From NCBI GenBank assembly GCA_963829055.1, contig CAWHHI010000005.1, forward strand, positions 160,001 to 224,000: 64,000 bases of DNA. Direction: 5' to 3'. Below, in pieces: positions 1 to 64,000 of the stretch. The notes under the pieces were generated by a model, which ran no database searches, was not told the DNA's origin, and saw nothing but the letters and a program-made list of their open reading frames with translations. Position 1 is the stretch's first letter, and each line of letters opens with the position of its first letter. A program made the position numbers and the translations under genes. The DNA is from an uncultured Gemmatimonadaceae bacterium (GTDB lineage: Bacteria > Gemmatimonadota > Gemmatimonadetes > Gemmatimonadales > Gemmatimonadaceae).

Positions 1-2906
1 CTCCGGTGTCCGCTGCGGCCATCGAGGTCGAGGGTGCGCGCCTCGCGACGACGACCAGCGATGACGGTCGTTTCCGCCTAACGGCTGTCCCGGCCGGCTC
101 CCGCGTGATCATTGTTCGCCGCCTCGGCTACGCGGCCATGCGGAAGACCGTCACGGTCACGGACGACCAGCAGACCACGGTCGACTTCGCGCTGCAGTCG
201 GCGGCCGTCGCGCTCGACCAGGTCGTCGTCACCGGCACGGCAGGCGGCGAGCCGCGCCGCTCCATCGGCAACGCCGTCTCGACGATCAACGCGACCGAGG
301 CGTTGTCGAAGTCCGCCGCACCGAACGTGAGCAGCCTTCTGGCGCCCGCGCACCTGGCGTGATCATCGCTCCAACGACGTCACGTCTCGGCGCCGGTCCG
401 ACCATTCAGATCCGCGGCCGCAGCAGCCTCTCGCTCGACAACAGTCCACTGCTCTACGTGGACGGCGTTCGCGTGAGCAACGCGACGGCAGTCGGCGCGA
501 CGTCCGTCTCCGGCGGCGGCTCGAGCTTCGGCGGGCAGAACTCGAACGTCGCGGGACGCCTCAACGACATCAACCCCGAGGACATCGAGAGCATCGAGGT
601 GATCAAGGGCCCGGCCGCGGCGACGATCTATGGAACCGAAGCGGCCAACGGCGTCATCCAGATCATCACGAAGAAGGGAGCGCCCGGCCGGACCGACTTC
701 AACGTCTCGGTCGAGACCGGATCGCTGTATTTCCGCGACGCGGAAGGTCGCATGCCGACGAACTACGTGAAGGACCACGTCGGGCACCATCGTGCGCGTG
801 GAACGGCGTTCAGTCAGGAAGAGGACCGTGGCACGCCGCTCTTCAAGACCGGCCAGACGCGCCAGTACACCGCGTCGCTCTCCGGCGGGCGCGACTCTGA
901 CGCGCTACTACGTCTCGAGCCAGTACGAGAACGACTACGGCATCGAGCCGAACAACTCGCTCCGCCAGTTCGCCCTGCACGCGAACCTCAACGTCGCGCC
1001 GACCTCGAAGCTCGATTTCGGCGACGAGCCTCAACTACGTCGACCTGTCCGCGCACCTCGGCGCCGACTACGGTGTGTCGTCGATGCTCGGGCGCGACCG
1101 TCGGACACGGACTGCTCTTCCGGCCGCACGCGGGTTCTATCCGAATTTCCCGCCGGAGGTTCCGCAGACAGCTGTACGACAACGCGCAGGGCGTGAGCCG
1201 CTTCACCGGCAGCGGGACGATCAACCATCGCCCGATCGACTGGTTCACGCAGCACGTCATCGTCGGCGTCGACTATACCGGCGATGACAGCAGCGCCATC
1301 GAGCAGTTCGCCCGCCGGACCTCGCCGTGTTGCTCGGCGCCAAGCTCGGCCGGCGGCCGCATCGGCCAGACGCTGCGCCACAACACCATCATCACGGCCG
1401 ACTACGCCGGCACGGCGCGCGCGCCACCTAACGTCGTCCCTCTCCTCCGCGACCTCGGTCGGCGGACAGTTCTACCGCACGGAGCTCAACACCAGCTTCC
1501 TCGGCGGGTACGGGCTTCCCCGGCCCCGGCGTCGAGACGGTGTCGGCGCACGGCGAACAAGGCAGGATGCGACGCAGACGCAGACGATCAACACGACGAT
1601 CGGCGCGTACGGCCAGGAGCAGTTCGGGCTGCACGATCGGCTGTTCCTCACGGCGGGCCTCCGCGTCGACAACAACAGCGCGTTCGGCGAAGACTTCAAG
1701 TGGGTGACGTATCCGAAGGTCAGCCTCGCTGGGTCGTGAACGAGGAGCCGTTCTGGCGGGTCGACAAGCGTGATCAACACGCTGCAAGCTGCGCGCAGCG
1801 TACGGCGAGTCGGGCCGTCAGCCGAACGCGTTCGCGGCGCTGCGCACGTTCCTTCCCGTCGCAGGGCCCTGGCGGGTCGAACGCCGTCACGCCGAACTCC
1901 ATCGGCAACCCGGACCTCAAGCCGGAGCGCGGCAAGGAGATCGAGCTCGGCTTCGAGACGGAACTCTTCAACCGGCTCAGCCTCGACTTCACGTACTTCA
2001 GCAAGCAGACCGACGACGAGATCCTCAATCAGCCGATCGCGCCGTCGAGCGGGTTCACCGGCAACCAGTTCGTGAACCTCGGCCGCGTGGACAACCACGG
2101 CATCGAGCTGCAGGCGACGCTTCAGGCGCTCACGGCGAACAACGTCTCGCTGGGACATCGGCGGCAACGTCGCGACGAACCAGGACGAGATCAAGGATCT
2201 CGGCGGCCTTCGGCGAGCGTGGTCGCGAGCGCGGGGCAGACAACGTCGTCGGCTACCCGATCGGCGGCATCTTCACGCAGCCGCGTCGTCTCGGCGGATC
2301 GCGATCCGACCACCGGCCTGGCGACCAACGTGCTGTGCGACGGGCGCGGCTGGCAAGCCAGGCGTGGCGTGCGCGACGGCGCCGTTCGTGTTCATCGGAA
2401 CGCCGACGCCGAAGATGACGGGAGCGGTCACCAACACGGTCTCGATCATGAGCAATCTGCGGCTGTACGCGACTGGTCGACTTCAAGCGCGGCAACGGCA
2501 GTACGAACGCGAACGAGCAGATTCGCTGCCAGGGGCTCATCGGCGCACCGCTCTGCCGCGCGAACTACTACCCGCTCGAGTACTCGCCGATCTACCTCGC
2601 CGAGACGGTCGGGGACGGCGGCAGCGCATCGGCATCGTCGACCAGTTCTTCCAGGACGGCGTCGTTCGCGAAGCTCCGCGAGAGTCTCGGCGACGTACAC
2701 GTTCCCGAACAAGTGGCTGCTGGGGCGGCGGCTCGCGCGCCTCGCTCACGCTCGCCGGCCGCGAGCTGCACACGTGGACCGAAGTACACGGGCACCGATC
2801 CCGAAGTGAACGCGAACAACATCGCGACCACCGCCGTCGCTCCAGGACCAGGGGCTCGATCCCGCCGCTCAGTCGCCTCATCGCGACCTTCAACCTCAGG
2901 TTCTGA
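1..2906 (+). CDS. SusC/RagA-family TonB-dependent outer membrane protein (5' truncated, multiply frameshifted)
   Basis: N-terminal carboxypeptidase-regulatory-like domain (GRFRLTAVPAG..RLGY); plug motifs IQIRGRSSL, PLLYVDGV, DINPEDIESIEVIKGPAAATIYGTEAANGVIQIITKKG; GNPDLKPERGKEIELG; C-terminal FNLRF. Pieces lie in ORFs 6-362, 359-2809, 1284-1739 and 2364-2906. Confidence 0.88.
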
Positions 2907-2909
2907 CCC

Positions 2910-4214
2910 ATGCGAACCCTCAAACTCGCACTGGCCACGTCGCTCGTCGCGGCCTCGGTCACGCTCGCTGGCGTGCACGGACTCACGAGCGCTCAAGCAG
3001 GAGAATCCGGGGCAGCTCGACGCGTCGCACGCTCGTACGTCCCGGCGAACGCGCAGCTGCTCGTCAACGGCGTCATCGCTGATTTCGAGTGCGCGTACTG
3101 CTCGCTACGTCGTCGGCAGCGGCCATGTTCACCGACGAGCTGACGAACGCGTATCTCGCAGTCGAACAACTTCGACTACGACCGCGCGCACGCTTGCTCA
3201 CGAACGCGCACGTACGGCAACGGCTACGTGCGCGCAACAAGCTCAGCAGCCGCCGCATCTACACGACGCTGTCGATCGCGCGCGTCCGCGGGCGACACGG
3301 TCGCCGCGCATCTGGAAGGCGTGGACCGATGCCGAGGTGCCCAACCGATCGAAGCTGATCGGCCAGGCGTCCGCGTACGCCGGCTACAGCCTCGTGCTGC
3401 TCGGCGAGGGCATGTGCTCCGCGGCGATCAACGTCGGTCCGGAGCTCACAGCCGGCGCAGCTCTTCGCCGAAGCGAAGACGCGATTCGACAAGGCGATCG
3501 CCGCGGCGACGACGGCGAACGATGCGGCAACGCTCAACCTCGCGACGCTCGGTCGCGCGCGGGCGCGAGCTCGACCTCGGCGACAAGGCCGCGGCCGCGG
3601 CGTCGACGCCGCGAAGATTCCGGCCAGACGTTCGTCGTCAACACCTCGACCGACGCCGTCAACGTCGCGCCGTCAGAACTTCGCGTTCCTCAGCGTCTCG
3701 AACCAGAGCTCCTGGGCCACGGTCGACACGTCGTTCCGCGGCGTGACGATCAACGGCGCGCCCGGACCCGCGCGTCGCCGTGACGAACGCGCAATCGCAA
3801 CGGAACGGTGGGCGTACCCATCTGGACGCCCGACAAGTACCCGTCGCTCGCGGCGACGATGCCGGTCGCACGCTACGCCGAGGCGCAGCTCATCGTCGCC
3901 GAGTCGAAGCTGGCGGCGAACGACATCCCGGGCGCGGTGACGGCGATCAACGCCGTGCGTGCGACGCGCGCCGGCGTGCCGGCGTACGACGCGACGGGAC
4001 AGACGGCGGCGCAGGTGCTGACGCAGATCATCGAGGAGCGTCGCCGCGAGCTCTTCCTCGAGGGGCATCGGCTCGGCGACCTGCGTCGCTACAACCTGCC
4101 GTTCTCCCGGCAGCGGGCACGCCGTTCCTGTCCGGCGGCACGTACGGCACGCAGACCTGCTTCCCGCTGCCGGACGTGGAGCGCATCAACAACCCGAACA
4201 TCGGAAACCCGTAG
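2910..4214 (+). CDS. RagB/SusD-family lipoprotein (frameshifted)
   Basis: Directly follows SusC; lipoprotein-like signal; C-terminal ARYAEAQLIVAE..AINAVRA..IIEERRRELFLEGHRLGDLRR and FPLPDVERINNPN. Confidence 0.85.
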
Positions 4215-4216
4215 CA

Positions 4217-4371
4217 GTCATTCCGAGCGCGGTGTCATTCCGAGCGGAGCGGCGATCCGGCGCGTAGTCGAGGAATCGAGGCTCTGCTGGATAGAGGTCC
4301 CTCTACAAGACACGAATCGCGATTCCTCGACTCGCTTCGCTCGCTCGGAATGACAACTCGCTCGGAATGAC
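4217..4371. repeat. REP-like palindromic element type I (GTCATTCCGAGCG...CGCTCGGAATGAC, doubled ends)
   Basis: Terminal inverted repeats, inner GAGGAATC/GATTCCTC stem and TAGAG/CTCTA hairpin; related copies at 42956, 48616 and 54924. Confidence 0.85.
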
Positions 4372-4404
4372 AACACTCCACGGACACCCTAGTCCAATAC
4401 GACT

Positions 4405-5537
4405 GTGCCTCGCCTAATCGTTGCTCCACTCGCCCTCGCGTTCGCGGTTTCGTCTGCCGCCGCGCAGGTCTCGCTGCCGCCGTTTCTGGAAGTGCGCGTG
4501 CCGAAGCCGCCAACCGTCGCGACGGCGGAGAGGCGGATCGTTCCTCGCGTACGAAGTGCACGTCACGAACTTCATGCCGCAGGCGGTGACGCTCAAGAAA
4601 GTCGACGTCATGTCGGCAGCTGGCGATCACCGCGTGCTGTTGTCGCTCAGCGACTCATTGCTCGTTCGAGCGGTGACCCGGCCCGGCGCCGCGCCGATGG
4701 GCGGGACCGAGCGTCTCAAGCTCGCGGGTGGCACACGCGCCGTCGTGTTCATGTGGGTTCCCGTGGAGACGAGCGGCGCGCCGAAGACGCATCCAGCATC
4801 GCCTAACGATCGAGACCGGCACGGGCGATAGCGCGAAGACCCAACAGCTCGACGCCTCGGTCGTGCCGGTGACGGCCGAGGCAGTGGTCATTGGGCCGCC
4901 GCTCGCGGCGGCGTGTGGCTCACCGGCAATGGGCCGGCAGCCGAGTCCGGCCACCGCCGCGCGCTCATTCCGGTGGGCGGCGTGCCGGCGATCGCGCAGC
5001 GCTTCGCGATCGACTACGTCATGGTCGGTGACGATAACAAGACGTTCACCGGTGACCAGCTCAAGAACGAGAGCTATCACGCGGAGGGCGTCGACGCACT
5101 CGCCGTCGCGAACGGCGTGGTCGTCGAAGTGAAGGACAGCATTCCGGAGAACATCCCGGGCGTCAACTCGCGCGCGGTCCCGATCACGCTCGAGACGGTG
5201 GGCGGGAATCACGTCGTCATCGACATCGGCGGCGGACACTACGCGTTCTACGCGCACGTCAAACCCGGCAGCCTCCGCGTGAAGCTCGGCGATAAGGTCA
5301 AGCGCGGGCAGGTCATCGCCCTGGTGGGCAATACCGGGAACTCGACAGAGCCGCACCTGCACTTCCACATCTCCGACGGCGATCTCGCCGTTAGGCAGCG
5401 AAGGCGTGCCGTACCGGTTCGAGTCGTTCGAGATCGTCGGACACTGCACGACGTTCAACATGGGGTGTCAGCGTTCGGCGCCGGTGACTCGTAAGGGTGA
5501 AGTACCACTCTCGAACGTGTTGTTGCGCTTTCCGTAG
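4405..5537 (+). CDS. Secreted M23 family metallopeptidase (frameshifted)
   Basis: Signal peptide ending SAAAQ; FAIDY, GNHVVID..YAFYAH, VKRGQVIALVGNTGNSTEPHLHFH motif. Confidence 0.82.
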
Positions 5538-5546
5538 CTCCGGTCT

Positions 5547-5645
5547 GTCATCCCGAGCGATAGCGACGAGGATCTTCTGTGAATGTCATTGTGGCCAGTC
5601 GGCTACGATGCTTCACAGGAGGTCCCTCGCTTCGCTCGGGATGAC
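5547..5645. repeat. REP-like palindromic element type II (GTCATCCCGAGCG...CGCTCGGGATGAC)
   Basis: 13-bp terminal inverted repeat; related arms at 22061-22393, 23931, 26109 and 51852. Confidence 0.8.
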
Positions 5646-5671
5646 AACATCACATCCTCGTGTGGCTATCA

Positions 5672-7333
5672 ATGACTCTTCGCTTCGTTCGATCCTCGCT
5701 CGCCGTCGTCGCCACTGCGTACTCTGCTCGACGATCGCCGTCGCACAAGCGCCCGCCGCGACCTACGACGTCGTCATCCGCAACGGCCGCGTGCTCGACG
5801 GCGCCGGGCAATCCGTGGATTCTCGCCGACGTCGGCGATCAAGGACGGACGCTTCGCGAAGATCGGCCGCATTGCGCGAGCGCGGCACGAACGCGAGATC
5901 GACGCGACCGGCAAGTACGTCTCGCCCGGCTGGATCGACATGATGGACCAGTCGGGCGGCGTGCTGCCGCGGAACGGACTGGCCGAGAACAAGCTGCAGG
6001 CAGGGCGTGACGACGGCGATCGGCGGCGAGGGCGGAACGCCGGTGCCCGCGCAGTCGCGGTCGCCGAGTATTTCGACGACGCTCGAGAAGCAGGGCATCA
6101 GCATCAACTTCGGCAGCTACTTCAGCGAGACGCAGGCGCGCAGCGCCGTGCTCGGCATGTCGGCCCGCGCAGCCGAACGCCGGCGGAGCTCGACCGGATG
6201 CGCGCGATCATGGACACGGCGATGCGCGGCGGCGCGATGGGCATGACGACCGCGCTCATCTATCCGCCGAGCGAGCTACGCGACGACCGACGAGCTGATC
6301 GAGGTGGCGAAGGTCGCCGCGAAGTACGGCGGCGTCTACGCGAGCCACATTCGCGGCGAAGGCCAGGAGGTCGTGCAGTCGGTGAGCGGAGCCGATCACG
6401 ATCGGCGAGAAGGGCGGGCATGCCGGTCGAGGTGTTCCATCTCAAGGTTGCGCACAAGCCGGGGTGGGGCATGCTGCATGGATTCCGTGCGCGCATGATC
6501 GATCGACGCGGCGCGCGCGCGCGGCGTGGACGTCGCGGCCGATCTCTACGTCTACACGGCGGGCGGCACTGGACTCGAGGCGACGATTCCGAGCTGGGCG
6601 TTCGAGGGCGGCAACGATTCGCTCAAGGCGCGGCTCGCGAATCCCGACGATCCGCGCGCGTCTCAAGCGCGAGCAGAAGACCGGCTCGCCGGGCTGGTGG
6701 AACATCATCGAGGCGGCGGGCGGCTGGGACGGCGTCGTGCTCGTCAACGCGCGCAACCCGGACAACGCGAAGTACGAGCAGAAGACGCATCGCGCAGATC
6801 GCGCGGAGCATGAACAAGGATCCCGCCGACGCCGCGATGGGATCTCGTGTCGCAGGGCAGCGGCCGCGTGATGGCGATCTACCACATGATGGGCGAGCAG
6901 GACATCGAGACGGCGCTCAAGTTTCCGTGGACGAGCATCGGCAGCGACGCCGGCGCCGTCGCGCACGTCGGCCAGCCGGACGAGACCGGGCCTGCCGCAC
7001 CCGCGCTCGCTTCGGCAACGCCCGCGCGTGATCGCCAAGTACGTGAAGGAGCGCCACGTGCTGACGCTGCGAGGAGGCGGTGCGCAAGATGACCGTCGTG
7101 GCCGGCGACGCGGATGCGTCTCGCGAATCGCGGCATCGATCAAGGAAGGCAACTGGGCCGACGTCACGATCTTCGACCTCGACACGCTGCAGGATCGCGC
7201 GACGTACGAGAAGCCGATGGAGTTCCCGACGGGCATCGAGTAGGTGCTCGTGAATGGCGTGGTGACGATCGATCACGGCAAGCACACCGGCGCGAAGGCG
7301 GGCAAGGTGCTCTACGGACCCGGCAAGCAATAA
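5672..7333 (+). CDS. N-acyl-D-amino-acid deacylase (amidohydrolase), frameshifted
   Basis: YDVVIRNGRVLDG, YVSPGWIDM, YASHIRGEG, IGSDAG, WADVTIFD, C-terminal VLVNG..TG..GKVL; in-frame TAG at 7241-7243. Confidence 0.82.
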
Positions 7334-7370
7334 GTAGAAGTCAGGCGGTTCTGAACTGCGTCCGGCAACC

Positions 7371-7592
7371 ATCTCAGACGAAAGGCGAACGGATTTTACC
7401 GGATCTGACGGATTGATTCCGGGAGCGCGATAGACGCTGTTGCAACAGCATGCAAAGGGTGAACGGCCTCGGGATGCAGGAGTGTCCCGAGGCCGTTCAC
7501 CCTTTTTCACAGCTCATGCGCAAGCATTTGTCTCGTATTCGGAGTCAATCCGCAAGATCCCCGGCATCCGTTCGCGTCCTACGTCTGAGATG
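7371..7592. repeat. Composite inverted-repeat element (AACGGAT/ATCCGTT arms) enclosing a 21-bp-stem hairpin
   Basis: ATCTCAGACG..GCGAACGGAT..CGGATTGA arm at about 7371-7432 and its imperfect reverse complement at about 7528-7592; related arms at 23877, 24150 and 28075. Confidence 0.7.
7455..7507. terminator. Strong hairpin, probable intrinsic terminator
   Basis: AAAGGGTGAACGGCCTCGGGA / TCCCGAGGCCGTTCACCCTTT stem followed by further T residues. Confidence 0.65.
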
Positions 7593-7728
7593 CGTGCCTC
7601 CGCAAAACTACGGAGGCGAGCCTCCGGTTCAATGCGAGTGCCCCGCTCTCTCGACGCGCGCTATCGTAAGCGAGCAGCGTCGTTGCTGTTCGCGACGCGA
7701 AGTCACAGCGTGCGGAGAAGGCGAACCG

Positions 7729-9054
7729 GTGCAGCTCGTCGCCGTCGGAATCAACCACACAAGCTCGTCCGTCAGTCTCCGTGAACGGTTCGCGGTAACG
7801 ACAGACGCGATTCCCGAGCTGTCCGGGCAGCTGCGCGACCGCGTGGCCGAGGCATTCGTCCTCTCGACCTGCAACCGCGTCGAGCTGTACGCGGTATGCG
7901 GCCACGAGTCATCCGGGGCCGACGTGCTTCGCGACGTTCTCGCGTCGTACGGGAATCTTCCGGTCGCCACCGTTCGGCAGGCGAGCTACGCGTACGGACA
8001 CGAGTCCGCGGTACGCCACCTGTTCCGCGTCTCGGCCGGGCTCGACTCGATGGTCCTCGGCGAGAACGAGATTCTGGGCCAGGTGCGCAGGGCACTCGGC
8101 GCCGCGCGCGAGGCCGGCATGACCGGCCCCATCCTCGACCGACTCGGCGACGCCGCGCTTGCGTGCGGCAAACGCGTGCGCACCCTGACGACGCTCGGGC
8201 GGAATGCAGAGTCGATGACCGCTGTTGGCCTTCGGATGTTGGCTCGCGTGCGTGGCGGGCTCGATGGTGCGCACGTCGTCGTGCTTGGGGCAGGTGAGAC
8301 GGCGAGGCAGGTCGTCGAGCAACTGGCGTGCGTCGACGACGCGCGTGTGACGGTGGTGAATCGCACGCCGGCCCGTGCCCTCGCGCTGGCCACATCACCT
8401 AACGTGACGGCGATCCCCTGGGACGACCTTCCTGCGTCGCTCGCGACCGCCGATGTCGTGATCGGATGCACGGCATCGCCTGCGCCGCTGCTCTATGCGT
8501 CCACGCTTTCGCACGCCCGCGAGACGAGCGACCGCGGGTTGGTGTGTCTGGACTTCGGCGTCCCTCGCGACATTGATCCGTCCGTCGCGTCGCTGCCCGG
8601 CGTCACGCTGATCGACGTGGACCGTCTTCGCGAGGAGGTCACGGTCCGCGACGCGGAGCGCACCCGCGAGGTCGCTCGTGCCGAAGCGATCGTGGGTGAC
8701 GAAGTCGAGCGCTACATGGACTGGTGGCGCGCGCGCGGTGTGACGTCGACGGTCGCGCGTCTGCACGCGCGGGCCGATGTGATTCGACGCGCCGAGCTCG
8801 AGCGGGCGTTGGCGCGTCTTCCAGGCCTAACGCCGTCCGAGCGTTCCGTGGTCGGCGAGCTGGCGTCGCGCGTGGTCGCGAAGCTCCTGCACGAGCCGAC
8901 GCTCGCGCTCAAGCGAGATCCCGAAGGCGCGAACATGGCCGTCGTCGTCGAGCGCCTGTTCGCCCTCGCCGACGCCGAACGCACGGCTGCGGCGACGCGC
9001 CGAGGAGATGTGCAGGCAGGACATGACTACCACAGGGAGACGATGGCATCGTGA
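7729..9054 (+). CDS. hemA: Glutamyl-tRNA reductase
   Basis: GINH, LSTCNRVELY, HLFRVSAGLDSMVLGENEILGQV, GAGET, DFGVPRDID; GTG start after GGAGAAGG. Confidence 0.95.
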   Translation: MQLVAVGINHTSSSVSLRERFAVTTDAIPELSGQLRDRVAEAFVLSTCNRVELYAVCGHESSGADVLRDVLASYGNLPVATVRQASYAYGHESAVRHLFRVSAGLDSMVLGENEILGQVRRALGAAREAGMTGPILDRLGDAALACGKRVRTLTTLGRNAESMTAVGLRMLARVRGGLDGAHVVVLGAGETARQVVEQLACVDDARVTVVNRTPARALALATSPNVTAIPWDDLPASLATADVVIGCTASPAPLLYASTLSHARETSDRGLVCLDFGVPRDIDPSVASLPGVTLIDVDRLREEVTVRDAERTREVARAEAIVGDEVERYMDWWRARGVTSTVARLHARADVIRRAELERALARLPGLTPSERSVVGELASRVVAKLLHEPTLALKRDPEGANMAVVVERLFALADAERTAAATRRGDVQAGHDYHRETMAS

Positions 9055-9779
9055 CCAGCTCGCTGATCGCGACGGGTACGGAGACGCGCACTGAGGAGGC
9101 GGCGCCGGTCGCCTCGCAATTCGTGCAGTACCTGTTTCTCAAGGTCGATCCACAGTGGCGACGGCTCGGCGCGCCGGAACGCACGCGCGGTCGCGCCGAG
9201 TTCGCAGAGGTGGTCACCGGCGCAGAGCGCTCGGTCACGACGTACGCGTACAGCACGCTCGGTCTCAAGACCGGCGCGGAGCTCATGCTGTGGTGGAAGA
9301 GTGACGACCCCGCGGTGGTGCAGGACACGCTCGCCGCGCTTCTCTCGACGGGGCTCGGCCGCTACTGCGAGGTCGCGCACTCGTTATGGGGGCTGACGCG
9401 ACCGTCGATCTACACGAAGCGGCGCACCACGCAGGAGCAAGCGATCGACGAGACCACTCGCCTCCGGTACCTGGTCGTGTACCCGTTCACGAAGACGATC
9501 GAGTGGTACCTGATGAGCCGCGAGGCGCGACAGGGAATGATGAACGAGCACATGCGCATCGGTCATGACTTCGGCGACGTGCGTCAGGTGCTGCTCTACA
9601 CGACGGGACTCGACGATCAGGAGTTCATCGTCGCGTACGAGACGGAGACGCTCGAGCGACATCAGGATCTCGTGATCGCGCTCCGCTCCACCGAGGCGCG
9701 CCGCTACACGCTCCGCGACACACCGATCTTCACGGCGGTGCACCGGCCGTTGCCGGAAGCGCTCGCGCTCGTCGGCTGA
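9051..9779 (+). CDS. chdC: Coproheme decarboxylase (chlorite dismutase fold)
   Basis: YPFTK (catalytic Tyr and Lys), WY, proximal His in MMNEHMRIG, Gln rather than Arg at the likely distal position, GLDDQEF; lies inside a hem operon. Confidence 0.82.
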
Positions 9780-9793
9780 CGCGGCAGATCGAC

Positions 9794-10874
9794 ATGACAC
9801 CCTCTCCGCTGCTCGTCCGCGCCGCCAGGCGCGAGCCCGTCGATCGCACACCCGTCTGGTTCATGCGTCAGGCAGGCCGCATCCTGCCCGAGTATCGCGC
9901 GCTCCGTGAACGCCTGACGCTGATCGAGATATCGCAGCGCCCGGAGGTGGCGGTCGAGGTGACGCTGCAGCCGCTGCGCCGCATGCCGCTCGACGGAGCC
10001 ATTCTCTTCGCCGACATCATGACGCCGCTCCTCGGCGCCGGCGTCCCACTCGATATCGTGGACGGCGTCGGGCCGGTGATCGAGTCGCCCGTGCGGGATG
10101 AGGCGGCGGTGCGCGCACTGCCGGCGCTCGAGCCGGAGCGCGACGTGCCCCACGTGCTGGAAACGGTGCGCCTGCTCCGCCGTGCGCTCGACCCCGACGT
10201 GGCGTTGATCGGGTTCGCCGGTGCGCCGTTCACGCTCGCGTCGTACCTGATCGAAGGGACGGCCGTCGCGCGACTTCGTGCGCACGAAGTCGCTCATGTA
10301 CGGGGCGCCGGACACCTGGCGCATGCTGATGCACCGGCTCACCGAGCTCACCGTCGCGTATCTCCGCGCGCAGATCTCGGCCGGCGTCGACGCGGTGCAG
10401 CTGTTCGACAGCTGGATTGGCGCGCTGAGCCCTGAGGACTACGCGCGCTACGTCCAGCCGTTCATGCGACGGATCTTCACGTCGTTAGGTCCGGCGGGTG
10501 TGCCGATGATTCACTTCGGCGTCAACACCGCCACACTGCTCGAGGAGATCAGCAGTGACGGCGCGGGCGTGATCGGTCTCGACTGGCGTATCCCGCTGGA
10601 CGAAGGCTGGGCTCGCGTAGGACATAACCTCGCTGTGCAGGGTAACCTCGACCCCGTCGCGCTGTTCGCGCCGAACGACGTGCTCGAGGCGAAGGCGCTG
10701 GACGTCCTCGAACGCGCGGGGAGACGCCCGGGCCACATCTTCAATCTCGGTCACGGGGTGCTGCCCGGAACCCCACTCGACAACGCGATCCGGCTCGCCG
10801 AGTTCGTGCGCGACGAAAGCGCGCGCATTCGCGAGCACGAATCGGTCCTCGCATCCCGCGCGAATAACTCATGA
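9794..10874 (+). CDS. hemE: Uroporphyrinogen decarboxylase (one frameshift near 10260)
   Basis: [53 protein letters not shown]. Confidence 0.95.
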
Positions 10875-11821
10875 GCACACCAACTGGCGTCCTGCTACTC
10901 GCGTACGGGTCGCCCGAGACGCCCGATCAGGTCGAGCCATACTTCCGACACATTCGTGGCGGACGTACGCCGTCGCCGGAAGCGGTCGAGCATCTCCGTC
11001 ACCGCTACGAGTTGATCGGTGGTCGGACGCCGCTGCTCGCCATCACGACCGACACCGCGCGCGGCTTGCAGGCCGCGCTCGACCAGCGCGCGCCGGGCGA
11101 GTATCGCACGTACGTGGCGATGAAGCACTGGCACCCCTACATCGCCGACGTCATCCCGCGTCTCGCCGCCGACGGCATCCGTCGGGTCATCGCGATCGTC
11201 CTCGCGCCCCACTACTCGCGCATGAGCGTCGGCGGCTATCGGCAGTATGTCGAGCAAACCATCGCGAACCTCGACGCGCCCATGGAGCTGACGTTCGTCG
11301 AGACCTGGCACATGCAGCCGGAATTCCTCGAGCTCATGAGCGCACGAGTGCGAGAAGGTCTCACGCAGTTCCCTCGAGGAGAGAACGTGTGCGTGCTGTT
11401 CAGCGCCCACAGCCTCCCGGTACGCATCAGAACGTGGGACGATCCCTACGAGGCGCAGCTCAACGCGAGTTGCGTCGCTGTCGCACGGCACGCGCAATTA
11501 CGCGATTGGCGGTTCGCGTGGCAGAGCGCCGGCGGCACCGGCGAACCATGGCTCGGCCCCGACATCGTCGACTATCTCCACGTGCTTCACAGCGAGGGCG
11601 TCCGCAACGTCCTGTCCGTGCCGATCGGCTTCGTGTGCGAGCATCTCGAGGTGCTCTATGACATCGACCACGAAGCGGCACAGAAGGCTGCAGCGCTCGG
11701 CATGACGCTCCGCCGGACCCGCATGCCCAACGCGACGCCCGAGTTCATCGCCGTGCTCGACGCGCTCGTCGCCGAGGCCGAGCAGACGGCGGCACGCACC
11801 GAGCTCACCGCGGCGCCGTAG
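10871..11821 (+). CDS. hemH: Ferrochelatase (probably coproporphyrin ferrochelatase CpfC)
   Basis: LLLAYGSP, LAPHYS, LFSAHSLP, WQS..EPWLGPD, PIGFVCEHLEVLYDID. Confidence 0.93.
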   Translation: MSTPTGVLLLAYGSPETPDQVEPYFRHIRGGRTPSPEAVEHLRHRYELIGGRTPLLAITTDTARGLQAALDQRAPGEYRTYVAMKHWHPYIADVIPRLAADGIRRVIAIVLAPHYSRMSVGGYRQYVEQTIANLDAPMELTFVETWHMQPEFLELMSARVREGLTQFPRGENVCVLFSAHSLPVRIRTWDDPYEAQLNASCVAVARHAQLRDWRFAWQSAGGTGEPWLGPDIVDYLHVLHSEGVRNVLSVPIGFVCEHLEVLYDIDHEAAQKAAALGMTLRRTRMPNATPEFIAVLDALVAEAEQTAARTELTAAP

Positions 11822-11829
11822 GCTATCGC

Positions 11830-12768
11830 GTGGCGTCGAACCGCACTCTGGTCGTCGGCACGCGCGGGAGCCCACTCGCGCTCACGCAGACCGCATCAGT
11901 CATCGACGCCCTGCGCGCGGCACATGCGGGGCTCGACGTGCGCGTCCAGCGCATCACCACGAAGGGCGACGTGCTGCGCGACGTGCCGCTCGCCACGTTA
12001 GGTGGCCGAGGGGTGTTCGTGGACGCGATCGAGGAAGCGCTGCGAGGGAAGGAGATCGACCTCGCGGTGCACAGCGCGAAGGACCTTCCGTCGCGCGTGC
12101 CGCCCGATCTGGCGATCGCCGCGTTCCTCGAGCGCACCGACCCGCGCGATGTTCTCGTGTCGCGCGCCGGGTCGTTAGGCGAGTTGCCGCTTGGTGCGCG
12201 CGTCGGCACGAGCAGCGTTCGTCGCGTCTCCGCCCTTCGTGCGCTCCGGCCCGACCTGGAAACGCCCGACCTCCGCGGCAACGTGGACACGCGCCTGCGC
12301 AAGCTCGACGCCGGTGACTACGACGCGATCGTGCTCGCCGGTGCAGGGTTGTTGCGACTCGGGCTCGAAGCCCGCGTGACCGAATGGCTCTCGGTCGACG
12401 CGATGCTGCCGTCGCCCGGCCAGGGCGCGTTGGCCGTGGAGGTCCGCGGCGACGATCCGGAAGTCTGGGATCTCGTGCAGCCACTCGCGCACTCGCCGAC
12501 CGCCATCGCACTCGCGGCGGAGCGCGGCTTCCTCGCGCGACTGGGCGCCGGATGCTCGGCGGCCGTCGGTGCGTACGGCACCGTCGGCGCTGACGGCCAG
12601 GTGACGCTGCGCGCGATGATCGGCGCGCCTGATGGCCGATCGGTGACAGGAACGGAGAGTGGCGCCGGTGCGTCTGCCGAAGCACTCGGAGAGCGGCTGG
12701 CCAACCGGCTGCTGGCTGCTGGCGGCCGCGAGATCGCGGCGGAAGGGCAGCGCTGGAGCGTCGCGTGA
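11830..12768 (+). CDS. hemC: Hydroxymethylbilane synthase
   Basis: GTRGSPLALTQ, AVHSAKDLP, GTSSVRR, RGNVDTRLRKL, PGQGALAVE, GCS cofactor Cys. Confidence 0.95.
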   Translation: MASNRTLVVGTRGSPLALTQTASVIDALRAAHAGLDVRVQRITTKGDVLRDVPLATLGGRGVFVDAIEEALRGKEIDLAVHSAKDLPSRVPPDLAIAAFLERTDPRDVLVSRAGSLGELPLGARVGTSSVRRVSALRALRPDLETPDLRGNVDTRLRKLDAGDYDAIVLAGAGLLRLGLEARVTEWLSVDAMLPSPGQGALAVEVRGDDPEVWDLVQPLAHSPTAIALAAERGFLARLGAGCSAAVGAYGTVGADGQVTLRAMIGAPDGRSVTGTESGAGASAEALGERLANRLLAAGGREIAAEGQRWSVA

Positions 12769-13568
12769 GTACTCTCGGTGCTCAGACCGCGCTCGGCACA
12801 CGCCCGCTCGAGGGAAAGCGGATCGTGCTCACCCGCGCGCGCGCGCAGGCCGGAGACTTCGAGGCCCGTATCAGGGCGTTAGGCGGTGAGCCCGTGCTGG
12901 CACCCGCCATCGCCATCAGGTCGCCGGAATCGTGGATCATCGTCGACGCCGCCCTCCGGCGTATCGAAACCTACGACTGGGTCGCATTCACCAGCACCAA
13001 CGCGGTGCACGCGCTCGTCGGCCGAGCGCAGGCGATCGGCGTGGCTCGCGGATTCGTGAGCAGTAGACGACTTGCTGTGGTCGGCCCCGCCACCGCCGCC
13101 GCGGTCACCGCCAGCCTGCGCCCGCCCGACGTGGTTTCGTCGACGCAGACCGCGGAAGCACTCGCGCGCGACATTGCCGACGTGGAGAATGCCCGGATTC
13201 TCTTTCCACGTGGGGACCTCGCGGGCGACGCGTTACCCGGCGGCCTCCGTTCGCGCGGCGCGTTCGTGGACGACGTGATCGTCTATCGCACTGTTCCCGG
13301 CGACGGGATCGAGACGATCGCGTCGCTCGTCAGGAGCGGCGGAGCCGACGCCCTCTTGTTCACCAGCCCCTCCGCCGTGCGCTTCGTCGCCGACGCACTG
13401 GGCGGCGATCCTGTCGGCGAAGCAGTCGTCGTCTGCATCGGCCCCGTCACCGCCGACGCCGCGCGTTCCGCCGGATTCGAGCCCGCACTCGTCGCCGAGT
13501 CCGCGACGCAGGACGACCTCATCGATCACGTTGCGAGATGGTTCGCTGCACGCAGCCGCGGCCATTGA
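12765..13568 (+). CDS. hemD: Uroporphyrinogen-III synthase
   Basis: [39 protein letters not shown]; overlaps the hemC stop. Confidence 0.92.
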
Positions 13569-13582
13569 GGAGCAGTCACGGA

Positions 13583-14604
13583 GTGAGCGACTTGGAAACC
13601 TTCTGGACGACAGGCGAAATCACACCTCGGGCGCGGCCGCGACGCCTGCGCCGGACCGCCGCGCTCCGCGACGCGTTAGGCGAGACGACGCTCCGGCCCG
13701 CGCAGCTCGTCCACCCGATCTTCGTGCGCGATGGCGCCGACAGCGAACGCCCCATCGCCAGCATGCCCGGGCACGCGCAGCGGACAGTCGATCGGCTCGA
13801 CGCGGAGATCGGCGAGGTCGACGCCCTCGGCATCCGATCGGTGCTGTTGTTCGGCATCCCGGACACGAAGGACACGACCGGATCGGGCGCCTGGGACCCG
13901 TCCGGCCCAGTGCCGCGGGCGATCGCGGCCATCAAGCGCCGCAGTCCGTCGATCACCGTCATCGCCGACGTCTGCCTGTGCGAGTACACGTCGCACGGAC
14001 ACTGCGGGCTGCTGAGTGACGCAACGGGCGTGGTCGCGAACGACGAGACGCTTCCGCTGCTCGGCCAGGCCGCGGTCGCCTACGCTGACGCTGGCGCCGA
14101 CGTCATCGCGCCGAGCGCGATGATGGACGGGCAGGTCGCGTCGATCCGTGCCGCGCTCGACGCCGCCGGCCACAGCGACGTCGCCATCCTCGCCTACGCG
14201 GTGAAATACGCTTCCGCGTTCTACGGCCCGTTCCGCGAAGCGGCGCAGTCCGCGCCCTCGTTCGGCGACCGGCGCGCCTACCAGATGCAGGCAGGCAACG
14301 CGCGTGAGGCGATACGCGAAGCTCGCCTCGACGAGGAAGAAGGCGCGGACATGCTCATGGTGAAGCCCGCCGGCCCGTACCTCGACATCATTCAGCGCGT
14401 GCGAGCCGAGTCGCGGCTTCCACTTGCCGCGTACCAGGTGAGCGGCGAGTACGCGATGCTCAAGGCGGCGGCGGAGCGTGGATGGATCGACGAGCCGCGC
14501 GCGGCGATGGAGAGCCTGCTCGGCATCCGCCGCGCGGGAGCGGATCTCGTCATCACGTACTACGCGAAGGCGGCAGCGCGCTGGCTGGCCGAGGGCGTGC
14601 AGGC

Positions 14605-14608
<4 letters not shown>
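13583..14608 (+). CDS. hemB: Porphobilinogen synthase (Zn-type)
   Basis: [56 protein letters not shown]. Confidence 0.96.
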
Positions 14609-15947
<1,339 letters not shown>

Positions 15948-15955
<8 letters not shown>

Positions 15956-16433
15956 CGCGCCCGCACAGCCGCATCCGGCCGCCGCGCCACGCGTGATCGT
16001 CACGTTGAGCGATGCGCAGTGCCGCGAGGTGCTCGCTCGACAGCGGATGTGCGTGGTGTCGGTGGTTGATGGCGACGAGCCATATGCGGTGCCCGTGTTC
16101 TACGGGTTCGATGGCGGTGACCTCTACCTCGGTGTCGCCGAAGGGCGAAAGACGCGCGCGCTCGACCGCAACGCGCGGGTGTACATCCTCGTGACCGAGG
16201 TTGGGCCAGGGGATGCGTGGCGCTCGGTCGCGGTTGCGGGCGAAGTGCGCTCGCTTCGCGATCCCGAGGAGCGTCAGCGCGGCGTCGACGTGCTGATCGC
16301 GCACAACCGACGGGTGCGGGCCCTGACGTCCGAGGCTCCGGTCACTCCGCGCCCGCGGAGCGGCGGCCGCATTCTGCGCGTAGAACGCGCGGTCGTCACG
16401 GGTCGCTCGTTCGGCGATCGCACGGCTGGGTAA
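15948..16433 (+). CDS. Pyridoxamine 5'-phosphate oxidase-like (FMN split-barrel) protein
   Basis: LSDAQCREVL, PYAVPVFYGF, GRK..LDRNARV, WRSVAVAG, VTGR; overlaps the hemL stop. Confidence 0.75.
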
Positions 16434-16447
16434 CGCCGTAGAGCACT

Positions 16448-16715
16448 GCTTCGACACGGCATCCAGCACCGAGGGTGTGGACGGAAACGGCCGGAAACAT
16501 TGGATCGGGCGGATCGACCAATGACGGACAGTCGGTCGCGCAACGAGCCGTCATTGAAAGGGAACAACGGCCTCGTGGGGCTAATGCAGCGCGAGGCCGT
16601 TCCCCTCGTTGAACGGCTCCTTCCGCCATTATCGCGGCCGCGATGGGCATCAGGTCCTTTCAGTTGTTTCCGTTCGATCAGTTCACACTCTGGGTTCTGG
16701 ATGCCGTGTCGAAGC
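16448..16715. repeat. MITE-like element with about 35-bp imperfect terminal inverted repeats
   Basis: GCTTCGACACGGCATCCAG(C/A)ACC..GTGTG at 16448 and its reverse complement ending at 16715; internal AACGGCCTCG/CGAGGCCGTT hairpin. Confidence 0.65.
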
Positions 16716-16745
16716 GGTCCGTGTGGATGGTTGCCGGAGCAGTGT

Positions 16746-17756
16746 TCAGCCCACGGCCTTCGCGATCCACGACAGCGCCGCCACGAGTATCACGAACGTC
16801 GCGAGCACGCGTCGATCGCCCGGTCCAACCTCGCGCTGCGCGGCGCGCCACACCGCGACGCCGCCCACGATGAACAGCAGTCGCTGCCCCGTCAGGTAGA
16901 GCGCGACCGCGATCGTCGCCACGACGATCCATCGCTCGACCCGCGAGAGCGCGTGAAAGCCGCGCGAGCCGTCGAGCTGCCAGACCGGGATCAGGTTGAA
17001 CAGGTTGAGGAAGCCCGTCAGATGCGCGATCGCGAGCCAGATCGGCTTGTCGGTCACGACGTAGACGCCTAACGACGCGAGCGCGGCGCCGAGTCCCCAC
17101 ACCGGGCCGGCGAGTCCGATCTTCGCGTCCGTGATCGGGTCGCTCACGTGCTGCTTGAGCATCACGAGCGCGCCCACGCCCGGAATGAACAGTGGCGCGC
17201 CGGCCGCGATGCCCAGGCGCCGCAGCATCGCGACGTGTCCCATCTCGTGGATGTAGATCGACACCACGAGCCCTAACGCCAGCGGCCAGCCGAAGATGTT
17301 CCAGTAGACGGCGAAGAACGCGAACATCGAGACGAACGTGCTCGCCTTCGTCAGCCCGAGCAGCAGGAACTTGAGCTTCCCGACGAGCAGCAGCGCCACG
17401 CTCAGGATCGCCGCGCCACCGCGGCGAAACCATGACCCCTCGGCCGTCGGCTTCGTTCCGGGTGCCGCCGTGCTGCCGTCGATGCGCTGCGTGAGCTCCG
17501 CGATCCGACCGCGAATTATCGTGTGCTGCTGCGACTCCGGCGGCAGGTAGCGAAGCGCCGTTTCCCACTGCTCGCGCGCCCTAACGAGCTCGTCGACCGC
17601 GACCGCGGCGTTGGCGGCCGCCGCGAGCTGCTTGAGCTTGTCCGCGTGAACGAGCGCGCCGCACGCCGGACACGCGAGCGCGTGCGGCGCCAGCTCGGTG
17701 CCACAGCGGGCGCACTGATCCCTGTTACCGGCGAACGACGGAACGCTCGAGGACAT
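16746..17756 (-). CDS. Site-2 protease (M50) with N-terminal zinc ribbon
   Basis: HEMGH, AGP, NLFNLIPVWQLDG; CARC..CPAC at the N-terminus; several TM segments. Confidence 0.88.
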   Translation of the reverse strand: MSSSVPSFAGNRDQCARCGTELAPHALACPACGALVHADKLKQLAAAANAAVAVDELVRAREQWETALRYLPPESQQHTIIRGRIAELTQRIDGSTAAPGTKPTAEGSWFRRGGAAILSVALLLVGKLKFLLLGLTKASTFVSMFAFFAVYWNIFGWPLALGLVVSIYIHEMGHVAMLRRLGIAAGAPLFIPGVGALVMLKQHVSDPITDAKIGLAGPVWGLGAALASLGVYVVTDKPIWLAIAHLTGFLNLFNLIPVWQLDGSRGFHALSRVERWIVVATIAVALYLTGQRLLFIVGGVAVWRAAQREVGPGDRRVLATFVILVAALSWIAKAVG

Positions 17757-17759
17757 TCG

Positions 17760-18593
17760 CTAGCTCGTCGCCGGTGCCGGTCCCGCGCCCACCTTGTACG
17801 GTCCGGATATCTCGAGCTTCGGCGCCGCGGTCATCGCCCACGCCTGCCGAAGCCCGATGAAGATGATGAACGCGCCGATCAACCCCATCGGCATTGACCC
17901 GGCAACGGACATGACCGGCAGCGCGAAGACGAGGAGGAACAGTCCGCCGATCGCTATCGCGGTATCGCGGCCGCTGATGGCGGAGCTGTCGGCTTTCGCC
18001 ACCGGTCGATTCCTGTCACCGGCGGGAGCCACAGCACTCGTGCTGTCGGGGAGCGACGCGACACGCGCGGAATCGGTCAGCGACGACGCGGTGTCGTCAC
18101 CCTTGCCCTTCGTCGCCTGCTTGAAGGCCAGCGGCGCGTAGGCGAGACCGACCGACCAGTACGTGAGCACCACGGCCAGTATCTGGAAGCGACGCCCGCC
18201 ACGGCCGCCGGCACCTTTGCGCACCGCGTAGCCGACCATGTAGCCGATGAGGATCGCGACGATCCCGATCTCGAGGTTTGCGATCGCGATGACAGCGTAG
18301 TAGATCGCCGCGCCGGCGATCGCTGCGCCGAGCCCGAAGATGCCGCCGCGGATCAGCGGGCCGGTCGTTCGCGGGGTCGCAGCGGCGGACATCACGACGC
18401 CACGACAGCTCTCACAGACGGGCTTGTCGTTGACATGGTAGTACTGCGTGCCCACCGACTTCCCACATACGGCGCAGGTGATGCGCGGACTCCCGGCACT
18501 CGACGCCGAGGTGCCGGAATCAACGTGGTCGAATTGGAGATCCTGCGATTGATTCCCTGCCGCTCCTCCGCCCTGCACCTCGTCAGCGGACAT
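17760..18593 (-). CDS. Hypothetical membrane protein with CxxC..CxxC finger
   Basis: CAVC..CESC followed by hydrophobic helices; ends 3 nt before the M50 start; start codon inferred. Confidence 0.65.
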   Translation of the reverse strand: MSADEVQGGGAAGNQSQDLQFDHVDSGTSASSAGSPRITCAVCGKSVGTQYYHVNDKPVCESCRGVVMSAAATPRTTGPLIRGGIFGLGAAIAGAAIYYAVIAIANLEIGIVAILIGYMVGYAVRKGAGGRGGRRFQILAVVLTYWSVGLAYAPLAFKQATKGKGDDTASSLTDSARVASLPDSTSAVAPAGDRNRPVAKADSSAISGRDTAIAIGGLFLLVFALPVMSVAGSMPMGLIGAFIIFIGLRQAWAMTAAPKLEISGPYKVGAGPAPATS

Positions 18594-18752
18594 GCTGCTC
18601 CCGTCGAATAGGGTTGTTCGGTAACCCGGGTAACCCGCGGTCTTTCCGCCGCATCGGTGGAAAACTAAGATCAGGCGCTCTCCAACGCGTCGGTCAGTCC
18701 GCGCGAACCTCGCCGCGCTCGCCGCGCTCCTCCGTCCCTTACCGGAGCTCTC

Positions 18753-21700
18753 GTGGTTTCCCTCCGATTTCTCCCCCTCCCCCTCCCCCTCCCCCTCGGG
18801 CTGCTGCTCTGGTCCTCCGCTCCAGTCGCACTCGCCGCTCAGCCGAAGACACCCACTGCGACCGCGCGCGCCGCGACCGCCGCGTCGCCACAGGCCGGCT
18901 ACGACTCGTCCGCGTTCCGCGCGCTGCAGTGGCGCCTCATCGGCCCGTTCCGCGGCGGACGCGCGAACGCCATCACCGGCGTGACGAGCCAGCCGTTCGT
19001 CTACTACGTCGGCTACACCGGCGGCGGCGTGTGGAAGACGGAAAACGCCGGTGCCTCGTGGCGCAACATCTCCGACACGTTCTTCCGCACCGGATCCATC
19101 GGCGCGATCGCGGTGGCCGAGTCGGACCCTAACGTGGTGTATGTCGGGAGCGGCGAGCACGCGGTGCGCGGGCAGTCGTCATCCTACGGCGACGGCATGT
19201 ACAAGTCGCACCGACGCCGGCAAGACGTGGACGCGCATCGGGCTCGAGGCGACGAAGCAGATCTCGGCGGTGCGCGTACACCCGACGAACCCCGATCTCG
19301 TGTACGTCGCCGCGCAGGGCGATCGATGGAAGGGCACGCCCGACCGCGGCATCTACCGCTCGCACCGACGGCGGGAAGACGTGGACGCAGATCCTCAAAG
19401 GCGTGAACGCGACGAGCGGCGCGAGCGACCTGTCGATGGATCCGACGAATCCGCGCATCCTCTTCGCGACGTTCTGGGATCATCAGCGCCTGCCGTGGCA
19501 GGTGCGGAGCGGCGGCCCGGGCAGCGGCATCTGGAAGAGCACCGACGGCGGCGACACGTGGACTCGGCTCACTGAAGGTCTGCCGAAGCTCATGGGGAAG
19601 GTCGGCGTCGCGGTGTCACCCGCGAATCCGGATCGCGTGTTCGCGATCGTCGAGGCCGAGAAGGGCGGGCTCTATCGCTCGGACGACGCGGGCAAGACGT
19701 GGCGTCTGCTGAGCGAAGACCGGAATATCCAGGCGCGGCCGTGGTACTACATGAACGTCATCGCCGATCCGGCGAACGCGGACGTCGTGTACGTGATGAA
19801 CGCGCCGATCCTGAAGTCGATCGACGGCGGCCGCACGTTCGCCACGCTGCCCGCGCCGCACGGCGACAATCACGCGCTCTGGATCAACCCGAAGGACTCG
19901 CGCTACATCGCGAACGCGAACGACGGCGGCGGCACCATCTCGGTCGACGGCGCGAAGAGCTGGAGCACGATCGACAACCAGCCGACGGCGCAGTTCTACC
20001 ACGTGATCGTCGACGACGCGTATCCGTATCGTCTCTACAGCGGGCAGCAGGACAACAGCTCGGTGATCATCAAGAGCCGGAGCGACGGCCCGAACATCGG
20101 CGCGAGTGATTGGCAGAACGGACCGGGCTGCGAGAGCGCGAACATCGGCGTGGACCGCAAGAATCCGCGGTACACGTACGGCGGCTGCTATCAGGGCATC
20201 TTCCAGGAGATGGACATGCAGACCGGCCTAACGCGGCGAGATCATGGCGTGGCCGGCGCTCGCGCTCACGGAGCCGACGAACGAGATCAAGTATCGGTTC
20301 AACTGGACGGCGCCGGCCGTCGTGTCGCAGCACGACTCGCACGTGATCTACCACGGCGGCAACGTCCTCTTCCGCACGGCCGATCGCGGCAAGACGTGGG
20401 CACCGATCTCGCCGGACCTGACGCGCAACGACAAGGCGACGCAGGGCTGGGGCGGCACGCCGATCTCGAACGAGGGCGCGGGCGGCGAGGTGTATGGCAC
20501 CATCGTCACGATCGCCGAGTCGCCGCATGACGCGAATACGATCTACGTGGGAACGGACGATGGTCTCGTGCAGGTCACGCGCGACGGCGGCAAGAACGTG
20601 GACGAACGTGACGCCCGCCGGCGTCGGCGTCGGGCTCGCGAACGAGGTCGAGGTCTCGCCGCATGACGCCGCGACCGTGTATCTCGCGTTCCGCATGGAC
20701 CGTCGCGGCGACTACACGCCGTACGCGTTCAAGTCGACGGACTACGGGAAGACGTGGACGCCGATCGTGAAGGGGTTCCGCGCGGGTGAGCCGGTGCGCG
20801 TCGTGCGCGAGGACCCGGAGCGACGCGGTCTGCTGTACGCGGGCACGGAGACCGGCGTGTACGTCTCGTTCGATGGCGGCGCGAACTGGCAGACGCTCTC
20901 GCGTAATCTCCCCGTCGTTCCGGTGGCGGACCTCGAAGTGCGGCACGGCGATCTCTACGCCGCGACCGAGGGGCGTGCGTTCTGGGCGCTCGATGATCTG
21001 AGCCCGCTGCGCCAGATGAACCAGCAGGTGACGGCGAGTGCGGTGCACCTGTTCACGCCCCGCCCTGCGCAGTTAGGCGGCGGAGGCTCGGGCGCGTCGA
21101 CGAGCGCCGGCCGGAATCCGCCTGCGGGCGCGAACGTGTACTACTCGCTCGCCACGGTGCCGGACTCCGCGGCGGCAATGAAGCTCGAGTTCCTGGACGG
21201 CGCCGGGAAAGGTGCTGCAGAGCTACGCGCGCTCGTCAGGCAGTGCGCCGCCGGCAGCGGCGCTCCGGCCGGTTTCGGCGGCGCGCCGCCACGCCCGCGG
21301 CTCGAGCCGAAGGCCGGCCTCAACGCGTTCCAGTGGGATCTGCGTGCCGAGCCACCGACGACGCTGCCCGGCGGGATCTCGATGTTCGGCGGTCCGACGA
21401 ATGGCTATCTCGTGGCGCCGGGCCGCTATCAGGTGCGCCTGACGGTCGGCAGCACCGTCCTCACGCAGCCGCTGGAAGTGCGCCTCGACCCACGACAGAC
21501 GATCAGCGCCGCCGAGGTCGCGGCGCGCGACACGATGATGCGGACGACTCAACGCGCGCGTGTCGGAGATCAACGACGCGCTGATCCGCATCCGCGACGT
21601 GAAGGAGCAGGTGACGCGCTTCGTCGACCACGCGAAGGACGCACCTAACGCCGATTCGATCGCCGCCAAGGGCAAGCTGATCGGCCAGAAGGTGGACACG

Positions 21701-21988
21701 CTCGGCCCCAAGCTGTCGACGAAGGCGGCGAACGGTCAGGACATCATCAACTTCCGCAACGGCATCAACGCGCAGTACGTCTTCCTCCTCGGCAACGTGG
21801 AAGGGAACGACGTGCTCACGCAGCCGGTGCGTGACCGATTCGTCGAGCTCGAGCGTCTGTGGGGCGCGCTGCGTAATCAGGTGGACGTGCTGGAGCAGCA
21901 GGACGTGCCGGCGTTCAACAAGCTGCTGCAGGAGGGCAAGGTGGAGGGGGTGATTGTCCCGAAGCCGAAACCGAAGGTGGTCATGTAG
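18753..21988 (+). CDS. Secreted VPS10/BNR-repeat beta-propeller glycosyl hydrolase-like protein (frameshifted)
   Basis: [21 protein letters not shown], repeated S/T-x-D-G-G-x-T-W Asp-boxes, [19 protein letters not shown]. Confidence 0.82.
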
Positions 21989-22060
21989 AGGCCATAGGAA
22001 GGAGGGCCTGAGGAAGGAGGGCGGAGGGCGGAAGGCGGAGGGCAGGCGAGTAAACGCGGT

Positions 22061-22393
22061 GTCATCCCGAGCGCCAGCGAGGGACCTTGCTTGATGTCAT
22101 CGTAGCCTGGTCTGGCCACGATCACCTTCGAGAAGATCCCTCGCTGACGCTCGGGATGACAACAAAACAGCAGACAGGATTGCAGGATTGGCAGGATTCC
22201 GGGCGCGCGGATCGCGACTGTCCCTGAGACGTCTCTCCAATCCTGCCAATCCTGGCAATCCTGTCTCTTGTTGTTGCTCGTGTTGGCTACGTTGTCTGTC
22301 GAACGTCATGGCTGCAGCCAGTCTGGCCACAATCACTCCACAGAGGTCCCTCGCTGACGCTCGGGATGACACCACGCCGACACTCGGGATGAC
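22061..22393. repeat. Cluster of type II REP-like arms plus an ACAGGATTG/CAATCCTGT inverted pair
   Basis: GTCATCCCGAGCG at 22061; CGCTCGGGATGAC ending at 22160 and 22370, variant at 22393; ACAGGATTGCAGGATTGGCAGGA and AATCCTGCCAATCCTGGCAATCCTGT arms between them. Confidence 0.8.
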
Positions 22394-22452
22394 AACATTG
22401 TTCGCTTCAGAGTCAGTGCCCACTGAGCATGCTCATTTCTCAAGGTCCCAGT

Positions 22453-23870
22453 ATGCGCCTAACGCTCGCCAGCCTCGCGATACTCGTCGCCGCGCCAGTC
22501 TCTGCCCAACAATCGGCATTCCCGGATTCGCTGGCTGGCCGGGTGGATGCCGTATTCTCCCGGTATGCCCGGACCGATGCGACCGGGCTGCGCGCTCGGC
22601 ATCTACCAGAACGGCGCCATCACGTACTCGAAGGGCTACGGCTCGGCGAACCTCGAGTACGGCGTCCCCATCACGCCCACCACGCCGTTCATCTCCGGCT
22701 CCGTCGCGAAGCAGTTCACCGCCGCGGCCATCGCGCTGCTCGTCGAGCAGGGCCGCCTCTCGCTCGACGATGACGTGCGCAAGTACATCCCCGAGCTCCC
22801 CGACTACGGCCAGCGCATCACCGTCGATCAGCTCGTGCATCACACGAGCGGGCTGCGCGACTTCTGGGCGCTCGTGCAGGTGGCCGGCATGCGCTACGAC
22901 GACGGCTACACCGTCGGCGACGTCATCCGCCTCGCGGCGCGGCAGAAGAAACTCAACTTCCCGCCCGGCACTGCATACGACTACAGCAACACCGGCTACA
23001 TCGCGCTCGGCCTCATCGTCCAGCGCGTGACGGGCAAGTCGCTCCGTGAGTTCGCGGCCGAGCAGATCTTCGGGCCGCTGGGGATGACGAGCTCGCACTA
23101 TCACGACGACCACACGATGATCGTGCCCGGCCGCGCGTCCGCGTATTCGCCGGTGTCCGAAGGCGGTTGGCGCATCAACGTCTGGAACAACGACATCGTC
23201 GGTCAGGGCGGCGTGATGACGACGATCGTCGACCTGCAGAAGTGGGACGAGAACTTCTACACGGGGAAGGTCGGCGGTCAGGGGTTCCTGAAGCGTCAGC
23301 TGCAGCAGGGCAAGCTCGCGAACGGGACGACGCTGTCGTACGCGTTCGGGCTCACGGTCGGGCAGTATCGTGGGTTGCCGCTCGTCGAGCACGGCGGCAG
23401 CAGTGGCGGCTACCGCACGATCATCACGCGCTTCCCGACGGCGCACACGAGCGTCGTCGCGTTATGCAACGAGAGTGACGCCAATACCACCGCGCTCTCG
23501 CATCAGGTGGCCGACATCGTGCTCGGCCCGAAATTCACCGCGCCGGCGGTCGCCCGTCGCGCTGATTCGTCGAGCACGACCGCGCGGCACGACGTAGCGC
23601 TTTCCGCGCGCGACATCGCTGCCTTCCCGGGCCGCTACTACTCACAGGAGCTCGACGCGACCTACGACGTGGCCGCCAGCGGCGGGACGCTCACGGTGCG
23701 CCGCCCGCGCGGCGAGGTCGACACGCTCGCGGTGGTGGACGCACGCACGTTCCGGGCTGACGGGCTGACGTACCACTTCGCGCCTAACGTCTGCTGGCGG
23801 CCTCCCCGGCTTCACGGTCGACATCGGTCGTGCCAATGGCATGGTGTTCGTGAAGAGTGGCACACGTTGA
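22453..23870 (+). CDS. Secreted serine hydrolase (beta-lactamase class C-like), frameshifted
   Basis: Signal peptide; SVAK (SxxK), HHTSG, YSNTGY, HGG motifs. Confidence 0.87.
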
Positions 23871-23876
23871 CCGGGC

Positions 23877-24195
23877 ATCTACAGACGAAAGGGTGAACGG
23901 ATTCGACGGATCCGGCGGATTGACTCCTTTGTCATCCTGAGGAGCGGCAGCGACGAAGGGCACCCTGTCGGTCATCGTAGCCAACGCGCTCGGGACAGTC
24001 TCGTGAAGCCAAAGCGACGCGGTCCAGCGCGCTCGAGGCATCCACCGCAGAACGGCGCGGGATGCCGGCGTGCGTCGCTGTTCGGCGACCTCGCGCGGCG
24101 AAGCGCAACCTTCGCTTTCGTCGTGCGCCACCGTCCCGTTCTCGGAGGCAATCCGAACGATCCGATGCATCCGTTCGTCCCTTCGTCTGAAATGC
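23877..24195. repeat. Composite inverted-repeat element (AACGGAT family arms plus a type II-like arm)
   Basis: CAGACGAAAGGGTGAACGGAT arm at about 23882, ATCCGTTCGTCCCTTCGTCTG arm at about 24169, GTCATCCTGAG at 23931. Confidence 0.6.
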
Positions 24196-24219
24196 TTGGT
24201 CCTCGCTTCGTATGCGGAT

Positions 24220-26587
24220 TCACCCGCCGCGCAGCACCGTCAGCGGATCGACCTTCGTCGCGCGGTGGGCCGGGATGACACTCGCCACCGCCGCCACGAC
24301 CGTGAGCAACACCGCCACCACGGCGAACGTCGGGCGATCCGTCGCGCCGACCTCGAACAACAGGGCGCCAAGCACACGCGTTAGGCCCCACGCACCCGCC
24401 AAGACCAACAACAACCCCTGCGAGCGCGAGACGGACCGCACGGCCCTACCACCGCCGCCATCAGCACGCGCGTCGGGGCGCCGAGCGCGATGCGGATCCC
24501 CATCTCCGGCATGCTCTGCCTCACGAGATACGACATCACGCCGTAGATGCCCACCGCCGCGAGCACGAGCGCCGTGCCGGCGAACACGCCGAACAGCACC
24601 ACCGCGAAGCGTCGCGTCGCCATCGCGTCCGTGATCAGCGTGTCCATCAGGCTCACCGTCGGCGCCGGGATTGCCGCATCCACCGCTGCGACAGCGTCAC
24701 GCACACTCGGCGCGAGACGCGCCGCGTCCCTCCCGCGCACCACGATGGACATCGCCGGCTCGATGCGCGCCAGCGACGAGAAGTACATCATCGGCCGGAT
24801 CTCCGGCGTCTCGAGACTCTGATACCGTGCGTCACCCACGACGCCGACGACGGTGAACACACGACCGCGCTCCGCACCCCCAATGCGCACCTGGCGACCG
24901 ATCGCATCGACGCCCGGCCACGCGCTCCGGGCGAGCACCTCGCTGACGATCACCACGTCCGGTGCGCCGCTCCGATCCTGGTCCGTGAAATCGCGGCCCC
25001 GCACGAGACGGATCCCCATCGTCCGAAGGTACCCGGGCGACGCGACACGATATTCGGCGTCCGGCGGTCGATCACCGGGATCTAAAGGGCGGTCGACGAC
25101 CGCATACGTGAGCCCAGCGCTCGGGCCGGCAAACGGCGCGCTGTTCACTGCCGCGGCCGCCGTCACGCCCGGCACGTGCCTAACGCGCTCCAGCGCGTCC
25201 TGATAGTACCGGCCCACCCGTGCCGAATCGGAGTAGGTTGCCGCCGGCAACGCGATCGGCAGCGACCAGCACGTCGCGCGCGTCGAACCCGACATCCACT
25301 GATTGCAGCCGCAGCAGACTTCGGGTGAGTAGGCCGGCCCCGACGAGCAGCACGAGCGACAGCGACACTTCCAGTACGACCAGCGTCGACCGAAGTCCCT
25401 GCCCGATGGTTCCCGCGCCACTCCCCTTCCCCGCCGCCTTGAGCGTCTCGGCCACATTGGGTCGCGACGCACGGAACGCCGGGAGAAGACCGAACAGCAC
25501 GCCACTCCCGAGCGAGAATGACGGCGGTGAACGCGAGCACCGGCGCGTCGAGGCGGACATCGGCGAGACGCGGGACGGTTTCCTCGCCGAACCTTCGCAG
25601 CAGCGCGATGCCGCCGACCGCGAGCAGCAGACCGGCCACCGCCGCGATCGCCGCGAGCAGAATGCTCTCGGTCAGCAACTGCCGCGTGATCCGCCAGCGG
25701 GTTGCGCCGAGTGCGGCGCGGAGCGCGATCTCGCGCTGACGCGCAGCGGCGCGCGCGAGCTGCAGGTTCGCGGCGTTGGCGCACGCAATCAGCAGCACGA
25801 AACCAACGACGCCGACAAGCACGAGCACCGCTCGGCGGAATGGCTGCCCGACCATCATCTCCGGCACCGCCATCATGTTCACCGACCACGGGCCGTTCGT
25901 CGTCGGATAGTCCTTGGCAAGGCGCGCCGCGACCACGTTCGCCTGCATCTGCGCTCGAGCGAGCGTGGTCCCAGGCGCGAGTCGCGCCAGCACGCGGAGG
26001 TATCGATTGCTGTGGTCCTCGCTTGTGAACGAATCGCTATTCCCGTTTCTGCGAGGTCTAGGCGCTCTGAGCGCCCTGCGTTGCGTAGTGCCCGCTTCGA
26101 GTAAAGCTCTCGCTGACGCTCGGGATGACAACGAACAGCAGACAGGATTGCAGGATCGGCAGGATTCCGGGCGGGCGGGTCGCCGCCGTCCCTGAGATGT
26201 CTCTTGAAGCGGCAATCCGCTGAACACCGCGGTGTTCGCGCCGATGCCGATGGCCATGGTCAGCGCGGCAACGAACGTGAACCCGCGGTTGGCGGCGAAC
26301 GTTCGCCAGGCGAACCGGACGTCTTGCCGTATGGCGTCGAGCTGATCCGCTCGACGCTTCATGCCCGCGCGCTCGTGCGAGAGCTCCTCACACTCCTCGC
26401 GTACCGTCGCGAAGCTTCCAAAACGTTGCATCGTGGCCTCCCGCGCCTGAGCCTCTGTCATGCCGGCGCGCCGCATCTCCTCCACCCGCATCTCGATGTG
26501 GAACGCGAGCTCCTCGTCCACGTCACGAGCCGGGTCGGCGCGCCAGAAGCGCCGGTAGCGGCGCCAGAGTGAATCGGACTGCATCAC
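24220..26587 (-). CDS. MacB/FtsX-type duplicated orphan ABC permease (ADOP-like), frameshifted, with an internal repeat-derived segment
   Basis: DVDEELAFHIEMR prefix, QDVRFAWR, GANTAVFS, LLIACANAANL..RQREIALRAALGA, GIYGVMSY..EMGIRIALGA, IPAHRATKVDP. Confidence 0.85.
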
Positions 26588-26588
26588 G

Positions 26589-26931
26589 TCACCCGGGCTG
26601 TTTGGTCGCCGTGATCACCTTGGTGATCGCCGCAGCGTACTGCACCCAGCTCTCACTCTCGGCGCGGAGCGTCCGTCGCCCTTCCGGCGTGAGCGTGTAG
26701 AACTTGGCTGTCGATTGCTTCTCGGAGGTGCCCCACCGCGACTCGATCAGCCCCTTGTTCTCGAGGCGGTGCAGCGCTGGATAGAGCGACCCCTCCTCGA
26801 CCTTGAGGGCATCGTCCGTGGTGTCCTGAATCCACTGGGCGATGGCGTAGCCGTGCATTGGACGCCACGACACGGTCTTGAGAAGCAGCAGCTCGAATGG
26901 CGCCGCGCTTGAATGGCAGCTCTGCGGACAC
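26589..26931 (-). CDS. PadR family transcriptional regulator (N-terminal frameshift)
   Basis: MHGYAIAQWI, VEEGSLYPALHRLE, AKFYTLT; immediately upstream of the permease. Confidence 0.87.
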
Positions 26932-27065
26932 GAACGTCCTTCCCCTTGATTTGACAGGGGAACAATGCGCGCACATACATAGATTTGCAAGGGGTCGTAT
27001 CTGCGCGACTTCCGGAATGCCGGTCCCAAGCACAACGGCGAGCCCGGGCGTGGCGTATCGCCATC

Positions 27066-28052
27066 ATGGTCATCCCGCGCCGCCGAGGCGCCGCCCGACG
27101 ATGGCTCGACGCCCTCGGCGCTCCCATGCTGTTCCTCGCGCTCACCGCGTGCGCGACGCTGCGGTCGAATCGGCCGCTGACCAATGCGGCCATGGGCAGA
27201 ACGACGCGCCACACGCTCGTCGTCGGCAGCCGCACGCGGAGCTTCTACCTGCGGCTGCCACCGGCGTTCTCCGCGTCACAGCGCTACCCGCTGCTCGTGC
27301 TCCTGCACGGACACAACAGCAACGGCGCGAACGTCCTGCGACAGTCGCGACTGGAGCCAGCGGCGGACAAGCACGACGTCATCGTCGTCGCGCCTAACGG
27401 GACCGGGCGCTTCTCTCGCTTCGGCCTCACGTGGAACGCCGGCACGTGCTGCGGCTCCGCGCAGTCGCAGCACGTGGATGATGTCGCCTTTCTCGAGACG
27501 CTCATCGACACACTCGCCGCCGAGTTACCGGTGGACCGTGCGCGCGTCACGATCGCGGGCTTCTCCGCCGGCGGCATGCTCGCGCTCCGCGCCGCGTGCG
27601 ATCACAGCGCGATCGCGTACGCGTTCGTGAACGTGCAGGGGACGATGCCCGATACGACGTGCGCGCCGTCGCGCCCGGTGTCCATGCTGCTCATCGCCGG
27701 CGATGAGGACGAGGACATGCGCGAGGAGCACGCGGAGAACAAGCGGCACAACGGTCACGCGTTCGCCATCTCGGCCTCGGGGACCCTCCGGTTCTGGGCG
27801 CGTCACAACGGCTGCGACCCGGAAATGCCATCTCACGAAGGCCACGAGTACACGGAGTACCCGGCCACCGGCTGCGCGTCAGGCACGGTGACGCGGCTCA
27901 TCGTCGTGCACGGACATCCGCACGCGTGGCCCGGCGGTCGTCGCAGTTGGTGGCTGGCGCCGTCGCCGAACCCGGACGTGAGCGCCGATCAACTCATCTT
28001 CGAGTTTCTCGCTGCGTCGTCGCCGCATGACAGGGCGCCGATCGCGCGGTAG
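27066..28052 (+). CDS. PHB-depolymerase/LpqC-family esterase, probable lipoprotein
   Basis: PLLVLLHG, WNAGTCCG, DDVAFL, GFSAGG nucleophile elbow, HAWPG; LTAC lipobox; start uncertain (27066 or 27126). Confidence 0.8.
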   Translation: MVIPRRRGAARRWLDALGAPMLFLALTACATLRSNRPLTNAAMGRTTRHTLVVGSRTRSFYLRLPPAFSASQRYPLLVLLHGHNSNGANVLRQSRLEPAADKHDVIVVAPNGTGRFSRFGLTWNAGTCCGSAQSQHVDDVAFLETLIDTLAAELPVDRARVTIAGFSAGGMLALRAACDHSAIAYAFVNVQGTMPDTTCAPSRPVSMLLIAGDEDEDMREEHAENKRHNGHAFAISASGTLRFWARHNGCDPEMPSHEGHEYTEYPATGCASGTVTRLIVVHGHPHAWPGGRRSWWLAPSPNPDVSADQLIFEFLAASSPHDRAPIAR

Positions 28053-28074
28053 CGGTCGTCACTCGAGCGCAGCC

Positions 28075-28141
28075 ATCTGTCTCGTATTCGGAGTCAATCC
28101 GCTAGATCAGACGAATCCGTTCGCGTTTTTCGTCTGAGATG
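28075..28141. repeat. Single arm of the AACGGAT/ATCCGTT repeat family
   Basis: TGTCTCGTATTCGGAGTCAATCCGC...ATCCGTTCGCGT...CGTCTGAGATG, close to 7529-7592. Confidence 0.7.
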
Positions 28142-28605
28142 GCTGCCGCGTCCGGCCAGGCTATCCGAGCATCGGACGCATTCGACCAAGTAGGGACCCA
28201 CTGCCGTGAGTCCTCACGGCCACGTCGCAAGGCCTCCGCGCCTGACGCCGCTCGACCCGGAAGACGACGCCCAGCCTACAGTCCCCGGCCTAACGAGATG
28301 CGGATCTGACGCGACTCGACGGGATGGAAGTGAACGTCATCCGCGCCGCCCGTTAGGCCTCGGCGCACGCGCCCCTGTCTCTCGTCGGGCTCCAGGCTGG
28401 TCTCATGGTCCGACGTCTGTCTCATGATTGCTTGCCCAACTGTCCAACATGGCCTTACCTTCGTTCGCCGCCGAATGTTTACCACCGCCGGTCGTACGGC
28501 GTCGAGTCCATGAAGGTAGCTGCTCGAATACCGTCGATCAGTGAGATCGCGGGCCCCGCTGTTACCGCCGCTCGGCCACGGATCAAGGATCGGAAGGAGC
28601 CCGGA

Positions 28606-30141
28606 ATGAAGAAGGGACATGGCGCGGACGGCGATTCGACCGCGTTGTCGGATCCCGACAACCTGTACCGGCTGCTGGTCGAGAGCGCGCGCGATTACGC
28701 GATCTTCGCGCTCGACACCGCGGGTCGTGTATTGAGCTGGAACACCGGCGCCCAGCACCTCAAGGGCTACACGCGAGACGAGATCGTCGGGCGTCATTTC
28801 TCCGCCTTCTATCCGCCCGAAGACATTGCCGCGGGCAAACCGGACCGCGAGCTGACGGACGCGCAGCGCGACGGCAGTGTCGAGGACGAGGGCTGGCGCG
28901 TTCGCAAGGACGGGTCGCGGTTCTGGGCGAACGTCACGATCACGGCCCTTCGTGACGCATCGGGCGCCCTGATTGGCTATGCCAAGGTCACGCGCGATCT
29001 CACCGAGCGTCGTCGAGTCGAGTCCGAGCTGCGCGAGAGCGAAGAGCGCTACCGCGTCCTCGTTCAGGGCGTTCAGGACTACGCGATCTTCATGTTGGAC
29101 CCGGACGGACGCATTGCGAGCTGGAACGACGGCGCCCGGCGAATCAAGGGCTACGAACCCGAGGAAATAATCGGCCGCCACTTCAGCACCTTCTACCCGG
29201 CTGCGGACATTGCATCCGGCAAGCCTCCGTGGGAGCTCGAAGCCGCGGCCCGTGACGGGAAGTACGAGGAAGAGGGGTGGCGGATCCGGAAGGACGGCAC
29301 CTCGTTCTGGGCGAACGTGCTCATTACGGCCATGCGAGGGCGCGACGGAAGGCTGATCGGCTTCACCAAGGTGACACGCGACCTCACCGAGCGGAAAGCT
29401 GCTCAGGAGCGCGCGATCGCCGACGCGCGGCGCATCGCCGAAGCCGAGGCGGCGAGCCGCACGAAGAGCGAGTTCCTCACGTCGATGTCCCACGAGTTGC
29501 GCACGCCGATCAACGCCACGCTGGGTTATGCCGAGCTGCTCGTGATGGGCATCGGCGGCCCGACCACGGCGCAACAGCGCGAATACCTCGAGCGGATCCG
29601 CGGCAGCCAGGAGCATCTGCTTCGCGTCATCAACGACCTGCTCAACTACGGCCGGATCGAAGCAAGTCGGATGCAGTACGACATCACGACCATCCCGCTC
29701 CACAGCATCATAGAGACGGTGTTGCCGATGGTCGCCCCGCAGGCTCGGGCAAAAGCACTCCAGGTGACCCACGCAGCGTGCCCCGCGACGTTGACCGTGC
29801 GCGCCGACCGCGTGAAGGTGGAGCAGGTCGTCCTGAACCTGGTCTCGAACGCCGTCAAGTTCACGACGCGCGGCGGACACGTGACCGTCTCGTGCGCCGA
29901 GCGTGACGATCAGGCTGTGATCGCGGTGACCGACACCGGGCCGGGGATCCCCGCTGAGAAACACGCCGCGATCTTCGAGCCGTTCGTGCAGCTGGGCCGG
30001 ACCCTGACGAGCGGACACGAAGGCACCGGCCTCGGGCTCGCGATCAGTCGCGACCTCGCGCGTGCCATGGGTGGGGACGTCACCGTCGTCAGCACGCTCG
30101 GCCGCGGGTCGACGTTCACCCTCGCGCTCCCGCGCGCCTAA
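28606..30141 (+). CDS. PAS-PAS sensor histidine kinase
   Basis: Two DYAIF.LD..G..SWN.GA / EGWR.RKDG..FWANV PAS repeats; SHELRTP; NAVKFT, DTGPGI, GTGLGLAISR; AAGGAG SD. Confidence 0.92.
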   Translation: MKKGHGADGDSTALSDPDNLYRLLVESARDYAIFALDTAGRVLSWNTGAQHLKGYTRDEIVGRHFSAFYPPEDIAAGKPDRELTDAQRDGSVEDEGWRVRKDGSRFWANVTITALRDASGALIGYAKVTRDLTERRRVESELRESEERYRVLVQGVQDYAIFMLDPDGRIASWNDGARRIKGYEPEEIIGRHFSTFYPAADIASGKPPWELEAAARDGKYEEEGWRIRKDGTSFWANVLITAMRGRDGRLIGFTKVTRDLTERKAAQERAIADARRIAEAEAASRTKSEFLTSMSHELRTPINATLGYAELLVMGIGGPTTAQQREYLERIRGSQEHLLRVINDLLNYGRIEASRMQYDITTIPLHSIIETVLPMVAPQARAKALQVTHAACPATLTVRADRVKVEQVVLNLVSNAVKFTTRGGHVTVSCAERDDQAVIAVTDTGPGIPAEKHAAIFEPFVQLGRTLTSGHEGTGLGLAISRDLARAMGGDVTVVSTLGRGSTFTLALPRA

Positions 30142-30159
30142 CGCCGACGGCCCGGCGGC

Positions 30160-32180
30160 CTAACGCGGTGCCGACGACGCCGGCTGCGTGGAGCGCGGCA
30201 GGATGAGCGTGAACGTGGACCCCTCGCCCGGCACGCTGTCCACGACCAGGTCGCCGCCCATCCCGCGAGCCAGGTCGCGACTGATCGCCAGCCCGAGCCC
30301 AACACCGTCGTGCGGCCGATTCAACGTGCGATCGACCTGCACGAATGGGTCGAACACCGTCCGTGCGCGGTCTTCCGGAATGCCGACGCCCGTGTCGTGA
30401 ACGTGAACCCGCGCCTCGGTATCCGTGGCGCTGCAACTCACCGTGATGCTCCCGCGCTCGGGCGTGAACTTGATCGCGTTCGAGAGCAGGTTGAGCACGA
30501 CCTGCTGGATCTTGTCGTGGTCCGCATGCGCCGTGAGCAACGGGTCACACGCCGCGTAGCAGTACCGCAGCGCCTTCGCCTGCACCTGCGGCGCGATGAC
30601 CGCCTCGAGACCCGACAGCGCCGCGTCGAGCGAGACGTCCTTCCAGTCGTAATGCACCTGCCCCGCGTCGAGCTTGGCGAAGTTCAACACGTCGTTGACG
30701 AGCGTCAGCAACCGCTGCTGGCTGCGGGCCGTTCGCGCCAACGCCTCGGTTTGCGCGGGAGTCACAGGACCGTGAATGCCGAGCGCGATCAGCTGCACGT
30801 AGCCGCCGATCGCGTTGAGCGGTGTGCGCAGCTCGTGGCTCATCACCGCCAGGAAGTCGCTCTTCGCCTTGTTCGCCAGGTCCGCGGACGCCTTCGCCTC
30901 GAGCAACTGCGCGTTGGTCTGCTCCAGCTCCTCCGCCACTGTCTGCGCCTCTTCGACCTGCGCTTCCAGCTCGTCGTGCGTCGCGCCGATCTCCTGACGC
31001 ATGCGGTTGAACGTCTTCGCCAACCGAGCCACTTCATCGCGGCCGCTGTCATTCACCGGACGCGAGTAATCGCCGATCGCGAGCCCCTCGGCCGCCGCCG
31101 ACAGCGCAGCAAGCGGTCGCGTGATCCGCTTGCTGATCGAGCCATGATGCCCCGGCACTCACGATGACAAGGAGCAGGCTGAATAGGCCGAGGCGCATCA
31201 TCGTGGGCGCGTGAGCGTGCCGCGATCACGTCGGTGGGCAGTTCGAGGCTGATGGCCCAGGGTGTCCCCGCGATGGCCGCCTGCGTCACCATGAGATCGC
31301 CGACGCCTGGCCTGGACGCCGTAGATAGCGTATCCGTGGTCGCCTGTCCTTCGGCGCGGCGGCCGGCATCCCGCCCAGCGTCGACCAGAACGACCCGGCG
31401 CGGTTTCTGAAATAGCCCGTCACGTCTTCGCCAATCAGGTCGCGCAGTGCCTGGGACGCCTGGGGACCTCCTGTAACGCGATGCTGCTGTGTGATGTACG
31501 CCGATGCGCTCCCCGTTCTCGTAGATGGGCAGCGCGATCTCGAAGAACACTCGGCCGTGCGATACGTAGAACTCGCTCACACGCGCGGAGTCTGCTCGTG
31601 GCGTGACGTTGTCCGCGGTGCGGCTCGACGCGACCTCGGGCGGTGCCGCTTCAGTCACGGACAGCGAGTCTTTGCCAAGGCGTAGCAGGCGGCGTCCGGC
31701 CGCACTCCAAAGCTCGATTGGCAGCCCGGAATCGGTGGCGGCGGTCAGGCGATCCAGGGCGGTCCGCGCTGCAGCGAGTATCGCGGCGTCCACGGCTGGG
31801 CTCGACGGTTGGCCAGACGTGTTCGAGCGGTTGGAATCCGTCGCGCTCCGGAGGAGCCGCCGTATGGCGGAATCGCTCGCGACCGCATGCTGCAGTACGG
31901 CGCGCTGCTCCGCCCCTCGCGCGACCGAGGTGGCCAGTTGCTGCGTGGCGCGGGCGAGTCGAACCGCCACCGCGTCCCGGGCCGATCGCGTCAACGTGCG
32001 CTCGGTGAGGGCCAGGGACACCGTGAGCACGACGACCAGCACCGCCGTCATGAGGAGCGGCAGCTTTTGTTCGAGCGACAACTGCCGGACGCGGGGACCA
32101 GCAGCGGTCGTAGGCTCCGACGTCGTTGGCGGCAGGGCGATCGCCCGGTGAGAGAGGTATGAGAGTAGCGGTGGGGTCAT
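30160..32180 (-). CDS. Membrane HAMP sensor histidine kinase (frameshifted)
   Basis: N-terminal TM, periplasmic region, HAMP (ITRPL..DEVARLAKTFNRM), SHELRTPLNAIGGY, HATPase boxes. Confidence 0.85.
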
Positions 32181-32273
32181 GCGACCGCCAGACGCGATAC
32201 GTTGTGCGTAGACGACTCATGCGCGTCAGTGTTTCCGGCTGATCTGTTACGCGAGCATTCCGGCATCATTTCG

Positions 32274-32492
32274 ATGAGCTACGACCAATTCGACCCGAGT
32301 TCTCACGGCCAGGACGCAGCAACGAGAGAACAGGTTGCGACGCCACCCGATGGGTCCGCTTCCGTTCCGCCTAACGCCGATGACAGTGGGACATCGGTGG
32401 GGGACCCCGCGCGCGCGATGGGCGGCGACCTGACCGTGCGCAGCACGGTCGGCGTCGGCACCACGCTTACACTGAGCCTCGAGCGCGCTTGA
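32274..32492 (+). CDS. Small ORF ending in a histidine-kinase C-terminal fragment
   Basis: ARAMGGDLTVRSTVGVGTTLTLSL matches the tails of the neighbouring kinases; no H, N or G1 box. Confidence 0.4.
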   Translation: MSYDQFDPSSHGQDAATREQVATPPDGSASVPPNADDSGTSVGDPARAMGGDLTVRSTVGVGTTLTLSLERA

Positions 32493-33217
32493 TTCACGTC
32501 CATCATGGCCTCCCCCTCCCCCTCCCTCCCTCCGATCTCGATCCCGCAGACGTCCCGCCGCCTCGGTTCGTGCCGCTGCGTTTCACGCACCGGACGCTCG
32601 ACGAGTCCCGCGCGCGAGCTCACGCGTTCTTCGAGGAGATGAACCGCCGCCGCACGACGCGGCATTTCGCCGCCGACGATGTGCCTCGCGAGCTCATCGA
32701 ATGCGCGATCCGCACCGCCGGGACCGCGCCGAGCGGAGCACACCAGCAACCGTGGACGTTCGTCGCCGTGTCGGACCCGGCGCTCAAACGCCAGATCCGC
32801 GACGCCGCCGAAGCGGAGGAGCGCGAGTTTTACAACGGGAAAGCGCCGCGCGAGTGGCTCGAGGCGCTCGCGCCTCTTGGAACCGACGAACACAAGCCGC
32901 ACCTCACGGACGCTCCGTGGCTGGTGGTCCTGTTCCGCCAGGCCTATGGGCTCGACGCGACTGGCCATAAGCGAACGCTCTACTACACCGAGGAGTCGTG
33001 CGGCATTGCCGCCGGGTTCTTCATTGCCGCGGTTCACCAAATGGGACTGGTGACGCTCACGCACACGCCGAACCCGATGGGGTTCCTGCGCGAGTTGCTC
33101 GGCCGCCCGGTGAACGAGCGGGCGATGCTCATCATGCCGGTGGGCTACCCGGCGGACGGCGCGCAGGTACCGGACCTCTCACGGAAAGCGCTCGATGAGA
33201 TCGCGGTCTGGCGGTGA
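32489..33217 (+). CDS. Iodotyrosine deiodinase-like nitroreductase
   Basis: RRTTRHF, TAPSGAHQQPWTFV, EAEEREFY, LGTDEHKPHL, YYTEESCGIA, TLTHTP; start uncertain. Confidence 0.82.
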   Translation: MIHVHHGLPLPLPPSDLDPADVPPPRFVPLRFTHRTLDESRARAHAFFEEMNRRRTTRHFAADDVPRELIECAIRTAGTAPSGAHQQPWTFVAVSDPALKRQIRDAAEAEEREFYNGKAPREWLEALAPLGTDEHKPHLTDAPWLVVLFRQAYGLDATGHKRTLYYTEESCGIAAGFFIAAVHQMGLVTLTHTPNPMGFLRELLGRPVNERAMLIMPVGYPADGAQVPDLSRKALDEIAVWR

Positions 33218-33306
33218 GGCGTTCGGACACGCGGTGACGTCGCCTAACGCGCAGACCCGGGCTGCCCTCGTCCGCCGAGGGCTGGTGGCGCAACGCGGCG
33301 GTGCGG

Positions 33307-36175
33307 TCAGTTAGCGGGTCGGTACGCAGGGAGCGTCAGAATGAACGTGCTTCCGCTCCCCAGCCTGCTCTCGGCCGTGAGGTCCCCGCCCATGCCGCGG
33401 GCGAGGTCTCGGCTGATGGCCAGACCGAGCCCGACGCCTTCGTGAGGTCGCGTTAGGCGCTGATCCACCTGGACGAACGGCTCGAAGATGCTCGGCAGCT
33501 TGTCCGCGGCAACGCCGACGCCCGTGTCCGCCACCGCGATGGCGACACCGCCATCGACGCTCCGGCAGGCCACGCGGATTTCGCCGCCCGGATCGGTGAA
33601 CTTGATCGCGTTCGTCAGCACGTTCAGCAGGATCTGCTGCAGCTTCTCGCGGTCCGCGCGCACGCGCAGCGTCGGGTCGCAGCCACCGAGTACGTAGGTC
33701 AGTCCCTTGCCGCGCACCTGCGGCACGACCAGCGCTTCCGCCGCCGCCAGCGCTTCACCGATCGGGATGTCGGCCAACTCGTAGCGCACCGTTCCCGTCT
33801 CGATGCGCGTGTAGTTGAGCACCTGATTGATCAGCCCCAGCAGATGCTTCTGGCTCTGCTGGATGCGCGCGAGGTCACCCCGTTGCTGCTCGTTGATCGG
33901 GCCGCGGATACCCATCTCCAGGAGCTCCGCGTAGCCGCCGATGGCGTTGAGCGGCGTCCGCAGCTCGTGCGACATCACCGCCAGGAACTCACCCTTCGCG
34001 CGGTTCGCAGTCTCCGCGTCCGCGCGCGCCGCCTCTGCCTCAGCGCGTGCACGTTCGCTCTCGGCGAGCAGACGCTCCACCTCGTGCCGGGCGAGCACCT
34101 CTTCAGTGACGTCGGTGCCGTGGGCGATGACGCCGGCTCGGGCGTTGTCGCCTTCGACGAGCGGTAGATAGACGAAGTTCAGAAATCGCTGTTCAGGCGG
34201 AGCGCCGGGAGTACGCGCAACGAACAACGGAAGCTCACGTCCGACGAACGGTTCACCCGTCTCGAGCACGCTGCCGAGCAGGGCCTCCAGGCCTTGATTC
34301 CTCAACTCCGGCAGCGCGTCGAACGCTGGACGCCCGACGATCTCACGGTGCCCGATGAGCTGATAGTACGCTTCGTTGGCTCGCTCGAAGACGTGCGTGG
34401 GGCCACGCAGCACGGCGAGAAACGCGGGCGCCTGCTGGAACACGGAGACGAGACGGCTCCGTTCCACCTCGAGCTCGCGCAGCAACCGCTCGCGTTCCTC
34501 GTTGGCCGCGCGGGCCGGCGTGACGTCCTTGAACAGAATCGCCACCCGCCGCTCGTCAGGGGTACCGACGCGGAACGCAGACGCGTCGTACCAACGTCCG
34601 AGTGGTTCGGCACCCGCATCGAAGCGAATGGACTCTCCGGTGAGCGCGACACGCCCGTAAATCTCGAACCAGTGTTGCTCGATGCCCGGTGCGAGCTCCC
34701 GCATGGTGCGCCCCACGACGTTCGCGAGTCCCGTCTGCTGCTCGAACGCGGGGTTCGCTTCGACGAAGCGATAATCTCTTGCGACACCGTTCTCATCGAA
34801 CAGCACCTCGATCACGCAGAACCCTTCGTCGAGCGACTCGAACAGCGATTGATACCGCGCCTCGCTCGCTCGCAACGCCGTCTCGGCCCGTTGGCGTTCG
34901 GTCACCTCGCGTCCTTCCGGGACAATGAGCACGACGTTCCCATGCTCATCGCGCACCGGGTGCAGCGAGATGTCGAACACCGTCATCTCGCCGGAGCGGC
35001 GTCGTATCGGCGCTTCGTATCTCACGAACTCGCCTGTCGCCGCGCGGATGACCCCCTGGCGGACGAGCTCCGTCGCTCCGGGTGTGAACGCGAACCATGG
35101 GCCTTCCCAGAATGGGCGACCAACGACGTCCTCGCGGGCGCTCCCATCGAACTCCAGTGACGCGCGGTTCGCCTCGAGCAGCGTTCCGTCGGGCGCCATC
35201 AGGCCAATGTACTCGTACGTGCCGTCGTAGATCGCACGCAGCCGTGCTGCGCTCTCGCGCAGCGCCTGTTCGGCGCGCACGCGCTCCGAGACCTCCCGCC
35301 AGAAGAGCGCGATGCCGCCGTCTTCCGTGGGGTACGCATCGATCTCGGAGATGACGATCGTAGCCTTCTCCCACGTAGTGATGCGTGAGGTGAGCCTCGA
35401 CGCGCTCGGTCATGACGCGCCGGTACTGCCGCTCGGCCTCCGTCCCGATCGACGCCGGGAATGCTTCCCAGTGCGTCAAGCCGAGCAACTCCTCACGCGA
35501 CTTGCCGAGCGCGCGTACGGCGGCGCGATTCACCGTGAGGATGCGAAAGTCCGCATCCATCGTTAGGTGCTCATCGGCCACCTGATCGAGCACCCGAGCC
35601 GCGCGCAGTTCGGCCCGCGCGGTCTCGGCGAGCAGCCGCGTGCGCTCGCGATCGGCCAGTATGCGGTGCGTCGTCTCCTGACACACCACGAGTGTCCCGC
35701 CGATAGAGCCGTCGTCGTCGCGAACCGGACTATAGCTGTAGGTCCACCATACGTCCTCGAGCCGACCGTTGCGCTCGATGGGCAGGTACTGGTCCTCGTG
35801 CCACGTCGGCTCGCCCGTGGTCATCACCTGCTCGATCTGCGGACCGATGGCGTGCCAGATGTCGGTCCAGAATTCACGTCCACGCGCGCCGAGCGCGCGC
35901 GGGTGGCGGTCGCCCTGCCCGAGGCTCGGGCGGTACGCATCGTTGTAGATCTGCACGAGGTCGGGCCCCCACCACAGGAACATGGGGTTCCGCGACGCGA
36001 GCAGAATGTCGACCGTGGTCCGAAGGCTGGATGACCAGCCCTCCACCGGACCCACCGGAGTCGAGCCCCAGTCGACACCGCGACATCGCTCGCGCATCTC
36101 GCCAGGGCCGACGAACAGCGCGTTAGGCTCCGCGCGCTTGCCATGCGTTCTCGTGCCGGGCGTACCCGTTGCCAT
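33307..36175 (-). CDS. Multi-PAS sensor histidine kinase (frameshift near 35345)
   Basis: DWGSTPVGPVEGW..PMFLWWG..YNDAY, several PAS repeats, SHELRTPLNAIGGY, HATPase. Confidence 0.88.
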
Positions 36176-36336
36176 TCCTGACCCTCGACTCATCAGACCC
36201 GGCTGACCGACACGGTGGGCAGCCACCGAGAATATGCGGCCCGCCCGGGGGTTCTGCACGTGCACCCGAGGGCGGGCCGCATATTCCGACCATCAATTAC
36301 GGCGCCTCCTACTATGGCGCGTTTTGCGACGCTCGA

Positions 36337-36958
36337 TCAGACGGTCGTGTCGAGATCACTCTCGGTAGTCTGCTGTCGCGAGCGGCCCGACGTCTTGCTG
36401 CCGCGGGACGATACATCCGCACCGCGCTGCGTTCTTGGCGTGACGTCGCGATCCATCCTCGCATCGCCCGTCAACGCTTCGATGTTGATCACGCGCTCGG
36501 CCAGCTCGGTGAGGAGGTGGTCCGTCTCGCCTTCCTCGTCGAGCGTCTGCTGCAGAACTCTCGCGTCATCTTCGAGGCCGAGCAGCCGGGCGTACGTGCG
36601 AGCGCAGCCGTAGCCGGCCATCTCGTAGTGCTCCACGCGCTGGGCGGCCGAGATCAGTGCGGCATCGAGCACGTCCGAATCCGCGCGCTCCTTCATGAGC
36701 TCTTCGCCCTCTTCCAACAGGCCTTTCATACCCTTGCACGTGTGGCCGCCGAGGTCCTGTCCGGACTGCTCACCAATCTGCTCGAGCCGACGCAGCTGTT
36801 CCTCGGTCTGACGCAGAATGCGTCTCGAACGCCCGACGAAGCTCCGGGTGGTTCGTCTTCTTGATCATCTTGGGAAGTGCTTCAATGATCTGCTCCTCGG
36901 CGCTGTGGAGGTCGCGGAGCTGCTCGAGATAGAGGTCCTGCAGCGATTCGAGAGCCAT
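36337..36958 (-). CDS. yciF: YciE/YciF (DUF892) ferritin-like stress protein (frameshifted)
   Basis: LRDLHSAEEQ..ALPKM, CKGMKGLLEEG, DAALISAAQRVEHYEMAGYG, TLDEEGETD..LT. Confidence 0.85.
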
Positions 36959-37389
36959 GTATGCCATCCTCGATAACGGTGAATAATTGGGCTAGCCATG
37001 CGTGTGTTTGCAGGTCTCGGGCCTACGGTACCGAGCTGTGTCGAGCGCTGCGCTTGCGGTCGTCATGCTCGAATGGCAGTGCTCGTTGCGAGCCCGGCTG
37101 TGTGATTCCCGAGCGGTGGCGCGGCTGGCTGTGAAGCGGTGCGCTTCACTGGGAGCGCTCATCCCATCGATCGGTACAAGGCTGATCATCGTTAGGCGGT
37201 GACTCGCGGGCGGACTGCCATCAGCAATACGGGGCACTCGGGGCGTTATGCCTTACGAGAGCCTTGCATCCGACGCCTCCCCGAGCGCACTGACCTGGGG
37301 TAGCGTCACACCCTGGCCTCGTTACGCGACACGCCTCGGCTCGGGAGCCCCTCCGGGCTGTCGCGTGCTCATTTCCTCCCGTCCGGTTC

Positions 37390-39550
37390 ATGCGTTCTTC
37401 CTTGCTTGCCTGCCTGCTGCTGCCCTCGGTCCTGACGTCGAACGCGGTCGCCCAGCGTGCGACCGCGCGCGATTCCGCGCAACGCGACTCTGCTCAATCG
37501 CTGCCGGGGGTAACGATCGCGGCCACGCGGTCGCCCGCCTCCATCCTGACCACGCCGCTCGCGGTCACGAGGCTTTCGGCGCCCGAGTTGCGGTCCCTGG
37601 GCGGGTTCGGACTGGATGAGGCGCTCTCGCGGGTTCCGGGCGTCATCGCCCAGTCGCGGTATGGCACGAGCGACATCCGGCTGATGATCCGCGGCTTCGG
37701 CGCGCGCGGGGCCGGCGACCGGTCGAACTCCGGCACCTCGCGAGGCGTTCGCGTGCTGCTCGACGGGTTTCCCGAAACCGAGCCGGATGGACGGACCGCG
37801 CTCGACCAGCTCGATCTCGCGACGGCGAATGGAATAGAGGTGATCCGCTCCAACGCGTCCGCGCTCTGGGGCAATGCGGCGGGCGGCATCGTCAACGTCG
37901 TCACAATGCCCACGACGACCGTACCACTGTACGAAGTGCAGCCCATCTTCGGAGACTTCGGGCTCGCGCGTTATGCGGTACGCACATCGATGCCCATCGG
38001 CGGGGACGGCGTGCTGTGGGCGAACTTCACGAACACGTCGTTCGACGGCTGGCGCGAGCACTCGGACGCGCGCCGAGCGCTCGTGAACGGTGGCGCGGTT
38101 GGACGAGCTGGGGAGAAGACGCGGCTCGGCCTGTTCTTCACGGCCGCGAATAATCTCATGCACGTGCCCGGCCCGCTCACGCAGGCGCAGGTGGACGCGG
38201 ACCCCAATCAGGCGAATGCGACGTATCTGCAGCGCGATGAGCGGCGCTACAATCGCGTCGGGCGGCTCGGGGTCACTGTCGATCACGACGTGAGCGGGTC
38301 GTTCGCGCTGTCGTCGATGCTCTACGTGAACCCCAAGTATCTGCAGCGCTCCGAGCGCAACACGTTTCGCGACTTCACGCGCTACCACTTCGGCGGCAGT
38401 GTCATGGCGCGGAAGAGCCTGACCACCGCCAGCACGCACTCCCTCATCACGCTCGGCGTGGATGACGCCTACCAGGACGGCGCGATCCTGTTCTACACCC
38501 TGTCACCGACGCAGGACCGCGGCACGACGCTCACGGACAACAAGGGCGAGGGGGCGAACAACTTCGGCGTGTTTCTCCAGGACGAGGTCAGCGTCGGCGA
38601 ACGCCTAACGCTGTCGCTGGGCGCGCGCTACGACGCCGTCGCGTACAACTACCGGAGCTTTCTCCCCAACCCGCCCGTGTCCTCCGACCACCGCAACTTC
38701 TCGCGCGTGTCGCCGAAGCTCGGCGTCAGCTGGTTGATGAATGCGACGCACAGCGTGTACGCGAACGTGGGCGGCGGGATCGAGGTACCCGCGGGCAACG
38801 AGACGGATCCCACGCCCGGCGCACCGCCGGCGCTGCTCAATCCGCTGCTCGACCCGATCCGCTCGACGACGTACGAGGTGGGCTTGAAGTCCGTGCCCGC
38901 GTCCGCGAGCGTCCGCCCGTTCGTCCTGGGGTACGACGTCGCGCTGTACGACATCGAGGTGACGAACGAGATCGTGCCGTACAACGGTGGCCGCTACTAC
39001 CTGACCGCTGGCAAGGCACGACGTCAGGGGGCCGAGGTGGGCCTCAATGCGTCGGTCGTCGTTAGGCCTGTTCGGGACGGCGGCGCTCACGTTCTCGAAC
39101 AACACGTACACGGACTACGTCGTGGATTCCGCGGTGATCTTCCCGACGGATCCGACGAAGGTCGGGAAGAAAGCCGACTACAGCGACAACGACGTGGTGG
39201 GTGTGCCGAGCGCGCTCGTGAACATCGAGATCGGCACCGAGGTGCCGGGGTTTCGCGCGCTCCTGCTCAAGGCTGGGGTCGAGCACTCGGGGAAGTACTT
39301 CGCGGATGACGCGAACAAGGTCGGCGTTCCGTCGTTCACGATCCTGAACCTGACGGCGGAGCTTCGCGACCCGATCCTGACGGTGGGCGACGTGGGCCTG
39401 CGTGGCTTCGTGACGGTGAAAAACGCGACGAACAAACGCTACATCGGCTCGGCGTTCCTGAACCCGGACCTGGTGGGCGGTGCACCGGCGGCGTTCGAGC
39501 CGGGCATGCCACGGGCGGTCATCGTTTCGTTATCGTTAGGCAGACGGTAA
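37390..39550 (+). CDS. TonB-dependent receptor (frameshift near 39060)
   Basis: Signal peptide; plug IRGFG..RGVRVLLDGFP, IEVIRS..SALWGNAAGGIVN; SPKLG; C-terminal PGMPR. Confidence 0.87.
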
Positions 39551-39586
39551 GGACTGGGGACTGGGGACTGGGGACTGGGGACTGGG
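39551..39586 (+). repeat. Heptamer tandem repeat (GGACTGG)x5
   Basis: Seen directly after the receptor stop codon. Confidence 0.9.
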
Positions 39587-39718
39587 TAGTTCAAGGCGCC
39601 CAGCGAGCAGCGCGTAGGTCGCTGGGCGCTAATAGCAGCAGCGGGCAGCGTGCGGCCGCAGCATGCAGCCGTCGGCAGAGGTTCCCAGCGTGCAGCTGCA
39701 CGCAGCTAGGCGATTGCG

Positions 39719-40243
39719 CTACGCGTCCGGTTCCTCGAAGAACAGGATAGGCTCGACGTCCCCCAGCGATGAGGCAGCGAGCCACGCCTCGAGACCGTCC
39801 GCGATGCGCCGCCGCTCCGTCTCACCGAGCGCGGCGAATCCGGCGACCAGCTTCTCCTGCACCGTCTCCGGCGAGCGCCTGAGAACAGCGTCTCCCGCTG
39901 GTGTCAACGACAGCTCGGTGCGACGACGGTCTGTGTCGGACGTGCGCCGCGATACCAGTTCGCGTTTGACGAGTCGGCTCACGACTTCCGACACGGAGCT
40001 CTGCGTCGTCCGCGTCCGCCGGGCGAGATCGATCAGCGACTGGCCGGGCTCCAGCGCCAACTGGCGCAGCACGAAATGCTGCGCGGCGCTCAGGCCGAAC
40101 GAACGCTCCAATGCACGGGTGGCGACACGCAGGGAGTGCACGATGCGGCGAAGGCTATCCATCGCCCTCGCCGCATAAGGATCGCCGTCGACCGCAGCGC
40201 GCGCCGCTGGCTTGGCCGTGCGCCGCGCTGACTTGGCTTGCAT
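39719..40243 (-). CDS. MarR family regulator
   Basis: GLSAAQHFVL, LARRT.TTQSSVSEVVSRL, DRRRTELSLTPAG. Confidence 0.87.
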   Translation of the reverse strand: MQAKSARRTAKPAARAAVDGDPYAARAMDSLRRIVHSLRVATRALERSFGLSAAQHFVLRQLALEPGQSLIDLARRTRTTQSSVSEVVSRLVKRELVSRRTSDTDRRRTELSLTPAGDAVLRRSPETVQEKLVAGFAALGETERRRIADGLEAWLAASSLGDVEPILFFEEPDA

Positions 40244-40244
40244 G

Positions 40245-40700
40245 CTAGAATCGCTCCCCTTGCGCCTCGCGCGCTTGACTGCCCAACGGCCGGATGCGGG
40301 ACCACATTGTATAGAAGAACACCGCCAGTCCTGCAACCTGCAGCAATCCGGTCGATGCCGTGACAGCGCGCAGCCACAGCGCGGCTGTTCCGGACCGCGC
40401 GATCTCGCTCACCACTCGCAGCCCGGTGCCACCGGCGACAAGCCAGTAGGCCACCTCCGCGGCGCGCGGAGAATAGCGCGCGTCGTCCTTCGCTGGCCTC
40501 GGGAACAACCAGAGGGCGACGCCGAGGATCATCATCATGACGAACCCCACGAGGATCGCGTGCGTGTGGGCGCTCGTCATGTACGGCGACGGGAACCGCT
40601 GATACAACTCGCGCTCCACCATCATCCACAGCCCGAGCGCGAGGCCTAACGCGAGAAAGGCGATGCCGGTCTTGAGGTAGCGGCGTACGAGCGAATGCAT
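40245..40700 (-). CDS. Small His-x-His membrane protein (cytochrome oxidase subunit I-like fragment)
   Basis: About 4 TM; AHTHAILVGFVMMMILGVALWLFPR. Confidence 0.7.
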   Translation of the reverse strand: MHSLVRRYLKTGIAFLALGLALGLWMMVERELYQRFPSPYMTSAHTHAILVGFVMMMILGVALWLFPRPAKDDARYSPRAAEVAYWLVAGGTGLRVVSEIARSGTAALWLRAVTASTGLLQVAGLAVFFYTMWSRIRPLGSQAREAQGERF

Positions 40701-40703
40701 GGC

Positions 40704-41183
40704 TCAGCCGGCCGGCATGCGGCGCAGCGGGACCGGGGCCGATCGCGTGGCGACCACGGGTGCCGCGCCGCGCTGCGGTGGCCGGCCGTCGATCGTCCGC
40801 CAGAGATTGTAGATGAACACGTACGCGGCCGCGGCAGCCAGGAGTCCGCCGACGGCGACGACGATGCGCGCTGGCATCCCGAACGACGTGTTCGGCAGCA
40901 ACGCGAGCCCGCCGACCATCAACGTCAACCCGCCGTTCGCGAGCCACCACTGCGCCACGGCGAACCGGCGACTGTGCAACGGGTGCCCGGTGAACCGCGG
41001 AATGACGTGCAGCGCGACGCCGAAGATCATCATCGTCACGAAGCCGAGGAGGTTCATGTGCAGGTGCGCAGCGCGGTACACCGTCAACGGCGGGTACACG
41101 GCCATCGCGACGCCGAGCGTGACGCCCGCACCGAGCCACGCGAGGCTCGACTTGAGAAAGGCCTTCACTGCCCAGTCCATCAC
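40704..41183 (-). CDS. Small His-x-His membrane protein, paralog of the downstream gene
   Basis: About 4 TM; AHLHMNLLGFVTMMIFGVALHVIPRF. Confidence 0.7.
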   Translation of the reverse strand: MMDWAVKAFLKSSLAWLGAGVTLGVAMAVYPPLTVYRAAHLHMNLLGFVTMMIFGVALHVIPRFTGHPLHSRRFAVAQWWLANGGLTLMVGGLALLPNTSFGMPARIVVAVGGLLAAAAAYVFIYNLWRTIDGRPPQRGAAPVVATRSAPVPLRRMPAG

Positions 41184-41554
41184 TCCCCCACTCGCGCCGA
41201 GGTGAGCGAAACCGGCGCCGCGCTTCGGGTACCCGGGCGAGGCGTGATCGTCGCCAGCAGCACGAACTCCGCATCGACGGCGCTCATGCCGTGCAGCTCG
41301 TTAGGCTCGTAGGCGATGACCTCGCCGGCCCTCACCTGCCGTTGTTCCTGCTCGCCACTTACGATGCCGCGGCCGTCCAGCACCGTCAGGATCACGGTCG
41401 AGCCGTTTCGATGCGGCGCCACCGTTTGACCCGGTCCGATCCGGAAAACGACGAGGCGTGCATCAGGGGTATCGTGAACGATGGCGGTGGCCGGACGCGT
41501 ACTGTTCGCGGCGGTCGCGGTGGCGGCAGCGCGCCGTGCGTCGAGCGTCTTCAT
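41180..41554 (-). CDS. Cupin domain protein
   Basis: RLVVFRIGPGQTVAPH..VLDGRG..AGEVI..PNELHGM. Confidence 0.8.
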   Translation of the reverse strand: MKTLDARRAAATATAANSTRPATAIVHDTPDARLVVFRIGPGQTVAPHRNGSTVILTVLDGRGIVSGEQEQRQVRAGEVIAYEPNELHGMSAVDAEFVLLATITPRPGTRSAAPVSLTSARVGE

Positions 41555-41787
41555 TGGGTGTCTCCGATTCGGATAACTGTGACGCGGGTGATCATCGCGT
41601 CGAGCGCTACGAGCAATGCATCGACGTCGGCACCGTCGCGCCGCGCCGCGTCTTCGACCGAAGCGTGACCGCCGCAGCAGGCATCGATGCCGAAGGCATT
41701 GAACGTGGCCACGCACGCCGGATGGTGAACGAGGATCTCGTTCACCGTCTCGGTCCGGTCGACCTGGAAATGTCGGGAGTGTGTCAT
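41551..41787 (-). CDS. DUF542/ScdA-N (RIC N-terminal) stand-alone domain
   Basis: TVNEIL..P...F..FGIDACCGG..S motif. Confidence 0.8.
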   Translation of the reverse strand: MTHSRHFQVDRTETVNEILVHHPACVATFNAFGIDACCGGHASVEDAARRDGADVDALLVALDAMITRVTVIRIGDTQ

Positions 41788-41790
41788 CGG

Positions 41791-42807
41791 TCAGTGCGAC
41801 ATCGTGGTGAACTGCTTCGGCGTCCCGACCTGAATGATCCCGACCGCACCCTTCTCGGCGTCGGCGAAGCTGTGGGTCACGAATGGGTAGAGCCCTTCGC
41901 CGCTCGCGTCCTTGTCGAACACCGTCTCGAACACCGCGCCGCCGCCGGCCGGAACCATGTACGTCTGCACACCCTCGAGCACGTGCGCTGGGTTGGCGTC
42001 GGGGTAGACGCGATCGAACACGGCGCCGACGATGTGGAAGTCACTGTTGAACGACGGTCCGGCGTTCACGACGAACATTCGCACGCGGTCGCCGACCTCG
42101 ACCTTCAGCGGCGTTTCCTTGTACTGGCCCGCGCGGCCGTTGAACACGACGTAGCTCGCCGTCTTCGCCATCGCCGCCTGCCAGTCGGGCGTCACCGCGC
42201 CAGTCGTCGAGTCGCGCTTCGTGTAGTACTCGCTCTGGACGAGCACGAACTCCTTGTCGGCCTTCGTACCCCAGCCGTCGCTCGGATCGACGATGATGGC
42301 GAAGTACATCCCCTGCATGATGTGCATCGTCACCGGCGGCGTGCCGCAGTGCACCATGTAGGCGCCCGGATCCCTGGCTACGAACTCGAACGAGATCGTG
42401 TCACCTGGGTTGAGCATCCGGTACGCGACGTTCGCCGGAATACGCGCCGCGTGAAAGTCGATCGAGTGCGGCATCGGCGCCTTGTTCACCACCTTGATGC
42501 GAACGCGATCACCCTCGCGCACACGGATCACCGGACCCGGCACGGTGCCGCCGAACGTCCATCCTTCGTACTTCACGCCCTTCGCGATCTCGACCGTGTC
42601 GTGCGTGATGGGGATGATGAACTCTTTTATGGCTGGGTCCGACGCCGGTGCGATCCGCGCGTCATAGACCGGGCGCGTGGCGGTGATCGTCTTGCCGAAG
42701 TCGACACGCTCGACGGTGGGACCGGAGCGCATCGCGGTGGCCTCGAAGCTGACCGCGCCGACAACTGAGAGAGCTATGATCGAAGGAACGAGCTTGGCCG
42801 AACGCAT
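41791..42807 (-). CDS. nirK: Copper-containing nitrite reductase (two-domain multicopper protein)
   Basis: Signal peptide; WTFGGTVPGP, PHSIDFHAA, HCGTPP..HIMQGM, NAGP..SDFHIVG, YPFVTHSF..A.KGA.G. Confidence 0.85.
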   Translation of the reverse strand: MRSAKLVPSIIALSVVGAVSFEATAMRSGPTVERVDFGKTITATRPVYDARIAPASDPAIKEFIIPITHDTVEIAKGVKYEGWTFGGTVPGPVIRVREGDRVRIKVVNKAPMPHSIDFHAARIPANVAYRMLNPGDTISFEFVARDPGAYMVHCGTPPVTMHIMQGMYFAIIVDPSDGWGTKADKEFVLVQSEYYTKRDSTTGAVTPDWQAAMAKTASYVVFNGRAGQYKETPLKVEVGDRVRMFVVNAGPSFNSDFHIVGAVFDRVYPDANPAHVLEGVQTYMVPAGGGAVFETVFDKDASGEGLYPFVTHSFADAEKGAVGIIQVGTPKQFTTMSH

Positions 42808-42955
42808 GGACTACCTCCGAAGAGTGGTGGTGCTGAACTCAGGGAGGAAATTGCTTCGGACCCGATGTACTTACGGTCGGAGAAAGGCTGAATCGCTGTG
42901 AGGGGAAGCCCGGTCGGCACCCGCGCGTGTCGGGGAATCGCCTGACAGAGACATT

Positions 42956-43103
42956 GTCATTCCGAGCGGAGCCGCGAAGCGGCGCGGGTGCCCTCTGGGC
43001 GCACGAGGAATCGCGACCATACGGGTAGAGGGCTCTCTACCGGGACGCCAAGGATTCCTCGACTCGCTTCGCTCGCTCGGAATGACAACCCGCTCGGAAT
43101 GAC
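42956..43103. repeat. REP-like element type I
   Basis: Same outer, middle and inner stems as 4217-4371; doubled right end. Confidence 0.85.
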
Positions 43104-43104
43104 G

Positions 43105-45010
43105 CTATGCTATCCCCGCGCGCGCTTTCGCCGCCGCGATGATCGCCGCCATCACGTCGCGATGCTGCGCGAACGTGTCGTCGACCACCTGCAGCGTCGG
43201 GATCGCGTTCGGCGACAGCCCGAGCGTCTCGGCGTTGAACCGCCCGAACCCCGACTCGTGCACGCCGCTCGAGCCTCGGCCCGGCGCCGGTGCGCTCAGA
43301 TGCTGGAAGAAGCGCGAGTACTTCCGCCACCGCGCGCCGCCGCCGGCGTGGTACATCGGGATGAACCCGTGCAGCGCGTCGTACGGCATCTCGCCCACGC
43401 ACGCGACCTTCGGGTACTTCGCGCGCAGGTCCATCACCAGGCGCCGCGTGCCCTCGTGCATGTCGCCCGTCGTGCTGTTCACGTGCCCGCCGACGATGTC
43501 GAGGAAGTACGCGTCCACGCCGTAGCGCTCGATCGCGTCGGCAATGCGCCCCGTCGAGATGATTCCGCCACGCGTCGGCGCCGAGGTTCATGTACGTGAG
43601 CCAGCCGTCCTGGTGGCGGTCGTTGTTCCAGTCCACCCAGTTCAGGTCGTAGCGGTCGCCGTCGATCTTCTGCGTCACGCCGCGACGCGATCCTGGGCCA
43701 CACGGGCTGCTTCCGGTTCGCGGAGTTCGCGCCGAACATCGGCATCATCCTGAAGCCGAGCTTCCTGCCCTCGCTGATCAGGCGCTTGAACCCGGCCTCG
43801 CCACCCATGCGGGCGGGCGCGACGTAGTTCGGGTAATCCCAGTAGTACCGGCCATCCCAGGCCGAGATGAACGCGAGCACGCGCTCGGGCGGGATCTGCG
43901 TCGCCATCCAGCGCAGGATCTCCAGCATGCGCGCGTAGTCGTTGAACATGAAGCCCGTGTAGTGCATGCCGTGGAGCGTCGTTACCAGCGCGATCTGTCG
44001 CTGCCATGGCTGGCACATCCGTCCGCGTCTCCCACGGCTGCAACCCGAACGCGCGTTCCACATGCGCCATGTGCGGCGCCACTGCGTCGTCGAGCGACGG
44101 CGCTCGCCCGACACGCCATCGCGGCACCGTTAGGCGCGTGTCGTTGCGCCACGCGTCGTGCTCGTACACCGCCTCCACGCGGTACGCGCGCTCGCCCGGC
44201 TGGAAGTAGAAGCGCTTCGGCCGGACGCGGTCGTCGAGCGACGACAGGTAGAAGAAGTCCTGCTCGCCCGCCTGCACCGCCGCGAGCGCGGTCGTGATGC
44301 CGACGGACGCGCCGGGCCCGTGCAGGTCGCCGGCGCCGAACGTGTAGCCGCCGAGCGTTTCGTTGTCGTGCGCGTCGAACGGGGCGCCGCCGCCGAGTGA
44401 GATCTTGCCGCGCGGGACGTCGCGGATGATGGTGGTGACCGTCTTCACCGGACGCTCCATCTCCACCACGGTGTCCCACTCGATGGTCGAGCCGTTGCGC
44501 CGGAACGTCGCGACGAGCGAGCCGGGCGCCTTCTCCTGCCCGCCGGCCCAGACGAAGCCAGTACACGTCAGGCGCAGCGTGTCGCCGTGCATCGTCGGCG
44601 GTGATGCGCGCGGCGTCGAGCCCGTAGGTGTTCTCGTCGGTGAAGACGAGAAAGCCGAACCGTAGTCCACCGAACGCGACGGACGGCTCGGGGAAATCGA
44701 AGCTGAACTTCATGAACGCGTCGCCGCGCGGCGGCACGAACACGTCGCTCGTGGACGTCAGCTGCAGCACCTCGGCCGGCTTTGCCGGTGGCGTCATGAC
44801 GTTAGGCGGTATCAGCGGAGCCAGCGCCTGCGCGGTGTCTACCGCGCCTGACGCGACGCTGGCCGCCCCCGTGATCCCGATGACCTTGAGCCAGTCACGT
44901 CGCGAGAGCCCGCCGTCGCTCTCCTGGACGGGAGATCCAGCGGAACCGCCTCTGGTCTCGTTACCGGTTTCCGCTGCCCCGTCCCCCGTTCCTGGCTTTC
45001 TATCGTCCAT
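43105..45010 (-). CDS. Tat-exported protein, probable glycoside hydrolase-like TIM barrel (frameshifted)
   Basis: SRRDWLK twin-arginine signal; WDGRYYWDYP, GFKRLI..GR.LG..MMPMF, YGVDAYFLD; function inferred, start uncertain. Confidence 0.55.
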
Positions 45011-45421
45011 TCCCTGTTCCGGTTCGCGCTCGACGTTCTCCGCGGCCAGCATAATATCCATCGTAGAACGTGCAGAACATGCAGCACTACGGCGCGAGAG
45101 TGTAGGCACTGCGGCGGACGAGCGAGTACACCGCGGCCGATACGTCTCATGGAGGAGTCATGGAACGGAGCAGAAGAATGGGCCAGGCACTACCGGCCGG
45201 CGTCGAGCAGCCGGACGATGCGTTCATGCGACGCATCCGCTATGTAGTGGATTTCGCGGACACGTAGGCAGAGCGGGCTCGTCAATCGTCGCGCCGTCAC
45301 CCAGTCGTTGCTTGGGCGACGACGACCACGGCGGTACCTTGGTCAGCCCGCCAGCACATCGTCGACCGCCGACGTCCCGACGATCGGACACGATCTGCCA
45401 CCCTTCGCGCCAAGACTCAGA

Positions 45422-48400
45422 ATGCGCTACCGGATTGCTCCCGCGGCAACGCTGCTCGCCGCCCTCGCACTCGCCGCCTGTTCCGGGCGCGACACCGTCC
45501 TCGCACCAGTCGCGCCGCCCGCGCCACGTGGGGATGTGGCGACTGCAGTGGCGCCGCCGACCGTCTACTTCAGCGAGATCCACTACGACAACGTCGGCGC
45601 TGACGCCGACGAGCGCATCGAGATCACCGGCCCCGCCGGCACGGACCTCACTGGCTGGCAGGTCGTGCTCTACAACGGCAACGGCGGCGTCACCTACAAC
45701 ACGCAGACGCTGAGCGGCACCATCCCGGCGACGTGCGGCGCGAACGGCGTGGTCGTCCTGACGTATCCCGCGGACGGCATCCAGAACGGCAGTCCCGACG
45801 GCATGGCGCTCGTGAACGGCGGCGGCCAGGTCGTCGAGTTCCTGTCCTACGAGGGGACGTTCGCCGCGACGAACGGGCCGGCGTTAGGCATGACGTCGGT
45901 GGACATCGGCGTGCTCGAGAACGGCGCGCCCGTTGGACAATCGCTCCAGCGGAGCAGCGCCGGCACGTGGAGCGGCCCGGTCGCGAGCACGTTCGGCGCC
46001 TGCAACGACGACGGTGGCCAACCTCCCGCCGCGGTCGCGAAGGTCACCGTCGCGCCGGCCGCGGCGTCGATCGCGCAGGGCGCCACCCAGACGTTCACCG
46101 CGACGGCCTTCGACGCGTCGAACCAGCCGGTCGCGGGCGTCACGTTCACGTGGACGAGCAGCGCCACGGCCGTCGCGACGGTGAGCGCGACCGGCGTCGC
46201 GACCGCGCTGCAACCGGGCGACGTCACGATCACGGCGACGGCGCCTAACGCCATTACCGGGACGGCGTCGCTCCACGTCGATCGCGCCGTCGACGCCGGG
46301 CCTGCCCGAAACGCGGTTCAGCGAGCTGCACTACGACAACTTCGGCACGGACGTCGACGAAGCGATCGAGATCGAAGGACCCGCGGGCACCGATCGCTCA
46401 CGGGCTGGAGCATCGTGCTCTACAACGGCAACGGCGGCGTGCAGTACAACACGCAGCCACTGACGCGGAACGATCCCCGCGACGTGCGACGCCCGCGGTG
46501 TCGTCGTCGTGAACTACCCGCAGGACGGGATCCAGAACGGCAGCCCCGACGGAATGGCACTGGTGAACGCGGCCGGTGAAGTCGTGGAGTTCCTCTCGTA
46601 CGAAGGGACGTTCACCGCGACCGATGGCCCCGCGTCAGGCAAGACCGTCGACGACATCGGTGTGTCGGAGTCATCGTCACCGCTCGGACAATCGCTGCAG
46701 CGCTACCTCGGCGGGCGTCTGGCAGCAGCCGGCGACATCGAGCTTCGGCGCCTGCAACGGTAGCGGCGGCGGCCGAACCCCGGCGGCAACACGATCAGCT
46801 TCACCGGCCGTACGCCCAGTGACCCGGCGCTTCCCGTCGGCTTCCAGGATCAGCTCTTCGCGACCGTGCGCGACGCCGAACAACGTCGACCGTCACCACG
46901 ACCATCACGTGGACGACTCGGAGACGCCGGCCATCGCGCGCATCGACCAGAACGGCGTCATCACCGCGCTCGCGGCCGGCAGCGCCACGTTCCGCGCGAC
47001 GGCCGCCGACGGCCTAACGACGGCCACGTTCGCACTCCCCGTCGCGCGTCGCGGTCGCCAGCACCACGGCGCAATACGCTGGCAACGCGGAGTTCGGCGA
47101 GCCGGCCGACAGCCGACCCGAGCGACGACTTCATCGTCCGCCACCCGGAGTACACGGCGTCGTTCAACAAGAACCGCGGCACGCCGAACTGGGTCAGCTA
47201 CGATCTCGAGGCCACGCACTTCGGCCCCGAGGACCGCTGCGACTGCTTCACGTTCGACCCGTCGCTGCCGGCTGCGTTCACGCGCTACACCACCGCCGAC
47301 TACACCGGCGCCGGCGCTGCCGCCGGTTTCGGTATCGACCGCGGCCATCTCGCCCGCTCGTTCGACCGCACGTCGGCGAGTCTCGACAACGCGTTCACGT
47401 TCCTGTTCACGAACATCGTGCCGCAGGCCGCCGACCTGAACCAGGGTCCATGGGCGACCATGGAAAACTTCCTCGGCGACCTCGCTCGGCTCCAGAACAA
47501 GGAGGTCTACATCGTCGCCGGCGTCGCGGGCAACATTGGCACGGTCAAGAACGAGGGGAAGATCGTGATCCCCGCGTCCACCTGGAAAGTCGCGGTGATC
47601 ATGCCGCGCGATCAGGGGCTCGCGACATCACGACACTCGGCGACCTCGAGGTCATCGCCGTGATCATGCCTAACCGAGCCCGGCGTGCGGAACGTCGACT
47701 GGCAGACGTACAAGACGACCGTCGACGCCGTCGAAGCGCTGAGCGGCTACGACCTGCTCGCGCTCCTGCGCGACGACATCGAGAACGCGGTCGAGAGCGG
47801 CAAGACGACAGCGGCGCCCATAGCAGCCATCGAATGGACCGTACACGTCGCTCGAAGGATCGGCGGTCGTCGATGAGCGCTGCCGGCTCCAGTGACGCGG
47901 ACGGCGGTACGCTCACGTACCTGTGGAGCTTCGGCGACGGCGGGACCGCGAGCGGCCTCGACTGTGTCGCACACGTACTCCGCGGATGGCGGCTACAACG
48001 TTAGGCTCATCGTGAACAGCTCGAGCGGGCTCGCCGATACGATCTTCACCACCGCGACGGTCGCGAACGTCGCCCCAGCCATCGCCTCGTTCGCCGGAGC
48101 TACGCTGCTTCCGGGCGAGACGTACGCTGCCACGGGATCGTTCACGGATCCGGGCACGGACGCGTGGACGGCGACGGTCGACTACGGCGATGGCTCGGGA
48201 CTCGTACCGCTGGCCCTCTCCGGCAAGACGTTCTCGCTCTCGCACACGTACGCCGGCGCTGGCTCCTTCACCGTCACGGTCCGCGTGAGGGACGACGACG
48301 TCACCTCGACGCGGACTGCGACGGTGACGGTGCTGACGCCGGAGGAGGGCATCGACAAGGCGATCGCGATCGTGAATGAGCTCCTGGCAGACGGAAAGAT

Positions 48401-48678
48401 CGACGCCGGCATCGCGAGCTCGCTCACGTCGAAGCTCGGCGGCGCGAAGACGTCGCTTCTGCACGAGACCACACACGCCGCGCTCGGAAAGCTCGAAGCC
48501 GTGCTCGATGAGCTCGAATGCCCTGATACACGGAGGTCACGTGTCCGCCTCGGACGTCGACGCGTTGCACGAGCTCGTCGAGCGCGTCATCAAGTCGATT
48601 ACGTACGTGCACCTTGTCATTCCGAGCGAGACGGCAGACGGGAGACGAGGAATCGAGGAATCCATGAGCTGCCGGTAG
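45422..48678 (+). CDS. Modular lipoprotein nuclease: 2x lamin-tail-like + Ig-like + DNA/RNA non-specific endonuclease + PKD (frameshifted)
   Basis: LAAC lipobox; duplicated FSE.HYDN..IQNGSPDG..VEFLSYEG domain; PNWVSY, DRGHLA, NIVPQ..LNQGPW..ME; true stop may lie near 48605, before the repeat. Confidence 0.8.
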
Positions 48679-48748
48679 AGAGGCTCCCTCTACCCGGCAT
48701 CCCAAGATTCCTCGACTCCGCCGCTTCGCGGCTTCGCTCGGAATGCAC
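48616..48748. repeat. REP-like element type I
   Basis: GTCATTCCGAGCG..GAGGAATC..GGTAGAG/CTCTACC..GATTCCTC..CGCTCGGAATG. Confidence 0.8.
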
Positions 48749-48778
48749 GGCTGTAACGGCAGGTTTACTCTTAGCCGC

Positions 48779-49120
48779 ATGATGCTCCGCGCGCGCAACC
48801 TGTTCCTGGCCTGGCTCACCTACGGCGCCCTGCAGCTCGCGCTGCTGGGCGTCCCGGGCGCAGCCGCGCAGCCAGGCGTCGGGAATCGCGACGCACGGTC
48901 GCAGTCCGAGTCCCAGTCGGTCTCGTTCGGCAAGCGCCTCGTCGCGCCCGACAGCATCGACCGTCGGACCCCGACGACGCCGTTCGCGCCGTCGCGCCAC
49001 ATTGGCCTCGATCTGCCCGTCGTCGCAGGCAGCACGGCCGTCGTTGTCCCGCAGCACCACGACGGCTCCGACGCATCGCTCGCCCTCCCACCCGCACGCG
49101 CTCCACCCGCTCTCGCCTGA
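48779..49120 (+). CDS. Putative secretion-monitoring translation arrest peptide (RAPP) upstream of secDF
   Basis: 113 aa; basic/hydrophobic signal ending AAAQ, low-complexity linker, C-terminal ARAPPALA*; ends 123 nt before secDF. Confidence 0.7.
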   Translation: MMLRARNLFLAWLTYGALQLALLGVPGAAAQPGVGNRDARSQSESQSVSFGKRLVAPDSIDRRTPTTPFAPSRHIGLDLPVVAGSTAVVVPQHHDGSDASLALPPARAPPALA

Positions 49121-49211
49121 GCCGTCGCGCCTCTTCGGCGCGCCCATCACAACTCCGCCGGTCTTCACCTAACGCCGCCCGCGTCCGCGAGCAGGCGTGG
49201 CCGGCGCACGG

Positions 49212-49232
49212 CTTTCCGCGACCCGCGGAAGG
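49212..49232 (+). promoter_or_regulatory. Hairpin overlapping the secDF Shine-Dalgarno sequence
   Basis: CTTTCCGCG-ACC-CGCGGAAGG pairs over the GGAAGG part of GGAAGGAG, which precedes ATG 49244. Confidence 0.5.
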
Positions 49233-49243
49233 AGAGCAGCCAC

Positions 49244-51896
49244 ATGAAATCGATCAGGTGGCGAGTGATCATCATCCTCGCCCTCGTTGTCGCGAGCGTC
49301 TTCGCGCTCGTACCCCGCAGCGTCAAGCAGCGCCTCTACGACTCGCGCACCGGTCAGATGCGCGACACCACCGTCCGCCGCGTTCCCATCAACATGGGCC
49401 TCGACCTTCGCGGCGGTGTTCACCTCGCGCTCGAGGTCGACGAGTCGCGCGGCAAAGTCGCCGATTGCGCCGACGCGATCCGTCGCGCCGAACGCGTCGT
49501 GCGCGCACGCATCGACGAGTTCGGAACGACGGAGCCCGTCGTCCAGATCGCGAGCGACTGTCGCCTGGTTGTCGAGCTTCCCGGCGAGACCGATCCCGCA
49601 CGCGCCCGGTCGATCGTCGAACGCACGGCGTTCCTCGAGTTCCGCATCACGGACGCGAAGGAGCAATTCCGGCGCGCGCTCCCCTCGATCGATGTCGCGT
49701 TGCGACGAGCGGGAGTTGCAAACGCCGCGGCGCCGCGGACGACCGCCAGCGCAGATGTCGTCACCGGTCTCCTCTCGCCCGACAGTGCGCGTGCTACGAC
49801 TGACACCACGATCAACGCGGCCAACGCCACGACCGAGGGCGGCGTGCTGTCGTCGCTCCTCACGCCTGGTCGTGTCCCTGGAGAATTCATCGTCGCCGAA
49901 GAAAGCGTCGCTCAGGTCGAGCAGCTGATCGCGAAGCCGGAGGTGCAGCAACTCGTTCCGCGCGGACTCGAGCTGCGATGGGGCACACCGATCGCGACGC
50001 GAGAGACGCGAGCGTTCCGGCCACTTTACGCGCTGCAGTCGCGAGCCATCATCACCGGCGAGGAAATCCAGAAAGCCGTCGCTGGCCGAGACCCCACGAC
50101 CAACGCGGCCGAAGTGCAGTTCGAGCTCACGCGGCCCGGCGGACGCCAGTTCGGCGACGCGACCGGTCGCAACATCGGCAATCACCTCGCGATCCTGCTC
50201 GACGGGCGCGTACAGGGCGAGCCGCCCGTCATCCGCGACCGCATCACGTCGAACGGACGCATCGAGCTCGGTGGCAAGTCGCTCGAGGAAGCAAACGACC
50301 TCGCGCTCATGCTGCGCGCCGGCGCGCTTCCGGTACCGCTCCATGTCGTCGCCCAGGGAACCATCGGCCCGTCGCTCGGCATGGACTCCATCCGCGATGG
50401 CGTGCGCGCGTCGGCGCTTGCGGTTGGGTTCGTGCTGGTCGTCATGGGCGCGTACTACGGATTCGCCGGACTCCTCGCTGTCGCCGCGCTCGCCCTGTAC
50501 GTGCTCTACTGCCTTGGCGGTCTCGCCGTGTTCGGGTTCAACCTGACGCTCCCGGGACTCGCGGGCTTCGCGCTGTCCATCGGAATGGCGGTCGACGCGA
50601 ACGTGCTGATCTTCGAGCGCATGCGCGAAGAGCTCGACGCGGGGAAACCCGTTAGGCGCGCGATCGATGAAGGGTTTCGGCACGCGATGAGCGCCATCGT
50701 CGACTCGAACGTCACGACCGCGCTCACCGCGCTGATCCTGTACGTGGTGGGCACGGGACCCGTGCAGGGATTCGCGATCACGCTGCTCGTCGGACTCGTG
50801 GCGTCGATGGTCACCGCCGTCTTCGTCACGCGCACGTTCTTCCTCGTGTGGGTGAAAGCGCGTCCGAACATGACGACGCTTGAAGCATTTCACGTTCAGG
50901 CTGTTCGCGAACGCGCGCTACGACTTCATCGGCGTGCGACGCTGGGCGTACGGCGTGACGGCCGCGCTGATCGTGCCGGGCATGATCATGCTCGCCGCGA
51001 CTGGGCATCACGTACAGCATCGAGTTCACGGGCGGTGCGCTGATGCACGTGCGCACGGACGACGCCCGTGGAGACGACACGCCTCCGCACCGCGCTCGAG
51101 CGCGGCGGTGTGAACAACCCGGAGATTCAGAGCTTCGGCTCGGCGCAGGAGTACGTGATCCGCGCTCGTCTCGACGGAGCCGCGGACGGCAACACGCGGA
51201 GCGCCGAGATCGCGGCGTCGGTGAGCAAGGCGCTCGATGCCGACCTGGGCACGGGCACGTATCAGATCGTGCGCAGCGAGGGCGTCAGCTCCGAAGGTCG
51301 GCGGTGAGCTTCAGGAGAAAGCGCTCATCGCGATTCTCTTCAGCTTCGTCGCGACGCTCATCTACCTCGCGTTCCGCTTCGAGTGGCGCTTCGGCCTCGC
51401 GGCCGTGATCGCGACGGCGCACGACGTGCTCGCGACGGTCGCGTTCATTCGCTACCTGGATCTCGAGGTGAGTCTCGTCGTGGTGGCGGCGGTGCTCACG
51501 GTACTCGGCTACTCGCTCAACGACACGATCGTGATCTTCGATCGCGTGCGCGAGAACGTGAAGCTCCACGCGCGCAAGCCGCTGGCGGAGTTGTTGAATC
51601 TTTCGATCAACGAGACGTTGCCGCGGACGATACTCACCGGCGGCACGACGCTGGCGACGGCGCTCGTGCTCTCGTTCTTCGCCGGCGAGGTGATCAAGCC
51701 GTTCGCGCTGGTGATGACGTTCGGCATCATCGTCGGCACGTTCTCTTCGATCTTCGTCGCGTCGCCGGTGCTGCTCGGCATAACGCGGCGTTGGGGCACT
51801 CCGAAGCCGAGTACAAGCAGCAGTGTCATCCGCGCAGCCGAGCCAGCGCGTGTCATCCCGAGCGGCAGCGAGGGACCTTCCGTGACGTCATCGTAG
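49244..51896 (+). CDS. secDF: Protein translocase SecDF, probably fused (frameshifted)
   Basis: MGLDLRGG, LRAGALP, IGPSLG, IGMAVDANVLIFER, IVDSNVTT (SecD); IEFTGG, RFEW, HDV, GYSLNDTIVIFDRVREN, GTFSSIFVA (SecF); no stop or SD between the halves, with a 1-nt shift near 50880. Confidence 0.9.
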
Positions 51897-52173
51897 CCAG
51901 GGCCTGAACGACAACACCAACAGCAAACGGCAACTGCATGACAGGATTGGCAGGATGGACAGGATTGAACAGAGGCTCCGTGTCGCACGCAGGGCCCCTC
52001 CCGCAACGAGCCCGGAACGAGGGGAACGGCCGCTCGGGACGCCACTCTCCGAGAGATGTGTTCCTTCATTCGTTAGGCCCCGCGACACGCTCCCGACGCC
52101 GAGGCGGTCATCTTCTCAATCCTGCCAATCCTGGCCATCCTGTCTGCTGTTGCGGTTGCCGTTTGCGGTTGTC
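51852..52173. repeat. Composite repeat: type II arm plus ACAGGATTG/CAATCCTG inverted pair
   Basis: GTCATCCCGAGCG at 51852; ACAGGATTGGCAGGATGGACAGGATT at 51941; AATCCTGCCAATCCTGGCCATCCTGTC at 52118. Confidence 0.72.
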
Positions 52174-52343
52174 GAGCCCGCCCAGCGGACGTCGAGTGTC
52201 GTTAAGCACGCGATCCTGTCCGGCCTGCCGATGTCGAACGTCCGTCGGGACCGCCATCGTACCTGTCGTCGCGAGTAATAGTCGCAATTCGGTACGTAAT
52301 CGCCGTACACCGTGCCTCGGCAGATTCCGCGCTGGATGTGAAC

Positions 52344-52373
52344 AGCCCCGCTGTCAGCGAAGACAGCGGGGCT
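52344..52373. terminator. GC-rich hairpin between convergent secDF and msrB
   Basis: AGCCCCGCTGTC / GACAGCGGGGCT 12-bp stem. Confidence 0.6.
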
Positions 52374-52414
52374 TTCAGGTCACCTTGCGCAAGCCCACGA
52401 GCTAATGCGTCGTC

Positions 52415-53026
52415 TTATCGCTTCGCCTTCTCGAACAACGCCACATACTGCCCATAGCCTTCCTCGGCCAGCTTCGCCACCGGGATGAAGCGCATCGACG
52501 CCGAGTTCATGCAGTAGCGCAGTCCGGTCGGCTGCGGACCGTCGTCGAAGAGATGCCCGAGATGCGAGTCCGCGTGCGCCGACCGCACTTCCGTGCGCTC
52601 CATGAACAGCGAGCGATCGGTCTTCGTCTTCACGTTCGCCGTCTCGAGCGGCTTCGTGAAGCTCGGCCATCCCGTGCCCGAGTCGTACTTGTCGAGAGAG
52701 CTGAACAGCGGCTCGCCCGAGACGACGTCGACGTAGATGCCCGCCTCGTGATTGTCCCAGTACTCGTTCTGGAACGGACGCTCCGTCCCCTCGTGCTGGG
52801 TCACCTGATACTGCAGCGGCGATAGCTGCTTCTTGAGCTCCGCGTCGCTGGGCTTCTTGAAGTCGGTCATCCGTTTGGCTCCTGTCTTCCCGTTGGTGGC
52901 GGCGACGGTTTGCGCGCCTGCGTGCGTGTTGGCCTGCGCCCCCGCCGCGGTTGTCGCCACGCCTACCATCATCGCAGCCGCGGCAACCGCGAGCCCGCGC
53001 TGGGTGCGACTCAGTCGCGCAACCAT
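52415..53026 (-). CDS. msrB: Peptide-methionine (R)-S-oxide reductase with export signal
   Basis: [40 protein letters not shown]-terminal signal ending AGAQ. Confidence 0.93.
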
Positions 53027-53362
53027 ATAGACCGTTTCCCCGCCTATCGTATGCCAGCCGCGACCGCTCGTTCGAGCGGCCCCGGATTGTCTGAATGGGG
53101 TCCTCACCGGACATATCCGTGTTCGGTACCGATTGTTCCAGGGATAAAGTCCGGACAATGAAGTACGCCTGCCGACCGATGTCGGATCGTTGCGTGCTCG
53201 CCGGATCGGTTGGTCACGCTCGAGGACGGTTCAACCCTGTTCCCGGCGCGCTTGTGGCCCCCGCAGTGACCCACAGCCCGTCGCCATCGGATCGTGTCAG
53301 CTGTCCCGTCCCGGTAATTCACGCCGCGACCAACCTGCTTCAGCGCTCCCTGGCGTCGACCT

Positions 53363-54292
53363 ATGATCTCTCCCCTCCTGCGTGGCCTTCGCGGCACTCG
53401 CCCTCATCTGGCGCCTCTGCTGTGGTCGCGACTCGAGCCACGGCTCAGAGCGTCCCTGATACCGCCTCTGCTCGCGCCGAGTCGCTCTTCGCCGCGAAGG
53501 ACTACGTGGGCGCGGCGTCCGCCTTTCAGGCGCTCACCCGCACCCATCCACAGCAGGCGCGGTACTGGACCCGTCTCGGAACGTCGCTGCAGTTCGCCGG
53601 GCGCCACGACGACGCCGTCGCCGCCTACCGACACGCGATCGGCATCGCGACGGCACCGATCGCCATGTACAACCTCGCGACGGTGTTCGCCACGAAGAAC
53701 CAGAAGGACTCCGCGTTCTACTGGCTGGACCAGCTGGTCACCACCGCGAGCTACACGAACGACAAGGCCGTGAGCAGCGACAACGACTTCGCGTCGCTCC
53801 GCGCGCGACCCGCGCTTCGACGCGCTGCTCGAGCGCATGCGGAACGCGCTGCGTCCGTGCCTAACGCGCAAGGAGTCTCGGATGTTCGACTTCTGGGTCG
53901 GCGACTGGGACGTGAAGAACGCGCAGGGGCAGCAAGCCGGCTCGAGCTCGGTACAGCTGCTGCTCGAAGGGTGTGCCCTGTACGAGAACTGGGTCGACGG
54001 GCAGGGTGGCGGCGGCAAGAGTCTCAACAGCTACAACGAAGAAACGAAGCAGTGGCAGCAGTTCTGGACCGACCAGTACGGCCACGTCACCGAGTACCGC
54101 GAAAGCGAATGGATCAACGGGAGCCTGCGCTACTCCGCCAGGCAGCAGACTCCGCGGGGTCCGTCGCTGATCCACATGACGTTCACGCCGATGAACCCGG
54201 ACCTCGTTAGGCAGTTCGGCGAGACGTCGCTCGACGGCGGCAAGACGTGGACGCCATCGTTCGACCTCTACTATCACCGCCGGAAGAAATGA
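53363..54292 (+). CDS. TPR-containing secreted hypothetical protein (frameshifted)
   Basis: TPR-like helices, followed by an FDFWVGDWDV..GKSLNSY..WQQFWTD..SLDGGKTW domain. Confidence 0.65.
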
Positions 54293-54359
54293 TGTGCGCG
54301 GGCGGCGCTGTCCGTGTGTTCCGCCTGTCTCCGCCATCCGCCGTCCGCCCTCCTCCTTC

Positions 54360-54836
54360 CTAAGGCCTCGCAGGCGTTCGCAGCACCGCAACCGCCTCGA
54401 TCTCGAGCAGGATGTCTGGCCTCGCCAGCGTCGCGACCGGTATGAGGCTGTTGGCCGGCGGGCGCGCCGGATCGAGATACTTGCCGCGAATCTCCCGCAA
54501 CGTCGCCACGTTGGCGAGGTCGGTGATGTAGGTCGTCGTCTTCACGACGTCGGAGAACGTCGCACCCACGCTCGCGAGCGCGATCCGCAGGTTCGCGTAC
54601 ACGCGCTCCGCCTGCGCGCGGAAGTCGCCCACACCGACCATCGCGCCGGTGCTGTCGAACGCGACCTGACCGGCGATGTACACCGTGCGACCGTCGGCGG
54701 CGAGCACGACGTGCGTGTAGCCACTCGGCTTCGTGAGACCGGTCGGATTGATGTAGCGCGCCTCGCCCGCCTGAGCGCGGGCACCGGAGCCCGCGAGAAA
54801 CACAATCAGCGTGAATCGCGCGGATCGCGAAAGCAT
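54360..54836 (-). CDS. RidA/YjgF family protein with signal peptide
   Basis: GYTHV, VYIAGQV, DVVKTTTY, LLEIEAVA. Confidence 0.85.
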   Translation of the reverse strand: MLSRSARFTLIVFLAGSGARAQAGEARYINPTGLTKPSGYTHVVLAADGRTVYIAGQVAFDSTGAMVGVGDFRAQAERVYANLRIALASVGATFSDVVKTTTYITDLANVATLREIRGKYLDPARPPANSLIPVATLARPDILLEIEAVAVLRTPARP

Positions 54837-54923
54837 TGAATCGAGTCATGCGGAAGTATTCGCGAGCACGAGCCAGGGTGCCAATCGATTCTTCGCATGA
54901 TGACACTTCGCGCACGTGACCGT

Positions 54924-55084
54924 GTCTCATTCCGAGCCGGTTGTCATTCCGAGCGGAGCGCCGAGGCGCGCAGTCGAGGAATCGCGATCGTCCCGATAGA
55001 GGGGCCACTCTACCCGGACGATCAGCGATTCCTCGACTGCGGCCTGCGGCCTCCGCTCGGAATGACAACCCCGCTCGGAATGAC
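54924..55084. repeat. REP-like element type I (doubled ends)
   Basis: Same architecture as 4217-4371. Confidence 0.85.
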
Positions 55085-55086
55085 AG

Positions 55087-56490
55087 CTAGCAGCAGTCCG
55101 TCACGACGTCGAGCAATCGTGCGATGTCGGCCTCGTTACTGGCGATACCTAACGACGCACGGATCGCCCCCACCGGCACGTCCGGACCAAGGCACTCCGC
55201 GAACTTCTCCACCGAGAACCCCTCACGTCGCGCGCGCTCCAGACACGCCGCCGACTCGGCCGCAGGGAATCCGAACGCACGCTCCGCCGCGCCCGGGTTG
55301 CAGAAGCAACCACCACGCACCGACACGCCATTCGCGAGCGCCTTCTGCTCGACCTGCTGGTACGGAAGCACACGTCCATGCCGATCCACGACGTTGAACG
55401 TCACCGTGCCGCCTCGTGCGTGCCCGCCGCTCGGGCCGTAGACAATCGTCATTGCCCGGCCGTTCGAGTGTCGCAACTCGGACAGCCCAGCGAGCAACGT
55501 CGTCGTCAGCTGACCGACACGCGCCTTCACGTTCGACATGCCGATGGTGCCTAACAACTCGAAGCCCGCCGGCAACGCGGCGATCGACGCGAAGTTCGGC
55601 GTGCCGTCCTCGAAGCCCTCCGCGCCTGCCTTGAGCATGTGCGTGCGGTGCTGCACCGAGACGAATTCCACCGTCCCGCCCGCGAACCAGGGCCGCGTCA
55701 GCGACGCGAGCGCGTCGCGCCGTGCGATCAACGCGCCCACTCCCGTCGGGTAGCCGAACATCTTGTAGAACGACAGCGCGACGAAGTCCGGCTGCACCTC
55801 GTCGAGTCGCAGTGCGTTGGTCGGCACGAACGCGGCCGCGTCGAGCAGCACTGCATACCCAGCCCGTTGCGCCGCGTGCACTAGCTCGAGCGGATGCTGC
55901 ACGCCCGAGAAGTTCGACTGCGCTGGAAACGCGAACAGGCTCGGCCCCGCCGCGCGCGTGAGCTCTCGCGCTTCACCGATGAGTCGAAGCTCGTCGTCCA
56001 GCTCCACGTACCTGACCTCGGCTCCTCGTGCCCGCGCGATCTCGCGAATGCCATTCACCGAGTTGTGATTGTCCGCGGAGAGCACCAGGCGAGAGCCGTG
56101 GCAAAACGCGAACGCCTCACCGACGAGACGGAGCGCACCGCTCGCATTCGCGGTGAAGATGACCTCGTACTCCTCCGGATCCGCGGCGAAGAACGCGAGC
56201 GTCAACCGACGCGCGTCCTCGATGATCTCCGTGCTGCGGAGTGACGCCACGCTCTCCGAGTGCGGGTTCCCGAGCACTGACTCGCTGAGAACATCGAGAT
56301 GACCCCGCACCTGTGACTCGGCGAACAGCGCGCTGCCCGTGTAGTCGAGATACACCTCGCCCGAGCGATCCAGACGCCCGAATTCGCGCGTCCGCAGCGC
56401 CGCGAACCACGCGGCATCCCGTACGGTCGCACGCGCTGGCGAGCCAACGCCCGCCGACGCTGTCCCGTGCGCGAACGTTGCGTTCAACAC
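55087..56490 (-). CDS. Class V PLP enzyme resembling the Moco sulfurase NifS-like domain
   Basis: YLDYTG, GNPHS, FTANAS, DNHNSV.GIRE, PAQSNFSG, SFYKMFGYPTG.GAL, FEDGT, RGGCFCNPG. Confidence 0.85.
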   Translation of the reverse strand: MLNATFAHGTASAGVGSPARATVRDAAWFAALRTREFGRLDRSGEVYLDYTGSALFAESQVRGHLDVLSESVLGNPHSESVASLRSTEIIEDARRLTLAFFAADPEEYEVIFTANASGALRLVGEAFAFCHGSRLVLSADNHNSVNGIREIARARGAEVRYVELDDELRLIGEARELTRAAGPSLFAFPAQSNFSGVQHPLELVHAAQRAGYAVLLDAAAFVPTNALRLDEVQPDFVALSFYKMFGYPTGVGALIARRDALASLTRPWFAGGTVEFVSVQHRTHMLKAGAEGFEDGTPNFASIAALPAGFELLGTIGMSNVKARVGQLTTTLLAGLSELRHSNGRAMTIVYGPSGGHARGGTVTFNVVDRHGRVLPYQQVEQKALANGVSVRGGCFCNPGAAERAFGFPAAESAACLERARREGFSVEKFAECLGPDVPVGAIRASLGIASNEADIARLLDVVTDCC

Positions 56491-57116
56491 GCTCGCCTCC
56501 GAACCTTCCTGATCGCCTCACGCGTGCCCACCGAATGCGGCGACGCCAGCTTGCCGTCGAGCACACTCGGCGTGTCGACGATCTCCATCTTCCCGCCGAA
56601 CCAGAGCGTCAGCGCGCGGATCGAGTCGCGCTGGGCCTGCGGCGCGTTCGCTGCCACACGCGGGTTCATGACCTGCTCCAGCCACTCGTAGAGGCCGCCG
56701 CGCAGGAAGTACACACGCTCGACGCCGCGAGCGCGGAGGAGAAACCACGCCTGCGCGGCGTGCGTGCCGCCCTCCGAGTACAACACGTACGTCGCCGCCG
56801 AGTCGAGCGGCATGCGCGCGATCTCGGCGAGTGGGACTCGCGTGGCGCCGGGCACGTGGAACTCCGCGAACTCGCTGTCCGAACGGATGTCGAGCACGCG
56901 AAGCCCGGCCTTGTCATCGCGAATCCACGTCGCGAGCTCCACCGCCGTGACGTGGTCTTCCTCCTGCTCGACGACGCGCGCGAGCTCCGTCACGTTCACG
57001 GTGCCGCGTGCCGGTCTGGTCGGTGTGCCGGCAACCGCCGCGAGCGCACCGGCGATCACCGCCGCGATTGCGAGGCCTCGCTCGACGCGCGGCGATCGAA
57101 TCTCGCGTGCTGTCAT
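56484..57116 (-). CDS. Membrane-anchored rhodanese-like protein lacking the catalytic Cys
   Basis: VLDIR..EF..FHVPGA, VLYSEGG (Ser at the Cys position), LRGGLYEW. Confidence 0.78.
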   Translation of the reverse strand: MTAREIRSPRVERGLAIAAVIAGALAAVAGTPTRPARGTVNVTELARVVEQEEDHVTAVELATWIRDDKAGLRVLDIRSDSEFAEFHVPGATRVPLAEIARMPLDSAATYVLYSEGGTHAAQAWFLLRARGVERVYFLRGGLYEWLEQVMNPRVAANAPQAQRDSIRALTLWFGGKMEIVDTPSVLDGKLASPHSVGTREAIRKVRRRAC

Positions 57117-57721
57117 ACGGTCACGTCGGTCGGCTGGGCAGGGCGCTCGGCGTGTCGCTCCAACCATTCTGCCCCCGCGAACACGCCTAACGCCGCTGCC
57201 ACGATGATGCCGACCACCACTCCGTACGAGAGTCCGAGCGCCTGCGGCAGCGTCCACGCGCCGCGCGCCGTGCTGTCCGCGAATCCACCAATTGCGGGAA
57301 ACGCCTCGCCGAACACGAACACGCCGACAAGCATACCCGCGATGAGCGCCCATCCATCCTTTCGTCCAGTCGCCGCGGCCACGCACGACGTGCCCGGGCA
57401 GAGCCCGCCCGTCGCGAACCCTACGCCGAACACCAACCCGCCCACGATCTGTGGCGCGATGAACGTTTCCGGCACGTAGATGCGGGAGAGATCGAGCAGC
57501 CCCGCCCACGACAGCCAGAACAGCCCGAGCATCGCCGTCAGGATGGCGCTGAACATGAGCTTCAGCACCGAGAGGTCCGTGAAGTAGAACTGACCCGCGA
57601 GCTTGCGCGCGTTGCCCATGCCGCCACGCTCGAGGAACCAGCCGAACGCGATCCCGAGCAGCACCGCGACGACGAGGCTCATCCCGTCGCCGAAGCGACC
57701 GAGCTCGTAGAACGGCGCCAT
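57113..57721 (-). CDS. YeeE/YedE sulfur transporter, second half
   Basis: GIAFGWFLE.GG, GGLVFGVG..GGLCPGTS. Confidence 0.85.
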   Translation of the reverse strand: MAPFYELGRFGDGMSLVVAVLLGIAFGWFLERGGMGNARKLAGQFYFTDLSVLKLMFSAILTAMLGLFWLSWAGLLDLSRIYVPETFIAPQIVGGLVFGVGFATGGLCPGTSCVAAATGRKDGWALIAGMLVGVFVFGEAFPAIGGFADSTARGAWTLPQALGLSYGVVVGIIVAAALGVFAGAEWLERHAERPAQPTDVTV

Positions 57722-58311
57722 CACTGCCACGCCTTCCGAAGCAGCGGGGCCGCCGCGTACGCGCCGGCGAACGCGGCGACCACGAAGAGCCAACTGCCGA
57801 CACTGAGGGTTGCGCCTCCCGTTAGGCCAAGTCCGCTCGTGCAGCCGCGGGCGAGCTTCGCGCCGACGCCCATTGCCGCTCCGCCCGCGAATGCATTCAC
57901 CAGACGACGACGGTCGGTGATCGCTGGTCCCCGCTCTGTCGTCCATCGCAGTCGTCCGGCGAGGAGTCCGGACGCCAGTCCGCCGATGAGCACGCCGAGC
58001 ACCTCGAACACCAACCAGTCGCCGAGCGGGCTCGCGGCGCCGTCAGCGAGGTAACGGGCGTAGAAGGCGTTCCCCGCCGCGTGACCGGGCGCCGCGGCTT
58101 GCACCGTGGCGGTCACGACGCTCGAGAACGCGCCCGACGCCCCGAGCCCTCGGCCCATCAGGACGAACGAGAGCAGTAGCACGATCCCGATGCCCACGCC
58201 CGCGAGGTACGGGCTCGTATACGGCGCGGCCTCACGCCGCGCGCGCACCCGTACCTCTGCGGTGGTCGCACCTAACGCGTTTCCGGCTGCGATCGTTGAC
58301 ATGTCGCTCAC
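57721..58311 (-). CDS. YeeE/YedE sulfur transporter, first half
   Basis: PYLAGVGIG, GLGASG, GAKLARGCTSG. Confidence 0.85.
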   Translation of the reverse strand: MSDMSTIAAGNALGATTAEVRVRARREAAPYTSPYLAGVGIGIVLLLSFVLMGRGLGASGAFSSVVTATVQAAAPGHAAGNAFYARYLADGAASPLGDWLVFEVLGVLIGGLASGLLAGRLRWTTERGPAITDRRRLVNAFAGGAAMGVGAKLARGCTSGLGLTGGATLSVGSWLFVVAAFAGAYAAAPLLRKAWQ

Positions 58312-58324
58312 GCGTCCCCTTCGC

Positions 58325-59305
58325 TCAGCTGCCCTTGCGGGAGCTCTCGGTGGGAAGCTGGCGCATCGACCAGTCCTGGAACGATCCGTCGTACAGCTTC
58401 ACGTTGTAGCCCAGGGCCTCGGCCGCAAACAGCATGGCGGTCGCCTGCTGGCCAATGTGGCAGTACCCGATGATCGTGTCGTTAGGCTTGACGCCCGCGG
58501 CCGCGAACAGCTCGCGGAGCTTGGCATCCGGCAGCAGATGGTTCGTCTCGTCGAACACGCTCTCGAACACGACGTTCACGCTGCCCGGCACGTGGCCCGG
58601 CACGACGCGCCGCCGCTGGTGCCCTGCAGCGTCAGTGCCCGAGGGCTCCTGAATCGGGCCGTCGTAGAACATCGTGTTGCGCGCGTCGACGATCACGTAC
58701 CCGGGCGTCCGGATGTGCGCCTTCACGAAATCGGCGTCGACGACGAGCGGTACCGTCGGGCGTGCGGCGAGTGTGCCCGGCTTCGGCGCCGCAGGAACGT
58801 CCCTGGTGATCGGACGATTTCCTTTCTTCCACTCGGGCATGCCGCCGTCGAGAATGGACGCCCGCGCGCCGAGTCCCGCGTATTGCAGCGTGAGCAGCGC
58901 TCGAGTGGAGGGGGACACCCAATCATTGCCGTAGTAGATCACGACACGTGAGTCGTCCGAGATGCCGAGCTGCTGGAGACGCTGTCGCAGCTCGTCCGGC
59001 GCCAGCATCTCGAGCGCGAGCTTCGTCGTGTCCATCGTCATCGGCGACGAGACGTCATGGAGCTCGAGGAAGCGCGCGCCGGGGATGTGGCCGGCGTCAT
59101 ACTCCGGCTTCTCTCCGACGTGGAGCAGCACGAGCTTCGGGTTCTTGAGCTGCGTGGCAAGCCAGTCGCTCGTGACGAGAAGGTCGTTGCGCGTGAGCTT
59201 GCCGGTCGGTGTTGTGTTCTGCGCCGCGGCGGCCGCGACGGTTGTCGCGAGCAACGCGATCAACACGGGCGCGCCTCGCGTGAGCGGGCGGAGTCGGTCC
59301 AACAT
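58325..59305 (-). CDS. Exported two-domain sulfurtransferase (rhodanese/SseA-like)
   Basis: Signal peptide; LVTSDWL, GHIPGA, LDGG..W, GHVPGS, YCHIGQQA, YDGSFQDW. Confidence 0.88.
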   Translation of the reverse strand: MLDRLRPLTRGAPVLIALLATTVAAAAAQNTTPTGKLTRNDLLVTSDWLATQLKNPKLVLLHVGEKPEYDAGHIPGARFLELHDVSSPMTMDTTKLALEMLAPDELRQRLQQLGISDDSRVVIYYGNDWVSPSTRALLTLQYAGLGARASILDGGMPEWKKGNRPITRDVPAAPKPGTLAARPTVPLVVDADFVKAHIRTPGYVIVDARNTMFYDGPIQEPSGTDAAGHQRRRVVPGHVPGSVNVVFESVFDETNHLLPDAKLRELFAAAGVKPNDTIIGYCHIGQQATAMLFAAEALGYNVKLYDGSFQDWSMRQLPTESSRKGS

Positions 59306-59455
59306 GTCGGATGTCCTCGTGGCTGGTTGTTCGGGGGCGGCGGCCAATCGCTGACCGCACGTGGCGAGGACGATACGCGAGGGGATCGCGCTGGTGGCGG
59401 TGAAACTGTCCTTCGTTGGTCGCCGATGCGTGCGAGGGATGTGCGCGATCTGTGA

Positions 59456-59845
59456 TGGCGACGCTGTCACGCGCCTCGTGGGCGCTGCCTGACGACTCGT
59501 CCCAGTTGTCCTCCGCGGCGGACGCTAGTTCGTCGCACGGCATGGACGATGTCGCACGTCCCATCGTCGGTAGAGCCCGAGTGACTACACGGAGATGGCG
59601 GTGCTAGCGCGCATCGGTTCCTGGCGAGCGACGCGCATGTGCTCAGCGCGCTGCGCAGTCACGCGGCCCGCCTCGGCGCGAATGGATTGCTGCTCCTCAA
59701 CACGCGCGGCTCTGGCGGCGTGCGCGGTTCCGGAACCGGCGTGGTGATTGGTGGTCCCCGGTCCGGTGAGGTCGTGGTCGGCAACGTACAGACCGACGTC
59801 GACGAATTCGAGCGCGCGGTGGCGATCCGCTACCGACCGCGTTAG
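59456..59845 (+). CDS. Small hypothetical protein (frameshifted, start uncertain)
   Basis: LRSHAARLGANGLLL..AVAIRY segment in ORF 59639-59845. Confidence 0.35.
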
Positions 59846-59852
59846 GCGACCG

Positions 59853-59890
59853 GCCCGAGGCGTCACGCCGATCGGCGTGACGCCTCGGGC
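59853..59890. terminator. Perfect 38-bp palindrome at a convergent gene junction
   Basis: GCCCGAGGCGTCACGCCGA|TCGGCGTGACGCCTCGGGC. Confidence 0.6.
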
Positions 59891-60534
59891 TCCTGATCGG
59901 ACTGGTCAGGGTTGAACGCCCGCGCGGCGAGCCGCCGCGCGTGGTCGCGCACGTCGTCCGGCCACTCGGACGTCATCTCGGTGAACCGCGCCTCGTCGTT
60001 GGCGAACAGCGCACGCGTCGCTTCCTCGAACCCGCGCTCGTTCCCCGCCATCGCGGACATGAAGCGGTACGCCGACTCCTGAGCCTTCCGCCGGCGATCC
60101 GTCGCGGCGAGTGACTGCCGAGCTGCGTCCACGAGTCTTCGTACCGCGGCGGACGCGCCGCCGGGCTGCGTGGCCAGCCACTCCCAGTGACGCGGCAGCA
60201 GTGTCACTTCACGCGCCACGACTCCCAGTTTGGGACGCCCCCGTCCGCGCGCTGCTTCGCCCTCGCGGTAGGGCGACCCGTCGGCCTCGGCACTCGAAGA
60301 CTCATCAGCTGACGGTGCGGAGTCGCCGGTAATCCTGGCGATCACGTCGGCGTCGGTCCCGCGGAAGTCGACGTCGATGACCTGACTCGTCGCGTCGTCG
60401 AAAATCAGAACGGAATCCTGTGCGCCCGCGGCGACGGCCTGCTTTGCGGCGATAGCGACGTCGGTAAGGAGTCCGGAGCTGATGCGACGCGAACCGACGA
60501 ACGCGATGCATTGGGGAATGGTCGATTCATTCAC
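59863..60534 (-). CDS. DUF2239 family protein
   Basis: LIFDDAT..IDVDFRG, RGRGRPKLGVVAREVTLLPRHWEWLATQPGGAS, AYRFMSAMAGN..GFEEATRALF. Confidence 0.85.
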   Translation of the reverse strand: MNESTIPQCIAFVGSRRISSGLLTDVAIAAKQAVAAGAQDSVLIFDDATSQVIDVDFRGTDADVIARITGDSAPSADESSSAEADGSPYREGEAARGRGRPKLGVVAREVTLLPRHWEWLATQPGGASAAVRRLVDAARQSLAATDRRRKAQESAYRFMSAMAGNERGFEEATRALFANDEARFTEMTSEWPDDVRDHARRLAARAFNPDQSDQEPEASRRSA

Positions 60535-60567
60535 TGGCGTATACCCGTTTGAGCGGTGAGGAGCCGC

Positions 60568-60609
60568 ATTATATCCGGGTATTAATACCCGGTCAATACC
60601 ATCCGGGTA
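60568..60609 (-). promoter_or_regulatory. Sigma70-type promoter with a palindromic operator
   Basis: Minus strand TTGACC-N17-TATAAT (60596-60568); perfect palindrome CCGGGTATTAATACCCGG at 60575-60592; extra half-site at 60601-60609. Confidence 0.78.
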
Positions 60610-60634
60610 AAAATGTCCCACGCACAGCCCTGCG

Positions 60635-62784
60635 TCAGCCGCGCGGCAGGGTCAGGATGAACCGCGAGCCAACCCCGGGCGTACTCTGCACCGCGATGTC
60701 GCCACCCATCGCCCGCGCGAGATCGCGACTGATCGAGAGACCGAGCCCCGTGCCGGGGTTCGTCCCCGAACGCCCCCGCTCGAGTTGCACAAATGGTTCG
60801 AAGATCGCCTCGAGCTTGTCCGGCGGCACGCCGGTCCCCGTGTCCTGCACGTGGACGGACAGCGAATTCGCCGTCGCATCACACTCGACGGTGATGCTGC
60901 CGCCTAACGGCGTGAACTTCGCCGCGTTCGAGAGCAGGTTCAGGAGAATCTGCTGCATCCGATCGCGATCGACCCGGGCCACGTAGCCGCTGTCGCACGA
61001 GCGGTACTCGTAGTGCAGCTGCTTCTCGAGCAACTGCGGCGCGATGAGCGCCTCCAGCTCGCGGAGCGCGTCGTGCATCGCGACGGCCTGGACGTCGAAC
61101 TGGACGCGGCCGGCTTCGATCTTCGCGAAGTTCAGGATGTCGTTGATGAGCGAGAGCAGGTGATGCTGATTCTGGCGGATCCGCTCCAGGTCGGCGCGCT
61201 GGGCATTGGTGATGGGGCCGCGGATCCCGTCCGTCAGGAGCGCCGCATAGCCGCCGATCGCGTTCAGCGGCGTCCGCAGCTCGTGCGACATGCTCGCGAG
61301 GAAGTCCGACTTGGCCTTGTTGGCGAGCTCCGCCTCCGCTCGCGCACTGCGCTCCGCCGCGTAGAGCCGGGCGTTGTCCATGGCGATCGCCGCCGACGAT
61401 GCGATGCCTAACGCCAGACGCTCGGCCCTCGACGTAAAGACGCCGACGTTCGCGTGGCCGAAGAACAACCCGCCAATGACCTCGCCGTTGCGCGAGATCA
61501 CCGGTACCGCGAGGTAGCTCCGCACCGGCAAGTGCCCCTTGGGCATCCCGTGATGCGGCGCCATCGTCCCGTACCGCGGGTCGGCGGTGATGTCGTCGCT
61601 CCGGACGATCGCCGTCCCGTAGAACGTCGGCGCGAACACCGGCGTCGCTCGCGGGTGCCCGAAATTCTCGAACGCCTCACGCGGCGCGCCCGACAACGTG
61701 TACAACGTGTACTTCCCGCCGTGGCGGTCGGTCACGTTGTAGAAGAACGCGCCGAACTGCGCCCCGGTCAGTCCGGTGGCCGCGTCGGTGACGGTCTGGA
61801 CAATCCGCTCCACATCCAGCTCCGACGTCAACACGCCCGAGATGTCGTTCAGCGTCTCGACGAGACTCGTCTCCTCGCGGCGCGCTTCCTCGGCCTGCTT
61901 CTCGTCCTCGATATCATCGAGCGTGCCCACCCACTCACGAACGTTGCCATGGTCATCGAGCACCGGCACGCCGCGGGCACGCTGCCAGCGATAGCTGCCG
62001 TTCGCCAGGCGCAGGCGATACTCGTTCTGATAGATGCCCCGCGACTCGAACGCGCTCCACCACGCCGTCGCGCTCCGCGCCCTGTCGTCCGGATGCAGCG
62101 CATCCAGCCAACCCGACCCGCGAACCTCGTCCTTCGTCTGGCCGGTCAGCGTCCGCCAGTGCGGCATGTCCTCGACCATGCCATGCGCGTCGGTGTTCCA
62201 CACGAGCTGCGTACTCGCCTCCACCAGCGCGCGGTAGCGATCCTCGCTCCGCTTCGCCTCGATGCTTGCCTGGTGCAGATGCTCGTTCGCCTGTTCGAGT
62301 TCCTCCGCCAGCGCCTGCGCCTCGTCCACCTGCTGTTCCAGCTCCGCCGTGCGCTCCAGAAGGTCTCGTTCGGCGCGCGCGATCCGCACAGCACCGCGAA
62401 TCGCCTGCGCGAGACGGTCGGGGACGATGGGATCGTTAGGAATGACGTTATGCGCCCCTGCACGCTCGAGCTCGGCCGCGTTCCGTAGCGACGCACGCGG
62501 CACCAGTGCGACCACCCCACCTGTCCACATGCGTGGATGAGCGCGCGAAGCGTGGCCACCACACGTTCGACATCGTCGGTCTCGTCCACCAACACACAGT
62601 CGAACGGACGCCGCGATGCTTCACCGCTCAGTGAACCGAGCGCCGTACTCGCATCCGGCACCCGATGGAGCTCAGCGCGATCAAATGCCGAGGCCGCCAG
62701 TGCCTGCTGCACTGCGGCGGCGGTATCGGCGTGCGTCGTCACCAGCAGGAGCGCTAGCCCGGCCCCGTTAGGGTCGAGCACCAC
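60635..62784 (-). CDS. Receiver-like/PAS/GAF sensor histidine kinase (frameshift near 62535)
   Basis: LLLV..FDCVLVD N-terminal domain, PAS (GWLDALHPDD), GAF (GAFFYN..VRSYLAVPV..GGLFFGH), SHELRTPLNAIGGY, HATPase. Confidence 0.87.
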
Positions 62785-63019
62785 ACCCGTTCTACTAATC
62801 GATGATCCGGTCACGGTTCCATGATGTCTGCGTCGCGCGCGTACGCTCGGATGCTTCAGCACGTAAGCAATTTCCGAGCGCTGCCGCAGGAGGAACCGAC
62901 GACTGCGCTGAACGGTGACGGCTACCGAACTTCCGGGGCGACATTCGAGAGACTCTCGCCACGGCGGCTGACGAAAGGATTCGACGTCAGGCGCAGTGAT
63001 CCGGGGCGGCCGGCTCACC

Positions 63020-63195
63020 ATGCTCGACGCCCGCGCAACGCTCGTGTGAACGCGATCGCGCGGCACATCCAGCTTCTCGAGATGGAGATTCACGGCCGGC
63101 TGTCCGACGCACAGCGCGACGCGCTCGTCCGCGTGGAGCGAAACCAGCGCCATCTGCTGTCACTGATCAACGACCTCCTCGACCCAACCGCGTAG
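63020..63195 (+). CDS. Stand-alone degenerate HisKA (DHp)-like fragment
   Basis: NAIARHIQLLEMEIHGRLSDAQRDALVRVERNQRHLLSLINDLLD aligns with the DHp helices of local kinases; no SHELRTP; start and frame uncertain. Confidence 0.5.
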
Positions 63196-63200
63196 TCGCG

Positions 63201-63857
63201 TTAGGCGGCGGTGCTGGTCAGCCGGGCGCTCGACAGACGGTCGAGCATTTGCGCGGCGGCATCGAAATGCTGGCGGACGTCGAACCCCTTCGGGTCGATC
63301 ACGGACTGCAGGGCGCAGCCGTGAATGAGACTCACCGCGACGCTGGCCACGCCTTCCGCCGTCGCCACCGCCGTCGGCGTAGCCGCTGCCGTGGTGCCCG
63401 CAGACATGGATGGGTCAGCGGTCACGACGGCTGCCGCAACTTCTCTGAACGCGGCACGGTACTCCTCGAGCACTACGCGAATCCGCTGCCGGATCGCGGT
63501 GTTGCGCACGCCAGTGGTCCAGTAGTCGAGAAACAACCGGAAATGCCTCGGATCGGTGGACAGTCGATCCATCTCGGCCCGGAGCAACGCGTGCATCCGG
63601 TCCGAGGGCCGAGTGATCTGGGCGACGCCGTCGGGAATGCGGAGCACCGCGGTCGCGTACAACACGCGATCGAGCAGACTCGCCACGAGCTCGTGCTTCC
63701 GCTTGAAGTGGAACAGCACGGTCCCGTGACTCACGTCGGCTCGCGCCGCGACCGCGCGGAGCGTCAGGGCCTCGAGGCCCTGACGCGCGGCCACGTCGTA
63801 CGCGGCGCGCAGGATGTCTTCGCGCCGCGTTTCTTCAGAAACCTTTCGTCCAACCAT
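63201..63857 (-). CDS. TetR family regulator
   Basis: RREDILRAA..GLEALTLRAVAARADVSHGTVLFHFKRK. Confidence 0.9.
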   Translation of the reverse strand: MVGRKVSEETRREDILRAAYDVAARQGLEALTLRAVAARADVSHGTVLFHFKRKHELVASLLDRVLYATAVLRIPDGVAQITRPSDRMHALLRAEMDRLSTDPRHFRLFLDYWTTGVRNTAIRQRIRVVLEEYRAAFREVAAAVVTADPSMSAGTTAAATPTAVATAEGVASVAVSLIHGCALQSVIDPKGFDVRQHFDAAAQMLDRLSSARLTSTAA

Positions 63858-63883
63858 TGCAGCTCCTCATGACGACGCGCGGT

Positions 63884-63972
63884 GTAGTGGATCGCGAGTG
63901 AGATGTTGAGAGCAGACGAGGCAGGCCGTAATGCCAGAATCGCCTGCTCTCAACATCTCACGCCCGCACTAC
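63884..63972. terminator. Long stem-loop downstream of groEL
   Basis: GTGAGATGTTGAGAGCAG / CTGCTCTCAACATCTCAC 18-bp stem plus outer GTAGTG/CACTAC. Confidence 0.6.
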
Positions 63973-64000
63973 TAGTACATCCCGCCCATGCCACCGCCAC
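63972..64000 (-). CDS. groEL: Chaperonin GroEL C-terminus (partial)
   Basis: Minus strand reads GGGMGGMY*, the typical GroEL Gly-Met tail; only 29 nt are visible. Confidence 0.65.

Follow-up and report, generated by a model that had tools for sequence, protein, structure and literature searches.

What keeps the word CCTAACG at about one copy per kilobase in the ordinary genes of some Gemmatimonadales soil bacteria, and in some phages? The window, the whole 64-kb stretch of Gemmatimonadaceae DNA analysed here, contains 61 exact copies on both strands (Table 1). An earlier note on this DNA had reported the same number of full 7-mers together with an enrichment over chance, and both stand: the coordinates of the recounted copies agree within one base, and 100 dinucleotide shuffles of the window contained 3.32 copies on average and 8 at most. 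The four stop codons that it attributed to the word (at 30139, 30160, 59843 and 63201) all match ORF ends, and its reading of GTT AGG as Val-Arg in secD agrees with the ORF frame.

Table 1. Copies of the word in the window and location of the candidate reader gene
Feature	Position	Strand	Remark
Dispersed CCTAACG copies, part of the genome-wide RCCTAACR	77..63205	both	61 copies by count
Copy within hem cluster ORF 11830-12768 (+), via TTA codon	11996..12002	-	frame from coordinates
Copy forming the TAA stop of sensor kinase ORF 28405-30141	30137..30143	+	
Copy forming the TAG stop of ORF 30160-31158 (-)	30159..30165	+	
Copy within secD (49244-51043, +), GTT AGG = Val-Arg	50650..50656	-	
Copy forming the TAG stop of a short called gene, 59639-59845 (+)	59840..59846	-	
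Copy forming the TAA stop of a TetR-type gene, 63201-63857 (-)	63199..63205	-	
Candidate reader gene, 100-residue basic protein	G000:C3:271467-271769	+	outside the window; locus L501:7467-7766

The word is present throughout the whole Gemmatimonadaceae genome (G000), the terminus region included, with 6,391 copies of CCTAACG and 5,004 of GCCTAACG, the latter against 102 expected from an order-2 model. The enrichment survives a codon-preserving shuffle, one of the checks proposed in the earlier note: the 5,222 called coding pieces of G000 contain CCTAACG 3,805 times and, after synonymous shuffling within each gene, 298 times (about 13-fold), while for coding GCCTAACG the count is 3,013 and an amino-acid-pair null predicts 22 (about 135-fold). 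Tripeptides of the type PN[ADEGV] are 1.5–1.9 times in excess over reversed controls. The full word is the non-palindromic octamer RCCTAACR, with the core CCTAAC and graded ends (genomic ranking G>A>C>T at position 1 and G>A>T>C at position 8), and most near-miss words are not depleted relative to word-poor relatives (lowest ratios 0.56–0.7). When genes are split by GC3, the word is sparser in the atypical ones (0.46 vs 0.9 per kb). There are also native-looking stretches of 7–16 kb without any CCTAACG. The G000 assembly contains many frameshifts.

A base-calling artefact, the alternative raised in the earlier note, fails as an explanation and is ruled out, since the word is also found in short-read MAGs from other studies (L001, L002 and L006, at 0.6–1.0 per kb) and on two plasmids of a PacBio-finished isolate. 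Logan contigs from four other studies matched most of window positions 44001–53900 at about 95–99% identity, a weak artefact test in which 40 of the 419 differences were inspected. Literature searches, with most subscription journals outside their coverage, turned up no earlier account of either the word or the candidate reader protein. Within Gemmatimonadales the word is patchy, even inside one genus, and its density in related genomes forms a gradient from about 5 to 1,200 sites per Mb. Three families share the identical word, with no dialects. The cultured Gemmatirosa kalamazoonensis is word-rich: one of its two plasmids has 869 sites and the other 786.

The lack of strand bias, on which the earlier note had rejected Chi and KOPS, was confirmed. 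Copies on the G-rich and C-rich strand numbered 1,546 and 1,619 (p = 0.2), showing no replichore orientation. The dif site of G000 lies at C16:~560,800, and the KOPS flanking it gave 49:3 and 10:64, whereas the word gave 161:203 on the left arm (p = 0.03) and 246:244 on the right. A polar signal like Chi or KOPS is thus ruled out, the word having no polarity where KOPS is polar. What had looked like a local polar motif in relatives poor in the word proved to be integron arrays.

Checks had likewise been proposed for spacing and conservation. Copies avoid one another within about 300 bp, in every orientation of the pair: below 75 bp the pair correlation is 0.2, by 300–350 bp it has climbed to 0.9, and past about 500–600 bp it is flat, whereas control words show values of about 1 or more even at close distances. 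Two variants, GCATAACG and YCCTAAC, also keep clear of strong sites, and a search for helical or other short periods in the pair distances gave nothing clear apart from 3 bp. Between species, 70 of 117, 23 of 70 and 16 of 50 sites were kept in three comparisons, with control retention of 0.24, 0.22 and 0.16, respectively. No relative-only site was located 150 bp or less from any of 66 shared sites (7% at random positions), and there was no clear excess of compensatory site gain near lost sites.

The earlier interpretation as a lineage-specific, non-polar DNA-level signal, distinct from Chi and KOPS, is upheld; its methyltransferase option is now unlikely. Such a site would have been amplified, HIP1-style, by methylation-linked repair or uptake, and a candidate enzyme exists, a Type IIG-like protein that resembles IIG/DrmMI models and adjoins an SNF2 helicase (G000:C8:73551-78317). 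All 48 genomes of the order in the panel have an orthologue, and seven outside the order gave only weak or partial matches. According to one report, HIP1 affects transformation through methylation (PMC13756078). However, the SMRT methylome of word-rich G. kalamazoonensis comprises RGATCY, ATGCAC and CCAGN7TCA only (PMC3974934), and a word-free methylome in a word-rich strain therefore disfavours a methylase site. Methylation of the m6A and m4C types at the word is largely refuted; the SMRT method leaves m5C possible. The IIG-like enzyme is also found in word-poor genomes, and neither its sequence, compared by eye in a partial alignment, nor its neighbour genes differed between rich and poor genomes. 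A D12 methylase was rejected as driver (present in 15 of 41 genomes, it does not track the word), a search of G000 for N6, N6/N4 and C5 methylase families found none, and no C5 methylase was found in G240, G014 or G211 either. Together with the graded ends and the mostly undepleted near-miss words, this makes a methylation site very improbable.

We also consider an origin in integron recombination highly doubtful. The word equals the commonest attC core (GTTAGGC / GCCTAAC), the few clustered copies in word-poor genomes are attC arms of cassette arrays (58 arm pairs in G273), and the two strongest eighth-position variants match the two arms of such arrays. The arms GTCTAAC and GGCTAAC, however, are not enriched genome-wide (0.5- and 1.0-fold), dispersed sites are unpaired and lie in frame within genes, and paired R''/R' arms 50–150 bp apart are confined to true cassette arrays. 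Neither intI nor the IntI N-terminal domain follows the word; a stand-alone IntI N-terminal fragment (C4:2853-3239) was discarded on the same grounds. An Rfam search of one cassette array gave no match.

A gene that does track the word lies outside the window and encodes a small basic protein, our candidate reader. In a profile of 80 genomes (strong match, E<1e-16; kin among them not independent; density bins drawn from two slightly different word patterns), 19 of 23 genomes with at least 90 sites per Mb had a strong match, as had 7 of 15 with 30–90 and 1 of 42 with fewer than 30. The gene is also present in 5 of 5 genomes of g71, a genus of another family. When loci of named genomes were retrieved by the protein alone, 66 of 75 loci of at least 5 kb had at least 0.1 sites per kb in their flanks vs 9 of 109 control loci, which were secD or methylase loci not matched by phylogeny; seven of the 75 had no site in their flanks. 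G039 carries the gene at just 18 sites per Mb. Conversely, four word-rich genomes (G240, G216, G036 and G040) lacked a match in the protein search, G240 having 1,130 sites per Mb at 96% completeness, and an alignment-based search of these four, run without a positive control, gave none either. No match was obtained in the eight genomes of family f3, no homologue among 12 loci examined in a tandem-site search of these genomes without a match, and no reader gene on the G. kalamazoonensis plasmid pieces (362 kb).

Upstream of this gene the core is concentrated: the 400 bp in front of it contained 146 cores, where the densities of the individual loci predict 17.9, with at least one core at 67 of 76 loci. 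In 7 of 7 genomes of the genus, head-to-tail arrays of 2–5 cores, mostly with an 8-bp period, are located directly upstream. G000 has nine site pairs within 14 bp, and the reader-promoter pair is the sole same-strand one at 8 bp. For six of 25 orthologues the 450 bp upstream are free of cores, and the array would be equally expected if the gene were a mere target of another reader.

The reader homologues are stand-alone proteins of about 90–130 amino acids with Lys/Ala-rich basic tails, for which an AP2-like fold of three strands and a helix is predicted. The AlphaFold model places the strands at residues 20–25, 30–41 and 47–56 and the helix at 63–85 (core pLDDT 78–85). Its fold matches include the DNA-bound PfSIP2 AP2 domain (Z 6.1, rmsd 2.8, 57 residues aligned) and, at lower scores, the GCC-box domain (Z 4.2) and the arm-binding domain of an integrase (Z 4.1); every Z is below 8, and RNA-binding folds have the same arrangement. 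The ESM Atlas cluster at 0.93 contains 10% Pfam AP2 members. Pfam returned no family at E≤10, PF00847 included, and Foldseek no match at E≤0.001. With no signal peptide seen by eye, the protein appears to be cytoplasmic, judging from its sequence.

The main rival is a DNA uptake signal, one of the options of the earlier note, which we rate as rather unlikely. A biased competence machinery would import fragments carrying a DUS/USS-like word, recombination would spread it through the genome, and the small protein would be a bystander or a cytoplasmic helper. Uptake sequences show each of the DNA-level properties of our word, including a non-polar density of about one per kb, fewer sites in atypical genes and the tripeptide excess, the last as described for USS/DUS genomes (PMC2817400). 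comEC was found in 40 of 41 genomes and dprA in 5 of 5, and G000 has pilM/N/O plus seven pilin-type genes. Temperate phages of USS hosts acquire USS according to another report (PMC6776037), and both near-complete word-rich phages here encode integrases. Against uptake, word-poor genomes equally have competence genes and pilins: one profiled pilin had matches in 48 of 48 genomes, a ComEA-type domain occurs in 55 of 55 without tracking the word, and an ORF adjoining a pilin gene does not follow it either. Inverted terminator pairs are lacking (+/- pairs at 8–25 bp, g=0.04), one word without dialects serves three families while being patchy within a genus, and two partial phage records, at 2.1–2.7 per kb, exceed most bacterial genomes counted, one bacterial locus reaching 3.1. 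Nor does uptake account for a gene that follows the word, encodes no signal peptide and has copies stacked in its promoter.

The phages bear on a further alternative, namely that the small protein reads the word as a self mark and shields DNA from a nuclease or silencer, with phages mimicking self. Five to six tailed-phage records have the word inside structural genes, with coding counts of 30, 55, 26, 12 and 16 vs shuffle means of 2.0, 2.5, 1.9, 0.8 and 0.65, and the reader gene is absent from the word-bearing records. Both this and the scarcity of sites in atypical DNA would suit a self mark. However, the analysis turned up no nuclease or silencer as a partner, the native-looking gaps of 7–16 kb would be left uncovered, and 40–250 sites per Mb in many gene-bearing genomes are too thin for a tight shield. 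The phage hosts are putative (one gene of G279 shares 68% identity with a gene of G000), and a prophage search of word-rich MAGs gave one terminase match in five genomes and no portal match in five. We regard a self mark as unlikely.

The nucleoid-protein option of the earlier note gains, now that it has a concrete candidate protein. The small AP2-like protein probably binds RCCTAACR, and for nucleoid organisation as its main purpose the chances seem about equal either way. We are likewise evenly divided on the reading as a whole, in which RCCTAACR would be the site of an AP2-like, sequence-specific nucleoid-associated protein that regulates itself; its binding, autoregulation and structural role are what we infer from the above. 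The reader would occupy the chromosome and the megaplasmids at thousands of sites, and would regulate its own gene through the promoter-adjacent head-to-tail sites. One occupied site would cover about 300 bp; because it would serve that distance, a second site nearby would bring little benefit, so that sites would be kept evenly spread, selection holding them there despite the rare-codon cost. Phages long resident in such hosts would acquire sites as well, and the protein would prefer GCCTAACG over GCCGAACG or GTCTAACG duplexes. We lean slightly towards a self-regulating AP2-like reader for which the word may be a sequence-encoded, methylation-free chromatin map with a granularity of about 300 bp, running through genes, stops, megaplasmids and phages. 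If true, a protein inside the cell would be reading a hyper-abundant bacterial word. Since there is a candidate reader, a natural density gradient and, in G. kalamazoonensis KBS708, a carrier that is cultured and fully sequenced, protein-driven writing of a word against codon bias is directly testable. In addition, the word flags candidate phages of little-studied soil bacteria and reveals foreign stretches in genome bins.

Hyper-abundant words are known in few bacterial groups (DUS, USS and HIP1), and ComP is the reader of DUS. Noc, SlmA, MatP, ParB, KOPS and Chi each combine a dispersed chromosomal word with one reading protein, but their sites number in the tens and are mostly palindromic and region-biased, or else are polar, unlike the thousands of non-polar sites found genome-wide here. 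AP2-type domains recognise short asymmetric words. The modelled sheet of three strands plus helix resembles AP2/ERF, ApiAP2 and integrase arm-binding domains (the HPI arm domain was matched); unlike AP2 domains, the candidate is a stand-alone bacterial protein with basic tails, no Pfam AP2 match and a long second hairpin.

DUS of Neisseriaceae and USS of Pasteurellaceae are similar to our word in being non-palindromic and non-polar, in standing about once per kb in any open frame, in the tripeptide excess, the sparseness in foreign genes, the presence in temperate phages and the graded flanks around a strong core (PMC2817400, PMC6776037, PMC3458573, PMC1939737). The word here is shorter (6-bp core), has no terminator pairs and no dialects and is patchy within genera, and the protein co-occurring with it looks cytoplasmic rather than like a pilin. 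HIP1 of cyanobacteria is likewise a hyper-abundant octamer that arises via substitution, is conserved at orthologous positions, is patchy and has a proposed nucleoid role (PMC5861425, PMC13756078). In contrast to HIP1, our word is non-palindromic, is not an m6A motif in a strain rich in it, shows short-range avoidance (long periods being outside the scope of the analysis) where HIP1 has a 10–90 kb period, and has a candidate binding protein, none having been detected for HIP1 according to that report (PMC13756078). Novelty in kind would hinge on the candidate reader, since the word by itself would fall with the DUS and HIP1 words. Even 30 years on, the driver of HIP1 has yet to be settled; our word has a specific candidate reader.

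The heptamer CCTAACG, reported as over-represented in the earlier note, occurs 61 times in the window versus 3.3 expected from shuffling, and the whole genome (G000; 7.78 Mb, 20 contigs) contains 6,391 copies, with every contig at 0.64–1.09 per kb. The nearest relatives of its secD are Gemmatimonadaceae MAGs. Because the assembly has many frameshifts, codon tests were carried out with our own gene caller (77% coverage), from which 5,222 high-scoring coding pieces were retained. These contain 3,805 copies versus 298 after synonymous shuffling. Of the TTA codons, which the earlier note regarded as rare, 70% overlap the core CCTAAC; 1,104 of 1,785 PN[ADEGV] tripeptides are encoded by the word. 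The supply of stop codons noted in the window is also seen genome-wide, 222 of 673 TAA and 173 of 1,357 TAG stops lying inside the core. Frameshifted genes are numerous in window positions 359–7500 and elsewhere (TonB receptor, 359–2809; premature end of hemL at 15675), as expected if indels from long reads had been left uncorrected. Further enriched words are TCATTCCGA and TGTCATCCC (REP-like) in G000 and, in another genome (G021, L114–L115), AGCGGGAA; CTAG is depleted to 0.29.

Compared with an amino-acid-pair null, enrichment in G000 is 135-fold for GCCTAACG, 68-fold for ACCTAACG, 50-fold for GCCTAACA, 19-fold for CCCTAACG, 13-fold for GCCTAACT, 5.8-fold for GCATAACG and 2.4-fold for GCCTGACG, and at most 1.5-fold for the remaining inner changes. 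RCCTAACR emerges as the consensus, and its flanks carry little information. With 1.2 Mb of DNA from word-poor relatives as reference, the majority of near-miss hexamers have a ratio of about 1 (lowest 0.56–0.7). A fixed core with graded ends fits the binding preference of a protein.

The absence of strand bias claimed previously was confirmed: no replichore polarity was detected in G000, with KOPS at dif as positive control, and no gene-strand bias in its coding pieces (1,840 sense, 1,965 antisense). Sites avoid each other at short range, with a pair correlation of 0.2 below 75 bp, 0.57 at 175–200 bp, 0.9 at 300–350 bp and about 1 past 500–600 bp, alike in every orientation. Genes of the lowest GC3 decile contain 0.46 sites/kb and typical genes about 0.9; divergent spacers have 0.46/kb and convergent ones 1.5/kb. 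Around the terminus (G000:C16:400000-675000) its density is lower, at about 0.55/kb versus about 1.0/kb on contigs C5, C9 and C20. Three contig-end stretches of 31–50 kb have odd tetranucleotide content, lack the word and contain certain housekeeping genes a second time; they are probably foreign, chimeric joins from other organisms.

The word is lineage-specific, as had been suggested: at least 90 RCCTAACR/Mb were found in 10 of 250 phylum genomes, all inside the order, and the 81 phylum genomes outside the order reach at most 39/Mb. These tallies include four unpublished genomes (G013, G085, G124, G203), all at low background, and no claim depends solely on them. All six other genomes of the genus have 350–680 GCCTAACG/Mb, G014 has 1,250, and eight further genomes among 40 relatives have 37–224. 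The word is likewise dispersed in sampled pieces of G040, G010, G020, G036 and G014, and between species its sites are about 1.5–2.5 times as conserved as control hexamers.

A candidate reader (G000:C3:271467-271769) was chosen by eye, for its AP2-like pattern, from a list of small lysine-rich proteins. The gene is single-copy in G000 and preceded by two back-to-back word copies and weak variants. The family counts 250 members by the first search and 280 when clustered at 50%, named solely hypothetical protein and, where a taxon is stated, from Gemmatimonadota; 20 columns are invariant among 48 sequences. The predicted structure has three strands and a helix flanked by disordered basic tails. 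A fold search with this model returned, with modest scores, three Toxoplasma mitoribosome chains as the best matches, followed by PfSIP2 AP2; the Toxoplasma mitoribosome includes ApiAP2 proteins. In an 80-genome panel, with densities known beforehand and bins set afterwards, matches occur in 19 of 23 rich (≥90 sites/Mb), 7 of 15 intermediate (30–90) and 1 of 42 poor (<30) genomes; none was found in the rich genomes G240, G216, G036 and G040 or in family f3. Searching with the protein alone yielded 79 named loci, of which one weak non-Gemmatimonadota match and one fragment were set aside. With the 800 bp of the gene itself excluded, at least 0.1 sites/kb were found in 66 of 75 loci (≥5 kb) versus 9 of 109 control loci; three control records whose titles point outside Gemmatimonadota had been removed. 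Upstream of the gene, cores are 8-fold over local expectation: all seven genomes of the genus carry head-to-tail arrays directly before a -35/-10-like pair (by eye), and four of five genomes of g71, a genus of another family, share a copy about 100 bp ahead of the conserved core; upstream cores are missing in 6 of 25 orthologues. These orthologues, the genomes without a match and the modest fold scores speak against the candidate.

Taken together, co-occurrence, promoter arrays, graded consensus and the 300-bp avoidance make one intracellular word-binding protein the simplest account. Such a protein would limit its own synthesis and would need sites spread over all replicons. There is about an even chance that its coating of the DNA serves nucleoid organisation; self-marking against a nuclease or silencer is a doubtful alternative. 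That the word originates from methylation is very unlikely. Both megaplasmids of the Gemmatirosa kalamazoonensis type strain are as rich as G000 (869 sites/1.11 Mb and 786/1.04 Mb), and its three published m6A motifs do not include the word (PMC3974934). An IIG-like N6 methylase with SNF2 helicase, present in 48 of 48 Gemmatimonadales tested and apparently inherited vertically in the order, is as frequent in word-poor genomes; as a guess, its site may be ATGCAC of the Gemmatirosa methylome. Gemmatirosa plasmids (L233, L249, L250) also carry tandem 12–15-bp micro-repeats with one word per unit.

Where copies of the word cluster in word-poor genomes, they form attC arrays of integrons. The identity of the word with the attC core speaks for an integron origin, which we nevertheless consider highly improbable; the identity may be due to chance, or the candidate protein may also bind cassette arrays. 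G273:C1:1250000-1370000 (L235–L240) is a cassette array of superintegron size (58 attC-like pairs/120 kb), and G000 has an integron integrase with a short array (C20:201600-208985) and a truncated intI N-terminal fragment (C4:2853-3239). Many viral contigs in IMG/VR (L259, L262, L277, L282, L306, L322, L324, L333) show attC-like paired arms every 300–500 bp, apparently gene-cassette arrays within phage genomes; L282 and L299 lie next to a gene resembling intI, and direct terminal repeats are present in G276.

Word-free contig ends, methylase genes and word-bearing phage records
Feature	Location or record	Sites	Remarks
Word-free contig ends	G000:C6:5440-55038; C6:591808-623330; C11:1-44055		deviant composition, housekeeping genes
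IIG-like N6 methylase and SNF2 helicase	G000:C8:73551-78317; L135:5099-10593		
Tailed phage	G274	43 in 45.6 kb	encodes integrase
Tailed phage	G279	83 in 82 kb	encodes integrase
Tailed phage	G278	35 in 17 kb	
Tailed phage	G280 and L480	18–19 in 7–8 kb	
Tailed phage	L394	5 in 6 kb	

No description of the word or the candidate protein was found in the literature searched, most subscription journals being outside its coverage. New here are the candidate reader, a cultured carrier whose published methylome is without the word, the spacing law and the phage copies. IMG/VR was scanned four times for records with two copies of the word, with at least 238 matches, the majority due to chance or to paired arrays. 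Six of the records, two of them nearly identical, are tailed phages in which copies are scattered inside genes, head, portal or tail genes included. Three lower-GC viral contigs (L263, L265, L273) carry GCCTAACG on one strand every 150–500 bp; here the same letters are used differently, in a polar fashion. An uptake drive, a possible though rather unlikely explanation, would account for the DNA pattern but leaves the candidate gene unaccounted for. The word-bearing phages, whose hosts are unproven, fit both an intracellular reader and a drive like that of the uptake sequences (USS; PMC6776037).

Follow-up and report, generated by a model that had tools for sequence, protein, structure and literature searches.

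A 113-codon open reading frame (ORF) ahead of a second secDF in an uncultured Gemmatimonadaceae bacterium probably encodes an arrest peptide that governs secDF and descends from a CruR-like leader stripped of its ligands. Judging from the sequence, a ribosome translating this leader would stall at an Arg-Ala-Pro-Pro (RAPP) motif and would thereby unmask the secDF ribosome-binding site. Protein export would pull the leader peptide free and end the stall, and slow export would lead to more secDF. The sequence-only reading of this DNA had proposed a RAPP leader of a secondary SecDF. Conservation, the presence of another secD-secF, and predicted pairing of the Shine-Dalgarno (SD) sequence beneath the ribosome footprint support that proposal. 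Homology to CruR-like leaders, a leaderless promoter, and lateral spread of the cassette, which are also put forward here, go beyond it. The features are listed in Table 1; "the window" refers to the whole 64,000-nucleotide stretch of DNA that was analyzed.

Table 1. Features of the leader-secDF locus (positions counted from the first letter of the window)
Feature	Position	Strand	Remarks
Predicted -10 hexamer TACTCT	48766..48771	+	7 nt before leader ATG; no SD between
Leader ORF, candidate arrest peptide	48779..49120	+	113 aa
N-terminal export signal or membrane anchor	48779..48868	+	Basic n-region, hydrophobic residues 8-24
Conserved spacer core RR-x-x-TPF-x-P ... RLDLP, residues 62-80	48962..49018	+	Conservation, dN/dS 0.31
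Arrest region L-P-P-A-R-A-P-P-A-L-A-stop	49085..49120	+	Its codons double as the predicted anti-SD strand
GC hairpin right behind the stop codon	49126..49142	+	RNAalifold consensus, 11-15 of 15 sequences paired per position
Large intergenic hairpin, joins leader 3' end and SD	49156..49206	+	MFE folds of 10 loci; inner helix in consensus
secDF Shine-Dalgarno region GGAGAGC	49231..49237	+	Predicted paired with leader codons when ribosome-free
Second fused secDF	49244..51896	+	About 882 aa; TIGR01129 and TIGR00966 above cut-off

The leader is a conserved gene ahead of a second secDF

Translation of positions 48779-49120 confirmed the proposed ORF, with the RAPP codons at 49097-49108, three codons ahead of the stop, and a C terminus reading R-A-P-P-A-L-A-stop. 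The ORF ends 123 nt before the secDF start. No family was assigned to it in Pfam or NCBIfam scans. By hydropathy, the N terminus is basic and then hydrophobic in all 17 orthologues, and 16 of them have their best hydrophobic 15-mer there; the exception is the window's own leader, in which residues 75-89 score slightly above the N terminus. The AlphaFold2 model of the leader (pTM 0.22) contains a single confident element, a helix at residues 2-23 (pLDDT 78-91), and the rest is disordered. Cleavage after AAA is not kept in all orthologues, and inspection by eye revealed no Tat or lipoprotein consensus. The spacer between signal and motif measures 82-86 residues in the 16 orthologues with an N-terminal hydrophobic window and about 83 in the window's leader by alignment.

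RAPP near a stop codon is frequent by chance, so the motif alone is no proof and conservation serves as the test. In the organism's own GC-rich genome, 40 of 2,123 six-frame RAPPs stand three codons before a stop; this count was dropped as support, since shuffled motifs gave similar results. All six congeners contain an ORF of 111-113 aa with the identical motif at the identical distance from the stop, 141-147 nt upstream of the second secDF. The leader was also present in four more distant genomes: G007 (another genus), G716, G598, and G568 (another order). The orthologous leaders have a conserved signal together with RAPP, as expected from the sequence-only reading. Among the homologues listed (the best 120 of 162 protein matches), 113 end in RAPP, 6 in RGPP, and 1 in RPPP, and three residues follow the motif in 104 of the 113 RAPP endings. 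Across 13 orthologues, dN/dS was 0.48 for the whole leader and lowest, at 0.10, in the tail (last 11 codons); the signal gave 0.39, the central core 0.31, and the 20 residues after the core 0.81. The R, T, P, F, and P of the spacer core (-44 to -36) are 94-98% conserved, and the core is only partly retained in the two most distant leaders.

The leader follows the second secDF rather than secD in general. Two copies of secD are present in the organism's own genome, in 6/6 congeners, and in 4/4 distant carriers. Among 110 secD loci examined, the leader was found in 13, ribF lies directly upstream in 92, and upstream DNA is missing in 5; none of the 92 ribF-linked housekeeping loci has the leader. 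In the 11 genomes with enough sequence to tell, it always precedes secD; of 11 metagenome leader loci, 9 run on into secD, one lies on a contig that ends earlier, and one was unparsed. Genomes G013, G107, G224, G278, and G376 count in tallies only, and no claim depends on them. The arrangement is rare: a phylum-wide sample of 401 genomes, including the organism's own, gave a secDF-linked match in 3. The leader is a conserved gene of soil Gemmatimonadota that stands ahead of a second secDF.

Further searches were made for additional loci. A tight DNA pattern of the leader tail, run over the genome collection, returned nothing beyond seven loci already known, and a search with the SecD of G598 yielded no new leader among the matches listed. 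Of ten weak leader-profile matches, G598 alone was a true leader; the other nine had no RAPP-stop ORF and were dropped.

The secDF in the window contains four reading-frame breaks. For the one-base insertions at 50876, 51001, 51061, and 51288, near-identical contigs from 2, 3, 2, and 3 of 4 runs, respectively, lack the extra base, and the second secDF of the congeners is a single ORF of 867-882 aa. The gene is therefore fused, in agreement with the sequence-only reading, and the four frameshifts are likely assembly errors; the interpretation of secDF as a pseudogene was rejected on the same two grounds. Compared with a near-identical metagenome contig, many such indels occur in the upstream gene and none in the leader, the intergenic region, or the first 350 secD codons. 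That this SecDF is secondary was also borne out: a split housekeeping secD-secF, with no leader, was found on contig C16 after infB-rbfA-truB-ribF.

The leader transcript is likely leaderless

In 17/17 leader loci, which are related rather than independent yet span two orders, a TAnnnT hexamer stops 6-10 nt short of the leader ATG, compared with 227 of 17,704 random ATGs (1.3%). An SD-like word precedes the ATG in only one of the 17. The closeness of TAnnnT to the ATG without an SD suggests that the leader mRNA is likely leaderless. A strict sigma-70 and terminator scan gave neither a promoter match nor an intrinsic terminator.

The secDF Shine-Dalgarno sequence is predicted to pair with the arrest codons

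In 10 of the first 10 loci, folding of the free mRNA paired the secDF SD with leader codons located after L-P-P and before the stop. Three registers were seen, with the SD paired to the codons after RAPP in most loci, to the A-L-P codons in one subgroup, and to the R-A-P codons in the window. The sequence-only reading had suggested two alternative partners for the window's SD. Complementarity between GCTCTC (49109-14) and GAGAGC (49232-37) is present, but the pairing probability of 0.01-0.34 does not make it the main partner; the R-A-P codons (49098-104), with a probability of 0.44-0.97, are more likely to fill that role in these models. The local hairpin at 49212-49232 takes in the nucleotides immediately upstream of the SD core and leaves the core itself uncovered. 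All SD partners, including GCTCTC and the R-A-P codons, lie under a predicted ribosome whose P site holds the first Pro, the stall position reported for ApdA, ApdP, and CruR. Folding is thus in line with the proposal that the SD pairs with codons under the stalled ribosome.

We modeled the stalled ribosome by removing its footprint (-20 to +22 around Arg). Of 17 secDF loci, 13 then needed at least 2 kcal/mol less to open the start region, as did 19 of 24 loci with metal-type leaders (described below); an equal-size upstream cut had this effect in 0/17 and 3/24, respectively. In the window itself the effect was only 1.8 kcal/mol (12.5 to 10.7), and the SD pairs again with the mRNA upstream of the ribosome when that mRNA is left free. 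With a sliding footprint, 8 of 10 loci had a lower opening cost when the footprint reached the stall site; G007 and G598 showed no drop. Controls on the pairing itself are weak for the secDF loci, where the footprint cut removes part of one subgroup's helix: in a median of 25% of trials, synonymously recoded versions pair no worse than the real codons, and cognate pairs are better than swapped ones in just 9 of 15. Applied to 15 secDF loci whose SD columns align poorly, RNAalifold returned the intergenic hairpins and not the anti-SD helix.

In the metal loci, anti-SD helices reach 12 bp. A single register, fitted to the data, accommodates the helix of both groups, and its core positions are 88-100% paired across 34 distinct rows that are kin rather than independent; 272 of 408 cells are Watson-Crick pairs, compared with a shuffled mean of 243, and compensatory pair types occur. 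Taken as a model, release of the secDF SD by a stalled ribosome is plausible.

The leader is probably related to metal-type leaders of the Gemmatimonadales

The leader profile also matched five ORFs in genomes of another family (family 2), each before a TonB-dependent receptor gene; Pfam Plug confirmed the receptor identity for two. These metal-type leaders are 112-117 aa long and carry a signal, H-x-E-S-H, C-x-x-x-H-x-x-D-C-x-x-C/H, and a RAPP ending like that of the secDF leader. Such a leader was found in 80 of 301 genomes of the order Gemmatimonadales. In a set chosen by a pattern requiring one Cys, the C-x-x-C/H stands 43-45 residues before the Arg in 29 of the 30 top metal loci that could be parsed, which matches the 45 reported for CruR (PMC9426467). 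The organism's own genome has two metal-type leaders, followed by a ZnuA/ABC/ABC-3 operon in one case and by an OEP/HlyD/ACR efflux set in the other; a metal-type leader of this genome is at C12:136319. Metal-type relatives score 10.8-22.8 bits on Pfam DUF2946 (PF11162; cut-off 23.7), and the secDF leader has no match to PF11162. Among the 129 secDF-type leaders, 127 have no Cys beyond residue 25. As a lead only, the nearest ESM Atlas clusters include some named DUF2946.

Profiles of the two leader types aligned by hhalign with a probability of 98.2 at full length, in an almost gap-free register over 92-114 columns. The probability remained 96.6 (E 5.7e-10) after the RAPP tail was removed and was a weak 24.2 (E 8e-4) with tail and signal both removed. 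Scored against 3,438 signal-like sequences from the organism's own genome as controls, 22 of 29 metal leaders exceeded the 99.9th percentile with the tail-less secDF profile and 11 of 29 with the middle alone. The reverse test placed 70 of 129 secDF-type leaders (tail-less) and 14 of 129 (middle alone) above that percentile. When the metal profile was run on 77,198 six-frame segments of the organism's own genome, the secDF leader ranked second (E 1.3e-5); without its tail, the window's leader was not significant in that genome and fell outside the four matches listed.

A secDF-leader profile built without metal-type sequences gave 49 matches among 1.84 billion proteins, 45 of them ending in RAPP or RGPP. 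Three of the 49 are Cys/His leaders (E 2e-9, 4e-7, and 4e-4), one of which scores 22.8 bits on DUF2946. Two further proteins, seen as protein sequence alone, appear intermediate: in P0144 the ligand motif keeps its spacing but has other residues in place of Cys and His, and a secDF-type core follows, whereas P0141 retains part of the motif and no Cys. The secDF-leader core begins exactly at the position of the second metal ligand; in the hhalign register it lies where the metal-type relatives have C-x-x-C/H, 44-48 residues before the Arg. Both types share length, register, anti-SD helix, and the spacing of the -10 box, which is seen in 19 of 29 metal-type leaders, and the secDF leader lacks the ligands. 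From these similarities we are confident, short of certainty, that the secDF leader is homologous to the CruR/DUF2946-like Cys/His leaders of the Gemmatimonadales. It is not a member of DUF2946 and is likely derived from that kind.

The leader-bearing SecDs form one clade

In a SecD tree of 64 rows, all 13 leader-bearing rows formed one clade (SH-aLRT 100), which was sister (99) to the housekeeping SecD of a family-2 sub-lineage and sat apart from the housekeeping SecDs of its own hosts. The same sub-lineage gave the best metal-leader matches, in searches that rank by score and not by descent. Local duplication, modeled by holding the leader-bearing rows with family-1 SecD, was rejected (p-AU 2e-5, 26 rows); the group was chosen after the first tree had been seen, and the SecD and leader trees are quick searches. 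In the leader tree, 25 Cys-less rows split from 33 metal rows (96). This tree is unrooted, so the direction of descent rests on distribution: the metal type is widespread and the secDF type rare and nested, from which we infer a change from metal to secDF. Sequence similarity and tree shape are direct observations; the direction is likely.

The leader-pairing SD of G007 and G716 is that of a short ORF, 12 or 24 codons long, whose stop overlaps the secDF start. The G007 ORF starts like some receptor N termini, and these short ORFs may, speculatively and from that one case, be the stump of a former downstream gene.

On balance we lean toward a history in which a CruR/DUF2946-type cassette, consisting of a leaderless promoter, a RAPP leader, and an anti-SD helix, moved before secDF, lost its ligands so that export force alone would release the stall, and spread between orders. 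The source would have been a leader-plus-hairpin cassette like those ahead of TonB-receptor and other metal-transport genes in the Gemmatimonadales. It would have been placed before a secD-secF copy in or near one sub-lineage of another family, would then have lost the Cys/His site, and would have reached this genus and another order by lateral transfer.

Alternative explanations

The shared ancestry could be doubted, since signal peptide, RAPP, SD-complementary codons, and a leaderless promoter common in the phylum are all traits that an ordinary, independently evolved RQH secretion monitor might have in common with metal leaders by convergence. The middle-only profile match is weak, Pfam DUF2946 does not match the leader, and the authors of the RQH survey favor repeated independent origin (PMC10987492). 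Convergence is nonetheless unlikely given the nearly gap-free register over the whole leader, the far lower scores of signal-like controls from the same genome, the decayed intermediates, E-values down to 2e-9 in the whole library, and a SecD tree that indicates the same donor lineage. Alternatively, the leader might stall without being a pure export monitor, with the core at the old metal site sensing a periplasmic partner, a chaperone, or a small ligand that would control release. Apart from the tail, no part is better conserved than the core, and it occupies the position, 45 residues before RAPP, at which CruR is reported to carry a CxxC critical for sensing (PMC9426467). Leader length is also fixed at 108-113 aa, whereas the spacers of published Sec monitors are described as varying widely (PMC10987492). 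We consider such an additional signal quite unlikely: nearly all secDF-type leaders are free of Cys after residue 25, the two most distant leaders keep only part of the core, and release-assisting spacer elements reported for SecM and VemP would fit a monitor as well (PMC10987492).

A different output for the same stall is conceivable. In CruR, the stalled ribosome is reported to govern Rho access, giving a transcriptional output (PMC9426467), and a leader descended from a CruR-like type might act in the same way, its ribosome shielding the C-rich intergenic tract from Rho so that secDF would be transcribed during a stall only. The C-rich unpaired intergenic stretches, the lack of an intrinsic terminator in the scan, and the small folding effect in the window are consistent with this possibility. 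Pairing of the SD with footprint codons in most secDF and metal loci, compensatory pair types, and the long helices in metal loci make it improbable as a replacement for SD release, and the two modes can coexist. The simplest alternative is a small secreted protein that has no regulatory role and merely travels with secDF. Chance RAPPs near stops in single genomes would allow this, but purifying selection is strongest on the tail, the AlphaFold2 model is disordered past the signal, and RAPP or RGPP is kept in 45 of 49 distant matches at 25-50% identity; we regard a passenger role as very improbable.

Relation to known arrest peptides

The stalling leader proposed here belongs, by its sequence, to the RQH arrest-peptide class of Fujiwara 2024 (PMC10987492), whose members lie just upstream of secA, secDF, or yidC: it is an unannotated upstream ORF (uORF) at secDF with an N-terminal signal, a spacer of >30 residues, and a motif found in at least three uORFs per order. 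The closest worked example is uDF_RQH_Enterobacterales, before secDF2, in a family that includes ApdA and ApdP (PMC10987492; PMC10951233). As far as these sources describe them, the likeness covers a small uORF of a second secDF, the N-terminal export signal, the spacer, the C-terminal RAPP, and an SD that a helix is predicted to hide until a stalled ribosome disrupts it. In contrast to those leaders, this one has a fixed length, a conserved spacer core, a likely leaderless mRNA, and an SD about 110 nt from its partner with two hairpins between. It also has detectable non-Sec homologues, which RAPP monitors are said to lack (PMC10987492). The same text reports that most RAPP-like proteins tested in Escherichia coli and Bacillus subtilis did not stall. 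Like SecM and VemP, the leader likely forms a force-released stall that raises a downstream export component, and VemP is described as also governing a second secDF. Unlike them, it has another motif, and Pfam and NCBIfam scans showed no similarity. For the metal side, the comparison set was CruR (Bordetella), CutF (Rhodobacter), and DUF2946/PF11162 (PMC9426467; bioRxiv 2025.02.05.636593). Three residues follow RAPP in both CruR and this leader (PMC9426467). In contrast to CruR and CutF as presented there, the secDF leader has no Cys, ligand motif, or Pfam match, and the gene behind it is secDF rather than a metal transporter.

This leader may already be in the secDF candidate table of PMC10987492, as a group or an orphan. 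The main text of that paper does not name Gemmatimonadota, which appear, among the supplements searched, in the genome list only. The leader's signal motif is absent from the searched part of the RAPP list of PMC12992588. A literature search that covered work outside subscription journals found no paper on arrest peptides in Gemmatimonadota and, in the text available, no claim linking DUF2946/CruR-type leaders to a secDF leader.

As a plain further RQH member the leader would be routine, and its added value lies in the likely metal-sensing origin of the cassette. In PMC10987492, a common origin of RAPP arrest peptides is posed as open, with independent invention favored because no similarity extends outside the motif; a cassette origin would run against that preference. 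Here, export-type and metal-type leaders can be aligned over their whole length, occur in the same genome, and share the same predicted RNA switch. If the proposed history is true, this would be the first traceable case of RAPP monitors born by the re-use of a cassette. A 2025 follow-up (PMC12992588) asks whether force-dependent release also underlies metal-sensing arrest peptides, and the two leader types would then provide matched natural pairs with which to ask what makes a force-released stall metal-gated.

Genes and ORFs around the leader and secDF

In two loci, one of them from another genus, a short ORF lies between the RAPP leader and secDF. It is this ORF, of 12 codons in one locus and 24 in the other, whose Shine-Dalgarno sequence pairs with the leader, and its stop codon overlaps the secDF start in an ATGA motif. 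The two ORFs are possibly translational relays into secDF.

The endonuclease gene upstream of the leader is split into pieces in the window and forms a single ORF in the near-identical contig L194; one-base assembly indels of this kind occur in many genes of the window. In another order (G568:C3, L316), the leader-bearing secDF itself has an apparent frame change after 617 codons, either an error or real. Contig depth is very high in all four runs at both inverted-repeat-like elements flanking the leader-secDF unit, which suggests that these elements are dispersed intergenic repeats.

In five congeners (L031, L032, L033, L034, and L036), a cation/proton antiporter gene with a TrkA-C domain comes next after secDF, at a distance that varies from a few bases up to about 70 nt; the corresponding place in the window lacks this gene.

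Features at and related to the leader-secDF locus
Feature	Location	Strand	Context
12-codon ORF	L111:2552-2590 (G007)		Between leader and secDF
24-codon ORF	L035:2930-3004		Between leader and secDF
Large secreted endonuclease (Endonuclease_NS, PKD-like repeats)	window 45308-48680		Upstream of leader
Inverted-repeat-like element, short	window about 48690-48760		Flanks leader-secDF unit
Inverted-repeat-like element, short	window about 51860-51940		Flanks leader-secDF unit
Metal-type Cys/His RAPP leader	G000:C12:136319-136666 (L191, L317)		Heads outer-membrane protein gene and operon of ZnuA, ABC ATPase, and ABC-3 permease genes
Second, divergent Cys/His RAPP leader	G000:C20:300597-300983 (L318)	minus	Precedes OEP, HlyD, AcrB-family efflux set

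Metal-type leaders

In genomes of another family (family 2; L164, L165, L168, L169, L170, and L172), the −10 box (TAnnnT ending 6 to 10 nt before the leader ATG) is absent from the metal-type leader. At the loci inspected (L149, L152, and L153), a ZnuB-like permease gene stands directly 5' of this leader, which therefore seems to act inside an operon. The window's own genome (G000) carries two Cys/His RAPP leaders; at the efflux target of the C20 leader, the sign of control would have to be opposite to that for an uptake target.
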